From IMG/VR virus record IMGVR_UViG_3300005100_000006, positions 1 through 50,367 of that record: a DNA stretch of 50,367 bases; one strand, given 5' to 3'. Of the stretch, positions 1-50,367 are shown in pieces. Position numbers and translations under genes: made by a program. The stretch is from a virus (lineage: Duplodnaviria; Caudoviricetes). How positions within the stretch are numbered: the first letter of the stretch is position 1; the number at the start of each line of letters is the position of its first letter. The notes under the pieces are model-generated. The model saw only the letters and a list, made by a program, of their open reading frames with translations. It searched no databases and was not told where the DNA came from.

Positions 1-80
1 CGCCGCCGTTCTGAACTGCCGCGACCTTTTCGCGATTTCAAAAATTTTTCAAACCCGTAAACTCGTTACAATGTAACTAA
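1..80 (+). other. Putative cos/packaging initiation region (left genome end)
   Basis: Non-coding and directly upstream of terS. GCGACCTTTTCGCGATTT...AAAATTTT resembles lambda cosN-adjacent sequence. Terminase is lambda gpA type. Confidence 0.5.
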
Positions 81-152
81 AACGGTTAAAAGTGAACCTG
101 TCACTTTTTGAATATGGGTTTTTGTGGGTTTACGGAAACTGACAAAGCTTTG

Positions 153-161
153 TGGTATAGT
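153..161 (+). promoter_or_regulatory. Extended -10 promoter (TGGTATAGT) for the packaging/head operon
   Basis: TGn-TAnnnT about 30 nt upstream of the terS ATG; no clear -35. Confidence 0.45.
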
Positions 162-191
162 TTCCGGAAACTCACTAGAGGCCACAGGACA

Positions 192-941
192 ATGAGCACC
201 AGACCATACAGCGCAAACAAGATAGCCGAAGCGCTTGGCATAAGCCGACAGGCCGTTAATAAGCATGTTCGGAAATATTGCGAAGAGGCGCGCATAGGAA
301 GCGGCAAGGGCGCACGAATCGACATTAATCACCCCGCTATGCAGCAGCTTTTTGAATCGAAGGGCGTCGACCATCAAGCAGAGTTGAAGCCAGCCGAAGA
401 GCGAAGCAGCCCGCAAGCATTCAATAACGTTTGTCAGTCTGACAGCAAAAGCAATGTAGCCAGCAACAGAAAACGCAACCAAGGCGTAAAAGGCAAACCG
501 GCGGGCAGACCACCAAAGCGAAACAAGCCACAGCAACCGGACCAAACCAACGGGCAAAGAAACCTAGAGAAAATTGATATAGCTGAGCATGGCGATCTAA
601 CCATTGACGAGATCGCCGCGTTCTTTGGTTCCGCACCCGATTACCGCGATTGGCTCGACGCCAAGAAAAAGCAAGTAGAAGTGATCGAGAAAGAAACCAA
701 GATAAAAATCACGCTTGGCGAGTACATCCGAAAGGATGTGGTTGAGAGCCTATTTATTGGTGTGGTGGATGCGCTCAACAGTCGACTACTCACTGACTTT
801 TGCAAGTCTGCCCCAATCGATTTGCGTCCCGCTTTCGAGAGTGGCAAGGATGACATCAAGATTGAATCGATACTTAGAACCCTGATCGAGAAAGAGCTAG
901 TAACACTGGTTAAGGCACAAGCGAGGTTTGCAGATGCTTGA
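192..941 (+). CDS. terS: Terminase small subunit (Nu1-like, N-terminal HTH)
   Basis: N-terminal HTH (SANKIAEALGISRQAVNKH) and C-terminal helical segment; overlaps terL start; ATG 192 chosen because GAGG/ACAGGAC precedes it. Confidence 0.8.
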   Translation: MSTRPYSANKIAEALGISRQAVNKHVRKYCEEARIGSGKGARIDINHPAMQQLFESKGVDHQAELKPAEERSSPQAFNNVCQSDSKSNVASNRKRNQGVKGKPAGRPPKRNKPQQPDQTNGQRNLEKIDIAEHGDLTIDEIAAFFGSAPDYRDWLDAKKKQVEVIEKETKIKITLGEYIRKDVVESLFIGVVDALNSRLLTDFCKSAPIDLRPAFESGKDDIKIESILRTLIEKELVTLVKAQARFADA

Positions 942-2931
942 TATATCCGTTATTGAACAAGAGCAAAATAATTGGTTGGCTGAAAAGCTTCTAGGCGTGA
1001 AGACTTCGCACCATGTAAAACTGGTAAGCGAGTGGGCGGCGACAACGCGGTACCTGCCAAGGTCGGTAACCTCAAAGCCTGGCATGTATGACTATGGCGC
1101 ATTCCCTTACCTTCGAGAGATTGCCGATTGTATGAGCTCAGAGTCACCAGTAAGAGAGATTGACGTGTTGAAAGGCGCTCAAATTGGTGCGACCGTTGGC
1201 TTATTAGAAAACACGGTTGGATATTATGCCGAGCACGAAAAAGGCGTTCCCATGCTTTTCGTGACAGCCGATAAAGAGCTGGCCGATCTAAGGGTGGATA
1301 ACTATCTAACGCCAATGTTTGAGCAATCCGGCTTGAGCCATCTTATCAAGTCGAGCGATACGCTATCGAAAAACAAGAAGGGTAAAACCAAAGATCAGCT
1401 GTCTTTTGCTGGTGGCGGCTTCCTTATCCCGTTTGGTGCCAATTCCGCGAACAAATTGCGATCGGTATCCATGAAAGTGCTTTTGCTTGATGAGATAGAC
1501 GGCTTTAAAACCAAAGTCGGCAAGGATGGCGATCCAATCCAACTGGCAAAAACAAGGACCAACGGCTTTGAATACTCGCGCAAGATCTTGAAGCTATCCA
1601 CGCCACTGGTTAAAGGCGCGTCCAACATCGAAAAACATCACGCAATGGGTGATTGCCGAGTGTATAAAGTACCTTGCAAGCATTGCGGCCATAAGCAAGA
1701 GCTTAGATTTTCTGGCGTGAAGGAAGAAACCGGCGAGCTGTACGGGTTGGTTTTTGAAACTGACGACGGCGTACTGATACCCGAGTCGGTGAAATACCTT
1801 TGCGAAAAGTGTGGCGGCGAACACGTCGAGGCGGACAAAGTGGATATGTTCCGCGAGAAAACCGACGACTATCCAGAGGGTGCGGAATGGGTGCCAACCA
1901 AGACACCAACCGAGCGAAACCGCAGAAGCTATCACATACCTGGCTTGCTTAGTCCTTACGGTTTTAAAACGTGGATCTCTTGTGTAATGGATTGGCTCAA
2001 CGCTTGGGACATTGAAGCGAACAAGGCAAAGGACATTGAAGAGCTGCAAGTTTTTTACAATAACGTGCTTGGGTTACCGTTTGCAGCGCGCACCGATAAA
2101 CTAGATCTCGAAAAAATGTGGGGCCACCGGCGCGAAAATTACGCCCACGGGGAGATCCCGAACCGCATTGCGAATATGTCTTGTGATGGTGATGTCATGC
2201 TATTAACGTGCGCGGTCGATGTGCACGGGGATAATTTGGCGGTTGCTGTTTATGGGTGGACCAAGAAATCGCGCGCGTTTTTGATCGACTACAAACGAAT
2301 CAAAGGCGATTGCGAAGACATAAACGATGTTTGTTGGAAAGAGCTCGAAGAGATGATCTATAACAAAGTGTACGAAGACCACCAAGGAAAGCGATACATG
2401 ATTCAGGTCACTGTTTTGGATACCGGTTATTACAATGACACAGTGATGGATTTTTGCAGCCGAACCGATCGCACCATCCCACTTAAAGGCCAGCAAGACA
2501 TCGTGAAGGGAGCGGCGCTGGTGGAGTTCTCAACCAGGCAAACCCGTTACGGCATCACAGCGTTTAACGTGAACGTTAACTACTACAAAGAACGCTGGTA
2601 CAAAGCGTTGAAGCGACCATGGCAAGGTTATGGCGATCAGCGAATGTATGGCTACAATTTGCCAAGCGACGTAACCAAAAAGCAGCTTAAAGAGCTGGTG
2701 GCTGAAACAAGAGTGCCGGACGAAAACGCCACGGGATACTTAAAGGGCTACAAGTACGACCGTAAAGGTGACAACGAGATGTGGGATTTGCTTGTCTATA
2801 ATAATTTCGCGTTGGACTTTGTAGCGTGGGAGCTTTTCCGAAGCCATGACCGTGAACAAATCAACATGCTCGAGTTTTGGGAATACTGCGAAACCGGCAA
2901 CAATGGCAAACCGATGTTTTATGAAGAGTAA
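934..2931 (+). CDS. terL: Terminase large subunit, lambda GpA family
   Basis: KGAQIGAT Walker A, LLLDEID Walker B, STP motif, CxxC pairs, AVDV nuclease motif. Confidence 0.95.
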   Translation: MLDISVIEQEQNNWLAEKLLGVKTSHHVKLVSEWAATTRYLPRSVTSKPGMYDYGAFPYLREIADCMSSESPVREIDVLKGAQIGATVGLLENTVGYYAEHEKGVPMLFVTADKELADLRVDNYLTPMFEQSGLSHLIKSSDTLSKNKKGKTKDQLSFAGGGFLIPFGANSANKLRSVSMKVLLLDEIDGFKTKVGKDGDPIQLAKTRTNGFEYSRKILKLSTPLVKGASNIEKHHAMGDCRVYKVPCKHCGHKQELRFSGVKEETGELYGLVFETDDGVLIPESVKYLCEKCGGEHVEADKVDMFREKTDDYPEGAEWVPTKTPTERNRRSYHIPGLLSPYGFKTWISCVMDWLNAWDIEANKAKDIEELQVFYNNVLGLPFAARTDKLDLEKMWGHRRENYAHGEIPNRIANMSCDGDVMLLTCAVDVHGDNLAVAVYGWTKKSRAFLIDYKRIKGDCEDINDVCWKELEEMIYNKVYEDHQGKRYMIQVTVLDTGYYNDTVMDFCSRTDRTIPLKGQQDIVKGAALVEFSTRQTRYGITAFNVNVNYYKERWYKALKRPWQGYGDQRMYGYNLPSDVTKKQLKELVAETRVPDENATGYLKGYKYDRKGDNEMWDLLVYNNFALDFVAWELFRSHDREQINMLEFWEYCETGNNGKPMFYEE

Positions 2932-3008
2932 CCCCTAAAATAAAAAACCCGAAAGGTGTGGTAAACTTGGTTTATTGCACCTTTACCGCCCTAACGGAGC
3001 CCAATATT

Positions 3009-3266
3009 ATGAGCGATCCTTTTTTATGTGGACTACTAGCCGACATTGAGGCAGAAATTAAAGCCGCTATGATGGCGAGCGCAGAAGCCAGCGGCGACGG
3101 GATTATTTCTTATACTTTTAATTCCGGTCAAACAGTCCAAACCGTAAATAAAACCTCAGTTGGCCAACTGAAAGCGCACATTGATAGCCTACTGGCACAG
3201 CGCGACACTTTGCGCCAGCGTTGTGGTTTAGATACAGCGGTGTTTAATGCGGGGCCTGCATACTGA
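3009..3266 (+). CDS. Head-tail joining protein (gpW-like)
   Basis: Small protein between terL and portal; SYT..G...QTV pattern. Confidence 0.6.
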   Translation: MSDPFLCGLLADIEAEIKAAMMASAEASGDGIISYTFNSGQTVQTVNKTSVGQLKAHIDSLLAQRDTLRQRCGLDTAVFNAGPAY

Positions 3267-3418
3267 TGAGAAAAGATACAAAAAAAGTCGCTGTGCTTGG
3301 TGGTGCAATATGCGCAACTGAGGTTAACGCAATAATGGCTAAAATTATGAATCCAAATAAATTGCCCCGAACAAATAAATCAGACCGCAAGCGCAACCGC
3401 GCAACAAGGTGGTGCTAA
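3266..3418 (+). CDS. Small basic hypothetical protein (50 aa, not in ORF track)
   Basis: TGATG coupling to the upstream gene; fills the gap to portal; MRKDTKKV...KSDRKRNRATRWC. Confidence 0.55.
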   Translation: MRKDTKKVAVLGGAICATEVNAIMAKIMNPNKLPRTNKSDRKRNRATRWC

Positions 3419-3420
3419 CC

Positions 3421-5061
3421 ATGTTCAACAAAATAAAAAGCCTATTCACAGGCAGCGCCAACAAGGAAAAGGTTCCCGTTATTGGCGTCGATCAACTGCC
3501 AACAGCGGCAGCGGGCAACTATGACGCGCCTTATCAATTCGCGCAACTAAACGGTGACAAGTTCGTTGGCGGTTACGGTGTAACGCAATTGCAATTCATT
3601 GATTACTGGACTTTGCGCCACCGCTCTATCCAGCTTTTCAATGAAAACCTATACGCGGAAGGATTGATCAATCGATTCATTACCAACATTGTTAACACTG
3701 GTTTAATGCTTGAAGCCAAGCCAGTGGCGAGCATTTTGGGTATTGAGCAAGAATCCATAAACAAGTGGACCGATGAGGTCGAGGCGCGCTTTACCATGTA
3801 CGCAAATTGCAAAGACATGGTAGATTTTTACGGTGAAAAGACGCTTTCTCAACTTCAAACTCAGCGAGAATTACAAGCACTGGTCGAAGGTGACGTTTTA
3901 GTGGTGTATCACTTCGATAAACTAACCAACTTGCCAAAAATTCAGCTTATCAGCTCCAATTCTGTGCAATCGCCTATTGATGGCGAAGGAAGTCTTGCAG
4001 ATGGTCATTATGTTGATCATGGCGTTGAATTTGACAAGAATCACCGAGAAGTTGCCTATCACGTCCTAAAAAGTGACGGCGAATATTCACGTTTCCCATG
4101 CGTAGGCGCGCGATCTGGTCGCGTTGTGGCTAACTTATACCGACCTGGTAAGCGATTAATGGGGCAAGTGCGCGGAATGCCGTTAATCGGTAACGTGCTG
4201 CAGTCACTCCGAGAGATAGACCGGTACCGCGACAGCGTGCAACGAAAAGCGCTTACAACGTCTTTCTTGGCTTTGGCTGTAGAAAAGGACAAGGATTCTA
4301 TTTCCTCCATGCCATTAGGCAGCGCAGCAGCAAGAAGCACAACGATCACCAACGATTCAGCCGACTATAAGCTAAACCTAAAGAATTTTAACCCTGGCGT
4401 ATTCATTGACGATATGCCGGCAGGCCATAAAATCAAAATGATGGGCTCTGATGGTACCGATCTGTCGTTTGGTGACTTCGAGGCGGCGATTATTAACGCC
4501 GTGGCATGGTCCAAAGGTATGCCTCCGGAGATTTTAAAGATGGCTTTCGGCTCAAACTACGCGGCAAGCAAGCAAGCAACGGCCGAATTTAATATGTTTC
4601 TGGATACCGAGCGCGCCAACACGACCACCACCAACGACAAGCCGCTTTATGAACAGTGGTTACAAGCCGAGGTGATGAAAGGCAACGTGAAAGCCGCCGG
4701 ATTGGTTGAAAGCATTGGTGATCCGAATAAATACGCCATCACTGGCGCTTGGATGCAATCGGATTGGTCGGGCTCTGTTAAACTCAATGCGGACTTTGTG
4801 AAAGAGGTTCAGGGGTGGAAGCTTGCCATCGAAGAAGGTTTGGCGACGCACGAAATGGCATCAAAAGCGCTATTTGGTCGCAAAAACAACCTAATCATGG
4901 AAACCCTAAAGCATGAGAACACCAAAAAAGCCGAAGTACAAGACGCTCTAGGCGATTTTGCACAAAATCGAACACAGAGTATAATCAATACAAATGCTGA
5001 CGATCCACAAGATACGAGCGGCCAAAGTGACGAACAGGACACAGAGAAAGGTGAAGAATAA
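3421..5061 (+). CDS. Portal protein, lambda family
   Basis: LRHRSIQLFNENLYAEG, GVEFD, GQVRGMP and SNYAASK motifs; position and size. Confidence 0.93.
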   Translation: MFNKIKSLFTGSANKEKVPVIGVDQLPTAAAGNYDAPYQFAQLNGDKFVGGYGVTQLQFIDYWTLRHRSIQLFNENLYAEGLINRFITNIVNTGLMLEAKPVASILGIEQESINKWTDEVEARFTMYANCKDMVDFYGEKTLSQLQTQRELQALVEGDVLVVYHFDKLTNLPKIQLISSNSVQSPIDGEGSLADGHYVDHGVEFDKNHREVAYHVLKSDGEYSRFPCVGARSGRVVANLYRPGKRLMGQVRGMPLIGNVLQSLREIDRYRDSVQRKALTTSFLALAVEKDKDSISSMPLGSAAARSTTITNDSADYKLNLKNFNPGVFIDDMPAGHKIKMMGSDGTDLSFGDFEAAIINAVAWSKGMPPEILKMAFGSNYAASKQATAEFNMFLDTERANTTTTNDKPLYEQWLQAEVMKGNVKAAGLVESIGDPNKYAITGAWMQSDWSGSVKLNADFVKEVQGWKLAIEEGLATHEMASKALFGRKNNLIMETLKHENTKKAEVQDALGDFAQNRTQSIINTNADDPQDTSGQSDEQDTEKGEE

Positions 5062-6342
5062 ATGTTATTTCTAGCAACCGAAGATTTAATGGCAGAAGTC
5101 AAGGGGGCAATGAGTCGCCCAATTACTGCCGATCTAAAAGCGCAGCATCAAGAAGTAAAAAGCAGCATTGAATCCGCTTGCCATCTTGGTGAACTCACTT
5201 GTGGAGTTGCAGCACAACACGCCGAACGTAGCCGCATTCTAAGCGTGACGGGTTCTAGTGCTGAAATCATGATCACAGGTGCCATGGTTAACGAGCTTTC
5301 ATTTTGGGCTTGGATCATGGGCGCAACCTCTTACAAAGAAGTCACCGCAGCAGCCAAGGCGCTGGCTTACGATGAAGAAATCGAAACCGTATCACTTCGC
5401 GTTGGTTCTGGTGGCGGCACCGTAGAAGGTATGATCGCCTGTTCTGAATCGCTTCAAGTGTTGCGAGACAGTGGCAAGCTTAAAGTTGCTTATGTTGACG
5501 GTGTTTGCGCGTCGGCGGCCTATGGATTGGCAACTAAGGCGGAAAAAATTATTGCTGTAAGCGCTGGCGAGATTATCGGCAGTGTTGGCGCTATGACTTA
5601 CCGAGTTAAAAACAACAACGTTGAAGAGCTGGCGATCCGCGGTGATAACTCACAAAACAAAAATGCGGATGCCTTCACCGAAGCGGGATTAAAAATCGTA
5701 AAAGAAGAAGTTAACGATTTCGAATCCATGTATTTGAATATGTGCGCTGGTGGTCGAGGCGTGAGCGTTGAGACAGTAAAAGCTAATTATGGCAACGGTA
5801 AAGTGATGAGCGCACAACGCGCTTTAGAATGTGGTATGATTGACGCCATCGCATCACAAGCGGTTAATGATGGCGGACAAACTGCCGGAATTACTGCCGA
5901 AAAACAGACTAATTTAACCGCTCAGGGCGAAACTGAGCACCAACTAACTGCTAAAAGTGGGGAAATCATGAATAAAGCAGAATTAAAAGCAAAGCACCCT
6001 GAGCTTTATGCTGAAATCAAAGCCGAAGGCAAATCAGAAGGCATCGAAGCGGGCAAGAAAGCCGAGCAAGAGCGTGTAAGCGCATTTACAGAGCTTGGCG
6101 AAGCTTCCGGCGATCATGAGCTTGCAATGGCTTGTATCAAAGATGGTACAGAGCATTCAGCTGCTATCAACGCGAAATTCATGGCTTCACAAATGAAGAA
6201 CATGAACCTAAAAGCTATGGCTGACGATAACGTTAACACTGACGACGTTAAACCAGAAGCACCACAAGCTAAATCGGAAGATGAAGCGCTAGACGACGCG
6301 ACTATCGCAGCGTTTAACGGTCAAAAAATGGAGACTTTCTAA
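5062..6342 (+). CDS. Prohead protease (S49 family, gpC-like) fused to a scaffold domain
   Basis: SGGGTV, CASAAYGLA and IGSVG motifs; helical charged C-terminus. Confidence 0.9.
   Translation: MLFLATEDLMAEVKGAMSRPITADLKAQHQEVKSSIESACHLGELTCGVAAQHAERSRILSVTGSSAEIMITGAMVNELSFWAWIMGATSYKEVTAAAKALAYDEEIETVSLRVGSGGGTVEGMIACSESLQVLRDSGKLKVAYVDGVCASAAYGLATKAEKIIAVSAGEIIGSVGAMTYRVKNNNVEELAIRGDNSQNKNADAFTEAGLKIVKEEVNDFESMYLNMCAGGRGVSVETVKANYGNGKVMSAQRALECGMIDAIASQAVNDGGQTAGITAEKQTNLTAQGETEHQLTAKSGEIMNKAELKAKHPELYAEIKAEGKSEGIEAGKKAEQERVSAFTELGEASGDHELAMACIKDGTEHSAAINAKFMASQMKNMNLKAMADDNVNTDDVKPEAPQAKSEDEALDDATIAAFNGQKMETF
5968..6342 (+). CDS. Nested in-frame scaffolding protein (Nu3-like)
   Basis: Internal ATG preceded by GTGGGGAAATC; MNKAELKAKHPELY...; parallels lambda C/Nu3. 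Confidence 0.6.
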   Translation: MNKAELKAKHPELYAEIKAEGKSEGIEAGKKAEQERVSAFTELGEASGDHELAMACIKDGTEHSAAINAKFMASQMKNMNLKAMADDNVNTDDVKPEAPQAKSEDEALDDATIAAFNGQKMETF

Positions 6343-6740
6343 TGAGCATGACGGTAACCAATGTAAATCTTCATGGTGCAATCTTAAACTGTGAAAACGC
6401 GGAAACGTGCAAACTTGACGTATCATCGGCTGAAACACTGGCGGAAGGTCTAATTCTTGCGCGCGATACCTCAACGGGTAACCTTGGCTTTTATGCACGC
6501 GGTGGTTCTAACGGCCTTGACGTGGCACGCTATGTTCTTCTAGCTAATACAGAAGTGACAGCAGCAGACGTAACCGCAACAACTAAAAACGTTCGAGTTA
6601 TGCAAGTCGGCAAAGTTCGCCAGGACAAGATCTCAACCAAGGCGGGCGATGCTATCGACTACCGCGAAGTTGATGGCCTAAAAGACAACTCGATCAGCGT
6701 TCACAACACCACTGATTTCTCAGTGCTTGATAATCAATAG
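6342..6740 (+). CDS. Head decoration protein (gpD-like)
   Basis: 132 aa between protease and capsid; TLAEGLILAR motif. Confidence 0.75.
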   Translation: MSMTVTNVNLHGAILNCENAETCKLDVSSAETLAEGLILARDTSTGNLGFYARGGSNGLDVARYVLLANTEVTAADVTATTKNVRVMQVGKVRQDKISTKAGDAIDYREVDGLKDNSISVHNTTDFSVLDNQ

Positions 6741-6753
6741 GAGCTTGTAAGCT

Positions 6754-7833
6754 ATGACTAACGCAGTTACTAAACATATGGCTAAGGCTTACGTTCAAGA
6801 GGCTCCGACTCCTGGCGTATTATCTAGCAAATTTAGCACTTCACCGGAAAACTACTACTCGAGCGAATTTATCGAGTTTGATATTGAGCGTGAAGGCGAA
6901 GAAGTCGCGCCGGTCCTAACGGATATCAAAAACGGTCACACGAAATTCGCGCTAGATGAGTTCACAAACAAAGAGTTCAAAGCGCCGGTGATGAAAGAAG
7001 GTTTTACAATCAACGCTTTTGATATGATGAAGCGCCAAATTGGTCAAATCTCTTTCACGGATCCAAACTTCCGAGCTAATGCAATGACTCAGTTCATGAA
7101 GCATATGCGCTACGGTGGTAAGCGCCAACGCCGCACGATTGAGCTTATGGCGTCACAAATCCTACAAACTGGCACAGTGACACTGAAAGACGATCAAGGC
7201 GATGCAGCTTACACAATCGACTTTAAGCCGAAAACTGAGCACTTCCCGACGTTTGCAACAGCATGGACAGACCACGCCAACGCAACGCCGATCGCAAACA
7301 TTAAAGCGCTTTGTGATGTTATCAACACAAACGGCCAATCGAAGCCGAAAGAGCTTTGGCTAGGTGATGGCGCTTACGACAACATGCTGCAGTGTGACGA
7401 GTTCATCAAGTACACAGACACACGCCACGTTAAAATTATCAACGTTGAGCCAACGTCTTTGCCAGATGGCGCGACATACATGGGCACACTGGTTGCGACT
7501 GGCTACCGCCTTGATATGTACACATACCGCGGCGAATACAAAGACGTGAAAGCGGGCAGCAACGCGCGTTACCTAAATGATGCGTCTGTGCTTATCATTG
7601 CAGAAAACGCACGTTTCGACGCAACGTTTGGCGCGATCCCTCAAATCGTTCCGCCAGAAACTCGCGCAATGTCTTTCCTTTCTGGTCGAATGCCTATGGC
7701 GTCGGTTGGCATGGACTTTACGACAAACGCTTGGGTTTCTCTGAACGGTGAAGAGATCAACGGCACTCTTGGCTGTCGTCCACTACTTATTCCAACATCC
7801 ATCGACCGTTTCGGTTGTGGTAAGGCGTTCTAA
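6754..7833 (+). CDS. Major capsid protein (lambda gpE family)
   Basis: 359 aa; RRTIELMASQILQTG motif; strong codon bias; synteny. Confidence 0.92.
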   Translation: MTNAVTKHMAKAYVQEAPTPGVLSSKFSTSPENYYSSEFIEFDIEREGEEVAPVLTDIKNGHTKFALDEFTNKEFKAPVMKEGFTINAFDMMKRQIGQISFTDPNFRANAMTQFMKHMRYGGKRQRRTIELMASQILQTGTVTLKDDQGDAAYTIDFKPKTEHFPTFATAWTDHANATPIANIKALCDVINTNGQSKPKELWLGDGAYDNMLQCDEFIKYTDTRHVKIINVEPTSLPDGATYMGTLVATGYRLDMYTYRGEYKDVKAGSNARYLNDASVLIIAENARFDATFGAIPQIVPPETRAMSFLSGRMPMASVGMDFTTNAWVSLNGEEINGTLGCRPLLIPTSIDRFGCGKAF

Positions 7834-7834
7834 T

Positions 7835-8266
7835 ATGAAAGTCGAAGATTTAGTGAAACTGAATCTTGACGATCTAGAAACAGAGCTCGATAAGGGCTCT
7901 TTTTCTAAGACGTTTTTGGATTCACTGCTAGAAGCAGAAAAAGAGGGCAAAGACCGCAGCGGCGCGATTGAGTTAATTAATGACGCGATCGAGCTTGCGG
8001 ACGATGAGCCAGATCTGGAGTCAACACCACAAGACACAGTGGATCAAATAAAAGAGATCCGCGGTGAAGATTTTGGTGTAATTGACGAACAGCAAAGCCT
8101 AGCAACAAGCGGCGAAACCTACGCAGTTGCACAAGGACAAGCAATCGGCTTTAAAGCTGGCATCAAGTCAAACGGTGACATTATCGATTTGAATTGGCCA
8201 GAGTTTAAAGCTAATCCAAAACTGCTTGATTCAATGCTTGAGAAAGGCTTGGTGATTTCTGTATGA
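7835..8266 (+). CDS. Acidic head-associated protein (gpFI position)
   Basis: Follows the capsid gene; LLEAEKEGKDRSGAIELI helical motif. Confidence 0.5.
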   Translation: MKVEDLVKLNLDDLETELDKGSFSKTFLDSLLEAEKEGKDRSGAIELINDAIELADDEPDLESTPQDTVDQIKEIRGEDFGVIDEQQSLATSGETYAVAQGQAIGFKAGIKSNGDIIDLNWPEFKANPKLLDSMLEKGLVISV

Positions 8267-8643
8267 GCTTGCTTCAACGGATGCAAAAGGACGCACAAAG
8301 AATCATGAACAGTAATGTGGGTTTTTCCTCCGACATTGTTCTGATAAGTCCTGATGAAGATGAATATCCGTTGAAGTCTATTGTTTCAGTGATTCACAAC
8401 CTAATTGATCCAGACACGGGTTTTCCTGTGTCTGGATTTCTTGCAACTGCATCATTGAACAGATTAGACCTAAACGCGTTGGGCTTGGCCATTCCAGAAG
8501 GCGAAGCAAGCGAATACGAGCGCCCTTGGCTTATTCGTGAAACCAATATCGATGGCGTCGATGTTACTTACAAGATAACAAGCTCAAAGCCAGATGAAGC
8601 AAACGGCAATATTCTTTGTGATTTGGGGGCTTATGGCTACTAG
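8263..8643 (+). CDS. Head closure/head-tail adaptor (gpFII-like)
   Basis: Synteny, size, beta-rich sequence. Confidence 0.6.
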   Translation: MSLLQRMQKDAQRIMNSNVGFSSDIVLISPDEDEYPLKSIVSVIHNLIDPDTGFPVSGFLATASLNRLDLNALGLAIPEGEASEYERPWLIRETNIDGVDVTYKITSSKPDEANGNILCDLGAYGY

Positions 8644-9301
8644 TCCATTAACTGATCTGATTGACCTATCATCTAACCCTATTCAACTGGTAATTGATAA
8701 GGTTAGCGAAATATTGGTTAACGAGACAGCAAACCAACAAAGCTTAGCAACGGCCGAAGGTAAAGATCCAGAGCTGTACAAGTTTCGAGTATTTGCTGAC
8801 CGGTTCAACCCCTTCGACAACATGCGAGAAGACCGCACGCCATTGGTTAGCATTAAAGAATCGGACGATTCTAAAAAGCTATCGGTTAGCGGTAACCACG
8901 GCAAGCAACAGAAGCTTTTGACGCTTAATATTGATTGCTTTGGTGTTGGTAAAGCAGAGCAGACCGCAGAAGGCCACCGCCCCGCCGATCTGGACGCTTC
9001 ACAAGATTGCCGACGCTTAGCTAACTTGGTTAACAAGATATTAAAGGCCGATATCAACGAAAACCTACAGCTAGACCGCAAGATCGTAAATTCTGTTAAT
9101 ATTGTAAGTGAGCAGTATTTAGAGCCTGATTTTGATTCTCGCCAGTTGGGGCCGGTAGTAGTTAAACGCATAACGTTACAATGTAACGTAATGGACTTGC
9201 CAGAGATTAACCACGGCGTCGAATTACAATGTATACTAGTTGATATTGAGCGCAGCGACAGCGGCGAGATATACGCAAGTTGTGAATATGATTATACATA
9301 G
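8633..9301 (+). CDS. Tail terminator/completion protein
   Basis: Immediately upstream of sheath; start set at ATG 8633 after GGGGG. Confidence 0.55.
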   Translation: MATSPLTDLIDLSSNPIQLVIDKVSEILVNETANQQSLATAEGKDPELYKFRVFADRFNPFDNMREDRTPLVSIKESDDSKKLSVSGNHGKQQKLLTLNIDCFGVGKAEQTAEGHRPADLDASQDCRRLANLVNKILKADINENLQLDRKIVNSVNIVSEQYLEPDFDSRQLGPVVVKRITLQCNVMDLPEINHGVELQCILVDIERSDSGEIYASCEYDYT

Positions 9302-9314
9302 GAGAAGGTAAGCC

Positions 9315-10775
9315 ATGTCATTACCAAACTCATTGCGAGCCAGTGCCGTTGGCATTGATACGCGATACCAAAATTTTAACGTTGGTGCGGTTTCACAACT
9401 GCAGCAACGAATCGCGATCATTGCTCAAGGCAGTGACTCCGCGACATATTCAGCTGATAAGTTTGAAATCACTTCAAGCTTAGAAGTTGCTGAAAAAATG
9501 GGTTTCGGTTCGCCGGCTCATTTAGCAGCTAAGCAGATTTTCCCTGATTTTGGTGAAGGTGCGCTGGGTGCAGGCGTAACGGTTTACCCGTTATCAAACA
9601 AAGCAGGCGGTACAGCATCATCGGCAGACATTACGCCAACTGGTACGCAAACCACATCGGCGCAATATGTCGTGCGTGTTGGTGGTATTGAGTCAAACGC
9701 CTTTGCAGCAGTTAAAGGTGACACGCCAGCCGAACTAATCCCTAAAATGATTACCGCTATCAATGGCGAACTTGATATGCCAGTCATTGCGACAGATGGC
9801 AGCGATAAGGTGACACTGACAGCAAAACACAAAGGCACAACGGGCGACAGTCTAGTGGTTGAGATTTTGGGCGCACCTCAAGGCATTACCTTTGCAGTTG
9901 GCACAATGTCCGGCGGCCTAGTCGATCCAGACATTGACGCGGCACTAGCGCAAATTGGCAATGTTTGGGAAACAATGGTTGTTAACCAACTTGGCACCGT
10001 TGCACATGACAAGCTAAGCGCTTTTGGCGAGGGTCGATGGGGTCAATTGGTACGCAAGCCATTGTTTGCACTGTACGGCTCAAACGAGACAGACGAAAGC
10101 GTATTGAAGACCTACGCAGACGCGCGCAAGCTTGACCGTGTTAACGCTGTTATTCCTTGCCCTGGTTCACCTTCCGCACCTTGGATCATTGCAGCTCGAG
10201 CAGCGGCAAGAATTGCCAAGCAAGCCAACGAAGATCCGGCGACTGAATATCGCGGTATGACACTCGATACAGTGGTAAACGGTAAAGACGGCGAACAGTG
10301 GAACTATGACCAGCGCGACTTGGCTTGGAAAGCGGGCGTTTCATCGACCATTATCGAAGACGGCGCAATCAAGCTTGATAATACGCTGACTTTCTACCAT
10401 CCAGACGGCAAGGTCGATCCGGAATACGGCAAGGTCATTTACTTGGTTAAGCTGCAGAACATCATTTACAACGTTGATCTTATTTTTAATCAACCGGAAT
10501 GGAAGAAAGCGCCGCTAATTCCTGATTTCCAAGTTAGCAGCAACCCGAACGCGCGCAAGCCGAGTGATGCAGTGGCAGGGCTCAATGTTTTAACGGATAA
10601 CTTGGCAGCCAAGGCGATTATTTCGGATCCTGAGTTCACCAAGAAAAACACCACGGCGGCGATCGACGGTTCAAACCCGAATCGCGTAAACACTACATAC
10701 CCTGTCAAACTATCGGGCAACTGGGACATTCACAGCCTAGATGTGTTGTTTGGCTTTTACTTAGGAGGCGCATAA
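9315..10775 (+). CDS. Tail sheath protein (Mu gpL-like)
   Basis: 486 aa; FGSPAHLAA, VTLTAKHKG and NPNRVN motifs. Confidence 0.92.
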   Translation: MSLPNSLRASAVGIDTRYQNFNVGAVSQLQQRIAIIAQGSDSATYSADKFEITSSLEVAEKMGFGSPAHLAAKQIFPDFGEGALGAGVTVYPLSNKAGGTASSADITPTGTQTTSAQYVVRVGGIESNAFAAVKGDTPAELIPKMITAINGELDMPVIATDGSDKVTLTAKHKGTTGDSLVVEILGAPQGITFAVGTMSGGLVDPDIDAALAQIGNVWETMVVNQLGTVAHDKLSAFGEGRWGQLVRKPLFALYGSNETDESVLKTYADARKLDRVNAVIPCPGSPSAPWIIAARAAARIAKQANEDPATEYRGMTLDTVVNGKDGEQWNYDQRDLAWKAGVSSTIIEDGAIKLDNTLTFYHPDGKVDPEYGKVIYLVKLQNIIYNVDLIFNQPEWKKAPLIPDFQVSSNPNARKPSDAVAGLNVLTDNLAAKAIISDPEFTKKNTTAAIDGSNPNRVNTTYPVKLSGNWDIHSLDVLFGFYLGGA

Positions 10776-10776
10776 T

Positions 10777-11154
10777 ATGCCAGGTTCATTAGTAGAATTT
10801 GCAATCAATGGCCGCGCCTTTAAGTGCGCAGCCGATGCAGACGGTAACACCGACATTGGTGGCAAGGAAAACGAATTTCAGGCCAACGGTGACGGCGTGA
10901 CAGGTCGATTTATTCAACTGACAAAGGGCTGGAAATTTTCAGGCATTAACTTTGCTATTGATGAAGACAACGAAGATCAAGAATTTTTGCAAAACATTGC
11001 GGACGCTGGAAAGTTTGTTCCAATGAAGGCAATTTATTCTGACGGCACAGTCAGAGCGGGCAAGGGCAACATCACGGGACCTATTGAAGTAAGCTCAATG
11101 AATGGAACCGCACCGCTAACGCTTGAAGGCCCTGGGAAATTTCAGAGGCAGTAA
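10777..11154 (+). CDS. Tail tube protein
   Basis: 125 aa directly after sheath; ends LTLEGPG. Confidence 0.85.
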   Translation: MPGSLVEFAINGRAFKCAADADGNTDIGGKENEFQANGDGVTGRFIQLTKGWKFSGINFAIDEDNEDQEFLQNIADAGKFVPMKAIYSDGTVRAGKGNITGPIEVSSMNGTAPLTLEGPGKFQRQ

Positions 11155-11160
11155 GCAGAC

Positions 11161-11194
11161 ACAAAAAACCCGCCTAGATTGGCGGGTTTTTTGT
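11161..11194. terminator. Bidirectional intrinsic terminator
   Basis: ACAAAAAACCCGCC-tagatt-GGCGGGTTTTTTGT between convergent genes. Confidence 0.9.
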
Positions 11195-11195
11195 T

Positions 11196-11384
11196 TTATT
11201 TTATTAAGCAACTGGCTATCATATCGGCATCTTCAAACACGCCAACAAAATCACTGAAAACAAGAGTTGGACCACCAACAAAGTCGCATCCTTTTATTGA
11301 CACCTTTTTCACCACGTAAACTTCACCGTTAGATCGGCTCTTCACTCGACCTTTCATTAGTAGCTTTGCCTTTTTGTTTTTCAT
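11196..11384 (-). CDS. Hypothetical protein (moron 1)
   Basis: Coupled to upstream ORF; ends at the terminator. Confidence 0.6.
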   Translation of the reverse strand: MKNKKAKLLMKGRVKSRSNGEVYVVKKVSIKGCDFVGGPTLVFSDFVGVFEDADMIASCLIK

Positions 11385-11572
11385 CTTCCACTTTCCTGTT
11401 TTAACCTTTCATAAAGCCCCGCCAAGCCTTCTCGAATCTCTTTCGTGATTTGGCGAGCATTTATTTTTTCGTTAACGATAGCCGGATCGCTGGCGCACAC
11501 TTCGCAAAGCCCTAAATAATCGACTTGCGCGGGCTTCCAGCAATCGCGGCACTTGTTTTTTACTCTTGGCAT
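11381..11572 (-). CDS. Small zinc-finger protein (moron 1)
   Basis: CRDC...CEVC. Confidence 0.6.
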   Translation of the reverse strand: MPRVKNKCRDCWKPAQVDYLGLCEVCASDPAIVNEKINARQITKEIREGLAGLYERLKQESGR

Positions 11573-11754
11573 GGCTTACGCTTTAAAACGAAGCACGGGC
11601 GCTTTGGCTTGCTCTCAATCGCCCAAATGTGCGCCACAAAGTCTTCATAGGTATTTTGTTCAATCGGATCGCCGCAAGTGGTAAAGCCCGTTTCCCATTG
11701 GTCGATCAGGCTTTCTTTGTTGGCGTTAATCCAGTCGGTGTAGTTGTTAACCAT
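11560..11754 (-). CDS. Hypothetical protein (moron 1)
   Basis: ATG at 11754 after GGGG; overlaps both neighbours. Confidence 0.55.
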   Translation of the reverse strand: MVNNYTDWINANKESLIDQWETGFTTCGDPIEQNTYEDFVAHIWAIESKPKRPCFVLKRKPCQE

Positions 11755-11932
11755 CAAGCTTCCCCGCCTCTTTGCTGCAGTGTTCAAAACGGCATTCCGC
11801 CCAATGGCGTTGCTTGCTAGTGCACGGACTGTTAGCCGCGTTATTCCAATAAACCGCAGCCATTGGAAAGTCTTTCATTTGTTCAGCTTGCGCCGCTTTT
11901 GCCGTGTTTTTTTGGTAGTTTGCTGTTTGCAT
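11747..11932 (-). CDS. ANR-family (AraC negative regulator)/PerC-like small helical protein
   Basis: Pattern AAQAE..DF..AA..W..A.......RHWAECRFEHC recalled as the ANR signature; SD AAGGA. Confidence 0.65.
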   Translation of the reverse strand: MQTANYQKNTAKAAQAEQMKDFPMAAVYWNNAANSPCTSKQRHWAECRFEHCSKEAGKLDG

Positions 11933-11933
11933 G

Positions 11934-12152
11934 TTAGTTTCCTTTCTTATGGTGACCAGACCGGCGATCGAATACGAATGGCGCAAATTTTTCGCCATCT
12001 TTAACAAGAATGACATTGCTGCCATCGCCATTGATGTAACGGCGAAGCGTGCCGCGATTGAGGCCGATCTCTTTTGCGGCCTGTGTGATGTTCCCGCGGT
12101 GTTTAATCATTAGTTGCTCAAGGTCTGCAACTTCAATCATTTTTGTTTGCAT
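11934..12152 (-). CDS. ninH: NinH-like Fis-type HTH DNA-binding protein
   Basis: HRGNITQAAKEIGLNRGTLRRY aligns by eye with lambda NinH (YGNQTEVARRLKCSRGTVRKY). Confidence 0.7.
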   Translation of the reverse strand: MQTKMIEVADLEQLMIKHRGNITQAAKEIGLNRGTLRRYINGDGSNVILVKDGEKFAPFVFDRRSGHHKKGN

Positions 12153-12180
12153 GATTTTCCTTATTGGTTTATTTGGTTCA

Positions 12181-12209
12181 AGCTTAGCCGCCTAATCGGG
12201 TAAAATCAA
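12181..12209 (-). promoter_or_regulatory. Sigma70 promoter for moron 1
   Basis: TTGATT-17-TAAGCT, preceded by ACGGC as in the moron 3 promoter. Confidence 0.6.
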
Positions 12210-12214
12210 GCCGT

Positions 12215-12243
12215 TTGCGATAAAATTGCGGGACGGCTATAAT
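12215..12243 (+). promoter_or_regulatory. Promoter restarting tail transcription
   Basis: TTGCGA-17-TATAAT. Confidence 0.6.
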
Positions 12244-12314
12244 TAACGCGCCCGTCGGTCTGTCCTGTACCTTTAGCCATTTTGGTGGCGGGCACTAACA
12301 CAGGACCCAATCCC

Positions 12315-12728
12315 ATGACTAAAAAACAAGTAATGCCAATCGAGCAGGCAGAAACCGAACTAATCGAACTATTTAACGCAATGAGCATCGACACAGATGT
12401 TGATTCAATGCTTGAAGACGACCGCAAAGACTTTGAAAGCAAATTGCGCACACTGGCGCGACCTATCGCCAACGGTCAAGCAATCATTGACGGTGAAAGC
12501 TATGTGCTAACGCTTAAAAAAGCACTAGGCGACGAGAAGACGATCACCATTAGCGAGCCAACGGGCAACGCATGGGCGCAAATGGACAAAGCCGGAAAGA
12601 ACCAGGAAATGAAAAAGCTAATGATGTTCGTTAGTGGTTTTACTGGTGTTCCTTATGCTCAGATCGGCAAGCTGGTAAACTCAGACGTAAAAATACTAAA
12701 AGAGTTCGCTTTGCTTTTTTTGGTCTAA
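12315..12728 (+). CDS. Tail assembly chaperone
   Basis: Upstream of tape measure; ends in the slippery TTTTTTG. Confidence 0.8.
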   Translation: MTKKQVMPIEQAETELIELFNAMSIDTDVDSMLEDDRKDFESKLRTLARPIANGQAIIDGESYVLTLKKALGDEKTITISEPTGNAWAQMDKAGKNQEMKKLMMFVSGFTGVPYAQIGKLVNSDVKILKEFALLFLV

Positions 12729-12973
12729 CGACGATTCGAATTGTTAATGGTGGGGAGCTTAAACGGCTCCCTAATCGTTTGTATTTCGGTAAAGACGTCG
12801 ATCCTAATACTCGTGCTAACATATACACAACCATGTACGCACAAGTTGCCAAAGATTTTGCCAACGCACCAAGGCCGAAAGAAATAACGGTTGAGGAGCT
12901 GCGATTTTATTATGATTTACTTGTGCCAGAACTGATCCAATACCAAAAGGATAAAATGAGAAATGGCCAGTAA
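12716..12973 (+). CDS. -1 frameshift extension of the tail assembly chaperone (G-T/E-E' type)
   Basis: T TTT TTG at 12716-12722; -1 frame open from 12719 to 12973 and overlaps the tape measure start. Confidence 0.75.
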   Translation, partial: FFGLTTIRIVNGGELKRLPNRLYFGKDVDPNTRANIYTTMYAQVAKDFANAPRPKEITVEELRFYYDLLVPELIQYQKDKMRNGQ

Positions 12974-14546
12974 ATACAGCATATCGACAGTATTTAAAGC
13001 TGTCGACAAAGTGACAAAGCCCGTCCGCAAAATGACGGGCTCCATTCAAAACCTTACCGAAAAGACCGAAGCCGGACTGCGAAAGATTGACGCAGCAACG
13101 AGCAAGGTCACAGACGGTATATTCTCACTTGGTGCCACTGGCGCAAAAAGTGCAGCAACTATCACAGCCGCTTTAGTGGTTGGCGCTGGTGCAATCAACC
13201 ATATGAAAGTTGAGCAAGACAACATGACGCGAGCCATGGGCGCAAGCGTTAAAACTGTCGAAGCCGTCACAAGTGGAATAAAAGGTATTGGCTTAAATGC
13301 GGAGAATGTCACAGATTTATACGAAGAAATGAACAACAAGCTGGGCGAATCAGCGGGTATTGAAGAAATAACCGCCGTCACCGAATCGCTTGGTATTCTT
13401 GGGTTGCAGTTCAGAGACATTCAAAAGCTATCACCGGACGAGCAATTTAAAGCGATAACAAACGCAGCGCTTCAAATGGAAGACGCCACACAAGCAGCCG
13501 CCGCCGCCGATATGCTAATGGGTGGTGAGGCTAACAAAGTGATCTCCGCTTTGCGTATGCAGGGCAAGACCATGGACGACATTATTGGTAATTATCAAAT
13601 GTTGTCATTCCGCACCGACCAATCAAGGAAAGGCGCGGAAGATATGGCCAAGGCTCAACAAACCATGATGCAAATCACCGGATCGCTAACTCAAGAAATC
13701 AGCGGTTTGCTTGGTAAAGCGCTTGCGCCGCTTATCGTTAAATTCAACGAGTTCATGATCAACAATAAAGAGCTCATAAACCAAAACCTAGAAAAGCTTT
13801 TTGCATCGATTGGAACGGCGATCGGTGATATCACGCCGCACCTGGAAAGCGCGTTTAAGTGGATCGGAAGCCTTGGCGAGCACTTTAACGAGTTTGTTGA
13901 GTGGGCGAAGTGGGTTGGCAAGCTGGCACTGGTTATTGGTTCTTTAATGATTGGATTGAAGATATTTATCGGCATCATGACAGCGGTTAACCTTGTTATG
14001 GCAGCCAATCCAATCAGCTTGATGATTATTGCGGTTATCGCTCTTGGCGCTGCCTTTGCCTTTGCAGTTAAAAAGATTTATGACAATTGGGACGGGATAA
14101 CCGAGTATTTCGGCGGCATTTGGGAAAACATAAAAACAAACTTCAATATTGGCGTTGAGTTCATTAAATCCGCTTTCGACTGGAACCCGATCGACATGGT
14201 AAAGGCTAAGTGGGATGGTCTTAAAACGTATTTTGCCGATCTGTTTAGCGGTATCATCAATATGTATGATTCGACCATTGGCGCGATAAGTGGCGGCATT
14301 GATAACCTGACTTCAAGCGTTAGTGGATTCCTTGGCTTTAGTTCGGAAGATGAATCACCACAGCTAACCACGGAAGAAACCGCAAGCCCGCAGCAGCGTG
14401 CACAGGTAGCAATGAGCGAGACGATTACCCGAACCATACAAGATAGCCGCGAAACGGTTGATATCAACGTCACGGGGCAAAATGGGGCGCAAGTATCAAG
14501 CCCTATGCAGTCGCCAAGACTGAATTTGATTAATACAGCAAACTAG
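12963..14546 (+). CDS. Tape measure protein
   Basis: FKAVDKVTKP start, AANPI..IIA TM region, aromatic periodicity (NWDGITEYFGGIW). Confidence 0.92.
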   Translation: MASKYSISTVFKAVDKVTKPVRKMTGSIQNLTEKTEAGLRKIDAATSKVTDGIFSLGATGAKSAATITAALVVGAGAINHMKVEQDNMTRAMGASVKTVEAVTSGIKGIGLNAENVTDLYEEMNNKLGESAGIEEITAVTESLGILGLQFRDIQKLSPDEQFKAITNAALQMEDATQAAAAADMLMGGEANKVISALRMQGKTMDDIIGNYQMLSFRTDQSRKGAEDMAKAQQTMMQITGSLTQEISGLLGKALAPLIVKFNEFMINNKELINQNLEKLFASIGTAIGDITPHLESAFKWIGSLGEHFNEFVEWAKWVGKLALVIGSLMIGLKIFIGIMTAVNLVMAANPISLMIIAVIALGAAFAFAVKKIYDNWDGITEYFGGIWENIKTNFNIGVEFIKSAFDWNPIDMVKAKWDGLKTYFADLFSGIINMYDSTIGAISGGIDNLTSSVSGFLGFSSEDESPQLTTEETASPQQRAQVAMSETITRTIQDSRETVDINVTGQNGAQVSSPMQSPRLNLINTAN

Positions 14547-14563
14547 AAAACAACCGACCGAAG

Positions 14564-14606
14564 AAAAATAGCGGCTTGACTTTAACCAGTTAAGCCGCTA
14601 TTTTTT
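14564..14606 (+). promoter_or_regulatory. Combined terminator and sigma70 promoter for moron 2
   Basis: 17-bp inverted repeat followed by T-run; contains TTGACT(14576)-17-TATTTT. Confidence 0.7.
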
Positions 14607-14635
14607 ATTCACCAATACAAACAGGACCTTTAAAA

Positions 14636-14806
14636 ATGAAAAAAAAACTTACTAGCCTTTTTCTACTCTCATTCGTTTCTCTTTTGCCTCTTCCTTTTAT
14701 TTTTGATTATTCATTTATTGCGGCTGGCGCTTATATTTGTTTCGTTCTTTTGCTTGCAAGCGGGCTTTGGTCTGCAATGAATACTGGAGCCAAAAATGAA
14801 AAATAA
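14636..14806 (+). CDS. Small membrane protein (56 aa, two hydrophobic segments; not in ORF track)
   Basis: AACAGGAC before ATG; MKKKLTSLFLLSFVSLLPLPFIF... Confidence 0.65.
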   Translation: MKKKLTSLFLLSFVSLLPLPFIFDYSFIAAGAYICFVLLLASGLWSAMNTGAKNEK

Positions 14807-14894
14807 ACTCATTTACTGGGGGTTTATCGGATGCCTTAGCCTGGTGCTTTGGTTCGTCGTCATTAATGTGGCTAATAGAAATGGGTGGTTTTGA
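14796..14894 (+). CDS. Small membrane peptide (32 aa; not in ORF track)
   Basis: GGAG SD; MKNKLIYWGFIGCLSLVLWFVVINV...; TGATG-coupled to the next gene. Confidence 0.55.
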   Translation: MKNKLIYWGFIGCLSLVLWFVVINVANRNGWF

Positions 14895-15178
14895 TGATCG
14901 ATTTGATACTGGCAAGCCCCATAATACCAACACCAATAGAGGCAAGGATTTTTGTCGCTATCTGTTGCGCGTACTTAGTTTTTGATTACAGGTCTGATGT
15001 CGAAAGGTCTATAAAATTAAAAAGAAAAAAAATAACAGAAAGGCAAATATTTGATGGTCACAACGAAGTATCTTCAATGATTCACGCGGCCGTAAACACA
15101 ACCCAATTTTGTTGCTTTGAGTTCAGCAAGCAAATGGAAATAATCAGGTTTATAAACAACCGTTATTTGAGCCTTTAA
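14894..15178 (+). CDS. Hypothetical membrane-anchored protein (moron 2)
   Basis: TGATG overlap; hydrophobic N-terminus; AT-rich. Confidence 0.55.
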   Translation: MIDLILASPIIPTPIEARIFVAICCAYLVFDYRSDVERSIKLKRKKITERQIFDGHNEVSSMIHAAVNTTQFCCFEFSKQMEIIRFINNRYLSL

Positions 15179-15184
15179 CCCCCA

Positions 15185-15193
15185 TGCTACAAT
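15185..15193 (+). promoter_or_regulatory. Extended -10 promoter (TGCTACAAT)
   Basis: CATGCTACAATAA also occurs at 18881; lies where structural genes resume. Confidence 0.55.
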
Positions 15194-15223
15194 AACAACA
15201 TTCAAATTATCGAGGGCTAACCA

Positions 15224-16474
15224 ATGCCATGGCAAGACCGACTAACAGATTGCACATACACCGCACCTAGCGGCGCAGTCTTTACGCTTGAATACGAGAA
15301 CGTCAAGCGATCCCAAAAGAAGAAAACCACAACTTTCGAGTTCGTATCTAGTGATGATGTTTACGTGCAGGACAACGGCGTGGGCGCAAAAGTTTTCCCG
15401 CTTGTGGTTTATTTCTCAGGCGAAGACCACGACACAAAGGCCAATGAGTTTTTTGAAGCACTGGCAGAGCGTGGAGCTGGCGAGCTACAGCATCCTATCT
15501 ATGGCGTGCGAACCGTTAACGTCACAGACAAGGTTGAACAAGTAGACAACTTAAAAAGCGGAGCCAATCAAAGCGCCTTTACCATTACTTTTATTGAGAC
15601 CATCACCGACCTTTACCCGTCCGCGCAGGAAAACGCAGACGAGGCAAACAAAAAAGCTAGTGATGATTTCGACGCAGCAAAAGCCGAAGAGTTTGAGAAA
15701 GGCGTCGAGCTTGAAACCGTAGCCGAAGAACAATCATTGATTGAACAGATTAATGATAAAGTTGGATCGGTCGAAGAGGCAATTAAACCGCTCGTTGATG
15801 GCACAGCAGACGCGGAGCGATTCGCCAACGACTTGACCAACTCGATCACCAACGGCATTGACGTTCTTATTGGCACGCCTACAACACTAGCCTTTCAGTG
15901 CACGCAGCTTGTAAAGACTGGCGCGAATGCGTTTTCGTTAATCGGTGACAAGCTAGAAGCCTATGGCGATCTGCTTAGTGATATTGTTTCACCAGACAAA
16001 ACAACCACAACGCCAACCTACAACAACGTAGGCGCGAACACTGTACAAACACAAGATCTGTTTGCAGCGTCCGAAGTGTCCGCCGTTGCTTTGAGTATTG
16101 CAAACGAAGACTTTGAGACGCGAGAAGAAGCACTGAGCGCGGCGGAGTCGCTGCAAGAGTCGTTTTTTGACTATTCCGAATGGAAGGACCGAAACACCGC
16201 AGCGGTGGGAATTGAAGACGAGGGCCAAGGTTATGAGGCTTTACTTGCGCAAGTCACGCTTGCTGTATCTAGCACTATCAACAGCGCTATTGGGTTGCAG
16301 CGTATGCGCAACGTGGTACTTGATAGAGATATGCTAGTTCTAGACTTTGCTTATCAGTATTTTGGCACAACTGAAAGCGCAGCGGTTGAGAAAGTGATCT
16401 TAATGAACAACCTCGACAACGAGGAAATTTGGACGATTCCAAAGGGGCGCTTGATGCGTTATTTGGTGGATTAG
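15224..16474 (+). CDS. DNA circularization/tail initiator protein (Mu gpN-like)
   Basis: MPWQDRL, YVQDNG and GELQHPIYG motifs; C-terminal LysM-like segment. Confidence 0.85.
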   Translation: MPWQDRLTDCTYTAPSGAVFTLEYENVKRSQKKKTTTFEFVSSDDVYVQDNGVGAKVFPLVVYFSGEDHDTKANEFFEALAERGAGELQHPIYGVRTVNVTDKVEQVDNLKSGANQSAFTITFIETITDLYPSAQENADEANKKASDDFDAAKAEEFEKGVELETVAEEQSLIEQINDKVGSVEEAIKPLVDGTADAERFANDLTNSITNGIDVLIGTPTTLAFQCTQLVKTGANAFSLIGDKLEAYGDLLSDIVSPDKTTTTPTYNNVGANTVQTQDLFAASEVSAVALSIANEDFETREEALSAAESLQESFFDYSEWKDRNTAAVGIEDEGQGYEALLAQVTLAVSSTINSAIGLQRMRNVVLDRDMLVLDFAYQYFGTTESAAVEKVILMNNLDNEEIWTIPKGRLMRYLVD

Positions 16475-17686
16475 ATGACAACCCACACCATAAAGCCTGG
16501 CGAAAGTTACGAAGACATATCACGCCAGCAATACGGCACAGAAGAAGGCGCCGACACTCTCAAGAAGTCGAACCCGAGCGCAGGTGACACGCCCGCAGCG
16601 GGTAGCACTTTGTTTGTGCCAAAGACCAAAACCAAAACCAAAATTAACCCAACAAGTGACGTTGTAACGTTGATAATTGGCGAAACCGAGTTTAAAAACT
16701 TCATTGAGATAACTTTAACCCAGCGATTTGATTCCTTCGATACGTGCGACATTATTGCGCCGTTTGAACCAGATAACAGTGAGTTTAGAAAGCTGTTCAA
16801 GCCGTTTAGCTATCAGGATATAGAGGTCTTTATTGGTGACGAGCTGGTTTTTAGCGGTACCCAGATGGGCGTCAATCCGTTTGTTACGCCAGAAAGCAAA
16901 ACCGTTACGCTGTCTGCATACTCTAAATGCGCGGTCATTAATGATTCTTGCGTTCCTATTTCCGCTTATCCGGTAGAGGTGCGAGGCTTTAAGCTCGATC
17001 GCATTGCGAAGGGCATCACGCAAACTTTTCCGTTTGACGTTGTGGTAAGCGCGGACGTTGGCGACTCGTTCAACGTCGCAACTATAAAGCCCAGCAAGAA
17101 AATAGCCCCTTACCTGTTGGAGCTGGCCAAACAGCGCGACATTGTTTTAACTAACGATCTAGACGGTAACCTGTTGCTAACCAAGGCGACCGAATCCGAA
17201 AGCGTGGCGCACATCAAGGGCGATCAACCGCCTATGCTTGGCATTGTTCCGCAATTCAACGAGCAAGAGTATTACAGCGATTACACGGCGATTCTGCCCG
17301 TGATAATCAGGCAAGATCCAACCAGTTACACCGCAAAGAATCGTAAGCTTGCGAACTCGTTACGTGTCGATAACTACATGGCTACCGATTCTTACAACGG
17401 CGATGAGAAAACAGTGGCAGAAAGCCGCAGGGCGCGAGGCATTGCCAATTCAGTGGCTTATACGTGTGCACTGTCTACGCTACGCGATCCGCAAGGTGCG
17501 CTTTATACTGTGAATACGTTTGTGAACATCGAAGCGCCGGAGGCTATGATCTACCGTGATACGAAAATGTTTATCAAAGGCGTTACAATGTCACTTACAC
17601 CAAGCGCCCGCGCGTGCTCGCTTGAACTGACACTGCCAGAGGCTTACAACGGAAAGGACGTGGAGGTGTTACCGTGGGAAGAATAA
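16475..17686 (+). CDS. Baseplate hub protein (Mu gpP-like) with N-terminal LysM
   Basis: HTIKPGESYEDISRQQYG LysM; DLDGNLLL motif; synteny. Confidence 0.85.
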   Translation: MTTHTIKPGESYEDISRQQYGTEEGADTLKKSNPSAGDTPAAGSTLFVPKTKTKTKINPTSDVVTLIIGETEFKNFIEITLTQRFDSFDTCDIIAPFEPDNSEFRKLFKPFSYQDIEVFIGDELVFSGTQMGVNPFVTPESKTVTLSAYSKCAVINDSCVPISAYPVEVRGFKLDRIAKGITQTFPFDVVVSADVGDSFNVATIKPSKKIAPYLLELAKQRDIVLTNDLDGNLLLTKATESESVAHIKGDQPPMLGIVPQFNEQEYYSDYTAILPVIIRQDPTSYTAKNRKLANSLRVDNYMATDSYNGDEKTVAESRRARGIANSVAYTCALSTLRDPQGALYTVNTFVNIEAPEAMIYRDTKMFIKGVTMSLTPSARACSLELTLPEAYNGKDVEVLPWEE

Positions 17687-18309
17687 CCCGAGCGCTTAGC
17701 GTCATTGGCGAAAGAATCAAAGCCCTAGCCGACGCGGGCGATATAAACGAAATGGAACATTTGCAGCCACTAGGCGACGACTCGAAGCCATTGCCGCAGG
17801 ATGATGGATGGAGCGACCGCACAAACCAAAGCGGGGGCGATGTTTATTTTGGTGCGTTTGACTATGAGAACAAGATTGCAGAGCCAGGGGAAAAGCGGAC
17901 GTATGCCCGAGACGCCGACGGCAATCCAGTTAGCCACGTTTATCAGAAGAAAGACGGCACTATCATTATTGCCAATGATAGCTACAGCAAGACGATAAAC
18001 CCCGACGGCTCTTTTGTTGAGACTAACGGCACTTACTCAAAAAACGTTAGCGCCGATGGCTCGTTTACTGAGACGAATGGGGCGTATACCAAGACGGTGG
18101 CCACAAGTGGCGAGGTCAATATCAACGGGTTTGTTATCGGACCAGATGGATCGGCGTCTTCACCGGTTAGCGTTACAGCTCCAACAATCAGCGGCACAAG
18201 TTCGCTAGTGGTGTCAGGCAAAGAGCAGAAAGACCACACGCACACAGTCGGAACGTATAAGGACGCGGAAGGCAGACCGATTACGGGCGACAGTGGTACG
18301 CAGAGTTAA
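17674..18309 (+). CDS. Baseplate spike protein (gp45/gpV-like)
   Basis: PGEKRTY motif, beta repeats, C-terminal HTH (HxH iron-binding) motif. Confidence 0.85.
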   Translation: MGRITRALSVIGERIKALADAGDINEMEHLQPLGDDSKPLPQDDGWSDRTNQSGGDVYFGAFDYENKIAEPGEKRTYARDADGNPVSHVYQKKDGTIIIANDSYSKTINPDGSFVETNGTYSKNVSADGSFTETNGAYTKTVATSGEVNINGFVIGPDGSASSPVSVTAPTISGTSSLVVSGKEQKDHTHTVGTYKDAEGRPITGDSGTQS

Positions 18310-18325
18310 TTAAATAAAAAACGGC

Positions 18326-18354
18326 TTGACTTTAACCGGTCAAGCTTTTATCGT
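18326..18354 (+). promoter_or_regulatory. Sigma70 promoter with dyad for moron 3
   Basis: TTGACT-17-TATCGT; GCTTGAC/GTCAAGC inverted repeat. Confidence 0.65.
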
Positions 18355-18380
18355 TTAGGCTCATTTAACAAACAGGACAA

Positions 18381-18581
18381 ATGAAAATGAAAGACTCAAT
18401 GTTTGACTGTAGTAACCTCGAGTACGGCATTAAATACGACATCACCACCCACAGCGGTCAAGTTTATCGCGGTTGGTATCTTTACAGCCAAGAGTGCGGC
18501 TATTTTTCCAAGAAAGAAGGAAGCCAACTAGAAGGATTTTTATATTCTGAATCTGTAGCATCGGTGAAGGAGAGTGATTGA
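18381..18581 (+). CDS. Hypothetical protein (moron 3)
   Basis: AACAGGAC upstream; start may be 18387. Confidence 0.65.
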   Translation: MKMKDSMFDCSNLEYGIKYDITTHSGQVYRGWYLYSQECGYFSKKEGSQLEGFLYSESVASVKESD

Positions 18582-18739
18582 TGTTCAAAAAATACAAAGC
18601 ACATGTTTTTTGTGAAGTATGCGAATTTCACTTTTCTATTCACGCGGGCAATCCAAGAGTAAATAAAACAGTAAAAACGCATTGCCCACATTGCAAAGAG
18701 TTGCGCCCTGCATACATATACAAAGCAGAGGAGAAGTGA
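18581..18739 (+). CDS. Small zinc-ribbon protein (52 aa; not in ORF track)
   Basis: CEVC...CPHC; AGGAG SD; TGATG overlap. Confidence 0.65.
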   Translation: MFKKYKAHVFCEVCEFHFSIHAGNPRVNKTVKTHCPHCKELRPAYIYKAEEK

Positions 18740-18742
18740 TTG

Positions 18743-18850
18743 ATGAGTAAATTGGAAAATTTAAGCATTGGTTGGTTTTTGGTTGCATTTTATTCCGTTG
18801 GAATATTGATTGCGTTAGCTAGTCTTTGGTTTGATGGATTCTTTAATTAA
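18743..18850 (+). CDS. Small membrane peptide (35 aa; not in ORF track)
   Basis: GAGGAG SD; IGWFLVAFYSVGILIALASLWF. Confidence 0.55.
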   Translation: MSKLENLSIGWFLVAFYSVGILIALASLWFDGFFN

Positions 18851-18896
18851 AACTCGCGCCCAATTCATTTAACTCAATAACATGCTACAATAAAAA

Positions 18897-18956
18897 CTCA
18901 TTGTAGATTTAAGCTCCTGTAATGACGAACTAGCCCGCCTAACCGCGGGCTTTTTT
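18897..18956 (+). ncRNA. Candidate ~60-nt small RNA with an anti-SD sequence
   Basis: TGCTACAAT extended -10 at 18883-18891, 5' hairpin 18898-18925, terminator 18932-18956; no plus-strand ORF. Confidence 0.45.
18932..18956 (+). terminator. Intrinsic terminator
   Basis: AGCCCGC-ctaacc-GCGGGCT followed by T-run. Confidence 0.85.
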
Positions 18957-18996
18957 GTTGGTGTATACTTACGCAAACACATTAAAAGGTTACCCC

Positions 18997-19428
18997 ATGC
19001 CAAAACAAACACCGACACAAGAAGGCGACGTTTTACTTTTCCAGACGCTAGACGATGGCGACCTGTCTATCACCGAAGGCATTGTGGAAATGACCGGCGG
19101 ACTAGAGACAGCGGTTTATCTTTCGCTATTCTCGCCAGAGGACTGGTTTTGCAATGAAGCGGCACAAACGCCAGAGCATCGACTCACATCAAGAACCAAC
19201 GACTTTATAAACAATAAGCCGCAATCCTCGAAAAACTATCAGCTATTAGTGCAAGCGGTCGAAGCCGATCTGAAATGGCTAACCAAAGACAAGCTGGCCA
19301 AATCGGTTAGCGCGTCCGTTTCTTCCGACGGCTTAAATCGTGTTATGATTGGGGTAGTAATTGAGCAGGATTCCAGCTCAACTAATCTTAATATACCAGT
19401 TGAGTGGGGAACCCGAGCAAATGGCTAG
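18997..19428 (+). CDS. Baseplate wedge protein (Mu gp46-like)
   Basis: GLETAVYLSLF and DLKWL motifs. Confidence 0.8.
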   Translation: MPKQTPTQEGDVLLFQTLDDGDLSITEGIVEMTGGLETAVYLSLFSPEDWFCNEAAQTPEHRLTSRTNDFINNKPQSSKNYQLLVQAVEADLKWLTKDKLAKSVSASVSSDGLNRVMIGVVIEQDSSSTNLNIPVEWGTRANG

Positions 19429-20614
19429 AACAATCAAAGAGATCTCAAACTCAATCATTTCTCAGCTTGAGTCTACGCTAAACCAAAAAATACCACTGCT
19501 TAAAAAGTCCTTTATGCGAGCGCACAGCCAAGCAACGGCAAGCGTGTTTGTGATGCTTGAGCATTACGCCGTATTTATGAATAAACAGTGGTTTGTTTCT
19601 GTGTGTTCAGATCAAGACATCAAGGTTTTAGGCGTAACAGTTAACCCGCTTGGCTTTTGGGGCGACCTGATTGGTGTATCACCACAAAAGCAAGGGCAAC
19701 GCGCAGAGCACACCGTTAGCGTGACCGTTGAGCAACTAGGCGGCACGTTGAACGCTGGTACGCAGTTGCAGTCTTCCCAAAACGGCTTTACTTACATCAC
19801 CACGCAAGCGTATTTGCTCGATACCAACCCGATCACAATTAGCGTAAAAGCGGCAGACGATCCAACCTTTAACAATGGTATAGGCGCAACCGGTAACCTA
19901 GCCAATGGCGCCGAGTTGTCTTTTGTTAACCCGCTTGCGCAAGTTGGCAAAATCGCCACCGTAACCAGTCAATTGGTAACAGGTGCCGATCCAGAAACAA
20001 GCCAAAGCTATCGAAAGCGAGTGCAAAAAGCTTTTCGTAGACGCAAGCAAGGCGGGGCTATGGTTGACTATCAATCATGGGGCGAAGAGGTGCCAGGCAT
20101 ATCGAACGTTTACCCTTACACTGGCGCACCCATGGAAGTGGATAATTTTGTTGAAGCCACGCCAGAAAGCAGCGGAAGCGCTGACGGTATCCCAACGCCT
20201 ACGCAGCTAGAGCAGGTAAAGCAGTCTATCGAATACGACAGCAACGGCAAAGCGTCACGCCGTCCGGTTGGCGTGTTTGTGAATGTTTACCCAATCAGGC
20301 GCACCGGATTTAATGTGTTTGTTTCTGGCCTTATAGCAAGCAATGAGGCGCAAGTTAAAACCCAAATAGAAAACGGGGTGCGTGATTTCTTCCTTGATGC
20401 TGAGCCGTTTATTACTGGCTTATCGGTACCACCGCGCAAAGACTCAATTTCTAAGATAGCGGTTGAAGGTGTGATCAATGATATTGTTCGAGCCAATAAC
20501 GCCAGCTTTTTGGGCGCGTCTATCTTCAAGTATGCGGACAATTCGCCCGTAGAGCTCGCTTATCAGCTTGAAAAAGGCGAGAAAGCCAAAGCGGTGACGG
20601 TGGAGTTTGTTTAG
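19421..20614 (+). CDS. Baseplate J-like protein (Mu gp47)
   Basis: GADPET..YRKRV....QGGA..DY..W..EVPG motif. Confidence 0.9.
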   Translation: MARTIKEISNSIISQLESTLNQKIPLLKKSFMRAHSQATASVFVMLEHYAVFMNKQWFVSVCSDQDIKVLGVTVNPLGFWGDLIGVSPQKQGQRAEHTVSVTVEQLGGTLNAGTQLQSSQNGFTYITTQAYLLDTNPITISVKAADDPTFNNGIGATGNLANGAELSFVNPLAQVGKIATVTSQLVTGADPETSQSYRKRVQKAFRRRKQGGAMVDYQSWGEEVPGISNVYPYTGAPMEVDNFVEATPESSGSADGIPTPTQLEQVKQSIEYDSNGKASRRPVGVFVNVYPIRRTGFNVFVSGLIASNEAQVKTQIENGVRDFFLDAEPFITGLSVPPRKDSISKIAVEGVINDIVRANNASFLGASIFKYADNSPVELAYQLEKGEKAKAVTVEFV

Positions 20615-20615
20615 T

Positions 20616-21389
20616 ATGAGCATAATCAAACTATGGAAAACATCCTTACCACAAAGCCGCGCGTTTAGTCTTATCGTAACCAAGACCATGCGCCGATTTT
20701 ATGAGGGCTTGACCTACCCGCAGTATTATCGCGACTTGTTCGATAAGACCTATAAAGAATTAGATCCACAAGCCACAACTCAGCTCGAGCGCTGGGAAAG
20801 TCAATTTTATCTACCTTCCAGCGGATTAACCGAGCAGCAAAGACGGGATCGACTCGAGACCACTTGGAAAATGACAGGCGGGCAAAGCCCCGCATACTTG
20901 CAAAACATCCTTCGAGGTTATGGGTTTGATGTTTATGTTTATGATTGGTGGATGCCAGAAGCTCAAGTGATAAAGCTTACTATGGGTAACGACAATGCAT
21001 TCATGGGCGGTGATGGCGCTTTCATGGGTGCAAGCTCGAGCGCTTTTCCTGTCCCTTGGAATCCCAACGATTTGCTAGTCGATCCGTACTATCCACTCGT
21101 TAACCGGACAGCAACGACCAACTATAGATCTGTTACAATGGGAAGTGATGGCGGCTTCATGGGCGGCGATGTTGCTTATATGGGCGCGCTAGATAAAGTG
21201 GAAAGCGGCGACTATTACCCAATCCCAAGCGATCCAGTTAAATGGCGTGGCTTTGTGTATGTGGCGGGCGAGACAATGCCAAACGCCGCAAGTGTACCGC
21301 TAGAGCGAAAGGCAGAATTTGAAGAGCTAATTTTGTCGATATTCCCAGCCGATAAATGGGTGGGCGTTATAGTTGATTTTACAGAATAG
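20616..21389 (+). CDS. Baseplate wedge protein (Mu gp48-like)
   Basis: LP..RAF, LERWE, RRDRL and GGQS..YL motifs. Confidence 0.75.
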   Translation: MSIIKLWKTSLPQSRAFSLIVTKTMRRFYEGLTYPQYYRDLFDKTYKELDPQATTQLERWESQFYLPSSGLTEQQRRDRLETTWKMTGGQSPAYLQNILRGYGFDVYVYDWWMPEAQVIKLTMGNDNAFMGGDGAFMGASSSAFPVPWNPNDLLVDPYYPLVNRTATTNYRSVTMGSDGGFMGGDVAYMGALDKVESGDYYPIPSDPVKWRGFVYVAGETMPNAASVPLERKAEFEELILSIFPADKWVGVIVDFTE

Positions 21390-21401
21390 GGAGCCAGAAA
21401 C

Positions 21402-21695
21402 ATGGCGGACGCAATACAAATAACCGTTCCAGATGATGATTTTATAGAGCTAACCGGCGCAGGCTCAAGCGGTTCGTTCTTGCACCAAGGCGGCAAGGAT
21501 AATCGATCGTCTACTATCGTAATTGTTGAGGCTGAAAACAAACCAAGCTTTGACAAAGACGATCCGAACCGATTCAAAAGCAATCCAGCAACGCTTTATT
21601 TGGAAAGCGGCGGCGTTGAGCCTTACAACAATTCAACCAAGTTTTTTGCTGTGTCACAAAGCGGCGATCAGCTTTTATCAGTCACACCGGCTTAG
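21402..21695 (+). CDS. Hypothetical virion-associated protein
   Basis: GGAG SD; in the structural operon. Confidence 0.6.
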   Translation: MADAIQITVPDDDFIELTGAGSSGSFLHQGGKDNRSSTIVIVEAENKPSFDKDDPNRFKSNPATLYLESGGVEPYNNSTKFFAVSQSGDQLLSVTPA

Positions 21696-21704
21696 GGGGT
21701 TTGT

Positions 21705-23288
21705 ATGCCAATCGGTAGCGGAGGGGGCGGAGGCTTTAAGCTTGGCCCGACACAAAACATTTTTGATGCCGGAACGGGTGGGCTGTCGGCGGCGGAAGCC
21801 TTGCGCGATAGCTATGCAAGCTCAAATCCTTCATGGCTCGCAGAGTATGACGACAATGAAGATTTAAACATTCTTTTGCTGTACACGGACGGCGGACAGC
21901 CTAGCGCTGTTTATAATGTGCGTGGCGGTGGTGACTGGCGCACAAACACTTCAACCAAGGGGCTAAGAGGGCCTAAAGGTGATACTGGTGACGATGGCGA
22001 TCCAACCACGTTAATCGACGATTCAGCATCGTCTACAGTTACAACCTATTCAAGTGACAAGATAGATAAAACATTCCCTAAAATTAACGACAGTGCCGAG
22101 TCAGATAGTGAGGTTTTTTCAAGCGAGAAAACGAAAGAACTAATCGACGCGGCAACGCCAAGCTATAGCGGACAGCCCAACGAGATAATGAAGCTTGACG
22201 CAAACGGGGATCTTGTTCCGTCCGGTGTAATGTCTAATAAAGACGGTTCGATATCTCTTTCGTCCGGCTCTGCTGATATTGGTCCCCACACTCTTTCGTC
22301 TACTGTCGAAGGTGTTGAAGCTACTAATGAAAGCACGGGTGAAAGTTTTAGCTTTGTATTTGCTGGTCAGGGTGATGATTGTGGACCCGTTGATCGTTTG
22401 TTCGGTGATGAGTCACTAATAAAGACAACGGACGATCTTAGCTTACAACTAACTAATCACGCATCAAAGCTAACCGCAACGGCAGATATTCGCATTATCA
22501 AAAAGCCTATTTTGATCAAGCCTGTAGCGCCGCAAACCAACGTTACAATGCAAATCACAGATCTGAACAGCTCTGATCTTTGGACTTATGGTCCGTTTGA
22601 TATTACTGTCGATGCAAATGGCAACTTTGAATTTACCATATCTAGCATCATTGACTTTAAGGTCGGCGAGTATCTTGTGACCTTCCTATCACCGGACGGT
22701 GACGTAACTCTTTACGGTGGATTATCCCCTATTTCTGGCGAGCAAATTGTTTACGGTGAACTGCCGTTTAAGCCTTTCCACGACGAGACGCTTCACAATA
22801 TTAAGTCTCAAGACAAGATAGTGAGAGAAATCGACGTTGACCCAGATAGCGGCCTATCAATTGCGGTGGATGGAAATGGTAAATTAGTTATAGGTAATAT
22901 ACCGTCTGACCCCGAAACGGTGGATATTGCATTTTGGTGGTCTGATAATGCAGAGCCAACAGACGATGATATTTTAAATGCAATGTCTCAAACTCAAACG
23001 CCTAGTGTTATCAGCCATACCGATAATTTCACACGCGAAGACCTGCAAAATCGAACGATGACAGCCAAGCGTGACGAAAGCTCATTTAAGTATGCTTTTT
23101 TTGCTTGGCAATCTGGATTTTTCAGCCCAGAGCCTACAAAAGTTGATACTGGTTTCGGTGGCCCTAGCACGTGGAAGCAAACAGCTATCATTGTTGACGG
23201 TGTAACGTATAACATCCTAACCGTTGAAGTTAAAAACAATAGCACTTCGCTTGAAGATTATGCGCTGATACAGGAGGGCATACGATGA
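21705..23288 (+). CDS. Putative fibre/appendage protein with a short collagen-like stretch
   Basis: GLRGPKGDTGDDGD; duplicated I(D/N)DSA...SS.K motif; acidic, beta-rich. Confidence 0.55.
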   Translation: MPIGSGGGGGFKLGPTQNIFDAGTGGLSAAEALRDSYASSNPSWLAEYDDNEDLNILLLYTDGGQPSAVYNVRGGGDWRTNTSTKGLRGPKGDTGDDGDPTTLIDDSASSTVTTYSSDKIDKTFPKINDSAESDSEVFSSEKTKELIDAATPSYSGQPNEIMKLDANGDLVPSGVMSNKDGSISLSSGSADIGPHTLSSTVEGVEATNESTGESFSFVFAGQGDDCGPVDRLFGDESLIKTTDDLSLQLTNHASKLTATADIRIIKKPILIKPVAPQTNVTMQITDLNSSDLWTYGPFDITVDANGNFEFTISSIIDFKVGEYLVTFLSPDGDVTLYGGLSPISGEQIVYGELPFKPFHDETLHNIKSQDKIVREIDVDPDSGLSIAVDGNGKLVIGNIPSDPETVDIAFWWSDNAEPTDDDILNAMSQTQTPSVISHTDNFTREDLQNRTMTAKRDESSFKYAFFAWQSGFFSPEPTKVDTGFGGPSTWKQTAIIVDGVTYNILTVEVKNNSTSLEDYALIQEGIR

Positions 23289-24730
23289 GCCGTGAAATTA
23301 TTGAAGATGTAACGTTTAGCACGGAAGACCGTCCGATTAAGGGCTATGCAGTCGATCAGACTTGGTATTTTGCAGAAACAAAGCAATCTGTTTTAGATGA
23401 GCAAGCGATTAGCAATGAGCGCGTGGCTGGCATGATTGCCTATGCGAAAGACACTAAGAAGCTAATGTTTTTTAGTGATGATGGTTCAAGCTTCACTGAG
23501 CATGATTTTGATTTGTCTAAATTCGCACTGACAGACGTATATAATACGTTCACCAACGAAAATGATTTTAATGGTGATGTAACGTACAACGGCGCGACGC
23601 ATTGGATGTTTAAAAACGCTGTCACCAGATACGGTGGACCAAGCCAACCTTACGTCGGTTATGTTTACGCTCGCAACGATAACCAGTTCGAGATCGGCAC
23701 TTATAGCGATGTTAATTTTGTCTTTAAATTGAAAGATTCCACCAACACGACATTCGAAGCTATAAGCCAAGATAGATCAGCTGATGTTATCAATTTGGGT
23801 GGTCGGTGGGATTATCTTGGCGAGTCTGAAAAGCCCACTAGCTTGATTAATAGAGGTCAAGTCGAAGAAATTGTGAGCGAATCTTTTGACAACTTGCTAG
23901 AGCCTAAGCCGAGCCTAGGTACTTTCATGAAGCACCCTAATATCAATCCGGAAGGGTATGTAAACTCCTACGCGGGTGTGACTTATGACTCAAATGATCG
24001 ACTCATTGCGCCACGTAATCCGGCAAGCAAAACACTTTTCGAGATTTTTTTCGAGGCTAACAGTACAACAGCATATTGCACAATTGCAGCCGAAACCGTA
24101 GCTGAAATGGTTGGTGAAGATTTAGCAAACAGCCAGGCTGAGCTTGGGATTGTCATTGCTGACACAACAAGAGTTAAGCCTGGTCTTTATAGCTCAACAA
24201 AGCCGACTAATGTCCCATCCGGTTGGGCGTGGAATGGTAAGTTCTTCCCGCTGACAACGTCCGGTGGTCAAGTTAATGACCCTAACGACCCTAGCGAGTG
24301 GCTAGATAATGGCGGTAATTACGTTAATGACGTAAATTCAGCGGGACAAAGCTCGCCAAGCTATCCAACGCTTAACTTTTTTGACTTGTCGAGTAAGAAC
24401 GGGCAAACGTGGCGGTTTGCATTGCGTCGAGGTTACATCAAAAAAGACGGATCTTTCGAGTTTAATGCAAGCTCTAACTACTTTGTTTTTGTCGTCCGTA
24501 TATCAGGTGGTGAAGCAACAGCGACAAAAATGTTCCCCGTTTTTGTTCTAAGCGGTGGGCTTGAGATTTACCCAGACGCAATAAGTGCGTATTTGTCGAA
24601 GCAGTCTATCAGCGGCGCAGAAATACAAGCAGCAATAAACAATCAAGCAACTATCGACCTAATGTGTAAATCACGTTACGGGAATGATTGCGAATACATA
24701 GAAACACTAACAACGGAGGCCGCGCAATGA
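23285..24730 (+). CDS. Putative fibre/appendage protein
   Basis: ATGA coupling; GMIAYAKDTKKL and NTFTNENDF fibre-like motifs. Confidence 0.5.
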   Translation: MSREIIEDVTFSTEDRPIKGYAVDQTWYFAETKQSVLDEQAISNERVAGMIAYAKDTKKLMFFSDDGSSFTEHDFDLSKFALTDVYNTFTNENDFNGDVTYNGATHWMFKNAVTRYGGPSQPYVGYVYARNDNQFEIGTYSDVNFVFKLKDSTNTTFEAISQDRSADVINLGGRWDYLGESEKPTSLINRGQVEEIVSESFDNLLEPKPSLGTFMKHPNINPEGYVNSYAGVTYDSNDRLIAPRNPASKTLFEIFFEANSTTAYCTIAAETVAEMVGEDLANSQAELGIVIADTTRVKPGLYSSTKPTNVPSGWAWNGKFFPLTTSGGQVNDPNDPSEWLDNGGNYVNDVNSAGQSSPSYPTLNFFDLSSKNGQTWRFALRRGYIKKDGSFEFNASSNYFVFVVRISGGEATATKMFPVFVLSGGLEIYPDAISAYLSKQSISGAEIQAAINNQATIDLMCKSRYGNDCEYIETLTTEAAQ

Positions 24731-26403
24731 GCACGCCGATCGCAGTAAAACAAATCAACATCGTAGACGAGAACGGCGCGGAGCTTATGGCTGGCGCAGA
24801 GCAAAAAATTCTCAAGCTTATCAATTTTCAAGGCCGATTCGACACTGACGCAGAGGTCGCAGCAATAGCGAGCCCGCAGGAGGATTATTGGGCTATCAGT
24901 AACGAATCTGGTGTGATGGTATACACGGGCGGACAGTGGGAAGCTAAAGGCGGCGGCGCAAGTGGCCCACAGGACTTTTACGAGTTCACTGATAACAAAA
25001 CCGGTCACTTGGTGCGCTTCGCTATTCGTGATGGACAGCTTATTGTTACGGATACACAAAGCGAAATCGTATCAACGGTTGATCTAGGCTCTACCACACC
25101 GGACAGCTCGCGATTATTCCGCACTGAGCTAAACGGCAACGGGCAATATACAACCGTTAGCCCTGCCACTTTCGGCAACGGTGGCGGCCTTATCACTCAG
25201 GAGTTCATTAACTCAGCTGGTCAGTTCTTTGTTATCGAAGATATCAACGGCGGCGTTTTTGGTGGCGGCGAGCGTCAAACGTTCGCGCTAGTTCGTGAAA
25301 CCATTGTTGACGGCACAGACCTAGACGGCGCGGAGGCGTTATGGGCTGGCTCTAACTATGGCGGCTCATCGTTTGGCCCTACTTGGTACTACACGGGCGG
25401 CTGGCCTTATGTATGGACGACATACACAAGAACCCAACAAAGTCCACAGGGCTTAGGTGAGAGCGCCAGCGGTGCTTTTGCAAGTCAATCGTTCCAACGC
25501 GCGTATTGGGGCGCATGTGTAGCGCTTGGTAAAGGTGTAAAGATTCGTTTGGGTATCTCTAATGGCACGCTGACGCAACAGGACGGCGCGGACTTCACAA
25601 ACCGCCTAGTCTTGCAAATCTACGTACACCAAGAAATTATCGACGATGCGGCGCAGCTTGCACTTATGCCTGGTGCAGTTCAGACACACGGTGCAGGTTG
25701 GTACAACTGCTGGGCGTCAAAAGGTGAGTTCGAAAATATGGGTTCTTTCCCTAATGGCGTAGATAAAGGCTACCGTTTCAAGTGGGCGGGCATTGCTGGC
25801 ACTACGCTAAACCAGTTGCCTTACGTGACGGGTGTTAGTAGTAACGACCAGATTGCAGCGGCAAGCGGTTTGCAATATTACGTTGCATATAACGCAGACG
25901 CAGCGGACGTAAGTGCGGCTAACTCAGTGTTAGGAAATGGCACAACCAGCGCAAATCATCCGATTTACCCGAATGCAACGGTTCACCTACTGCAATTTAA
26001 TCAGCCTCATACGTTTGCAGCGGGTTACCAGTGTGTGCTTGGTCATGAGCAGGCGATGGCGGTTTCTCGTTCTCCGCTATTTGTTACCTATCCGACCACT
26101 ACGCAAGAAGAGATCGAAAACCTAATGACTGAGGTTCAGGGTATTCAGGACCTACGTAAAACGGTGCTTGATGGTATTCGCGCTCGAATCGTTGCCTACT
26201 ACTTAGCAGAAGACCTAAGCGACACGGACGAACAAACCGTACTTGCAACATTTGCCAATGCAAGCGCAGCGGCGGACGGCGGTTATCTTGAACGCTGTCG
26301 CGCAGAGGTTAGTGGAATCACGGCAACGGCTCTAATTCCTCAAGTGTTGCTTGATGAGCTACTCGAAGAGTTAGACTTGGCGATCAAGATGTTTGTTCGT
26401 TAG
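24727..26403 (+). CDS. Putative fibre/receptor-binding structural protein
   Basis: GGAGG SD; YTGGQWE motif; Gly/aromatic-rich core; helical C-terminus. Confidence 0.5.
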   Translation: MSTPIAVKQINIVDENGAELMAGAEQKILKLINFQGRFDTDAEVAAIASPQEDYWAISNESGVMVYTGGQWEAKGGGASGPQDFYEFTDNKTGHLVRFAIRDGQLIVTDTQSEIVSTVDLGSTTPDSSRLFRTELNGNGQYTTVSPATFGNGGGLITQEFINSAGQFFVIEDINGGVFGGGERQTFALVRETIVDGTDLDGAEALWAGSNYGGSSFGPTWYYTGGWPYVWTTYTRTQQSPQGLGESASGAFASQSFQRAYWGACVALGKGVKIRLGISNGTLTQQDGADFTNRLVLQIYVHQEIIDDAAQLALMPGAVQTHGAGWYNCWASKGEFENMGSFPNGVDKGYRFKWAGIAGTTLNQLPYVTGVSSNDQIAAASGLQYYVAYNADAADVSAANSVLGNGTTSANHPIYPNATVHLLQFNQPHTFAAGYQCVLGHEQAMAVSRSPLFVTYPTTTQEEIENLMTEVQGIQDLRKTVLDGIRARIVAYYLAEDLSDTDEQTVLATFANASAAADGGYLERCRAEVSGITATALIPQVLLDELLEELDLAIKMFVR

Positions 26404-26481
26404 CTAATGATTTGGCTAACGTGGTTTTTGATTGGCCTAGTCGCCTGCATCGGTGTTTACCTAGCCAGTAAGCTGAAATAG

Positions 26482-26509
26482 AAAAGCCCGCTTAGTGCGG
26501 GCTTTTTTT
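26482..26509. terminator. Bidirectional intrinsic terminator
   Basis: AAAAGCCCGC-ttagt-GCGGGCTTTT. Confidence 0.9.
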
Positions 26510-26511
26510 AT

Positions 26512-26901
26512 TTATCGCGTGCCATTGTCAATCATGCGCTGAATGTTGATTTCAATAGCTTCACTGGTTGGCGTGTAATCGCCCCACCATTCTCGCGGTA
26601 TGGATGATTCGAACTTATCGCATAAATCGTTAAACAGCTCCAGATTAACGTTATAGCCACGGCGTAACATCTCGCCGCAAAGTTCGACGTATCGGTTGTA
26701 GAGGTATTGGATCTTGTCAAAGAAAAACGTTTCATGACCTTTACCCATGCGGTACGTTGGCGGGATCTTAACGTCGCTAGGTGACTGCCCTTTATTAACT
26801 CGCGCAATGACTTTATTGAAAGGGCGCGTGATTTCTTTCCATTCGCCGCCAAGCTCTTTCTGGGTTAGCTCGTTAACTGGTAATACGTTGATGCGTGTCA
26901 T
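26512..26901 (-). CDS. denV: Pyrimidine dimer DNA glycosylase / endonuclease V
   Basis: MTRIN start (catalytic Thr2), E..E..R, IPPTYRMGKGHETFFFDK, EMLRRGY as in T4 DenV. Confidence 0.93.
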   Translation of the reverse strand: MTRINVLPVNELTQKELGGEWKEITRPFNKVIARVNKGQSPSDVKIPPTYRMGKGHETFFFDKIQYLYNRYVELCGEMLRRGYNVNLELFNDLCDKFESSIPREWWGDYTPTSEAIEINIQRMIDNGTR

Positions 26902-26932
26902 AACTATTTGTCCTGTTTGTTTTGTTGCGGTG

Positions 26933-26961
26933 ATTATCGGCGCGTTTTTGCTCGCTGTCAA
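26933..26961 (-). promoter_or_regulatory. Strong sigma70 promoter for denV
   Basis: TTGACA-17-GATAAT. Confidence 0.75.
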
Positions 26962-26978
26962 TAAATTATAATTTTAAG

Positions 26979-27007
26979 TTGTAATTATTTTTTGTAGCGG
27001 CTAATCT
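26979..27007 (+). promoter_or_regulatory. Divergent sigma70 promoter
   Basis: TTGTAA-17-TAATCT. Confidence 0.5.
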
Positions 27008-27084
27008 TTACTCATCCAAAAAAAACGGGGATAACTATGGGAACGGTAAATCCTTATTCAAAGAAACAACAAACAGGAATCAAA

Positions 27085-27282
27085 ATGGCGATTAACAAAA
27101 CCGCAAAGTACAAAGAGTTTGCAAGAATTGGCGTGCACTTAGAAACCAAAGAAAAGTTTGATAACTTGGTTGATAAGCTGAACCATGAAAACCAAAAAGC
27201 CAACGGCAAAGACGCAGCGAAAATCACTAAAGACGATGTGCTTAACGAGCTGTTAGACGCCTATTTGAGAGTGGGGGTGTAG
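27085..27282 (+). CDS. Small DNA-binding protein (ribbon-helix-helix-like)
   Basis: RIGVHLETKEKFD...TKDDVLNELLDAY pattern; AACAGGAA before ATG. Confidence 0.55.
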   Translation: MAINKTAKYKEFARIGVHLETKEKFDNLVDKLNHENQKANGKDAAKITKDDVLNELLDAYLRVGV

Positions 27283-27283
27283 T

Positions 27284-27529
27284 GTGAGTGCAACTAAAAA
27301 ATTCAAGGGCTGGTATAAAGACCGTTGCGGCCATCCTCTAGGTGTTAATCTGGGAATGAAGGCTGTTAATGAGCTAGAGCAAGAAAACGCAGATCTTAGG
27401 GAGGCCTTGCATAGCAATGAGTTGCTAATCACCTATATAACGGAAAATCTATCAACAAAAGAATTTGAGAAGGTAGAAACTAAAATAGTAGAAGTTTCGC
27501 TTAACAACCTAAAACTACTAAACAAATAA
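27284..27529 (+). CDS. Hypothetical coiled-coil protein
   Basis: GTG start after GGGGG; ORF track. Confidence 0.55.
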   Translation: MSATKKFKGWYKDRCGHPLGVNLGMKAVNELEQENADLREALHSNELLITYITENLSTKEFEKVETKIVEVSLNNLKLLNK

Positions 27530-27615
27530 CACCAACCCCGCCACAAACAAACCAGCCCCGCTTTTGATATACTCAAGCTAGAGCAATCTATCTCATAAAT
27601 TAAACGGGGCTTTGT

Positions 27616-27999
27616 ATGTCGGAAACATTCAAACAGATCGCCGTCGGCGTGGTCACGTCGGCCTTGGTTAGCTTTGCCAGTGCCGCTTTTTACGCAGGCC
27701 AAAAAGACCAACAGATATCAGAAAATAAGACGGAATCACAGGAAAACAAGGCTGAAATTGCAAAAATTATCCCCGTGCTTTCCAAAATACCCGTTTTAGA
27801 AAATCGATTAAACTCGACTGATAAACGATTAGACACTTACGAAAGCCTGGTGATTAGAGGGCAAGAAAAACAGCAAGAAATTGCAAATCAAATACTCGAT
27901 GAAATGCGCGGACTTCGCCAAGATACATCGGCAAACAAAGGGGAGATCGGCGCTATCAAGACCGATATCCAATGGATTAAAGAATCTATAGGTAATTAA
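27616..27999 (+). CDS. N-terminal TM plus coiled-coil protein (possible lysis accessory)
   Basis: IAVGVVTSALVSFASAAFYAG followed by heptads; own extended -10 promoter at 27565. Confidence 0.55.
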   Translation: MSETFKQIAVGVVTSALVSFASAAFYAGQKDQQISENKTESQENKAEIAKIIPVLSKIPVLENRLNSTDKRLDTYESLVIRGQEKQQEIANQILDEMRGLRQDTSANKGEIGAIKTDIQWIKESIGN

Positions 28000-28009
28000 C
28001 AGGACATTT

Positions 28010-28360
28010 ATGAAAACCAACAAAACCAAAATAAAAGCGTTGGCATTGGCGTTAACTGCTTTTGCTGTGTTCGACGTGCAAGCCGCGCCAAATATGCAGC
28101 TTTTGAAAGACTCGATCGCCTGCAAGACCATCACGACGCTTAACTATGCCGAGCGAATGCTAATCAATGAGCCAGTGCTCGAGGTGCAAAAAGCCGAAGT
28201 AAACAATTCGTGCACGCATACCCGAGAGAATAAGCTGGTCACCGCTTTTGATATTGGCGTCACGTCGAAAGTGGAGTTTTTCGCCCTCGGGAAACTTGAT
28301 GTATACTATGTCAATACTCGCGATCTAAAATCGCTTAGCGAAGACCACACCGCGGAATAG
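28010..28360 (+). CDS. Secreted/periplasmic hypothetical protein
   Basis: Sec-type signal (KIKALALALTAFAVFDVQA); two Cys; AACAGGAC upstream. Confidence 0.65.
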   Translation: MKTNKTKIKALALALTAFAVFDVQAAPNMQLLKDSIACKTITTLNYAERMLINEPVLEVQKAEVNNSCTHTRENKLVTAFDIGVTSKVEFFALGKLDVYYVNTRDLKSLSEDHTAE

Positions 28361-28406
28361 TAACGCATAAAGTCGCTGCTATTCCTTGGCCAAACGAGGA
28401 ATAGCA

Positions 28407-30884
28407 ATGGCTTATTCACCAAAACAGACCTATCCAGGCGCAACCGAAGCCGATCCGAACTATCAAGGCGATAAGTTCAAAAACAACTCACAGCCAACTG
28501 TGAACGATGGTTCACCGCTTCGCGCAGAAGACCGTAACCAACGTTTAGCACTTGATGAAGCCGTCATGAATGCGGCAGGCATGAAGTACAACGGGCAAGC
28601 TGACACGCCTCAAGATTCCCAAATGTTTGCAGCCTACAAAGCCGCTTTAGGCAATGGCGCGAACCTTTTATCGAATCATAACTTTTTGATCCCTTCACCG
28701 GACGACAGCCAACCGGCACCGGACGCCACGCCGCGATCTTACCCTGCCGGTTTTGAAGTCTTTGCTGGCGTGTTTGCCAACGAAACCACCGGCGTTTCTA
28801 ATCTAACTTACATTAATGGCCGCGTGTCGTTTTCTGGTGGCGATATTAATTTCGAAGTGTCAAACAATAACGGACTTGATCGCGTCACTGATTTTGTCGC
28901 ATCCGTGGCTGACTTTGAAGGCAAGCCTCGCACCCGTGGCGTGTCTTTCTCGCTTGTGGGTAACAGCTACCGCGTGACGGTGGGCGTTGACGCCCTAACC
29001 GATACCGATGGCAATGATACGTTTTTGGGTTCGGTGAAGCTTGAGCAAGGATTAGTGGCGACGGGGCATGATGTTGGTTCGTTATCTTTGTGGAATTTGG
29101 CGGATCATACCGACTTAGTTTTTGATAGTGTTGATGATGCAAAGTCCGGGGGTTCGCTTTCAGAGTCAATGCTTAATTCAAGAACCGTAATGGTTGAAAC
29201 GAAATCATATTACGACACATCCGCAGGTAATAAACCTTTAGGCGGTGCTAAATATTTAGCGTCAAGCTTGGTTTATATTAGAAATTCCCTTGGTGATCCG
29301 TCATGGATTCCTGACGGATACGGAAGCAACTATATATCTGGTATCGGTTCTGGCACTGACTACGTAATATATTTACTAGGAGATGTGTTAGATCTTTATC
29401 AATACGGATTCAAGCTTGATGGTACAGACGAGACAGCCAAGTTTAACGCTATTGCTTTAGACGGGCGACCTGTTGTTCAGTCTGGGGGTAATCTAGGAGT
29501 TAAAGACGCTCAATTATTAACGATTGATTTTGAATGCTCTAGTAACTCAAAAATAACCTGTTTAACTCCTGATGGGCTAGGAGATGCTTACGACACCTTT
29601 AAAATAACAGGCGATGACGCAAGGGTGATAATAAACGGGACTCTTGACTGCAACAACTCCGGAATTACCTCTTTTAATTTTACTGGACACAATCCTGATT
29701 TTTACTTGAGAAAGTCTATAAATTGCAGCATAAAATCAGGTTCATCAACTTTTACGGGCGTTGCTTTATTTACGGGTAACAACTCAAAATTTAAAGGTTA
29801 CGGTGAGCAATTCCTAAGAAACGGAGTTTCATTTACTGACATACCCGCCGCGCCTAGGTTATTTACAGTTCAAGGCACTGCTGAGGACTATTATTGTGAA
29901 TATTCAATCACTAAAGGTGCAACTGATAATTTTGTTGTCGGCGCTTCAACAATAAGCGGTCGCTGTGACTTGGTTTACTCTACTGGATGCCTTGACAATA
30001 GCGTTTACCACTTGGGAGGTAAGTTAAGTCTTGGCGCTGTTCATCATATAGATGGTCAAGATGAGGTTGTGGTGTCTGAAGGTGATTTATCTTGCGATTC
30101 AATTACTGTTAGAGGTTACGCTTTAAGCGTGATCGGATGGCAGAACGCAAGCAGAGTTACAATATCGAAAATAGACTGGGATGATGAAGGCAAAAAAAGC
30201 TCTTCCGGACAATACTCAGGCAATATATTTAGACAGCGACCACTTAACACATCTAGCGGTAGGGTTAAAATAGGAAATATAGATGCAAAATACACAGGTA
30301 ATAATCTTTGCAGTGTAGGGTCAGGTAACGGAACAACTGACAGGCTAACCGTTAGCAATATGGATGTTTTATTTAGGGCAGACACAAATAATTCTGGCTT
30401 AAATATGAATTCATGGATGGCACTAAACGGGGTTAGGTCGTTTGCAATAAAGGATTGGACGGTAAATATATTTGATGTAAATGGAACTTTTACCTCATCT
30501 GATAGATTTGAAGGCTCGGCGGGAACTCTTAGCGGGCCTACAACATGGGATAGCATAAAAATACAAACTACAAATTCTTCTGGGTTTGGTTCTCATGGGT
30601 TCAGGTTTAGAAATGCTGCACAAGAATTTTTTGAGTCGTATGGAGCAGTTTGGCAAGCTTCAATCCCATCGATAGAAGGTTCTAATTTTAGCGCTTCATC
30701 TGGTGTTGATATGGCGGAATCATACCCAACCTCCGGAACTTGGAATGCGGGTAAGACTTTACACAGAAGAAATCTAAACCCAACATCACCAGAACAAGAA
30801 AAAGCAGTAAAATGGCAATGTGTTACATCTGGATCGCCTGGTCAATGGGTTCAAGAATCTGCAAAGGTTGTTAATGTACCTTAA
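28407..30884 (+). CDS. Tail fibre/tailspike with a probable beta-helix receptor-binding domain
   Basis: Baseplate-anchor-like N-terminus (DGSPL...DTPQDSQ), YGFKLDGTDETAKF neck motif, Asn/Ser/Gly-rich beta region, PTSGTW..G...W.C...G.PG.W C-terminus. Confidence 0.8.
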   Translation: MAYSPKQTYPGATEADPNYQGDKFKNNSQPTVNDGSPLRAEDRNQRLALDEAVMNAAGMKYNGQADTPQDSQMFAAYKAALGNGANLLSNHNFLIPSPDDSQPAPDATPRSYPAGFEVFAGVFANETTGVSNLTYINGRVSFSGGDINFEVSNNNGLDRVTDFVASVADFEGKPRTRGVSFSLVGNSYRVTVGVDALTDTDGNDTFLGSVKLEQGLVATGHDVGSLSLWNLADHTDLVFDSVDDAKSGGSLSESMLNSRTVMVETKSYYDTSAGNKPLGGAKYLASSLVYIRNSLGDPSWIPDGYGSNYISGIGSGTDYVIYLLGDVLDLYQYGFKLDGTDETAKFNAIALDGRPVVQSGGNLGVKDAQLLTIDFECSSNSKITCLTPDGLGDAYDTFKITGDDARVIINGTLDCNNSGITSFNFTGHNPDFYLRKSINCSIKSGSSTFTGVALFTGNNSKFKGYGEQFLRNGVSFTDIPAAPRLFTVQGTAEDYYCEYSITKGATDNFVVGASTISGRCDLVYSTGCLDNSVYHLGGKLSLGAVHHIDGQDEVVVSEGDLSCDSITVRGYALSVIGWQNASRVTISKIDWDDEGKKSSSGQYSGNIFRQRPLNTSSGRVKIGNIDAKYTGNNLCSVGSGNGTTDRLTVSNMDVLFRADTNNSGLNMNSWMALNGVRSFAIKDWTVNIFDVNGTFTSSDRFEGSAGTLSGPTTWDSIKIQTTNSSGFGSHGFRFRNAAQEFFESYGAVWQASIPSIEGSNFSASSGVDMAESYPTSGTWNAGKTLHRRNLNPTSPEQEKAVKWQCVTSGSPGQWVQESAKVVNVP

Positions 30885-30915
30885 ACAAAACCCCTAGCTA
30901 ATAACTAGGGGATTA
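30883..30915. terminator. Terminator between convergent arms
   Basis: CCCCTAG/CTAGGGG hairpin with flanking A/T runs. Confidence 0.65.
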
Positions 30916-30918
30916 CTT

Positions 30919-31122
30919 TTATTTACTTAACCACAACACCCAATCCAACAATCCCATTAATCCAAACGCGGATTTCAACAATCGAATAGCCATAATACGC
31001 CGCTTGCATATCAGTAAGCGGCACATATTGTCGAGTGTCGATCCCACTTGGTTGCAGCTCGACATTAAAGCGGATACAATAGCAATGCATAGGATGTTTT
31101 GCTTGTATTTTGCAATATTCAT
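30919..31122 (-). CDS. Putative small lipoprotein
   Basis: AACAGGGC upstream; basic-hydrophobic signal ending LMSSC. Confidence 0.4.
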   Translation of the reverse strand: MNIAKYKQNILCIAIVSALMSSCNQVGSTLDNMCRLLICKRRIMAIRLLKSAFGLMGLLDWVLWLSK

Positions 31123-31149
31123 TTGTTTGCCCTGTTATTTGGTAGTTTG

Positions 31150-31177
31150 AAAAGCCCCGCAGCCACGGGGCTTTTTT
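31150..31177. terminator. Intrinsic terminator downstream of the lysis genes
   Basis: AAAAGCCCCG-cagcca-CGGGGCTTTT. Confidence 0.8.
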
Positions 31178-31181
31178 GTGA

Positions 31182-31328
31182 CTATAGAAAAAATGAAAGC
31201 GCAACGCCGTAAAGCGTAATTAAGAAGATGTTAAAAGCTAAATGTTTAGGCTTTTGTTCTGGCTTCTTTTCCCACTTCCAGATCCAGCCATTGTGGTAAA
31301 TTATTAGTCTGTGCGTGAATAGCTTCAC
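31182..31328 (-). CDS. Small membrane protein (48 aa; not in ORF track)
   Basis: GTG overlapping the holin TAG; GAGGGG SD; C-terminal TM (FNIFLITLYGVALSFFL). Confidence 0.45.
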   Translation of the reverse strand: MKLFTHRLIIYHNGWIWKWEKKPEQKPKHLAFNIFLITLYGVALSFFL

Positions 31329-31681
31329 TATTTCCCCCTCTTCACTGAATCAACAATTCCCCCGGTAAAGTACCACCCCATAACGAGTAACATTAGGTAA
31401 CCAAGTTCAAACTGTGCCGCGAGCGAAACAAGCCCGTCTAGTTGTTCGGAAGTACCAAACAAGTGAACGCCAACACACGCCCACATAAGCGCAAAAAAGT
31501 TAATGCAGACCGCAAAAGCTAGAAAGCGCTGTGCAAGCTTGAAAGGTTCGTACAGCTTCAACAGGTCTTTTTTTGCCGCCGTCTTTTCTTCGTCGGTGTG
31601 AAACATGGCATCGATTGAATTGATACCCGCGTCAATTACTTTGGATGAGCCAAAGATTTTTCCTATTAGGTTGGTTAGCAT
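31328..31681 (-). CDS. Holin (3TM/GTA-holin-like family)
   Basis: ID.MFHTDEEK motif, TM segments, GWYF.G; overlaps the endolysin. Confidence 0.8.
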   Translation of the reverse strand: MLTNLIGKIFGSSKVIDAGINSIDAMFHTDEEKTAAKKDLLKLYEPFKLAQRFLAFAVCINFFALMWACVGVHLFGTSEQLDGLVSLAAQFELGYLMLLVMGWYFTGGIVDSVKRGK

Positions 31682-32163
31682 AGTAGATCCCCTAATTTCT
31701 TATAAAACTTAACCGCATCGTTTTCACGGTACAGATAGACGCGTTTTTTGTTGCCTTGCGCGTCAACTTCGCTGTAACACAGCCACACCAAGCGCCCTTT
31801 GCGGCTGTCAATGTGGATCATTGGTTTGTTAGTGTCGAAGTAAATACCAATGCCACCAATGGCTGGTATTTGCTCCGCTGTTAGCATGGCGTGGATCATT
31901 CGTCCAACGCTCGACACTTGCAGATCGGTAGCCGTTGAAAGTCGGGTGCCGCCTTTTGTGTTGTGCTGGCTTCCGCTTTCGTCGTCGCGAACGTGTGCAC
32001 CAAATAAAGGACTTGGCACCATTGGCGTGCCCGAGCGCTTACGCAGTGGAAAAACGCAGTCGGTGAATAGATCCGCGTCCATGTGCTTTAGCGTGCCGCT
32101 TGGCCACTCGTGTGGCTGCATGTTTTGTGGCCATGCTGATTTTGTTAGTTGGCTGGCTTTCAT
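31675..32163 (-). CDS. Endolysin, peptidase M15 family
   Basis: SQH...ATD and GGIGIY...IHIDSR zinc-peptidase motifs. Confidence 0.85.
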   Translation of the reverse strand: MKASQLTKSAWPQNMQPHEWPSGTLKHMDADLFTDCVFPLRKRSGTPMVPSPLFGAHVRDDESGSQHNTKGGTRLSTATDLQVSSVGRMIHAMLTAEQIPAIGGIGIYFDTNKPMIHIDSRKGRLVWLCYSEVDAQGNKKRVYLYRENDAVKFYKKLGDLLC

Positions 32164-32361
32164 CTAAACCCCCGCAATTGCAAAAGAAAGTAGACCAAAG
32201 AAACAAGCCGCGCCGATACACATGAAAACTTTGTCGCCAGTGGTTAGCGGGTTTCGCGGCGCCTCTTGATGTGTGTTTTCGCAGTGGTAGCGCTGCTTGC
32301 TGCGAGCTAGGCCGGTTGATTGGTTGTAAGCGAACTCGATTGTGGTTTCGTGGTTGTGCAT
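32164..32361 (-). CDS. Small protein with a C-terminal TM segment
   Basis: GAGG SD; abuts the endolysin. Confidence 0.55.
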   Translation of the reverse strand: MHNHETTIEFAYNQSTGLARSKQRYHCENTHQEAPRNPLTTGDKVFMCIGAACFFGLLSFAIAGV

Positions 32362-32498
32362 TATTTCGCATCCTCTTTGATAGCGATTACTTGAAACTTA
32401 TAGCCGTAGAAATTACGGTGAGTAAAAACTAACGGCTTGCCGTTAATCAATTTGTTTAGGTGTTCCGTGATGTTGTCACGGAATTTTTTAAATATCAT
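32361..32498 (-). CDS. Hypothetical protein (45 aa; not in ORF track)
   Basis: Coupled at both ends (ATGA, TAATG). Confidence 0.5.
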   Translation of the reverse strand: MIFKKFRDNITEHLNKLINGKPLVFTHRNFYGYKFQVIAIKEDAK

Positions 32499-32593
32499 TT
32501 AACCCAGCCCTTACTTTTTTTAGAGCAACCATAACAGCAGCCTCTATAATTTACTCCCAGCTTTCCGCAGTGGGCGCATTTTGTGAATATCAT
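32495..32593 (-). CDS. Tiny Cys-rich protein (32 aa; not in ORF track)
   Basis: CAHC...CCYGC; AAGGGG SD. Confidence 0.45.
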   Translation of the reverse strand: MIFTKCAHCGKLGVNYRGCCYGCSKKSKGWVK

Positions 32594-32695
32594 CGATACC
32601 CCTTAAATGTTGTTTTATTCTATATTACTCCACTAGGGGAACTTTTCTAATGAAAAAAAACGATTAACACGCTAGGTATTAATCGCTTTTTTGGG

Positions 32696-32995
32696 TTAAA
32701 GGCTTTCGGTTTTTTGCATCTTCTCAAGTTCAACGATAAAAGCGGCGCAACACATTGCATGTGCTGCATGTGGCAAGCCGGATTCAGCATCAACTGTTTC
32801 ACCGCGCTGAATGGCGAAAGTATGACGCAACAAAGCGGCTCGATATCTATTTAAACCGTCCTCCACATGCTGCCATGAGTTTGGCGCGTACTTTTCAGCG
32901 CCAAACGTTAACACCTTTGCCAATTCATCGATGGCTATTGCTGGTATTAGGTCGTAACGTGGTTTTTCTTGGTCGTGTTTCATTCCTTTATTCAT
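32696..32995 (-). CDS. dATP/dGTP diphosphohydrolase domain protein (DUF5664)
   Basis: K.D..KPRYDLIP, VLTFGAEKY..NSW, LLRH and D.ESGLPH.AHA motifs. Confidence 0.85.
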   Translation of the reverse strand: MNKGMKHDQEKPRYDLIPAIAIDELAKVLTFGAEKYAPNSWQHVEDGLNRYRAALLRHTFAIQRGETVDAESGLPHAAHAMCCAAFIVELEKMQKTESL

Positions 32996-32996
32996 T

Positions 32997-33518
32997 CTAT
33001 TTCCCCATTATTTCTTTACGCTCAACCAAGCATGTTTGGCTTTTTAGCGGTGACTTTGGATCAAAGACAAACACCACCGAGCCTTTATTATTGCCGCTTA
33101 CTGGCTTTTGTGTTTCAGCATTAATGAAAGCAATGCGCCCGCTTATAAAGTGGCATTCTGAGCAATTACGGTATGCGGCTCTAAACCATTTCACTGATGT
33201 ATCGGCAGGGATAAGCATCACAGTTGTTTTTCCCTGTTGCATTTGCTCAACTGCTTTTAGAACCCATGGCGAAATATCAGAGTATGGAGGGTTGCACCAG
33301 TTAACCGATCCCCATTCGCTTTCGTGTAAAGCATCTAAGAATAAACCGCCATACTGTTCGCCTAAGTGGTTGTGTGGAATGAATGTATTTTCAAAACTTG
33401 CCGCAACGTCACAATCAAAATTAAATCGCTTGTTGTAGTGCTCAAATAAAGCCTTTGGCGTCTGCCATAGGTCGCGTATTTCCGGCGATGTTTTGCTGTC
33501 GTGGTAGCCTTTTGTCAT
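32997..33518 (-). CDS. dam: Phage DNA N6-adenine methyltransferase
   Basis: DLWQTP, FDCDVAAS, WCNPPYS, LIPA and GRIAF motifs. Confidence 0.9.
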   Translation of the reverse strand: MTKGYHDSKTSPEIRDLWQTPKALFEHYNKRFNFDCDVAASFENTFIPHNHLGEQYGGLFLDALHESEWGSVNWCNPPYSDISPWVLKAVEQMQQGKTTVMLIPADTSVKWFRAAYRNCSECHFISGRIAFINAETQKPVSGNNKGSVVFVFDPKSPLKSQTCLVERKEIMGK

Positions 33519-33532
33519 GTTGGTATGTCCTG

Positions 33533-33811
33533 TTACTTGTTAAAAACCCGAAACCGCTTTTCGATGAACTTTCTTAGCCTGGTGTTGGCCTCATAGCGTC
33601 CCGCGTTGGTTTTCTTGTGTGGTATGGGCTCAAGGCTTACGGCTTCAATGTATGCCTTGCTGTATGCGCGGCAGACTTTGCCGCGTTCGTTCTTGCTGTC
33701 GTCTATCGGGTCAAACTGTAGATAGCTAAGCATTTGATTTATCCACTCCCGATCCGCCTCGTAGTGGTGTTCGGGTAGTTGGCCAAGTGGTTGCTTTTTT
33801 CCGTATGCCAT
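33533..33811 (-). CDS. Hypothetical protein
   Basis: GGAG SD; in operon. Confidence 0.7.
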   Translation of the reverse strand: MAYGKKQPLGQLPEHHYEADREWINQMLSYLQFDPIDDSKNERGKVCRAYSKAYIEAVSLEPIPHKKTNAGRYEANTRLRKFIEKRFRVFNK

Positions 33812-33820
33812 GGCTCCCCC

Positions 33821-34252
33821 TTATGGCCGCTTGTCGGATCCGTGTAGCTTATGCCATGCTCTTACGGCCTCCATTGCGCCAGCAGCGCCCAAAGCGTAAC
33901 AAGCGAAAGCGCCAAGCTTTTTAGAGTTAACCAAGTATTTAAGTTGCTCAGTGCTTGTACTCGAAAGCGTATGATCGCGCCTTTTTAGTTCAATCAAAAT
34001 AGGTGGCTTGCATGGGATCACAATGTCACTTGCGCCCTTGTTCATGCCTTCCATTTTGTGCTGGTTGCCTTGTCGCTTGGTGCGCTTGCCTTCATTGCGG
34101 ATGTGTACCGCTATTTCTGCCAGCTCTGGGAACTCACGGCGAAGCAGTGACAGAAAGCTGATTTGTTCCGGCGTCTCATGTGGACACTTGCCGCGAAATT
34201 CCAGATCCCCGTAAATGGGGATCTTGTGTTTGGTGATTAGGGTTAGGTTCAT
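33821..34252 (-). CDS. VRR-NUC-family nuclease
   Basis: E..EQ, HIRNEG, G...GASD, IELK and Q motifs. Confidence 0.85.
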   Translation of the reverse strand: MNLTLITKHKIPIYGDLEFRGKCPHETPEQISFLSLLRREFPELAEIAVHIRNEGKRTKRQGNQHKMEGMNKGASDIVIPCKPPILIELKRRDHTLSSTSTEQLKYLVNSKKLGAFACYALGAAGAMEAVRAWHKLHGSDKRP

Positions 34253-34440
34253 TGTGAGAGCTCCACGCATTCGGCTTTTCGGTAAATTCTTCCATATGGT
34301 CGATCGTCCTTCATGTTGTACATAAAGACGGCTTTCACCTTTTCACACTGCTCATGGCTATCTAAAATAACAGTGTCCAGTGATCCACCACCTTTTTGGG
34401 ATCCGACAATAATCAATTGCATTATTAGTAAGTATTTCAT
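34249..34440 (-). CDS. Small exported/membrane hypothetical protein
   Basis: Hydrophobic N-terminus, two Cys; ATGA overlaps on both sides. Confidence 0.6.
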   Translation of the reverse strand: MKYLLIMQLIIVGSQKGGGSLDTVILDSHEQCEKVKAVFMYNMKDDRPYGRIYRKAECVELSQ

Positions 34441-36593
34441 TGTGCCACCTCGTAACCGGCGTCAATTCTGCTCTTGTAAATTGCATAATCAACAATTTCA
34501 ACGCAAGGCTCTTTGCATAACTCTTGCGCTTCACTTTCTGAATAAACAACACCGCAACAATCACTTTCGTCATGTATCCAGTAATATGCTGTCTTTGGTT
34601 TTTGCTCCTCTAAAAACTCAACTTGTTTAACTTCAAATTTCGCATAACCGTTTTGGCCTTCGCTTTTCTTCACCTTGATTTGATGCGGTGCCACTGTCCA
34701 AAATGCGCACTGTGAATATTGCGCGTCGATAGTGTCGTCGATTTGGCTTCGCTTAACGCCGTTTCCTTCCGCTAGACGATTGAAGATCCAGTGTTGGCGT
34801 GTTGTGTGCCATGCGACTATTGCGCCGATCTCCGTCATGTACGTTGCTTTAATGGAGTATCCGCCCGAGCCCGTCGAGAATCGTCCCTGTCCGCTTTGGT
34901 AAGGCTCGTATTTAGCGCTGGTGCAAGCAACTGTTCGAGTTTCGCCCATGCTCATGATGCCCGCCTGTCCCGCCACTTCGCTTAGTTTTTCATTTGGATC
35001 AACTAGGCGCTCTTTACACTCGACGCAGTGGCGCGCTGCGATATCATTATCAGCGTGGCATTCTGGGCACGTCTTGGCGCTGTAACGGTGTTCACATCGA
35101 ACAGGCTTGCCACTCATTACGTAAGCCTCTGGATTGCTGCAGCGTCTCGAGTAGTGCGCAGGGACGGGGATTTCTTTAAACCCGCAATCTCCGAACTCAT
35201 CCATGGTTGTAGGATCTAAAACTTGCATGGTTAGGGTTTCGCCTTCCCAAAGCACTGGCTCGCCATCCTCAAACTTCACCGCGCGTTCGGTACCGCTAAT
35301 CAAGAAATTACCAAAGGCGTCGTGCGCTAGTCCGTGGTATGCCTGTTCGTTTCGCTTCTTCTTCACGGAGTGAGCGCCGCAAGCGGGGCAAATAACCTCG
35401 ATTTCCACGCCTTCGCCTGGCTTTGGTTTTGCTTTAATTTGAGGGGTAAAAATATCCTCTTGCAGTTCGTGGCGGTCGATGTTGCCCGCGTAGTCGAGAA
35501 TTAAGCAATTGCCTTTCTCTTCATGCAGTCGCAGGCCGCGCCCAATGATTTGCTGAAAAAGCATGGCTGATTCGGTGGCACGTAAAACAGCAACCAGATC
35601 AACGTGCGGCGCATCAAAGCCCGTGGTTAACACCGAGACATTGACCAAAAATTTAAACTCTCGAGCTTTAAAACGGTTGATAATTTCGGCGCGATCTTTT
35701 TTCTTGAGTTGTCCGGTAACCACTTTCACGTCGCCAACCGGTAACAACTCCGCGATTTCTTCCGCGTGGCTAATGGTTGAAGCGAAGATCATCACGCCCA
35801 TACGATTGACTGACAGGCTTGCGATCTCTTTGACGATGTTGTGCGTTTTGGTGGATTTGTTGAAGACTTCCGCCACTTGCTTATCGTCAAATTTGCCCAT
35901 GCGGTTGAGTTCAAGACCGCTTGTGTCGTAGTTGTCCGAGCTCTCGCCAATCTGGACTTGAGACAAAAATCCCTCTTCCACCAGCTCTCCCGCAGTGATT
36001 CGGTAAAGCAATTTATTGAAAAATGGATCGACCGCCTTGGTTTCGTCGTGGTGGACGTCTTCCTCGCCCGCCGCGTCAATGGCGTAAATATAGCCCGTGC
36101 CCATGCGGTAAGGAGTTGCGGTCATGCCAACAATGCGGCACTTCTCGTTTGCCTTCTTGCCGTTAATTTCGAAGTTAAGCACGCCGTCAATGATTTTTTT
36201 AAGGCTTGGAGTAATGCCGTGCGCTTCATCGATAATGATCGCGCTAATACCCATGCGAGCGATTTTATCAATCGATTTCATGGCGCTTTGTGGTGATGCA
36301 AATATCACTTGAGAGCGCAGGCATTTACTGCCCGCGCTGGCGCAATAGATTGAGGCGTTATAGCCGAAATCTTTGTATTTTTGCGCGTTTTGCTCAACCA
36401 ATTCTTTTGAAGGCGCGATACAAAGCACTTTTTTTGATGGTGCGACGCCAGAGAAAAACTCCGCCAGCTTCGCAACGATTAGAGACTTGCCCGCGCCGGT
36501 TGCAAGTTCTAACAGGCTAGGTGAAAGACGCTTTTTTACGTAGGCGATCACAGCGTCTACGGCGTCCTGTTGGTAGTAGCGGAGTTTGTACAT
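34437..36593 (-). CDS. Superfamily 2 helicase (RadD/YejH-like) with zinc fingers
   Basis: LRYYQ, ATGAGKS, DEAH, TATP, LTTGFDAP, QIIGRGLR; CxxC clusters. Confidence 0.93.
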   Translation of the reverse strand: MYKLRYYQQDAVDAVIAYVKKRLSPSLLELATGAGKSLIVAKLAEFFSGVAPSKKVLCIAPSKELVEQNAQKYKDFGYNASIYCASAGSKCLRSQVIFASPQSAMKSIDKIARMGISAIIIDEAHGITPSLKKIIDGVLNFEINGKKANEKCRIVGMTATPYRMGTGYIYAIDAAGEEDVHHDETKAVDPFFNKLLYRITAGELVEEGFLSQVQIGESSDNYDTSGLELNRMGKFDDKQVAEVFNKSTKTHNIVKEIASLSVNRMGVMIFASTISHAEEIAELLPVGDVKVVTGQLKKKDRAEIINRFKAREFKFLVNVSVLTTGFDAPHVDLVAVLRATESAMLFQQIIGRGLRLHEEKGNCLILDYAGNIDRHELQEDIFTPQIKAKPKPGEGVEIEVICPACGAHSVKKKRNEQAYHGLAHDAFGNFLISGTERAVKFEDGEPVLWEGETLTMQVLDPTTMDEFGDCGFKEIPVPAHYSRRCSNPEAYVMSGKPVRCEHRYSAKTCPECHADNDIAARHCVECKERLVDPNEKLSEVAGQAGIMSMGETRTVACTSAKYEPYQSGQGRFSTGSGGYSIKATYMTEIGAIVAWHTTRQHWIFNRLAEGNGVKRSQIDDTIDAQYSQCAFWTVAPHQIKVKKSEGQNGYAKFEVKQVEFLEEQKPKTAYYWIHDESDCCGVVYSESEAQELCKEPCVEIVDYAIYKSRIDAGYEVAQ

Positions 36594-36595
36594 GG

Positions 36596-37093
36596 TTAGT
36601 CCTTAACCTTCAAAACAGCATCTTCCCACTTAATCAAGCGGCGCGTTGTTGGGTTTTCTTGCTCTTCCCACATCTTGACTTGATACGTTGCTGGCTCGTA
36701 TTCGTAAATGCCATCGATAACGCCGCAATCCAATTCAGTGCCAAGCGGTAGAGGTTGAACGATTTCGTTGTTTTCGCCCCACTCTTTAATCATCTTGCGA
36801 ATAACTGCAGACAGACAAGAATCAACGCTTTCTAGGTCGTCAATGAAGTTGCGATCAACATTCCAACCATCATCTTCAAAGTCTTTCGCTAGATCGTAAG
36901 CGTCGCAGTGCTCGTACCAGTTATCAACGACTGACTCGATAAGATCTTCTTTGTCGCTTTCTTGAAAAGGGCAGTATTTACCAGCAAAAAGTTTTTCGAC
37001 CGCTTTTTCTGCAATCTCTTGCTTGTGAGCGTACCAATTTGGGCGCGGTGGCGTTTCTGTGCCGTCTTTGTTAAATAGTTTTGTAGTTGCCAT
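36596..37093 (-). CDS. Acidic hypothetical protein
   Basis: AACAGGAC upstream; ORF track. Confidence 0.7.
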   Translation of the reverse strand: MATTKLFNKDGTETPPRPNWYAHKQEIAEKAVEKLFAGKYCPFQESDKEDLIESVVDNWYEHCDAYDLAKDFEDDGWNVDRNFIDDLESVDSCLSAVIRKMIKEWGENNEIVQPLPLGTELDCGVIDGIYEYEPATYQVKMWEEQENPTTRRLIKWEDAVLKVKD

Positions 37094-37153
37094 GATTATT
37101 TGTCCTGTTAAAAAGCCGCCGTTCTTGGCGGCTTGGGGTGGTGGTGGGTTTAA

Positions 37154-37756
37154 TTAAAAGTCGATATCGTCTTCGTCTTCGTCCGCTTGCTCTGGCGCTG
37201 GCTCTTGATATGTTTCTGGCGCTTCATGCTGTGCTGCAGCTGTGTGGTTTTCTTGCCCTGGCTGCAACATCTTGGCGCGGTCGTAGGCAAAGCCGCGTAC
37301 AAAGTTTATCACGCGAAGATTGCCTTCTTCGTCCATTTCTGGGTTGCCGCTTTCGTCTTCCGGCGTGAATGCGCCAAACTTACATTTTGCGTATGCTTTG
37401 CCAGCCCAATACTGCTCGATGTTTTCCGTTGTTAGTGGCAACTGACCTTGTGACATTGGAAAGCCCGCTTGCGCATCGATAACGCCGAGATTTTTCATTG
37501 CACGATCGCGCTTGGTTGCGTCCATGTCGAAAATTTTTGCATCAAACTTGTATGTCTGACCAAAGAACTGACCAGGTGTGACAATTTTAAGGTTAAGAAA
37601 ACAAACGTGATTTGCTTTGCCTTCTTCGATACCTTCAAAGCCGCCAGTTACAAGAATGTCGAAAACCGAGTTATCAGGCACAGGAAGGTTTTGCCCGTCA
37701 AAAAAGCCTTCGTAATCTAGATCGTCTTGAGAAATTGGGTTTAATGTTACTTGCAT
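37154..37756 (-). CDS. Putative single-stranded DNA-binding protein
   Basis: Acidic tail ending DDIDF; replication context. Confidence 0.65.
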   Translation of the reverse strand: MQVTLNPISQDDLDYEGFFDGQNLPVPDNSVFDILVTGGFEGIEEGKANHVCFLNLKIVTPGQFFGQTYKFDAKIFDMDATKRDRAMKNLGVIDAQAGFPMSQGQLPLTTENIEQYWAGKAYAKCKFGAFTPEDESGNPEMDEEGNLRVINFVRGFAYDRAKMLQPGQENHTAAAQHEAPETYQEPAPEQADEDEDDIDF

Positions 37757-37826
37757 TGGTTTTACTCCGTTAAATTTGGAAAAGTCGCGACGCTTGCCGC
37801 GCGTTGGGGTTTTTGGGTTTATTTGG

Positions 37827-38117
37827 TTACTGGAACCATTCGCCTACATTGCGCGGCATTGCGAATTTTGTGTCGCTGCCTGATTTTTCACGCATGATGT
37901 AATCAAATGTTTCTTCTTGATTTGCAACGCGTAGACCGTTTGCAGAAAGAACTTCACTAGCTGAAACTTCGTTAATCGCATCGATGACAGCTTCTTTTGT
38001 TGGGAATCGCATTGGAGGAAGTTCAAAGGTCACTTCGCCCGCGCCGGTGCCGTCAGGCTTTACAGCAATAACTTTAATTTCCACCTTTATCGGCGCTTCG
38101 ATTTTTATATCGCTCAT
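37827..38117 (-). CDS. Hypothetical protein, first gene of the leftward early arm
   Basis: AACAGGAC upstream. Confidence 0.7.
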   Translation of the reverse strand: MSDIKIEAPIKVEIKVIAVKPDGTGAGEVTFELPPMRFPTKEAVIDAINEVSASEVLSANGLRVANQEETFDYIMREKSGSDTKFAMPRNVGEWFQ

Positions 38118-38172
38118 TGTTACCGTCCTGTTTTGGGTTAATTAATCCGGCGCTGTGCCGTTGATGTGGTGA

Positions 38173-38202
38173 AGTATAAGCGGACTAAAAAAAGAAAGTC
38201 AA
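38173..38202 (-). promoter_or_regulatory. Leftward early promoter
   Basis: TTGACT-18-TATACT. Confidence 0.7.
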
Positions 38203-38227
38203 TACTTTTTGTTTAAAAAGTTAAGGA

Positions 38228-38256
38228 TTGACATTAACAGGTTAATGTTATAGCTT
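38228..38256 (+). promoter_or_regulatory. Rightward early promoter with palindromic operator
   Basis: TTGACA-17-TAGCTT overlapping ACATTAAC-ag-GTTAATGT. Confidence 0.75.
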
Positions 38257-38288
38257 TTACCAAAATTAAACTCATTGTTAGGTGAATT

Positions 38289-38489
38289 ATGAACATTGCA
38301 AAATCAATCAAACACGGTCTAGTCAATAAAGACATTGCAGCGCAAGACCTTGCAAAGTCTTTAGGCAAGACAAAGCAAACTGTTAGCCAGTGGATGAACA
38401 AAAAAGCCGAGCCGCGTATGGCTGACGTGGAAAAAATGGCTAACATCTTTGGCGTGAAGGTGAGCGAATTTATTGGTTGGGGCGAATAA
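38289..38489 (+). CDS. Cro/CI-type (XRE) HTH regulator
   Basis: QDLAKSLGKTKQTVSQW...P...VEKMANIFGVKVSEF. Confidence 0.9.
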   Translation: MNIAKSIKHGLVNKDIAAQDLAKSLGKTKQTVSQWMNKKAEPRMADVEKMANIFGVKVSEFIGWGE

Positions 38490-38507
38490 AACAAACAGGG
38501 CTACAAA

Positions 38508-41273
38508 ATGAAATTTCCTTTGATATTGTCGTGCGGGCACACGACGCGCAAAAGCTTGGCCGATCCTATCGATTGCGGTTGTAACTCTAACCGCACTTAT
38601 TCTAGCGATGGCGACACGCCAATCGATAAGGCGCTGAATCAATTCATGGGTCAGTGGCGCAGTGTTTTAAATAACTACGGCGTTAACTTGCCAAGTAATA
38701 AAAAGCACGGCCCTTGCCCCGTATGTGGCGGTAAAGACCGTTTTCGCTTCGACGACAAAAACGGGCTTGGTACTTGGTACTGCTCGCAGTGTCCAGAAGA
38801 AAGCGGCGGCGGTTTAAAGCTTTTGTCTATGTACTTAGGCAAAACCACAATGGAAACAGCCAAAGAGCTGATAGGCGACGATATAGAGCAAAGCGTTGCT
38901 CCAAAGCGTGTGCACATGGTCAATCATGACGAAATACGCAAAGCCAACATCGAACAGGCCAAAAAAGGCGCTAAGTTGCTATTAGACAGCGCGAAGCTTG
39001 CAAGCCATCCATACATGGACAACAAAGGCTTTGGCGGTGAGTGGCTGACCAATGGCGATCCAATGATAGGGCGTGACGGTGTAACGCAACCATGTGAGCT
39101 TTTACTGGTCCCAATCTACAAATCGGGCGAACTAGTAAACATTCAGAAGATAAAAGCCGATGGCGAAAAGCGACCGCTAACCGGTGGAGATATGTCTGGG
39201 GTTTATCATCCAATCGCCGGCAAAGACAAAAACATTGCTATCGCGGAAGGCTTTGCAACGGGCATTACCATTAACAAAGCGACCGGATGGAAAACATACG
39301 TTTCTTTTAACACGGCCAACCTAGCCGCAGCGGTGAAGACCGCGAAGGATGAACACCCGAACGCGTCGATTATTATTTTTGGTGACCATGACGACTTAGA
39401 TCCAAAGCATGGCTGGCGACCTGGTGAGCATTGGGCCAATGAAGCGGCGGCCGCTTATGGCGCCGGTGTGGTCCTGCCCAATATGCAGGATGAGAAATGC
39501 GACTGGGACGACTACCGCCAAGAGCATGGCATGGACGCGCTAAAGTCGGTATTGCGTGAAAAGGTGGCGGCAGAGCTGGCAGCGATCAAGCCTAAGCCGG
39601 TGAAGAAACCAAAGCCCGAACCAAAGACAGAAACAAAGCCAGTTATTGTGGAGTCAACGCCACAAGTTGCGCCACAACTAACCCTTGAAACCGCGCCCGC
39701 GTTTGGATCTTGGAACATGACGCCACCAGCAGCCAAGCCAAAGAAAGACAACAGCAAACCAAAGTGTGTAAACGACTTGCCCGAAGGCGTGAGCCTTGAA
39801 GGTGTGGACGTAGACAACCCGCCAAGTATCGCGGGCGACATTGTGCGCTACATGCAAAAAGGCGCGCACCGTGAACTGGAAGGCGGCGCATATGCAGCCA
39901 TGGCTTTGCAGTGCTTAGCGATGGCGGGCGCGGGTATCAGTGGATTCATGGGAACCAAAACAAGCATGATCACCATCGTTCTTGGTTTGTCTGCAGGTGG
40001 TAAAGAATGGCCGCAGAAAGTTATCAAGGAAATACTGGCAGCAAGTGGGATCAAGGTATACGGTGATATTCGTTCCGATAAAGACATTATCCGATCGGCA
40101 GTGTATGACAACGGACGCTGTTTTTATGTGAAAGATGAGGCTCATTCGTTGCTTGCTTCGAACAGTAAGCAGGAAAAGCACAGCGCCAACATTCCGGCCA
40201 CGTTGATGGAGCTTGCCACAACGTCACTAATGCCAATCTCGCGCCTTCACCTTGACGAGTTCCAGGGGCAAATGCAGAACCGTATTAGCCGACTTGATAA
40301 GCAGCTGGTGGCCAAGGAAGACATCAAACTTGGTTACCACCAAGAGCTGGAAAAGGCGAAGATTGAAAAGATTGATCAAGAGATTGAGAAAATCACAGTC
40401 GAAATAAACAAGTTAACCGGCATGATGGAAGGCTTGGAAAGCGGCATAAAAGATCCATGCTTAAACTTGATCGCCCTGTCGACACCGAAAAAGCTTGCCG
40501 CCATCGTAGACGAGGACGCGATCGAGTCGGGATTTTTGGGCCGTGGTTTTATCTTCGATTGTGGCTCAGAGCGTACGCACCGCAACTTTGATTTGTGGGG
40601 CGAAAACGCGCTTGACGGCGACAAGATGCGAATCGAAAACGAAATGCTAAAAGCGCGCATTGGTGCCATTGCACAGATGGCAAGCGACACCAGCCAGAAG
40701 AAAATCGACGCGGAGTTTAACGGCAAAGAGTACAAAATGACCGCGACCAAAGAAGCCCGCCAGCTTATGTATGATATTTCGCGTCATTACGATCAATATC
40801 AATACATTAACCACCCGCGACTGGGTGCCATTTACGCGCGTTTGCCTGAGCGTGTGATGTCTGTTGCTTCAATTCTTGCTATGGATAACTTGGTGGGCGG
40901 CGATCTGGTTATTGAAACCGAATACGTTCTTTATGCTTTAAAGCTTGGCTTGTCTTCAATTGACCACCTCAACAGTAATTTAAGGGTTAATGAAGCCGTA
41001 GACGGTCAAACAATCGAGGATAAACTCGAAGGCATCAAAGAGGCGATCATCAAGCGTCTGACAGTATCCAAAAAGGATAAAGATGAAGGATGGCGCTATA
41101 AGTCCGAGCTCAAAAACTACTTGAAGCGCCAGAAGTATTACCAAGAAATCAGCAAAGAGCTTTTGGCGCATGGCCAAGACGCCATGGAAAACGCGCTTGC
41201 TGTGCTAATGGGTGAAGGGAAGGTGATCCGCCACCCTGAGAACGATAAGAAGATAAAGCGACGTTGGCCATAA
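38508..41273 (+). CDS. Primase-helicase (zinc ribbon, TOPRIM, P-loop domain)
   Basis: HGPCPVCGGKDRFRFDD, IAEGFATG, GDHD, DWDD; GLSAGGKE and KDEAH. Confidence 0.9.
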   Translation: MKFPLILSCGHTTRKSLADPIDCGCNSNRTYSSDGDTPIDKALNQFMGQWRSVLNNYGVNLPSNKKHGPCPVCGGKDRFRFDDKNGLGTWYCSQCPEESGGGLKLLSMYLGKTTMETAKELIGDDIEQSVAPKRVHMVNHDEIRKANIEQAKKGAKLLLDSAKLASHPYMDNKGFGGEWLTNGDPMIGRDGVTQPCELLLVPIYKSGELVNIQKIKADGEKRPLTGGDMSGVYHPIAGKDKNIAIAEGFATGITINKATGWKTYVSFNTANLAAAVKTAKDEHPNASIIIFGDHDDLDPKHGWRPGEHWANEAAAAYGAGVVLPNMQDEKCDWDDYRQEHGMDALKSVLREKVAAELAAIKPKPVKKPKPEPKTETKPVIVESTPQVAPQLTLETAPAFGSWNMTPPAAKPKKDNSKPKCVNDLPEGVSLEGVDVDNPPSIAGDIVRYMQKGAHRELEGGAYAAMALQCLAMAGAGISGFMGTKTSMITIVLGLSAGGKEWPQKVIKEILAASGIKVYGDIRSDKDIIRSAVYDNGRCFYVKDEAHSLLASNSKQEKHSANIPATLMELATTSLMPISRLHLDEFQGQMQNRISRLDKQLVAKEDIKLGYHQELEKAKIEKIDQEIEKITVEINKLTGMMEGLESGIKDPCLNLIALSTPKKLAAIVDEDAIESGFLGRGFIFDCGSERTHRNFDLWGENALDGDKMRIENEMLKARIGAIAQMASDTSQKKIDAEFNGKEYKMTATKEARQLMYDISRHYDQYQYINHPRLGAIYARLPERVMSVASILAMDNLVGGDLVIETEYVLYALKLGLSSIDHLNSNLRVNEAVDGQTIEDKLEGIKEAIIKRLTVSKKDKDEGWRYKSELKNYLKRQKYYQEISKELLAHGQDAMENALAVLMGEGKVIRHPENDKKIKRRWP

Positions 41274-41335
41274 ATCGACGGCCCTAGAGAACACCAAATA
41301 ACAGCAAACTACCAAGCAAAACAGGACTATACACA

Positions 41336-41995
41336 ATGAAAAAAAATCGATTTTACAAAACCTCTTGTCATGGCGGCGTTGGGTCTAACGTTTGTTTTCA
41401 CGGCATACAAGGCGCTGGATATGTTACTAATCTTGATGAGTCGCATATTTACACGCTTGAAGAAGCACAAAAGGAAGTCAACAGCGGCCACATGCGAAAC
41501 CATCCAGAGCAAGAACTATTCTTGAGCGCTGACCACGTGGACGCGCTTTGCGTTTGGAAAGTTGATTGCCAATACATAAAATTTAAGTATCCAGAAGTCA
41601 AAGATCCAAATGATGAGTATGTGGCATACAAAAAGCAATGCTGGGATGGTAACGATCTAGGATTTGCCTCTGAGCTCCATTTTAGTTATGACTATTCATC
41701 AGCAAGGGTTTTTACTAGCGAGCAAATAGAGAAAATCGATTTTGATGGTTGGGTGGTTGTTCCAAAGTTCCACACCGACGAAATAGCAAGGCGAACTTTT
41801 CAATACAAAAACATTAACAGACGCAAAATGATTTCTTGCGCCGGTGTGATTGGCATCCATAAGCCAAGAAGAAGATCGACAACAGGGAAGGAGCGCTGGA
41901 ACTGCCCGACTTGCGGGAAGATAAACTGGCAATACAACCCTTACGATTTTGAAGGGTGCAACGATTCTAATTGCAAAGATTGGATTTACGCATAG
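41336..41995 (+). CDS. Hypothetical protein with a C-terminal zinc finger
   Basis: CPTC...C....C; internal G(S)N...Y.......F/Y duplication. Confidence 0.7.
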   Translation: MKKNRFYKTSCHGGVGSNVCFHGIQGAGYVTNLDESHIYTLEEAQKEVNSGHMRNHPEQELFLSADHVDALCVWKVDCQYIKFKYPEVKDPNDEYVAYKKQCWDGNDLGFASELHFSYDYSSARVFTSEQIEKIDFDGWVVVPKFHTDEIARRTFQYKNINRRKMISCAGVIGIHKPRRRSTTGKERWNCPTCGKINWQYNPYDFEGCNDSNCKDWIYA

Positions 41996-42017
41996 GCACC
42001 AACAAACAGGACAATAT

Positions 42018-42212
42018 ATGAACTGGATAGACGTTAATGAAAAGCTGCCAGAAAAAAACCAATATTGCATCGTATACATGAAAAGACGAGGATTTTCACC
42101 GACTAACGTTATTGTTACGCGTTACAGCAGATACGGCTTTGAGGTTGAAAGCGTCACGCACTGGATGCCTTTACCGGATGCGCCAAATAACCACCAGCAA
42201 ACAGAGAGATAG
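42018..42212 (+). CDS. DUF551-like protein
   Basis: WI.V.EKLPE...VTHWMPLPDAP. Confidence 0.85.
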   Translation: MNWIDVNEKLPEKNQYCIVYMKRRGFSPTNVIVTRYSRYGFEVESVTHWMPLPDAPNNHQQTER

Positions 42213-42548
42213 ATTATGAAAGTAAAAAAGGGTCAAATAGTTGCCTTTTCTGAAGGCGAGTATTCCGATTATACTGTAGAGGCCTTATGTGTAGTTGATA
42301 ATCCTTTTGATTTAGAAGAAATGAAAAACAAATGGATGGATGAGTGCTGTGAGGAATTAACCACCAATATTTACAAGCACAGACCAGAGCGGAAACTTAA
42401 GAGTGGTAAGCCTTCATTTTTAGCTTGGCTTTCAATGAAAATGCTAGTAACAGACATTGATTATATAGAGGTTCACACGGGCTCTTATGGTGAGGTTGAT
42501 GTTACTTTCGATTTAGTCAACCACCAGCAAACAGAGAGATAGATTATG
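42189..42548 (+). repeat. 30-bp perfect direct repeat (42189-42218 and 42519-42548)
   Basis: AACCACCAGCAAACAGAGAGATAGATTATG occurs twice, 330 bp apart. Confidence 0.95.
42216..42542 (+). CDS. Hypothetical protein flanked by direct repeats
   Basis: GEYSDY motif; ORF track. Confidence 0.7.
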   Translation: MKVKKGQIVAFSEGEYSDYTVEALCVVDNPFDLEEMKNKWMDECCEELTTNIYKHRPERKLKSGKPSFLAWLSMKMLVTDIDYIEVHTGSYGEVDVTFDLVNHQQTER

Positions 42549-42701
42549 TTTAATAAGAATTACAAAACTAACGAATCGAGTTTTGCTTATGGCATGTGGT
42601 GGGAAAGGGTTTATTTAAATAATCTCAATTGGACAGATTTTTACAGGAGATTGGTGATAAGGATGAATTACGACCACGCACAACAGATCTCACAGATTTA
42701 A
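42546..42701 (+). CDS. Hypothetical protein (51 aa; not in ORF track)
   Basis: ATG supplied by the second repeat copy; ends before the terminator. Confidence 0.5.
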   Translation: MFNKNYKTNESSFAYGMWWERVYLNNLNWTDFYRRLVIRMNYDHAQQISQI

Positions 42702-42728
42702 ACCAAAGAGGTCTAGCGCCTCTTTATT

Positions 42729-42752
42729 AAGCCCCTCAACAGGGGCTTTTTT
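42729..42752 (+). terminator. Intrinsic terminator
   Basis: AAGCCCCT-caac-AGGGGCTT followed by T-run. Confidence 0.85.
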
Positions 42753-42793
42753 ACGTCTGCAATAAAAAATCTAATAAAACTCACGAAAAAAGC

Positions 42794-42821
42794 TTGATAA
42801 AACTAACGGTTTTGCTATTAT
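42794..42821 (+). promoter_or_regulatory. Early promoter
   Basis: TTGATA-16-TATTAT with extended TG. Confidence 0.6.
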
Positions 42822-42866
42822 GTACTCAAGCCAACGCGGCGCCACTTACTAAAAGGTCAAAAAATT

Positions 42867-43004
42867 ATGAACATGGATACACTGGTAAAACAATCACTTG
42901 AAGCGGCATCAAAAATTACCGGTAAAGGTTTTGATGATAAAGAAACTCAAGAAGTTGCATTCAAACTATCATGTGCAGCAATGGCGGAAGAGCTATCAAA
43001 GTAA
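42867..43004 (+). CDS. Hypothetical protein (45 aa; not in ORF track)
   Basis: AAGG SD; first ORF after the promoter. Confidence 0.55.
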   Translation: MNMDTLVKQSLEAASKITGKGFDDKETQEVAFKLSCAAMAEELSK

Positions 43005-43052
43005 ATAACCACCCCAACGCGGCCACGGCCGCACTTATTTAAAACAGGAGTA

Positions 43053-43649
43053 ATGCCAATGGCAAACGAAAAATATTATGACTACTTCAAGTATGTCAAT
43101 CATGATCTTATGGGCCAGTACAGCGAAGAGGTTGGCCAAAAGCGCCATGAGTCTTTGCAAAAAATGCTTGATAACAGCGGGGCAATTGCTTACACATCAC
43201 GCAGCAGTTGGGGCGGTCCTGAAACTGTAGCGGAGCTAGTTTATCCATACGAAACGGAATTAAAAGAGCTTCCGCATGTAATGACTATCCGTACTGATTG
43301 GTTTGAAGACCAAAAAGTTGTCGTGCTTCGAGGCAAACTAAACAGCAAGGCGGGCAAAGAGTTTAACAAGTGGATTGATAAAGCCCGTGAAGAGCTTAAA
43401 GAGCTGCCAAATTTCAAAGCATGGGTAATTGATTTGCTAGACGTAAAGCGAACAGGTTTAGCCGGTCCGCATGAGTCAGGGCGTGGTACAGCCATGATAG
43501 AGACAGATTTTGCAATGCGTGAGGGTATCTATTTGTTTCGCATTCCAAAAAGCGATACTGGAAATGTTAGCGGCACGGAGGAAGTGCCAAAGGAATTTAC
43601 ACCGATCACTTATGGTCAGTGGTTTGATATCAAAGCGGAGTGGGACTAA
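43053..43649 (+). CDS. Hypothetical protein
   Basis: AACAGGAG upstream; ORF track. Confidence 0.7.
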   Translation: MPMANEKYYDYFKYVNHDLMGQYSEEVGQKRHESLQKMLDNSGAIAYTSRSSWGGPETVAELVYPYETELKELPHVMTIRTDWFEDQKVVVLRGKLNSKAGKEFNKWIDKAREELKELPNFKAWVIDLLDVKRTGLAGPHESGRGTAMIETDFAMREGIYLFRIPKSDTGNVSGTEEVPKEFTPITYGQWFDIKAEWD

Positions 43650-44050
43650 TGAAACCATCAGAACTAGCCAAGAGCCTTGGCGCAAAAAGCCTTTCGGAAG
43701 TGGCGACCGCTTACGGCGTGCACCCTAGCTATTTAAACCAGATTTTTAAGTCTAACCAAGTGCGCCTTGAAAACATGATCAAGGTGTATGTACTGGCTAA
43801 AAAGCTGAACATTAAAACCACGCACCTTCAATTCATGCTTGAAAGCGTGCTGGGCAACATCGAAGGCACCAACGCGGCGCATTACTTCATGACCTGTCCA
43901 GAAGCCCGCGAGGAGTTAACACGCGCTTATGTGGCGGACTTTAAAACCCGAATGTATGACATGTGCCAAAAGCTACTTACAGACATTGAGGCGCAAGCAG
44001 GGTTTCGCGACGTGGTGCACGACATGGTGAAGGCCAAGGATAAAGGCTAA
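43649..44050 (+). CDS. HTH-containing hypothetical regulator
   Basis: SLSEVATAYGVHPSYLNQ; TAATG coupling. Confidence 0.6.
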   Translation: MKPSELAKSLGAKSLSEVATAYGVHPSYLNQIFKSNQVRLENMIKVYVLAKKLNIKTTHLQFMLESVLGNIEGTNAAHYFMTCPEAREELTRAYVADFKTRMYDMCQKLLTDIEAQAGFRDVVHDMVKAKDKG

Positions 44051-44084
44051 TATTTAGGTATATTAGCCGCCAGGATTGCCACCA

Positions 44085-44276
44085 ATGAACGTACACCGAA
44101 AGGCACCAAAACTAACCAGCAAGGACATGGATCCAGAGGATGCCAGCGCGATTTTTGCGCTAATGGACTCCGATATTGCGCTGATTGATATGCGGTACAA
44201 CCTCAAGGTGTACGCTCCGAAAGCCAAAAAGGTGATTGATGATTGGCTGGCTAGGCTCAACCAGGGATCTATTTGA
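44085..44276 (+). CDS. Hypothetical protein
   Basis: CAGGA upstream. Confidence 0.5.
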   Translation: MNVHRKAPKLTSKDMDPEDASAIFALMDSDIALIDMRYNLKVYAPKAKKVIDDWLARLNQGSI

Positions 44277-44326
44277 GGCCATTCTATTAAGGCCATTTGG
44301 ATAAACACAATTTAACAGGACAAGAA

Positions 44327-44959
44327 ATGAAAGTATTAGTTGCTTGCGAAGAAAGCCAAGCGGTTTGCAAAGAATTTAGGGCGCTAGGTCATGAGGCTTA
44401 TAGTTGTGACATTGATCCTTGCTCTGGTGGTCATCCTGAGTGGCATATTCAAGATGATGTTTTAAATGTAATTAATCGAGGTTGGGACTTGATGATTGCT
44501 CACCCTCCGTGCACCAGGCTTACAAATGCAGGGCGTAGATGGCTTCATAATCCACCAAAAGGTAAAACCATGGTTGAAATGTGGCGTGATTTCTTTGATG
44601 GTGTTGAGTTTTATAAAGCTCTAAGAAATGCGCCAGTACCAATGATAGCGATAGAAAATCCAGTGATGCACGACCACGCAAGGGAGATGCTTGGGAAGGA
44701 GAGTCGCAACATAGTTCAACCGTGGTGGTTTGGAGAAAAGATGTTTAAAGCAACCGGATTCGAGCTGATTGGATTACCAAAGCTTGTTGAAGGTAAAAAC
44801 AGCCTTAGATCTGAGATTCCAGAAAAAGGCACAGAAGAGCACAAAGCATGGTCATGGGTTCATAGACTTCCGCCAAGCCCAGAAAGGGCAAGATTGAGAA
44901 GTAAAACGCCTATCGGCATCGCTAAAGCAATGGCAGAGCAGTGGGGTGGTTTAGCTTAG
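44327..44959 (+). CDS. Phage C5 cytosine methyltransferase-like protein
   Basis: VLVACE, SCDI, DLMIAHPPCT (catalytic PC), IENP and RSKT..GIA.AMAEQW motifs. Confidence 0.8.
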   Translation: MKVLVACEESQAVCKEFRALGHEAYSCDIDPCSGGHPEWHIQDDVLNVINRGWDLMIAHPPCTRLTNAGRRWLHNPPKGKTMVEMWRDFFDGVEFYKALRNAPVPMIAIENPVMHDHAREMLGKESRNIVQPWWFGEKMFKATGFELIGLPKLVEGKNSLRSEIPEKGTEEHKAWSWVHRLPPSPERARLRSKTPIGIAKAMAEQWGGLA

Positions 44960-44992
44960 CCACCCAAAACACTCCACCCAAAACGTACAGAC

Positions 44993-45016
44993 AGCCGCCT
45001 TATTAGCGGCTTTTTT
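44993..45016 (+). terminator. Intrinsic terminator
   Basis: AGCCGC/GCGGCT followed by T-run. Confidence 0.75.
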
Positions 45017-45019
45017 GTG

Positions 45020-45480
45020 TCAGCACAGTAATTGCTAGTGTGTACAGCTTTTTGGTTTGTTTGCATGTAAAGGGTGTACATCAGCTTTTAATCACACCAT
45101 TTGTAAATTTTGAAATCGACCTGACAAAAGTAGACAAAAATTTTAACTAACTGTTTTTAAAGGCTTTTATTTTTTTTGTGTTATTTTTCATATACCCACC
45201 CCCTTTCCTTCTAAAATACGTTAGTTCTTAAAAGAGGTCTATTTCCTACTAAAAATATTATACCTTTCTTTTATTTTATTAATAAATAATAAATTATTAT
45301 ATATATATTATAGTAAAAAGAGAGAAAATACAGGCACTTAGGGAAGGTGAACTTTTTGTAAGTCCGTTTACAAAATCCGACAAAACAGCCTGAAAAAGTA
45401 AAAAACTTATCTGGTGTCATGTTGAAATTAAATATTTAATCTAATAGTTGTTTTTTATGTCTAATGCTGCTAATTTAAAA
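45020..45480. other. Candidate replication origin
   Basis: Longest non-coding stretch; near-pure AT core 45262-45320; imperfect direct repeats on both sides. Confidence 0.5.
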
Positions 45481-45502
45481 CTACCGCAGACAAGGGGGGC
45501 GT

Positions 45503-45949
45503 ATGTACTCAAACAACATCAACAAGAAACAAGTCGAAATGGTCAAGCGAGCAGAGCGCGGTGAAATCGATTTGCCTACAAGCAGCAAAGAGCTTGCCGA
45601 TATCATTCGCGAGGCTTTGCTTGTTCAAGATCATGAATCTTTGGAAGAGGAGTTTTTGACTAAGTCGAAAGTTGCGTTTGTTAAAACCTACAAGCGATTA
45701 AGCCGAGACTTACTGAACGCTGGCAATGATGAGCCCGAAATGGTGTACACGTCGCAAGTGTTTAACGTGATTAAGCATCGGAAGTATTACCAAACGCTAC
45801 GCGCTATGTGCAATCAACGCGGCGCTAACGTGTCAAACGTTATTTTGCAAAGCTTGATTCAACAAGGACTCGCAACGCGACGCGGCAACATGGTTAAGAT
45901 TGATATCGAAAAGGGTGATTTGTATGTTGAATCAGAACATCAAAAGTAA
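45503..45949 (+). CDS. Hypothetical protein (possible winged-helix C-terminus)
   Basis: LQSLIQQGLATRRGNMVKI; adjacent to the origin candidate. Confidence 0.6.
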   Translation: MYSNNINKKQVEMVKRAERGEIDLPTSSKELADIIREALLVQDHESLEEEFLTKSKVAFVKTYKRLSRDLLNAGNDEPEMVYTSQVFNVIKHRKYYQTLRAMCNQRGANVSNVILQSLIQQGLATRRGNMVKIDIEKGDLYVESEHQK

Positions 45950-46265
45950 AACGGTAAATCACCACGGCGGCAGAGACTTGGCGATTTTTATCGTGAAAAG
46001 CCTTGAGTGTCGCAACCGCTCGCTTAAATCAATCAACAGCCTGACATTTGGCAAGCCGGTTAGGAAAACCATTGAGGCCGATATCTACAACCCGCAACAG
46101 TGGATCTTCGAGTGGCTTTGGGATGTTGGAATAATTCAACCGGTTAAGCAAACAAAAACCATCAACGAGCACAAACCTTTCATGCTGGTTGATAATTTAG
46201 AAATGGCGCTGTACGAACTAGACCGCGCAATCGAAAATCAAACCAAACTAAAACAGGACCAATAA
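45924..46265 (+). CDS. Hypothetical protein
   Basis: ORF track; start reset to ATG 45924. Confidence 0.6.
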   Translation: MLNQNIKSKTVNHHGGRDLAIFIVKSLECRNRSLKSINSLTFGKPVRKTIEADIYNPQQWIFEWLWDVGIIQPVKQTKTINEHKPFMLVDNLEMALYELDRAIENQTKLKQDQ

Positions 46266-46267
46266 CC

Positions 46268-47488
46268 ATGGCAGAACAAACAACACACGCCGAGCAATCA
46301 ACCGAGCAGGCAGCGCAGGCAGAAAAATTCATCATCACAGAATTTAAATCTGGCGGTATTGACAAAGTTGAAGCGTACCTTGAGCAAGTATTCTCAGAAT
46401 ACAGCGCGAAAGTGTCCTCAGAAGTCCCCCAAATCGATTCTAAGGAGGGTCGCGCGCGAATTAAGGCTCTAGGCGCAGAAATCAATAAAAAGCTCGCAGA
46501 GAGCGATACACCGATGCGCGATTACCTTCGTGACATTAAGAAGCAGCCGAAAATTATCGAAGCAATCGCAAAAGCAAACAAAGAAAAGTTTGTAAAACTG
46601 CGCGCTGATATATTAAAACCGCTTGAGGAGGCGCAGAAAGAGCAAGACGAGAAGCTTGATTGGTTAAATGAAGTTCCAACTATTTGTGGTCAACCTGGAA
46701 TTACTAGCGATCACTTGTGCGGAATTATTCAAGAGGCAGAATCATTCGATCTATCATCCGTATGGCCAGAGCTTAAAAAGAAATTCAAAGTCGCACACGA
46801 AAACGCACTGACTACAGCCCGCGTGACACTTGAGCGAGTGGAAGCGGCAGAAGAGCAAGCGGCAGAGCTTAAACGACTTCAAGAAAAAGAAGAGGAGCGC
46901 AAGCGCGAAGAAGAGGCCAACAAGGCCGCCGAAAAAGCACGCCAGGAGGCCGAAGCGAAAGCCGCGGCTAAACTCACAAACGCGGTTAATGCTCGAATTA
47001 AAAATGAGCTGACAGTTTACCCGTACCAGACCAAGCCTATGATTCCGGCATGGTATGAAGAGCAAATCGCACACCTTAACGAAATTGTTATCGATGAAGA
47101 GTGGCAGCCGCTACAGCAAGAAGCAGCAAACGCGCTTGCATCGTCAAAGATTAACGCCAGTGAAGGCTTGAAGCTTGCCAAGGATGCAAAAGCCAAAGCC
47201 GAAGAGCAACGCAAAGCCGACGAAGAGCAGGAAAGGCGCAACCGTGAAGCAGCCGCACAGCGCCAAGCCGAAGAAGCAGCCGCAGCAGAGCGCAAGGCTA
47301 TCGAAGAAGAGCAGAAGGAAGCGGAGCGCCAGGCAAAGCAGCGTGAAGCAGACAAAAAGCACCGCACGACTATTAACCGTCGAAACCTGGCTGTTTTCTT
47401 GGCTATGGGTATCAGCGAAGCGGACGGCAAGAAGGTTATTACCGCGATTGCTAAAGGCGAGCTTCCAGACATTCGTATTTGTTACTAA
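46268..47488 (+). CDS. Coiled-coil protein of the recombination module
   Basis: EGRARIK motif, long E/A/K/R coils, AIAKG..P..RI.Y end. Confidence 0.75.
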   Translation: MAEQTTHAEQSTEQAAQAEKFIITEFKSGGIDKVEAYLEQVFSEYSAKVSSEVPQIDSKEGRARIKALGAEINKKLAESDTPMRDYLRDIKKQPKIIEAIAKANKEKFVKLRADILKPLEEAQKEQDEKLDWLNEVPTICGQPGITSDHLCGIIQEAESFDLSSVWPELKKKFKVAHENALTTARVTLERVEAAEEQAAELKRLQEKEEERKREEEANKAAEKARQEAEAKAAAKLTNAVNARIKNELTVYPYQTKPMIPAWYEEQIAHLNEIVIDEEWQPLQQEAANALASSKINASEGLKLAKDAKAKAEEQRKADEEQERRNREAAAQRQAEEAAAAERKAIEEEQKEAERQAKQREADKKHRTTINRRNLAVFLAMGISEADGKKVITAIAKGELPDIRICY

Positions 47489-47530
47489 TCAACCAACAGG
47501 AGCAGCCGCCCAAGGGTGGCTGTGATTACC

Positions 47531-48358
47531 ATGCAAGCAACACTAACAACACTTTTAACCAACGACGAATACCGCGCCCAGCGTGGCACCAGTAAGTCAG
47601 AGCTAGACTTGGCTAATAAATCCGTTGCACTGCTTGAGTGGTCGCGCAACTGCCCGACCGATGGCAGTCGCTCAATTGACCTTGGTACGGATGTTCATTG
47701 CGCCTGTTTGGAGCCGGACGTTTTCGCCAAGGACTACGTAAGAATGCCCGAATTTGGCAGCGGCAAGGCAGCAGCAGAGAAGGCCGAGCAGTTCAAGGAG
47801 AACATGAAAGGAAAGATCGTGCTAACAACGCCCGAATATCAACAGGTGTTAGATATGCGCGACAGTGTGCTGGCTCATCCAGTCGCTAACAGGCTGCTAA
47901 CCTCAAAAGGCATTAGCGAGGCGTCGATTTTTTCAGAAATGGAATTGCAAGACGGCTCAAAAATTAAAGTTAAGTGCAGGCCCGATCGCATTGTGGATCC
48001 TGAAGTGTTTGGACAACATATTCTGGTTGATGTGAAGAAAACCGCAGACATTGACAAGTTTCACTGGTCAGTGCGTGATTTTCGCTATCATGTGCAGGAT
48101 GCGTATTACTCGGATATTTACAAGCACACCGATATGTACCTAAAAAGCAACACGGAATCGGTTCGATTTATCTTTATCGTCGTAGGCGAAAAGCGTAGTA
48201 TTGGACGCCACCCCGTTCGAGTGTTTCAGTTAGACCGAGACACCAAAGAAACAGGCCGCAAGGCTTATTTGCAAGACTTAGAAACCGTGAACGAATATCA
48301 AGAGTTCGGTTGCGGTTTGGACGTGGAAAAGCTCGATTTGAGCGGTATTATTAAGTAA
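47531..48358 (+). CDS. recE: RecE/exonuclease VIII-like PD-(D/E)XK nuclease
   Basis: SKSELD, GTDVH...LEP, KCRPD, DVKKT and YHVQDAYY motifs. Confidence 0.9.
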   Translation: MQATLTTLLTNDEYRAQRGTSKSELDLANKSVALLEWSRNCPTDGSRSIDLGTDVHCACLEPDVFAKDYVRMPEFGSGKAAAEKAEQFKENMKGKIVLTTPEYQQVLDMRDSVLAHPVANRLLTSKGISEASIFSEMELQDGSKIKVKCRPDRIVDPEVFGQHILVDVKKTADIDKFHWSVRDFRYHVQDAYYSDIYKHTDMYLKSNTESVRFIFIVVGEKRSIGRHPVRVFQLDRDTKETGRKAYLQDLETVNEYQEFGCGLDVEKLDLSGIIK

Positions 48359-48636
48359 CTAAAACAGGACTAAACAACATGGGCGAAATGACACAGCAGG
48401 ATTATGACGACAGTTGCGATGGCTTTAAGTTAGAAGTAAATAACCTGGTGAAAAAATCAGGCGAAAACAGTCTTTCAATGGCAATTGCAAAGGGCAACAA
48501 AGAAATTACAACCATGCTTTATCAATTCCAAGAAATGATTAATCCAGCCGTTAATAAACTTGGATTAAAAACTAAATCACTATCTGAAATCTTTGGCGTA
48601 GAAATCAAGCTAACAGCTTACTAAAACAGGACTAAA
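48358..48636 (+). repeat. 17-bp direct repeat (48358-48374 and 48620-48636)
   Basis: ACTAAAACAGGACTAAA twice; the 13-mer core is also at 46247-46259. Confidence 0.9.
48379..48624 (+). CDS. Hypothetical protein inserted between recE and bet
   Basis: AACAGGAC upstream; flanked by repeats. Confidence 0.7.
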   Translation: MGEMTQQDYDDSCDGFKLEVNNLVKKSGENSLSMAIAKGNKEITTMLYQFQEMINPAVNKLGLKTKSLSEIFGVEIKLTAY

Positions 48637-48640
48637 AACT

Positions 48641-49516
48641 ATGACTACAGCACTATCCCTAGTAGCACAAAACACAGGCGCAAGCGAAGCAGAAATCACC
48701 GAAGTAATGAGCGGTATGATTGTTTCAGCTAAAAACCAACACGGCGCAACAGCAAGCAAAGCCGAGCTCGCAATTGTCACGGGTGTGGCGGCTAAATACG
48801 GACTTAACCCGCTTGTTCGTGAAATGGCGGCGTTTGTATCTGGTGGCAAGCTGCAAGTTACAGTGATGATTGATGGCTGGTACAAGATGGTCAATCGACA
48901 GCCAACTTTTGACGGCGTAGAGTTTGACGACCACATTACCGATGGCAAGCTGACAGCCATTACTTGCCGCATGTATCTAACCAACCGCAATCGACCGGTT
49001 ACAGTGACCGAATACTTGGCAGAATGCCAAAAGACTGGCAACGGCTCAGACGTTTGGAAAAAATGGCCAAGCCGTATGTTACGACACAAAGCTTATATTC
49101 AAGCGGCACGCATGGCCTTTGGTATTAGCGAAGTGGTTGATCCAGACGAAGCGGACCGCATCAAGCAAGCCGAGCCAGTGGAGCGAGATATTACGCCAGA
49201 AAAGCCAGCGTTTAGCCTTGATTCAATCGAAGCTGATATGGTTGAATGTGGCGACCTTGAGACACTAAAAAAGGTTTGCACGTCAATTCGTCAAACGCTC
49301 GAAGGAAATGGCACTTGGGAGCAACACAAGGATCAAATCATCGAGCTAAACAAGAAGCACAAAGCCCGCATTAATTCATATAGCAATGACGTGGAAGAGG
49401 CTGAGTTTGAAGAGGTGGTCGAGCCAGAGCAGCAAGACACCAAGACAATGGCGGACGCATTCAATGCAGCAGAAGAAGAAGAAGAAGACATCCCATTTGA
49501 GGACGATGAATTTTAA
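48641..49516 (+). CDS. bet: Single-strand annealing recombinase (Bet/RecT family)
   Basis: KYGLNP..REM, IDGW, FDG.EF and W...P.RMLRHKA.IQAARMAFG motifs; acidic IPF tail. Confidence 0.92.
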   Translation: MTTALSLVAQNTGASEAEITEVMSGMIVSAKNQHGATASKAELAIVTGVAAKYGLNPLVREMAAFVSGGKLQVTVMIDGWYKMVNRQPTFDGVEFDDHITDGKLTAITCRMYLTNRNRPVTVTEYLAECQKTGNGSDVWKKWPSRMLRHKAYIQAARMAFGISEVVDPDEADRIKQAEPVERDITPEKPAFSLDSIEADMVECGDLETLKKVCTSIRQTLEGNGTWEQHKDQIIELNKKHKARINSYSNDVEEAEFEEVVEPEQQDTKTMADAFNAAEEEEEDIPFEDDEF

Positions 49517-49566
49517 CCAGCCCCACTAATGCTAAACTAGCCCTATCATTCGATGGGGCTTTTTTT
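49515..49566 (+). promoter_or_regulatory. Terminator abutting an extended -10 late promoter
   Basis: TGCTAAACT (49530-49538) next to hairpin AGCCCTATC/GATGGGGCT and T-run. Confidence 0.6.
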
Positions 49567-49598
49567 ATTTGCAGAGCACATCTGTACATGGGGGCATT

Positions 49599-50321
49599 AT
49601 GGAAATAGACACGCGAGAGCTAAAACGACTAGAGCTGGATTTATTACGGCTCAACAAAACGGGGTTTAAAATCGCTCAAGAACAAACAATGAACGACCTT
49701 GCTTTTGAGACCAGAAAGCAAGCCAAAGAGAAGATAAGCCAAGATTTTACTATCCGAAATCATTGGACCTTATCACCAAGAAATAACCCGATTGAGAAGG
49801 CCAAGAGGGGCAAGCCATTTGCTGAATACGGCTCGACACTAGACTACATGGCAGACCGTGAAGAGGGTTCAATCAATCAACCCGACCCATACACGGGAGC
49901 GGTGGCCATTGCGACGCCTGTTGCGTCCGGTGAGCGAAAAGGGGCAGCAAGAGGCAAGACCCTAAGACGCAAGCCAGTTCGCAAGCCTAACCGTAGAACC
50001 ATGTTAAAAATGCCATCCAATCGCATGAAAGAATTGCCACGCAGACAGCGCAACGCAGCGCTTATCCAAGAGGCCATCAAGACCAAAAAGCGATTCATTG
50101 AACTGCATAGGCATGGGGAGTCGAATATCTATCGTGTGCGTGGCAGTAAGAAAAACTACAAGCTTGACCGCATGTATAAGACAGAGCACAGAGCTGTGAT
50201 TGTGAAGCCTATGCCATGGCTACGACCGAGCACAGCCAAGGCATACGAGAGCGCGCCAGTGTTTTATCAGCAGCGCATACAATATCAGCTTGACAGGATG
50301 ATGCGCAGGCGTGGTAGGTAA
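49599..50321 (+). CDS. Basic protein, possible gpZ-like tail completion/neck protein
   Basis: Helical N-terminus (MNDLAFETRK...FTIRN.WT), PWLRPS C-terminal motif, very basic. Confidence 0.5.
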   Translation: MEIDTRELKRLELDLLRLNKTGFKIAQEQTMNDLAFETRKQAKEKISQDFTIRNHWTLSPRNNPIEKAKRGKPFAEYGSTLDYMADREEGSINQPDPYTGAVAIATPVASGERKGAARGKTLRRKPVRKPNRRTMLKMPSNRMKELPRRQRNAALIQEAIKTKKRFIELHRHGESNIYRVRGSKKNYKLDRMYKTEHRAVIVKPMPWLRPSTAKAYESAPVFYQQRIQYQLDRMMRRRGR

Positions 50322-50367
50322 GTGGTTGATTGCAAAAGAAAAGGTACTCCAGATTTACAGTGTAAAT

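Follow-up and report, generated by a model that had tools for sequence, protein, structure and literature searches.

The closest known analogue of the repeated word described here is, on the available portions of its descriptions, the start-associated sequence (SAS) of cluster K mycobacteriophages, a short asymmetric word found 11-19 times per genome a few nucleotides before start codons, mostly ATG, in one orientation and mainly at non-structural genes, and almost absent from the host genome (Pope et al. 2011, PMC3203893). The available portion of a 2025 article still gives its function as unverified (Front Microbiol 2025, PMC12699233). As far as these texts go, the two words share an asymmetric, repeated layout before starts, a single orientation and a preference for non-structural genes, a Shine-Dalgarno core with conserved flanks unable to pair with 16S rRNA, near absence from the host, and retention across subclusters or relatives on different gene families. 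The words themselves are unrelated, that of the Vibrio phage being 8-10 nt long, (A)AACAGGAC, and the SAS of cluster K, as given there, 13 nt, GGGATAGGAGCCC; host phylum and virion type also differ (Vibrio and myovirus-type as opposed to a mycobacterial siphovirus). The 17-bp inverted-repeat extension reported for cluster K (ESAS) was not seen at the phage sites, only two of which share a longer upstream repeat, whereas the Vibrio phage has a complementary conserved RNA loop of which the available portions of the cluster K descriptions make no mention (PMC3203893, PMC12699233).

The word also resembles the sites of CsrA/RsmA, in that its GGA core overlaps the Shine-Dalgarno site and its CAGGA context occurs in host CsrB-family RNAs, but it departs from them in its invariant flanks, the lack of hairpin presentation, its phage-lineage specificity and its disuse at host starts. 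A further general class is that of trans-acting small RNAs in which an accessible loop or seed base-pairs with the Shine-Dalgarno region of a target; like them, the leader loop considered below would expose 6-9 nt complementary to ribosome-binding regions in several mRNAs, with occlusion as the predicted outcome, but the candidate is here the 5' leader of a structural operon and its putative targets carry a private word that has apparently evolved to match. In phage T4, RegB and RegA control early mRNAs, and the word likewise draws a phage-wide distinction between early and late ribosome sites through which early translation might be shut off in a coordinated way; unlike the T4 case, it lacks GGAG, comparison of the phage proteins with PHROGs and Pfam gave no homologue of RegA or RegB, and recognition would proceed by RNA pairing instead of by a protein.

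Start-associated copies of the word

The window analysed here is a whole phage sequence of 50,367 bp, in which AACAGGAC occurs 16 times against an expectation of 1.16 (sd 1.14), a count reached in none of 100 shuffles. These are exactly the copies that an earlier note on this sequence had placed. With gene starts taken from our own ORF and codon-score caller plus inspection, without curated annotation, 13 of the 16 copies lie 2-8 nt upstream of an ATG opening an ORF of 56-406 aa, the spacing being 8 nt in eight of them (nine if the second ATG at 18387 is taken); the remaining three (5033, 25577 and 36564 minus strand) are intragenic, again as previously reported. The shorter ACAGGAC is found 20 times in the window, with 3.3 expected.

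On the plus strand, the copy at 14620..14627 stands 8 nt before ATG 14636 of a 56-aa small ORF inserted in the tail module, just 3' of a sigma-70-like site (14576-14604) and a hairpin, and that at 18371..18378 lies 2 nt before ATG 18381 and 8 nt before ATG 18387 of a 66-aa ORF, with a terminator-like hairpin (18323-18346) and a promoter-like site (18326-18354) on its 5' side. Further plus-strand copies precede a 116-aa protein (27998..28005, 4 nt before ATG 28010 and overlapping the stop codon of the upstream gene), a 219-aa phrog_2457 protein (41320..41327, 8 nt before ATG 41336), a DUF551 protein (42005..42012, 5 nt before ATG 42018), a DNA methyltransferase of phrog_757 (44314..44321, 5 nt before ATG 44327), a 406-aa protein of phrog_1376 (46252..46259, 8 nt before ATG 46268), an 81-aa protein (48363..48370, 8 nt before ATG 48379) and a RecT-family annealing protein (48625..48632, 8 nt before ATG 48641). 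Those on the minus strand serve a denV-like pyrimidine-dimer glycosylase (26910..26917, 8 nt before ATG 26901), a Dam-type DNA methyltransferase (33527..33534, 8 nt before ATG 33518), a 165-aa phrog_17597 protein (37102..37109, 8 nt before ATG 37093, immediately preceded by a terminator-like hairpin) and the 96-aa first gene of the leftward early operon (38125..38132, 7 nt before ATG 38117). The intragenic copy at 36564..36571 (minus strand), near the 5' end of a helicase gene, was excluded from the start sites; the same 20 nt are kept in PS15B-5 and 1.201.B.

Both ACAGGAC copies noted previously are present on the plus strand. The one at 12300..12306, 8 nt before ATG 12315 of the gene in tail-assembly-chaperone position (phrog_4648), is the predicted in-cis partner of the leader loop, but that at 184..190, before the small-terminase-position gene, cannot act as a Shine-Dalgarno site because it ends only 1 nt from ATG 192. 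Among the variants, AACAGGAA at 27072..27079 (plus strand, 5 nt before ATG 27085) and AACAGGAG at 43043..43050 (plus strand, 2 nt before ATG 43053) stand where first placed, and two copies of AACAGGGC had each been placed 1 nt away, at 31128 and 38495: one occupies 31129..31136 (minus strand, 6 nt before ATG 31122 of a 67-aa ORF) and the other 38494..38501 (plus strand, 6 nt before ATG 38508 of the primase-helicase). The AACAGGAG copy at 47495 is doubtful, lying as it does 13 nt from GTG 47516 and 28 nt from ATG 47531, and a AACAGGAA at 11393..11400 (minus strand, 8 nt before ATG 11384, 62 aa) adds to the original list. Most genes that bear the word have early, replication, recombination or accessory roles, and others come first after a promoter or terminator. 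The description of a strand-specific signal at mostly non-structural genes holds, as does the observation that virion genes mostly use GGAG, GAGG or GGGG. Taken as (A)AACAGGA(C>A>T), the word is a lineage-private start-associated sequence at about 13-20 genes of the phage.

The flanks of the word cannot pair with the 3' end of host 16S rRNA, GGATCACCTCCTTA, and the earlier contention that anti-Shine-Dalgarno pairing fails to explain them is upheld. Over 97 distinct sites, positions 1-2 are almost always AA and position 3 almost always C, and conservation at the word's initial A and at the A preceding it is as strong as in the core. Position 8 is C in 68 cases, A in 27, T in 13 and G, which would strengthen rRNA pairing, in only 3; AACAGGAA, with 27 copies, ranks second among the forms, and the commonest inner variants, AATAGGAC (7) and AACAGGGC (5), both keep their pairing with the leader loop through G-U. 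The AGGA core lies at Shine-Dalgarno distance within unusually open, A/C-rich leaders: mean folding energy is -3.5 kcal/mol in motif-bearing leaders as against -7.6 kcal/mol in the others (P = 1e-4), and the probability of an unpaired Shine-Dalgarno region is 0.72 against 0.50. So placed, at the optimal distance, the core would serve as a weak Shine-Dalgarno site of 4 bp, and the whole is read as an extended ribosome-binding word.

Relatives, hosts and mosaic gene boundaries

All nine close relatives carry AACAGGAC, with 5-10 exact copies each. The ten genomes together hold 68 exact start-associated copies, with spacing peaks at 8 nt (32), 7 nt (16) and 6 nt (9), these genomes being related and their counts not independent. 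Among 7-mers upstream of genes, the word likewise ranks first in two distant relatives, 1.174.O (66% sheath identity) and 367.14 (46% identity, 58% GC), and conservation in related phages extends to those of different Vibrio species, 367.14 being a phage of V. mediterranei. Three of four unrelated Vibrio phages lack the word and the fourth has one copy. Five Vibrio genomes give 3-11 matches per 5-Mb genome, which is the level of a reversed control (2-9), and under the same caller the 8-mer and ACAGGA precede 0 and 3 of 318 sampled host genes as against 10 and 16 of 61 window genes. The base at -1 of AGGA sites is A in 57% and C in 6% of host cases, whereas it is C in 62% of those in the window. 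A similar frequency at host starts would have spoken against a phage-specific signal; instead, the word is a private, lineage-wide signal of this group of Vibrio phages, unused by its host.

These host comparisons bear on the possibility, raised in the earlier note, of a regulon read by host CsrA, which would bind the word's GGA where it overlaps the Shine-Dalgarno site and might couple early phage translation to the physiology of the host. The word does contain CAGGA, a GGA context of host CsrB-family RNAs, of which each host genome encodes four, and CAGGAT occurs 16 times in eight such RNAs. The sponge sites are diverse, however (AAGGAA 18, CAGGAT 16, TAGGAT 15, ATGGAC 11, CAGGAC only 2), and CsrA would therefore not enforce an invariant 8-mer with its AAC and final C. 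The GGA of the word lies moreover in open, unstructured RNA and not in hairpin loops, neither host genes nor unrelated phages of the same hosts use the word, and phages of different Vibrio species retain it, 367.14 among them. Specific support for CsrA is thus wanting, and we regard its involvement as improbable.

The phage group is highly mosaic, and its gene content bears on a second possibility, namely that there is no trans-acting reader: a weak, unextended 4-bp Shine-Dalgarno site in an unfoldable, A/C-only leader would give fast, uniform initiation, and the word would owe its spread to descent, to copying and to the exchange of cassettes where genes adjoin. This would fit the significantly less structured, A/C-rich leaders and predicts C at -1 and a non-G base at +1 (A/C-rich, without extending the Shine-Dalgarno site), as seen. 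The word lies at mosaic junctions, the same gene family can have it in one phage and GGAG in another, eight of the 13 motif genes are present in two or fewer of the nine relatives, and two are moron-like cassettes with promoter-like and terminator-like sites of their own. On the other hand, an A/C-only rule permits many words, yet AA and C at positions 1-3 hardly vary over the 97 sites; the word persists in 367.14 despite 58% GC and a sheath identity of 46%; a stretch of eight bases would be too short for homologous exchange to be efficient; and the equality between its unusual C flanks and those of the chaperone gene's ancestral Shine-Dalgarno word, the partner of the leader loop, would be a coincidence on this view. 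Retention of the word in orthologues with unrelated flanks likewise speaks for selection on the word itself. Orthologues of the denV-like gene in 1.017.O and 1.087.A keep AACAGGAC despite differing flanks, the 46252 copy is retained in orthologues with different flanks, and the 27998 copy is retained as well; the seven RecT-family orthologues listed have AACAGGAC (1), AACAGGAA (5) or AACAGGAG (1) in unrelated flanks. Orthologues of the Dam-type methyltransferase in other phages have other Shine-Dalgarno words. A purely cis-acting site appears on balance somewhat unlikely.

A tail-operon leader loop as candidate reader

The second tail operon has a 5' leader hairpin (12246..12296, plus strand) whose outer stem encloses a small hairpin with loop region GUCCUGU; the corresponding GTCCTGT (12262..12268, plus strand), a candidate anti-SAS, is the complement of ACAGGAC. 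A sigma-70-like promoter, TTGCGA-17-TATAAT (12215..12243, plus strand; 10 of 12 matches, joint-best of 15 sites in 11000-19000), would, on its consensus match, start a transcript at the hairpin. GTCCTGT is present in all 16 clade genomes or contigs looked at, including 1.174.O and five IMG/VR contigs, while neighbouring loop bases vary, and both outer and inner stems of the hairpin covary. The leader of the window folds no better than shuffles (z = 0.15), its predicted fold places part of GUCCUGU in a short stem, and it had no match in Rfam at E up to 1. Across 14 lineages, 78% of cells in the loop/Shine-Dalgarno pairing are paired, a share that falls to 37-45% when the two are slid; both partners change in five of the pairs, and the covariation score is 0.196 against 0.132, with none of 500 shuffles reaching 0.196. 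Directly read loop:word pairs include GUCCUG:CAGGAC, GCCCUG:CAGGGC, GCCCUAU:AUAGGGC, UCAGCCCU:AGGGCUGA and GCCUUG:CAAGGC. What sequence comparison shows across lineages is a pseudoknot-like pairing in cis between the leader loop and the Shine-Dalgarno site at the start of the chaperone-position gene. The first gene, in small-terminase position, lies far from the loop, yet in AeroV_348, VP16C, 1.009.O and SFCi1 its start word has the same lineage-specific extension, complementary over 8-9 nt to the loop of that lineage, and these outgroup matches hint at action in trans.

We infer that the flanks, invariant and unreadable by the ribosome, are most likely recognised through base-pairing with an RNA of the phage. 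Beyond its cis pairing, the loop of the leader, carried on an abundant transcript, may pair in trans with other copies of the word, occluding their Shine-Dalgarno sites; the whole gene set might thus be turned down together, for instance the early genes once the tail genes are transcribed. That the word is a private start-associated sequence, read most likely by pairing with the tail-operon leader loop both in cis and in trans, is a tentative reading to which we assign a probability of about 40%. Of the readers put forward originally (host CsrA, a phage protein or a phage small RNA), it is the phage RNA that has thereby acquired a concrete candidate, an mRNA leader of the structural operon, putative as a small RNA. 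Several observations weigh against this reading. Nothing in the loop pairs with the word's first A or with the A before it, and AACAGGAA, with its 27 copies, loses one pair. Oceanospirillum phage PD0307 has the same cis pair and only 2 ACAGGAC starts, and the loop alone therefore creates no regulon; the CKB-S1 loop matches its own words over 6-7 nt only. Predicted net binding of the loop averages -6.8 as against -3.4 kcal/mol for controls, a modest and overlapping difference that is circular by construction, and the loop could merely have tracked whatever Shine-Dalgarno word its own gene uses.

The covarying leader also bears on a signal at the DNA level, either a single, directional site at which a DNA-binding protein of the phage would bind, comparable to the stoperators of mycobacteriophage L5, or a minimal promoter element starting leaderless mRNAs at the ATG. 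The sites are asymmetric, intergenic and oriented with transcription, their narrow 6-8-nt spacing to the ATG would also fit the distance from a -10 element to a transcript start, GTCCTGT and ACAGGAC stand as an inverted pair on either side of the tail-operon start, and conserved helix-turn-helix proteins are present. Nonetheless, the GGA core is always at Shine-Dalgarno distance, the word is the sole Shine-Dalgarno-like element of these genes, several copies lie inside a predicted 5' leader just 3' of sigma-70-like promoters, the leader stems covary with G-U pairs, which points to RNA, and no phage RNA polymerase or sigma factor was found among the phage proteins compared with PHROGs and Pfam. 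Such a signal seems even less probable than CsrA.

A sequence-specific RNA-binding protein other than CsrA, of phage or host origin, that represses or activates translation in the manner of T4 RegA or a RegB-type endonuclease is also unlikely, if less so than CsrA. An invariant, single-stranded word of 8-10 nt would suit a protein site, the AA left unpaired by the loop would be accounted for, and small proteins of unknown function (11563-11754, 11750-12031, 27616-27996, 28010-28357 and 43649-44047) are kept in all ten genomes. However, no RNA-binding or nuclease domain was found among 69 phage proteins compared with PHROGs or 50 compared with Pfam, nor any CsrA-, RegA- or RegB-like protein in these comparisons; the conserved small proteins with any match resemble helix-turn-helix DNA binders, and a protein binding the word would leave the complementary, covarying and conserved RNA loop unexplained. 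The combination of a private word with a complementary conserved RNA loop provides a testable idea of how such start words may be read.

The start-associated word in the phage, its relatives and their hosts

The complete 50,367-bp phage record carries terminase, portal, protease, capsid, sheath, tube, tape measure and baseplate genes in its left half, and helicase, SSB, primase-helicase, exonuclease, RecT, two DNA methyltransferases, a denV-like glycosylase and many small ORFs in its right half. The closest GenBank relatives (about 75% nucleotide identity) are phages of V. lentus, V. splendidus, V. cyclitrophicus and V. crassostreae. No tRNA was found in the window, nor any Rfam family at gathering score. 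A 38-nt stretch (30986-31023), within or adjoining a small minus-strand ORF (30922-31122), recurs with 100% identity in unannotated DNA of some 26 otherwise unrelated V. lentus / V. splendidus phages (one such match lies near the right end of MG592411.1), and the region has longer, weaker matches in "membrane lipoprotein" genes of other Vibrio phages.

With gene starts taken from our own ORF caller and inspection, the 8-mer AACAGGAC occurs 16 times in the window against an expectation of 1.16, a count reached in none of 100 shuffles, and the shorter ACAGGAC has 20 occurrences where 3.3 would be expected. Of the 16 copies of the 8-mer, 13 precede the ATG of an ORF of 56-406 aa by 2-8 nt and share its orientation without exception; the other three are intragenic. 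Eleven of the 13 start-associated sites fall within 26.5-50.3 kb, the non-structural half, and the remaining two precede small accessory ORFs (14636 and 18381) inside the tail module, the usual ribosome sites of virion genes being GGAG, GAGG or GGGG. The excess over chance, start association, strand specificity and non-structural bias described in an earlier note, which had read the sequence by itself, are thus borne out, as is its count of about three intragenic copies. The variants it listed are also present, although two of their coordinates were off by 1 nt and the one at 47495 is doubtful; a further variant copy lies at 11393-11400 (-).

The ORFs at 14636 and 18381 share a longer upstream cassette (14560-14635 and 18310-18380) made up, in order, of a GGCTTGACTTTAACC-type hairpin with a T-run, a TTGACT-17-TAT... 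promoter-like site and the word. Apart from one weak match they have no homologues in nine close relatives of the phage, and they look like moron-type cassettes bearing the start word of the lineage. The intragenic copy at 36564-36571 (-), 22 nt into the helicase gene and 12 nt before an in-frame GTG, persists in PS15B-5 and 1.201.B along with the 20 nt around it, and is probably conserved coding sequence rather than an internal start.

In the genes that bear the word, the AGGA core is the sole Shine-Dalgarno-like element, and its distance of 7-9 nt to the ATG is the customary spacing of such a site. The 20 motif or variant leaders have a mean folding energy of -3.5 kcal/mol, compared with -7.6 kcal/mol in 47 other leaders (P = 1e-4), a predicted unpaired probability in the Shine-Dalgarno region of 0.72 versus 0.50 (P = 2e-5) and an upstream G+T fraction of 0.37 versus 0.51. 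The spacing, the low structure and the low G+T content together mark the word as a weak ribosome site within leaders that are open and rich in A and C. That the word is a genuine start-associated translation signal is nearly certain, and a signal acting at the DNA level is most improbable.

The word is not a habit of the host. Across five Vibrio genomes of 5.0-5.7 Mb, obtained through a primer search and including strains of the host groups of the relatives, AACAGGAC-N5-8-ATG occurs 3-11 times per genome on both strands, against 2-9 for the reversed control; the 50-kb phage has 12. When a single gene-calling method was applied to 380 kb of one Vibrio genome and to the phages, the 8-mer was found upstream of none of 318 host genes and 10 of 61 window genes, and ACAGGA upstream of 3 and 16, respectively. 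At position -1 of AGGA-type sites, the host has A in 57% of cases and C in 6%, whereas C makes up 62% in the window. Because the host 16S rRNA terminates in GGATCACCTCCTTA, only the AGGA of the word can pair with it. Alternative pairings with rRNA were rejected, as the word has no complement of at least 6 nt in Vibrio 16S rRNA and none of at least 7 nt in the 23S and 5S rRNAs of one operon. The signal is also rare in other phages of these bacteria: AACAGGAC-N2-8-ATG is absent from three of four unrelated Vibrio phages (1.027.O, 1.113.A and K396, two of which grow on recorded hosts of the relatives, the host of K396 not being recorded) and occurs once in the fourth, 13VT501A.

Within the lineage, conversely, the word is persistent. 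The nine relatives at 82-85% sheath identity (PS15B-5, 1.017.O, 1.201.B, 1.225.O, 1.087.A, 1.246.O, 1.191.O, 1.223.O and H188) each contain 5-10 exact copies, almost all of them before starts. When the ten genomes are pooled, the start-associated forms comprise AACAGGAC (68), AACAGGAA (27), AACAGGAT (13) and AACAGGAG (3), with a modal word-to-ATG spacing of 8 nt (32 sites, followed by 16 at 7 nt and 9 at 6 nt); among 97 distinct sites the base before the word is A or, less often, T, and upstream positions are poor in G. Five distinct exact sites occur in phage 1.174.O (66% sheath identity), and in 367.14 of V. mediterranei (46% sheath identity, 58% GC) AACAGGA is the top upstream 7-mer, six of its eight copies preceding first-ATG ORFs. 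A search by sheath alignment added seven IMG/VR contigs, five of them with the same word and the same leader loop and two, both short structural fragments, with neither; searching for related loci with the chaperone-position protein alone gave no match. The word is retained before orthologues of recT, denV, 28010 and 46268 despite unrelated flanks, and is replaced by GGAG from one phage to another within the families of the helicase, 43649 and the Dam-type methyltransferase. Hence, it tracks position and lineage, not gene family. The comparisons with host start regions and with related phages that the earlier note had proposed consequently both speak for a phage signal, and its observation that only AGGA pairs with the ribosome stands.

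A leader hairpin and its pairing with a ribosome site

After the tube gene lies a strong terminator-like hairpin (11161-11194, 14 pairs and a T-run), 3' of which come three small genes on the minus strand (one NinH or helix-turn-helix-like) and a divergent control region of 280 nt before the tail operon resumes; this insertion is absent from distant relatives. Apart from those that are the reverse face of a start site, the window has a single GTCCTGT, at 12262-12268, 31 nt upstream of the ACAGGAC (12300-12306) serving the gene in the tail-assembly-chaperone position (ATG 12315). Since it comes after a sigma-70-like site (TTGCGA-17-TATAAT, 12215-12243) that ties for the best score within 11-19 kb, its place would be the 5' end of the transcript. 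All 16 genomes and contigs of the clade that were read (the ten genomes, 1.174.O and five IMG/VR contigs) have the identical heptamer, while neighbouring loop bases vary. The consensus fold of this leader (12246-12296, +) has a longer stem enclosing a small hairpin, in whose loop region GTCCTGT is predicted to be exposed. Inner and outer stems alike covary; the leader of the window by itself folds no better than shuffled sequences, and the region has no Rfam match at E up to 1.

In more distant relatives (42-47% sheath identity) the interval between the tube and chaperone-position genes is organized in the same way, and the loop and the Shine-Dalgarno word of the latter gene change together. 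Loop GUCCUG faces CAGGAC in the clade of the window, in 367.14 and in Oceanospirillum phage PD0307; GCCCUG faces CAGGGC in VP16C and Aeromonas phage AeroV_348, and UAGGGC in Pseudoalteromonas phage PY6; GCCCUAU faces AUAGGGC in Shewanella phage SppYZU01; UCAGCCCU faces AGGGCUGA in Vibrio phage 1.009.O; AGCCCU faces AGGGCU in Shewanella phage SFCi1 and Vibrio phage CKB-S1; and GCCUUG faces CAAGGC in Acinetobacter phage Scuro. On an alignment of 14 sequences, 78% of loop/Shine-Dalgarno cells are paired, as opposed to 37-45% with the partner slid, a count that the imperfect alignment of the window and PS15B-5 rows in the Shine-Dalgarno region can only lower. Five pairs change on both sides (e.g. 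columns 29-89: CG in 8 sequences, UA in 5, UG in 1), and the covariation score of 0.196 (0.132 in shuffles) was reached by none of 500 shuffles. This comparative pattern shows an interaction in cis of ancient origin, in which the loop pairs with the ribosome site of the chaperone-position gene and covers it.

The nested hairpin with its loop-to-Shine-Dalgarno pseudoknot is common to Vibrio, Aeromonas, Shewanella, Pseudoalteromonas, Oceanospirillum and Acinetobacter myophages. This structure is a candidate for a novel family of cis-regulatory RNAs, and is of interest whether or not the regulon discussed below exists. What looks like a second, gene-specific translational hairpin lies elsewhere in the genome: the large tail-fibre-like gene (ATG 28407) has its ribosome site inside a perfect inverted repeat (GCTATTCCT...AGGAATAGC, 28378-28409) that would sequester its GAGGAA Shine-Dalgarno site, and the repeat is kept in all ten genomes, slightly altered in H188.

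Candidate readers of the word

The loop GUCCUGU is the complement of the ACAGGAC found at 13-20 starts in the window, and it is the C on each side of AGGA that would pair with its two G's. Given the cis pairing, our main reading, at somewhat below even odds, is that this RNA loop is what reads the word. A bolder version, to which we would give about one chance in three, extends this into a private translation code. The leader hairpin of the tail-chaperone operon would act in trans as an anti-Shine-Dalgarno RNA; some 20 early and accessory genes would have acquired a word read over its whole length by the loop and only in part by the ribosome; and the accumulation of one late transcript would switch off the whole class.

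Several observations are consistent with a regulon read by the loop. The odd C flanks are already found at the chaperone-position gene of outgroups in which no word recurs genome-wide, and in the clade of the window the word of that gene now stands at 13-20 starts. A G at position 8, which would help the ribosome and not the loop, is nearly absent, and the inner variants met most often, AATAGGAC and AACAGGGC, both retain pairing with the loop through G-U. In the outgroups, the first gene (in the small-terminase position) and the chaperone-position gene carry the same lineage-specific word, and in four of the five outgroups read the first-gene word follows the loop, being complementary to it over 8-9 nt (AeroV_348, CAGGGCUA; VP16C, AGGGCUGA; 1.009.O, CAGGGCUGA; SFCi1, AGGGCUAAC, where, as in CKB-S1, the identity of the first gene is putative). 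In 1.009.O, three of the five genomic copies of AGGGCTGA are at starts.

Other points speak against the regulon. The loop offers no partner to the two A's with which the word begins, the form AACAGGAA is frequent, with 27 copies, the match in CKB-S1 extends over only 6-7 nt and PD0307 has the loop/word pair with only two such starts. In VP16C, AeroV_348 and PY6 the 6-mer of each phage is not clearly enriched across the genome, and is shared only by the first gene, the chaperone-position gene and a few other starts. Cofolding of the leader with its putative targets gives motif-bearing leaders a modest predicted advantage, in a comparison that is circular. The phage sRNA that the earlier note had listed among possible readers gains a concrete candidate in a conserved, complementary loop with cis covariation, but PD0307 shows the pair standing without a regulon. 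First among the rival explanations is a preferred ribosome site that works in cis without any trans-acting reader, which we regard as rather unlikely.

The other two readers put forward in that note fare less well. A protein other than CsrA that binds the word is an improbable explanation: PHROGs searches on 69 proteins and Pfam searches on 50 detected no RNA-binding or RNase family, the only hint of a phage reader protein being a sub-threshold PIN_8 match (E = 0.002) for 27037-27279, and profiling of co-occurring genes does not discriminate, because motif-bearing genomes all share the structural module and five small genes. CsrA itself could touch the word, given that its GGA core overlaps the Shine-Dalgarno site and that CAGGA contexts occur in the CsrB-family RNAs of the host, of which there are four per genome. 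The GGA contexts of these sponges are nonetheless diverse (AAGGAA 18, CAGGAT 16, TAGGAT 15, ATGGAC 11, CAGGAC 2), and hence CsrA would not hold AAC and the last C fixed. High-affinity CsrA sites present GGA in the loop of a short hairpin; in the 20 predicted leader folds GGA is not so presented and the region is mostly open. No CsrB-like RNA was found in the window, and the same PHROGs and Pfam searches returned no CsrA-, RegA- or RegB-like protein, so that a role for CsrA as reader seems very unlikely. The RegB regulon of T4 likewise differs, combining GGAG in early-gene Shine-Dalgarno sites with a nuclease, whereas the Vibrio phage word lacks GGAG and no such protein was found.

Start-associated sequences beyond the Vibrio phages

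The start-associated sequences (SAS) of cluster K mycobacteriophages have been reported since 2011 (PMC3203893), and a 2025 paper (PMC12699233) still terms their function unverified. The Vibrio phage word has every positional feature that defines them: both are short, asymmetric, gene-oriented words present in many copies a few nucleotides before starts, mostly ATG; both combine a Shine-Dalgarno core with conserved positions that do not pair with 16S rRNA; and both precede mainly non-structural genes, are rare in the host and its other phages, and are conserved in related phages on different gene families. The word is, however, unrelated to the 13-nt consensus GGGATAGGAGCCC, and aligned 70-nt upstream regions show no common extended repeat of the kind seen in the 17-bp inverted repeats of cluster K ESAS. 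On sequence grounds, the word is an analogue, not a homologue, of the cluster K SAS. Literature searches found no published account of the Vibrio phage word or signal, the exact-word matches listed being unrelated primers or sequences.

The Vibrio phages offer a clean and conserved case in easily grown marine phages, with a short word that is absent from the host, is kept down to 46% sheath identity and has a covarying complementary RNA loop whose location is known. The located loop turns the open SAS puzzle, so far descriptive, into a directly testable question. If the proposed code is true, the pairing of a private start word with a complementary viral RNA loop may also explain the start-associated sequences of other phages, including those of cluster K.

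Follow-up and report, generated by a model that had tools for sequence, protein, structure and literature searches.

A second copy of a restart promoter beside a cargo-slot terminator: a predicted short RNA unit, possibly a by-product of cassette shuffling, in an uncultured phage genome

The window we analyzed is a complete virus record of 50,367 bases from an uncultured phage. Its nearest named relatives are Vibrio phages (e.g. vB_VhaS_MAG7 and the 1.087.A group, at ~71–74% DNA identity, a figure that applies to the gp46-like gene only). Even the closest relatives we found are distant, with gp46 proteins no more than 84% identical in amino acids. By PHROG and Pfam scans, the gene order is terminase, portal, protease, capsid, sheath, and tube, followed by a Mu-like baseplate run, with replication and recombination genes in the region beyond ~26 kb. 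No integrase, repressor module, or antiterminator family was found among the 52 proteins scanned (PHROG, E ≤ 1e-5), many of which matched no family; helix-turn-helix regulators are encoded in the genome according to the protein-family scan. The set of gene starts used in the target comparisons (73 starts, ORFs of at least 45 aa) came from a crude script of our own, and some of its calls are doubtful.

Inside the Mu-like baseplate run lie two slots that carry variable cargo, slot A (14547–15223) and slot B (18310–18996). Three colinear boundary words are common to both slots: the 16-mer CGGCTTGACTTTAACC, which is a hairpin with an embedded –35, the 11-mer ACAAACAGGAC, which is a start motif, and the 13-mer CATGCTACAATAA, which is the restart promoter. 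The cargo between these words is unrelated. The 16-mer of the left boundary module of slot B (Table 1) recurs identically in slot A at 14572–14587, and a hairpin related to this module is present in the relative L002. Because the three words occur in the same order in both slots, the slot-B cargo has full slot-A-type boundaries. It lies 5′ of the terminator and restart element that belong to slot B itself, and the unit of promoter, 40 nt, and terminator is this junction.

The slot-B cargo consists of three orphan ORFs without a Pfam or PHROG family. In tblastn searches of phages, neither the 66-aa form of the first ORF nor the 52-aa ORF had a match; the 64-aa form of the first ORF had no relative in IMG/VR or in metagenomes, and none of the cargo proteins had a relative in the loci we fetched. 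We considered whether the slot-B cargo might be a paralogue of the slot-A cargo and rejected this, as the two have no similarity. Slot A itself carries small plus-strand ORFs (14637–14880) that are signal-peptide-like or membrane-like and begin at ATG 14637 after the start motif; the crude gene caller had put a doubtful minus-strand ORF (14715–14915) in their place. In the relative L014 (1950–2200, minus strand), a small ORF separates the restart promoter from the hub gene, and the ribosome site GAGGGCTAACCGATGGC is duplicated on both of its sides, which looks like the footprint of a cargo insertion.

The small genes of slot B, which is flanked by the gp45-position and gp46-like genes, differ in all eight related records. 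In seven of the eight relatives a terminator follows ~10 nt after the last stop codon, and after a gap of ~20 nt come TAGTGTATACTTA and the gp46-like gene; the eighth (L002/L010) has no separate terminator, and a GC-rich hairpin encloses its TAGTGTATACTTA element. TAGTGTATACTTA, with up to two mismatches allowed, is found in 9/9 slot-B loci from the eight records, and the 13-mer CATGCTACAATAA in 0/9; the extra promoter and 5′ hairpin of slot B occur in none of the eight relatives. Of note, a TAGTGTATACT element upstream of the gp46-like gene sits within the inverted repeat TTAGTGT...ACACTAA (L002 2440–2500; L005 and L006 ~2050–2100; window 18960–18983), which in L002 becomes a longer, GC-ended hairpin of 11 bp with a T run behind it. 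The element could serve as a promoter or an operator, or could fold as an RNA hairpin.

Table 1. Genes, boundary modules, and predicted RNA features discussed in the text (coordinates in the window)
Feature	Coordinates	Strand	Description
DNA-circulation-like / baseplate hub gene	15224–16474	+	PHROG, Pfam
gp44-like hub gene	16475–17686		PHROG/Pfam
Unnamed gene in gp45 position	17674–18309		PHROG/Pfam layout
gp46-like baseplate wedge gene	18997–19428	+	First gene after slot B; phrog_180 at 2.7e-17; homologues found
Baseplate J gene	19421–20614		PHROG/Pfam
gp48-like gene	20616–21389		PHROG/Pfam
Left boundary module of slot B	18323–18354	+	Hairpin GGCTTGACTTTAACCGGTCAAGCT with embedded promoter-like TTGACT-17-TATCGT
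Orphan cargo ORF 1	18387–18581	+	64 aa; 66-aa form from ATG 18381; no family
Orphan cargo ORF 2	18581–18739	+	52 aa, CxxC...CxxC; no family
Orphan cargo ORF 3	18743–18850	+	35 aa, hydrophobic; no family
Promoter core, original copy	15183–15195	+	CATGCTACAATAA; 41 nt 5′ of the hub-gene ATG (15224)
Promoter core, second copy	18881–18893	+	CATGCTACAATAA; identical to 15183–15195
Extended –10 within second copy	18883–18891	+	TGCTACAAT; direct sequence check
Perfect 7-bp inverted repeat	18885–18906	.	CTACAAT-N8-ATTGTAG; overlaps the –10; –5.8 kcal/mol, z –1.0
5′ hairpin of predicted RNA	18898–18925	+	9-bp stem with 2 G–U pairs; 10-nt loop AUUUAAGCUC
Anti-SD stretch	18907–18923	+	AUUUAAGCUCCUGUAAU; capsid SD complementary to 18910–18920, minus-strand mRNA 32178–32162 complementary to the full 17 nt
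Intrinsic terminator	18932–18959	+	AGCCCGC-CTAACC-GCGGGCT (stem 18932–18951), then UUUUUUGU
Conserved restart promoter-like element	18960–18969	+	GGTGTATACT (TATACT 18964–18969); 5′ of the gp46-like gene
SD-to-AUG region of probable endolysin gene	32162–32178	–	17 bp complementary to the candidate RNA
Small ORFs flanking 31678–32163	32167–32361, 31331–31681, 31185–31328		Neighbours

The original prediction held that 18881–18956 encodes a candidate small RNA whose unit looks stand-alone. Checking the sequence directly, we confirmed all of the features it listed, including the loop, the TATACT beyond the terminator, the capsid SD, and the ACAGGAGC word, and likewise the identity of the 13-mers at 15183 and 18881. 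Agreement between these two copies extends to 17 of 18 positions, plus an upstream word, TTTAAC, which lies at 18868–18873 (+) by the second copy. A second occurrence of one given 13-mer is expected ~0.0015 times by chance in 50 kb on both strands (2 × 50367/4^13). The extended –10 9-mer TGCTACAAT is not enriched in the window (six matches with up to one mismatch versus 14.3 expected).

In five of five relatives whose whole records we searched, CATGCTACAATAA occurs once per record (up to one mismatch) and always upstream of the baseplate-hub gene, so that the window alone has two copies. Four of these five relatives carry TCATGCTACAATA ~45 nt upstream of the hub-gene ATG; in the fifth, the core lies 206 nt from the hub-gene ATG, with a small ORF inserted between. 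A GC-rich hairpin is found immediately upstream of the core in 4/5. The 18881 copy is closer to the window's own 15183 copy than to those of the relatives, which suggests that it arose within this genome. Since the core fits the extended –10 consensus and lacks a conserved –35, it is most simply read as a restart promoter after a terminator. An extended –10 promoter requires no phage activator. As judged by its recurrence in the relatives, the core at the 15183 site is real and conserved, and it is the strongest part of the predicted unit. For the predicted RNA, an own promoter is thus present at the level of sequence only, as a copy of a core that is conserved 5/5 elsewhere.

The second strong part is the terminator (–16.1 kcal/mol, z –4.5, 0/200 shuffles as good), a 7-bp GC stem with a U tail in which the T run reads TTTTTTGTT. 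It begins ~40 nt downstream of the promoter copy, is the positional counterpart of the slot-B terminator found in 7/8 relatives, and is the only terminator before gp46, the last cargo ORF stopping at 18850. The stand-alone appearance of the unit therefore holds up part by part: its –10 copies a core conserved in 5/5 relatives, its terminator is positionally matched in 7/8, and the TATACT element beyond it is found at 9/9 loci. The 5′ hairpin fared less well. Its arms, TCATTGTAG (18898–18906) and CTGTAATGA (18917–18925), do form a stem of seven Watson–Crick and two G–U pairs, and they do so in the plus strand only, the minus-strand RNA being without the stem; the hairpin is weak, however, at –4.5 kcal/mol (z –1.22, 25/200 shuffles as good). 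It is therefore the terminator that gives the complete 62-nt unit its z of –4.0. In an RNA that reads in from upstream, the ATTGTAG arm prefers the CTACAAT of the –10 over its 5′ hairpin partner. We considered an attenuator-type switch and rejected it, as the alternative pairings leave the terminator stem uninvolved. Overall, we put it at slightly better than an even chance that an RNA of ~56–62 nt is made from the promoter copy to the terminator.

Conservation of the RNA body was the first point on which the prediction found no support. The body is present at slot B in none of the eight relatives, and in the whole records of five relatives nothing matches it beyond the 13-mer; it has no second occurrence in the window. 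A blastn search of the intergenic region against 50,697 phage records returned only terminator-like matches to unrelated phages. In IMG/VR, an exact 24-mer of the body had no match, and the pattern CATGCTACAAT-N40–70-GTGTATACT had one, which is unrelated and AT-rich. The pattern ATTGTAG-N6-GCTCCTGTAAT had five matches in metagenomes, which we judged to be chance because none of them has a promoter or a terminator. Rfam 15 gave no match at gathering score in the whole window; the best local sub-threshold match was Trp_leader (21.6 bits against a cut-off of 41), the sub-threshold matches being terminator-driven. Because the relatives are distant and the slot is hypervariable, the absence of the body elsewhere is weak evidence against a function. 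We also asked whether the body could be a diverged 5′ leader of the hub gene, given that here, too, an ATG follows at 41 nt, and rejected this candidate, as local alignment against six leaders gave p 0.09–0.9.

The prediction had further proposed that the anti-SD stretch pairs with the SD of the major capsid gene, with a word upstream of the exonuclease gene, and with the core of the start motifs. Pairing with the capsid SD, AUAGGAGCUUG (6737–6747), stands at 11 bp including two G–U pairs. The 8-nt ACAGGAGC is present at 47496–47503, and its role as the SD of the exonuclease gene is uncertain because it lies 13 nt upstream of GTG 47516 and 28 nt upstream of ATG 47531. With the start motif AACAGGAC, only the 6-nt core ACAGGA pairs, and the flanks are mismatched. 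This motif has 16 copies in the window versus 1.16 expected (0/100 shuffles reach 16; e.g. 18371–18378, 46252–46259, 48363–48370, and 48625–48632), mostly 4–9 nt and most often 8 nt upstream of an ATG, frequently as (A/T)AAACAGGAC-N8-ATG, and it is concentrated in non-structural genes and the first cargo genes. It is a start motif specific to this phage and is longer than a simple SD. Separately, identical 22-nt sequences (42194–42215 and 42524–42545) precede the consecutive genes 42216–42542 and 42546–42701, which suggests a tandem duplication.

Across initiation regions, the outcome depended on whether RNA structure was counted. Considering the duplex only, the candidate RNA had a mean of –12.3 versus –10.06 ± 0.63 for 300 dinucleotide shuffles (0.3% as good) and a minimum of –24.0 (2.3% as good), a comparison that mainly restates that the RNA contains CUCCU. 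When its own structure and that of the target were counted, and the null consisted of 150 34-mers drawn at random from the genome and joined to this terminator, the best cofold ddG over the 73 initiation regions (–14.2) was matched by 52% of the random 34-mers; the mean (–4.05 versus –5.55) was worse than 79% of them, and six targets lay at or below –8 versus a null mean of 14.9. Binding of initiation regions in trans is thus no better than for random 34-mers of this genome. Nor did we find any basis for placing the RNA late in infection.

One helix does stand out. The longest contiguous helix comprises 17 bp (12 Watson–Crick and 5 G–U) with 32178–32162 and is reached by 9/1500 random non-antisense windows, a statistic that emerged after several tests; the second-best helix, the 11-bp capsid helix, is reached by 3.6% of the 1500. 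The same test over 1400 windows that included trivially antisense ones found 2% as good. The isolated duplex energies of the 17-bp helix are –19 to –20 kcal/mol, and after opening costs the net energies are a marginal –6.1 kcal/mol for the endolysin-like target and –6.5 kcal/mol for the capsid. Half of the CUCCU is paired, leaving the anti-SD run half buried in the stem, and both helices begin in the loop and need the stem opened. For the seed region, which has UAAGCUC in the loop and CUGU in the stem, opening costs 4.1–4.6 kcal/mol; the stem itself is weak.

The 17-bp helix spans the SD through the AU of the AUG of gene 31678–32163 (minus strand). Its 162-aa product has no Pfam or PHROG match. 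By their source names, its homologues include a ‘hedgehog signaling/DD-peptidase zinc-binding domain protein’ and ‘YcbK (DUF882)’, the Atlas points towards a cluster of peptidases, 23% of the members of one such cluster carrying Peptidase_M15_3, and H57, H67, D80, H117, and D119 are invariant in 23 sequences. The structural model (pLDDT 97.4) aligned best, in a wide structure search with VIA, with LAS zinc peptidases (1lbu, Z 7.4, rmsd 3.6, 108 aligned), followed by Hedgehog N-domains (Z 6.4) and the T5, LysB4, and PLY500 endolysins (Z 5.0); Z values of 5.0–7.4 are middling by the tool's own note, and the top ten rows all belong to one fold family. PDB sequence searches with the single protein and with the 23-sequence profile returned nothing relevant, and Foldseek gave no match to the model at E ≤ 0.001. 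Given the LAS fold and the small flanking ORFs, gene 31678–32163 probably encodes a lysis-cassette endolysin. A single relative has the gene as well, with a different initiation region.

How should the unit be read? In the reading that the original prediction favored, the ~60-nt RNA would act in trans, its CUCCU-containing loop and 3′ arm pairing with the SD regions of phage or host mRNAs and so tuning translation. A promoter–hairpin–terminator build with a U tail, the capsid and endolysin helices, and the better-than-shuffle pairing all point this way. Weighing more heavily, in our view, are the cofold scores, which do not exceed those of random 34-mers in best value, mean, or count, the small net energies, the half-paired CUCCU, the 6-bp limit on pairing with AACAGGAC, the presence of the body in 0/8 relatives, the different initiation region of the endolysin-like gene in the single relative that has it, and the post hoc nature of the rare-helix statistic, so that we consider a trans-acting anti-SD regulator unlikely. 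Neither conservation nor energetics that account for structure supports a dedicated regulator of this kind, which survives as a minority view through the endolysin helix. A role in cis seems similarly doubtful. Here the promoter would be an extra one that feeds gp46 and the downstream baseplate genes by read-through, or the stretch would be the 3′ UTR of the cargo operon and protect the mRNA end. The strong, canonical terminator speaks against a role in cis, no alternative fold competes with its stem, and, because a conserved restart element adjoins it directly on the 3′ side, extra read-through seems unnecessary. This must be set against the facts that the same promoter core precedes baseplate genes at slot A, that the predicted fold with upstream sequence is the CTACAAT/ATTGTAG hairpin and then the terminator, and that the terminator occupies the position of the cargo terminator in relatives.

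Three further readings dispense with a regulatory RNA of this kind or assign it a different job. The palindrome CTACAAT-N8-ATTGTAG over the –10 could be the site of a regulator protein, with no functional RNA. A promoter at the centre of a perfect 7-bp inverted repeat, the placement of the relatives' conserved TAGTGTATACT element inside an inverted repeat of its own, and the helix-turn-helix regulators in the genome would fit such an operator, yet a 7-bp repeat is short, the site is not repeated elsewhere in the window, and the 15183 copy and its five homologues are without the palindrome; we hold this reading to be improbable. The original prediction had itself named the decayed start of a minus-strand gene as an alternative. 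The reverse complement does read ACAGGAGC-N11-ATG and opens the 10-codon ORF (18901–18869), which we confirmed, and ACAGGA is the core of the enriched start motif. But ACAGGAG ends 12 nt short of the ATG, outside the range usual for motif-bearing genes, only 6/8 motif positions match, no minus-strand gene occupies the slot in any of the eight relatives, a longer minus-strand ORF (49 aa) crosses the terminator into gp46 and looks like noise, and the exact plus-strand copy of the 13-mer promoter would be left unexplained, all of which makes a decayed gene very improbable. Barely credible, finally, is a lambdoid-style late leader, in which a constitutive promoter yields a short terminated RNA until an antiterminator permits read-in to the tail genes. 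The unit lies well inside the tail module, between the gp45-like and gp46-like genes, rather than ahead of all late genes, is carried by 0/8 relatives, and is followed by a separate restart element; no antiterminator family appeared among the 52 scanned proteins, many of which matched no family. It does have the order of promoter, ~58 nt, and terminator upstream of structural genes. By analogy with lambda, the –10-like words TAGATT and TGTAAT in the initial transcribed region could pause sigma-bound polymerase.

Known small RNAs resemble the unit in part. Type I 3′UTR-derived sRNAs such as DapZ and MicL are transcribed from a promoter of their own, close to where an upstream operon ends, and share its intrinsic terminator, and they are chromosomal and conserved, with mapped seeds. 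The candidate likewise lies after the last operon ORF, shares the operon terminator, and has a predicted promoter of its own; in contrast, this promoter follows the last stop codon rather than lying inside a gene, and the candidate is phage-borne and unconserved. Phage precedents for a base-pairing regulator are VpdS, c4, and PAK_P4as15 (PMC12197685). VpdS of Vibrio phage VP882 is about 50 nt, Hfq-bound, trans-acting, and experimentally supported (PMC12197685); the candidate shares with it a similar size, a phage of a Vibrio host, and the proposed pairing with phage and host mRNAs, whereas the VpdS phage, in that account, is temperate and quorum-sensing-responsive and the candidate is known from sequence only, in a genome in which we saw no integrase or repressor module. 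The c4 RNA of phages P1 and P7 (77 nt) has matched loops and one dedicated mRNA, ant (PMC12197685). It too is a stem-loop RNA whose loop-exposed bases, by the same account, pair around the ribosome binding site and block translation, but the anti-SD run of the candidate is half in the stem, and its targets are only predicted, at ~–6 kcal/mol net. StxS is termination-derived, from the lambdoid PR′–tR′ transcript (PMC12197685), and, as presented there, would share with the candidate a promoter closely before a terminator, upstream of late genes, and the status of a by-product transcript that gained regulatory targets; unlike the candidate on all three counts, StxS belongs to a conserved system that precedes the entire late operon and needs Q antitermination. 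PAK_P4as15 of Pseudomonas phage PAK_P4, described in the same text as a cis-antisense repressor of endolysin translation of about 550 nt (PMC12197685), is likewise a phage RNA proposed to restrain endolysin translation, although it is long and cis-antisense, and any action of the candidate would be in trans, by way of a G–U-rich helix of 17 bp. Lambda PreS is the subject of a further source (10.1101/2024.10.31.621285).

We favor, at a probability of roughly 0.5, the reading that the unit is an orphan promoter–terminator mini-unit created by the shuffling of modular cassette boundaries, and possibly a young sRNA. We observed directly the parts themselves, that they are conserved at other sites, and that their juxtaposition is unique. 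In these Vibrio-type myophages, each slot opens with a hairpin/promoter module (GGCTTGACTTTAACC...) and closes with a terminator and a restart promoter, the latter being CATGCTACAATAA before the hub gene in slot A and TAGTGTATACTTA before gp46 in slot B. In this genome only, the slot-B cargo also ends in a copy of the slot-A restart promoter, which lies 40 nt 5′ of the terminator belonging to slot B. If the parts work as at the conserved sites, host RNA polymerase would start near 18896–18900 and stop near 18955–18958, yielding a 56–62-nt RNA in which an A/U-rich linker joins a weak 5′ hairpin to a strong, U-tailed terminator hairpin. We infer that such an RNA would be a by-product of recent evolutionary origin, able to base-pair weakly at best, and not a dedicated regulator. 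Because the slot-boundary modules are reusable, a promoter–terminator pair can appear here without a selected function. Against the by-product reading, the 17-bp helix is rarer than chance suggests, the duplex-only energies beat those of shuffles, the RNA is built broadly like an Hfq-type sRNA, and its body is not detectably derived from the hub-gene 5′ leader.

A bolder version, which we regard as a long shot, is that the shuffled parts have given rise to a newly born phage sRNA of ~60 nt that pairs with the SD–AUG region of the LAS-fold endolysin gene and with the capsid SD and tunes lysis timing or late translation. If true, it would be an observable de novo birth of a regulatory RNA in a virus. 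An RNA that is both made and active would be a rare sRNA of a lytic-type marine phage and a clean case of a regulatory RNA gene built from reused promoter and terminator parts. The architecture is the more solid gain: variable cargo in fixed slots, bounded by reusable hairpin/promoter, terminator, and restart-promoter modules.
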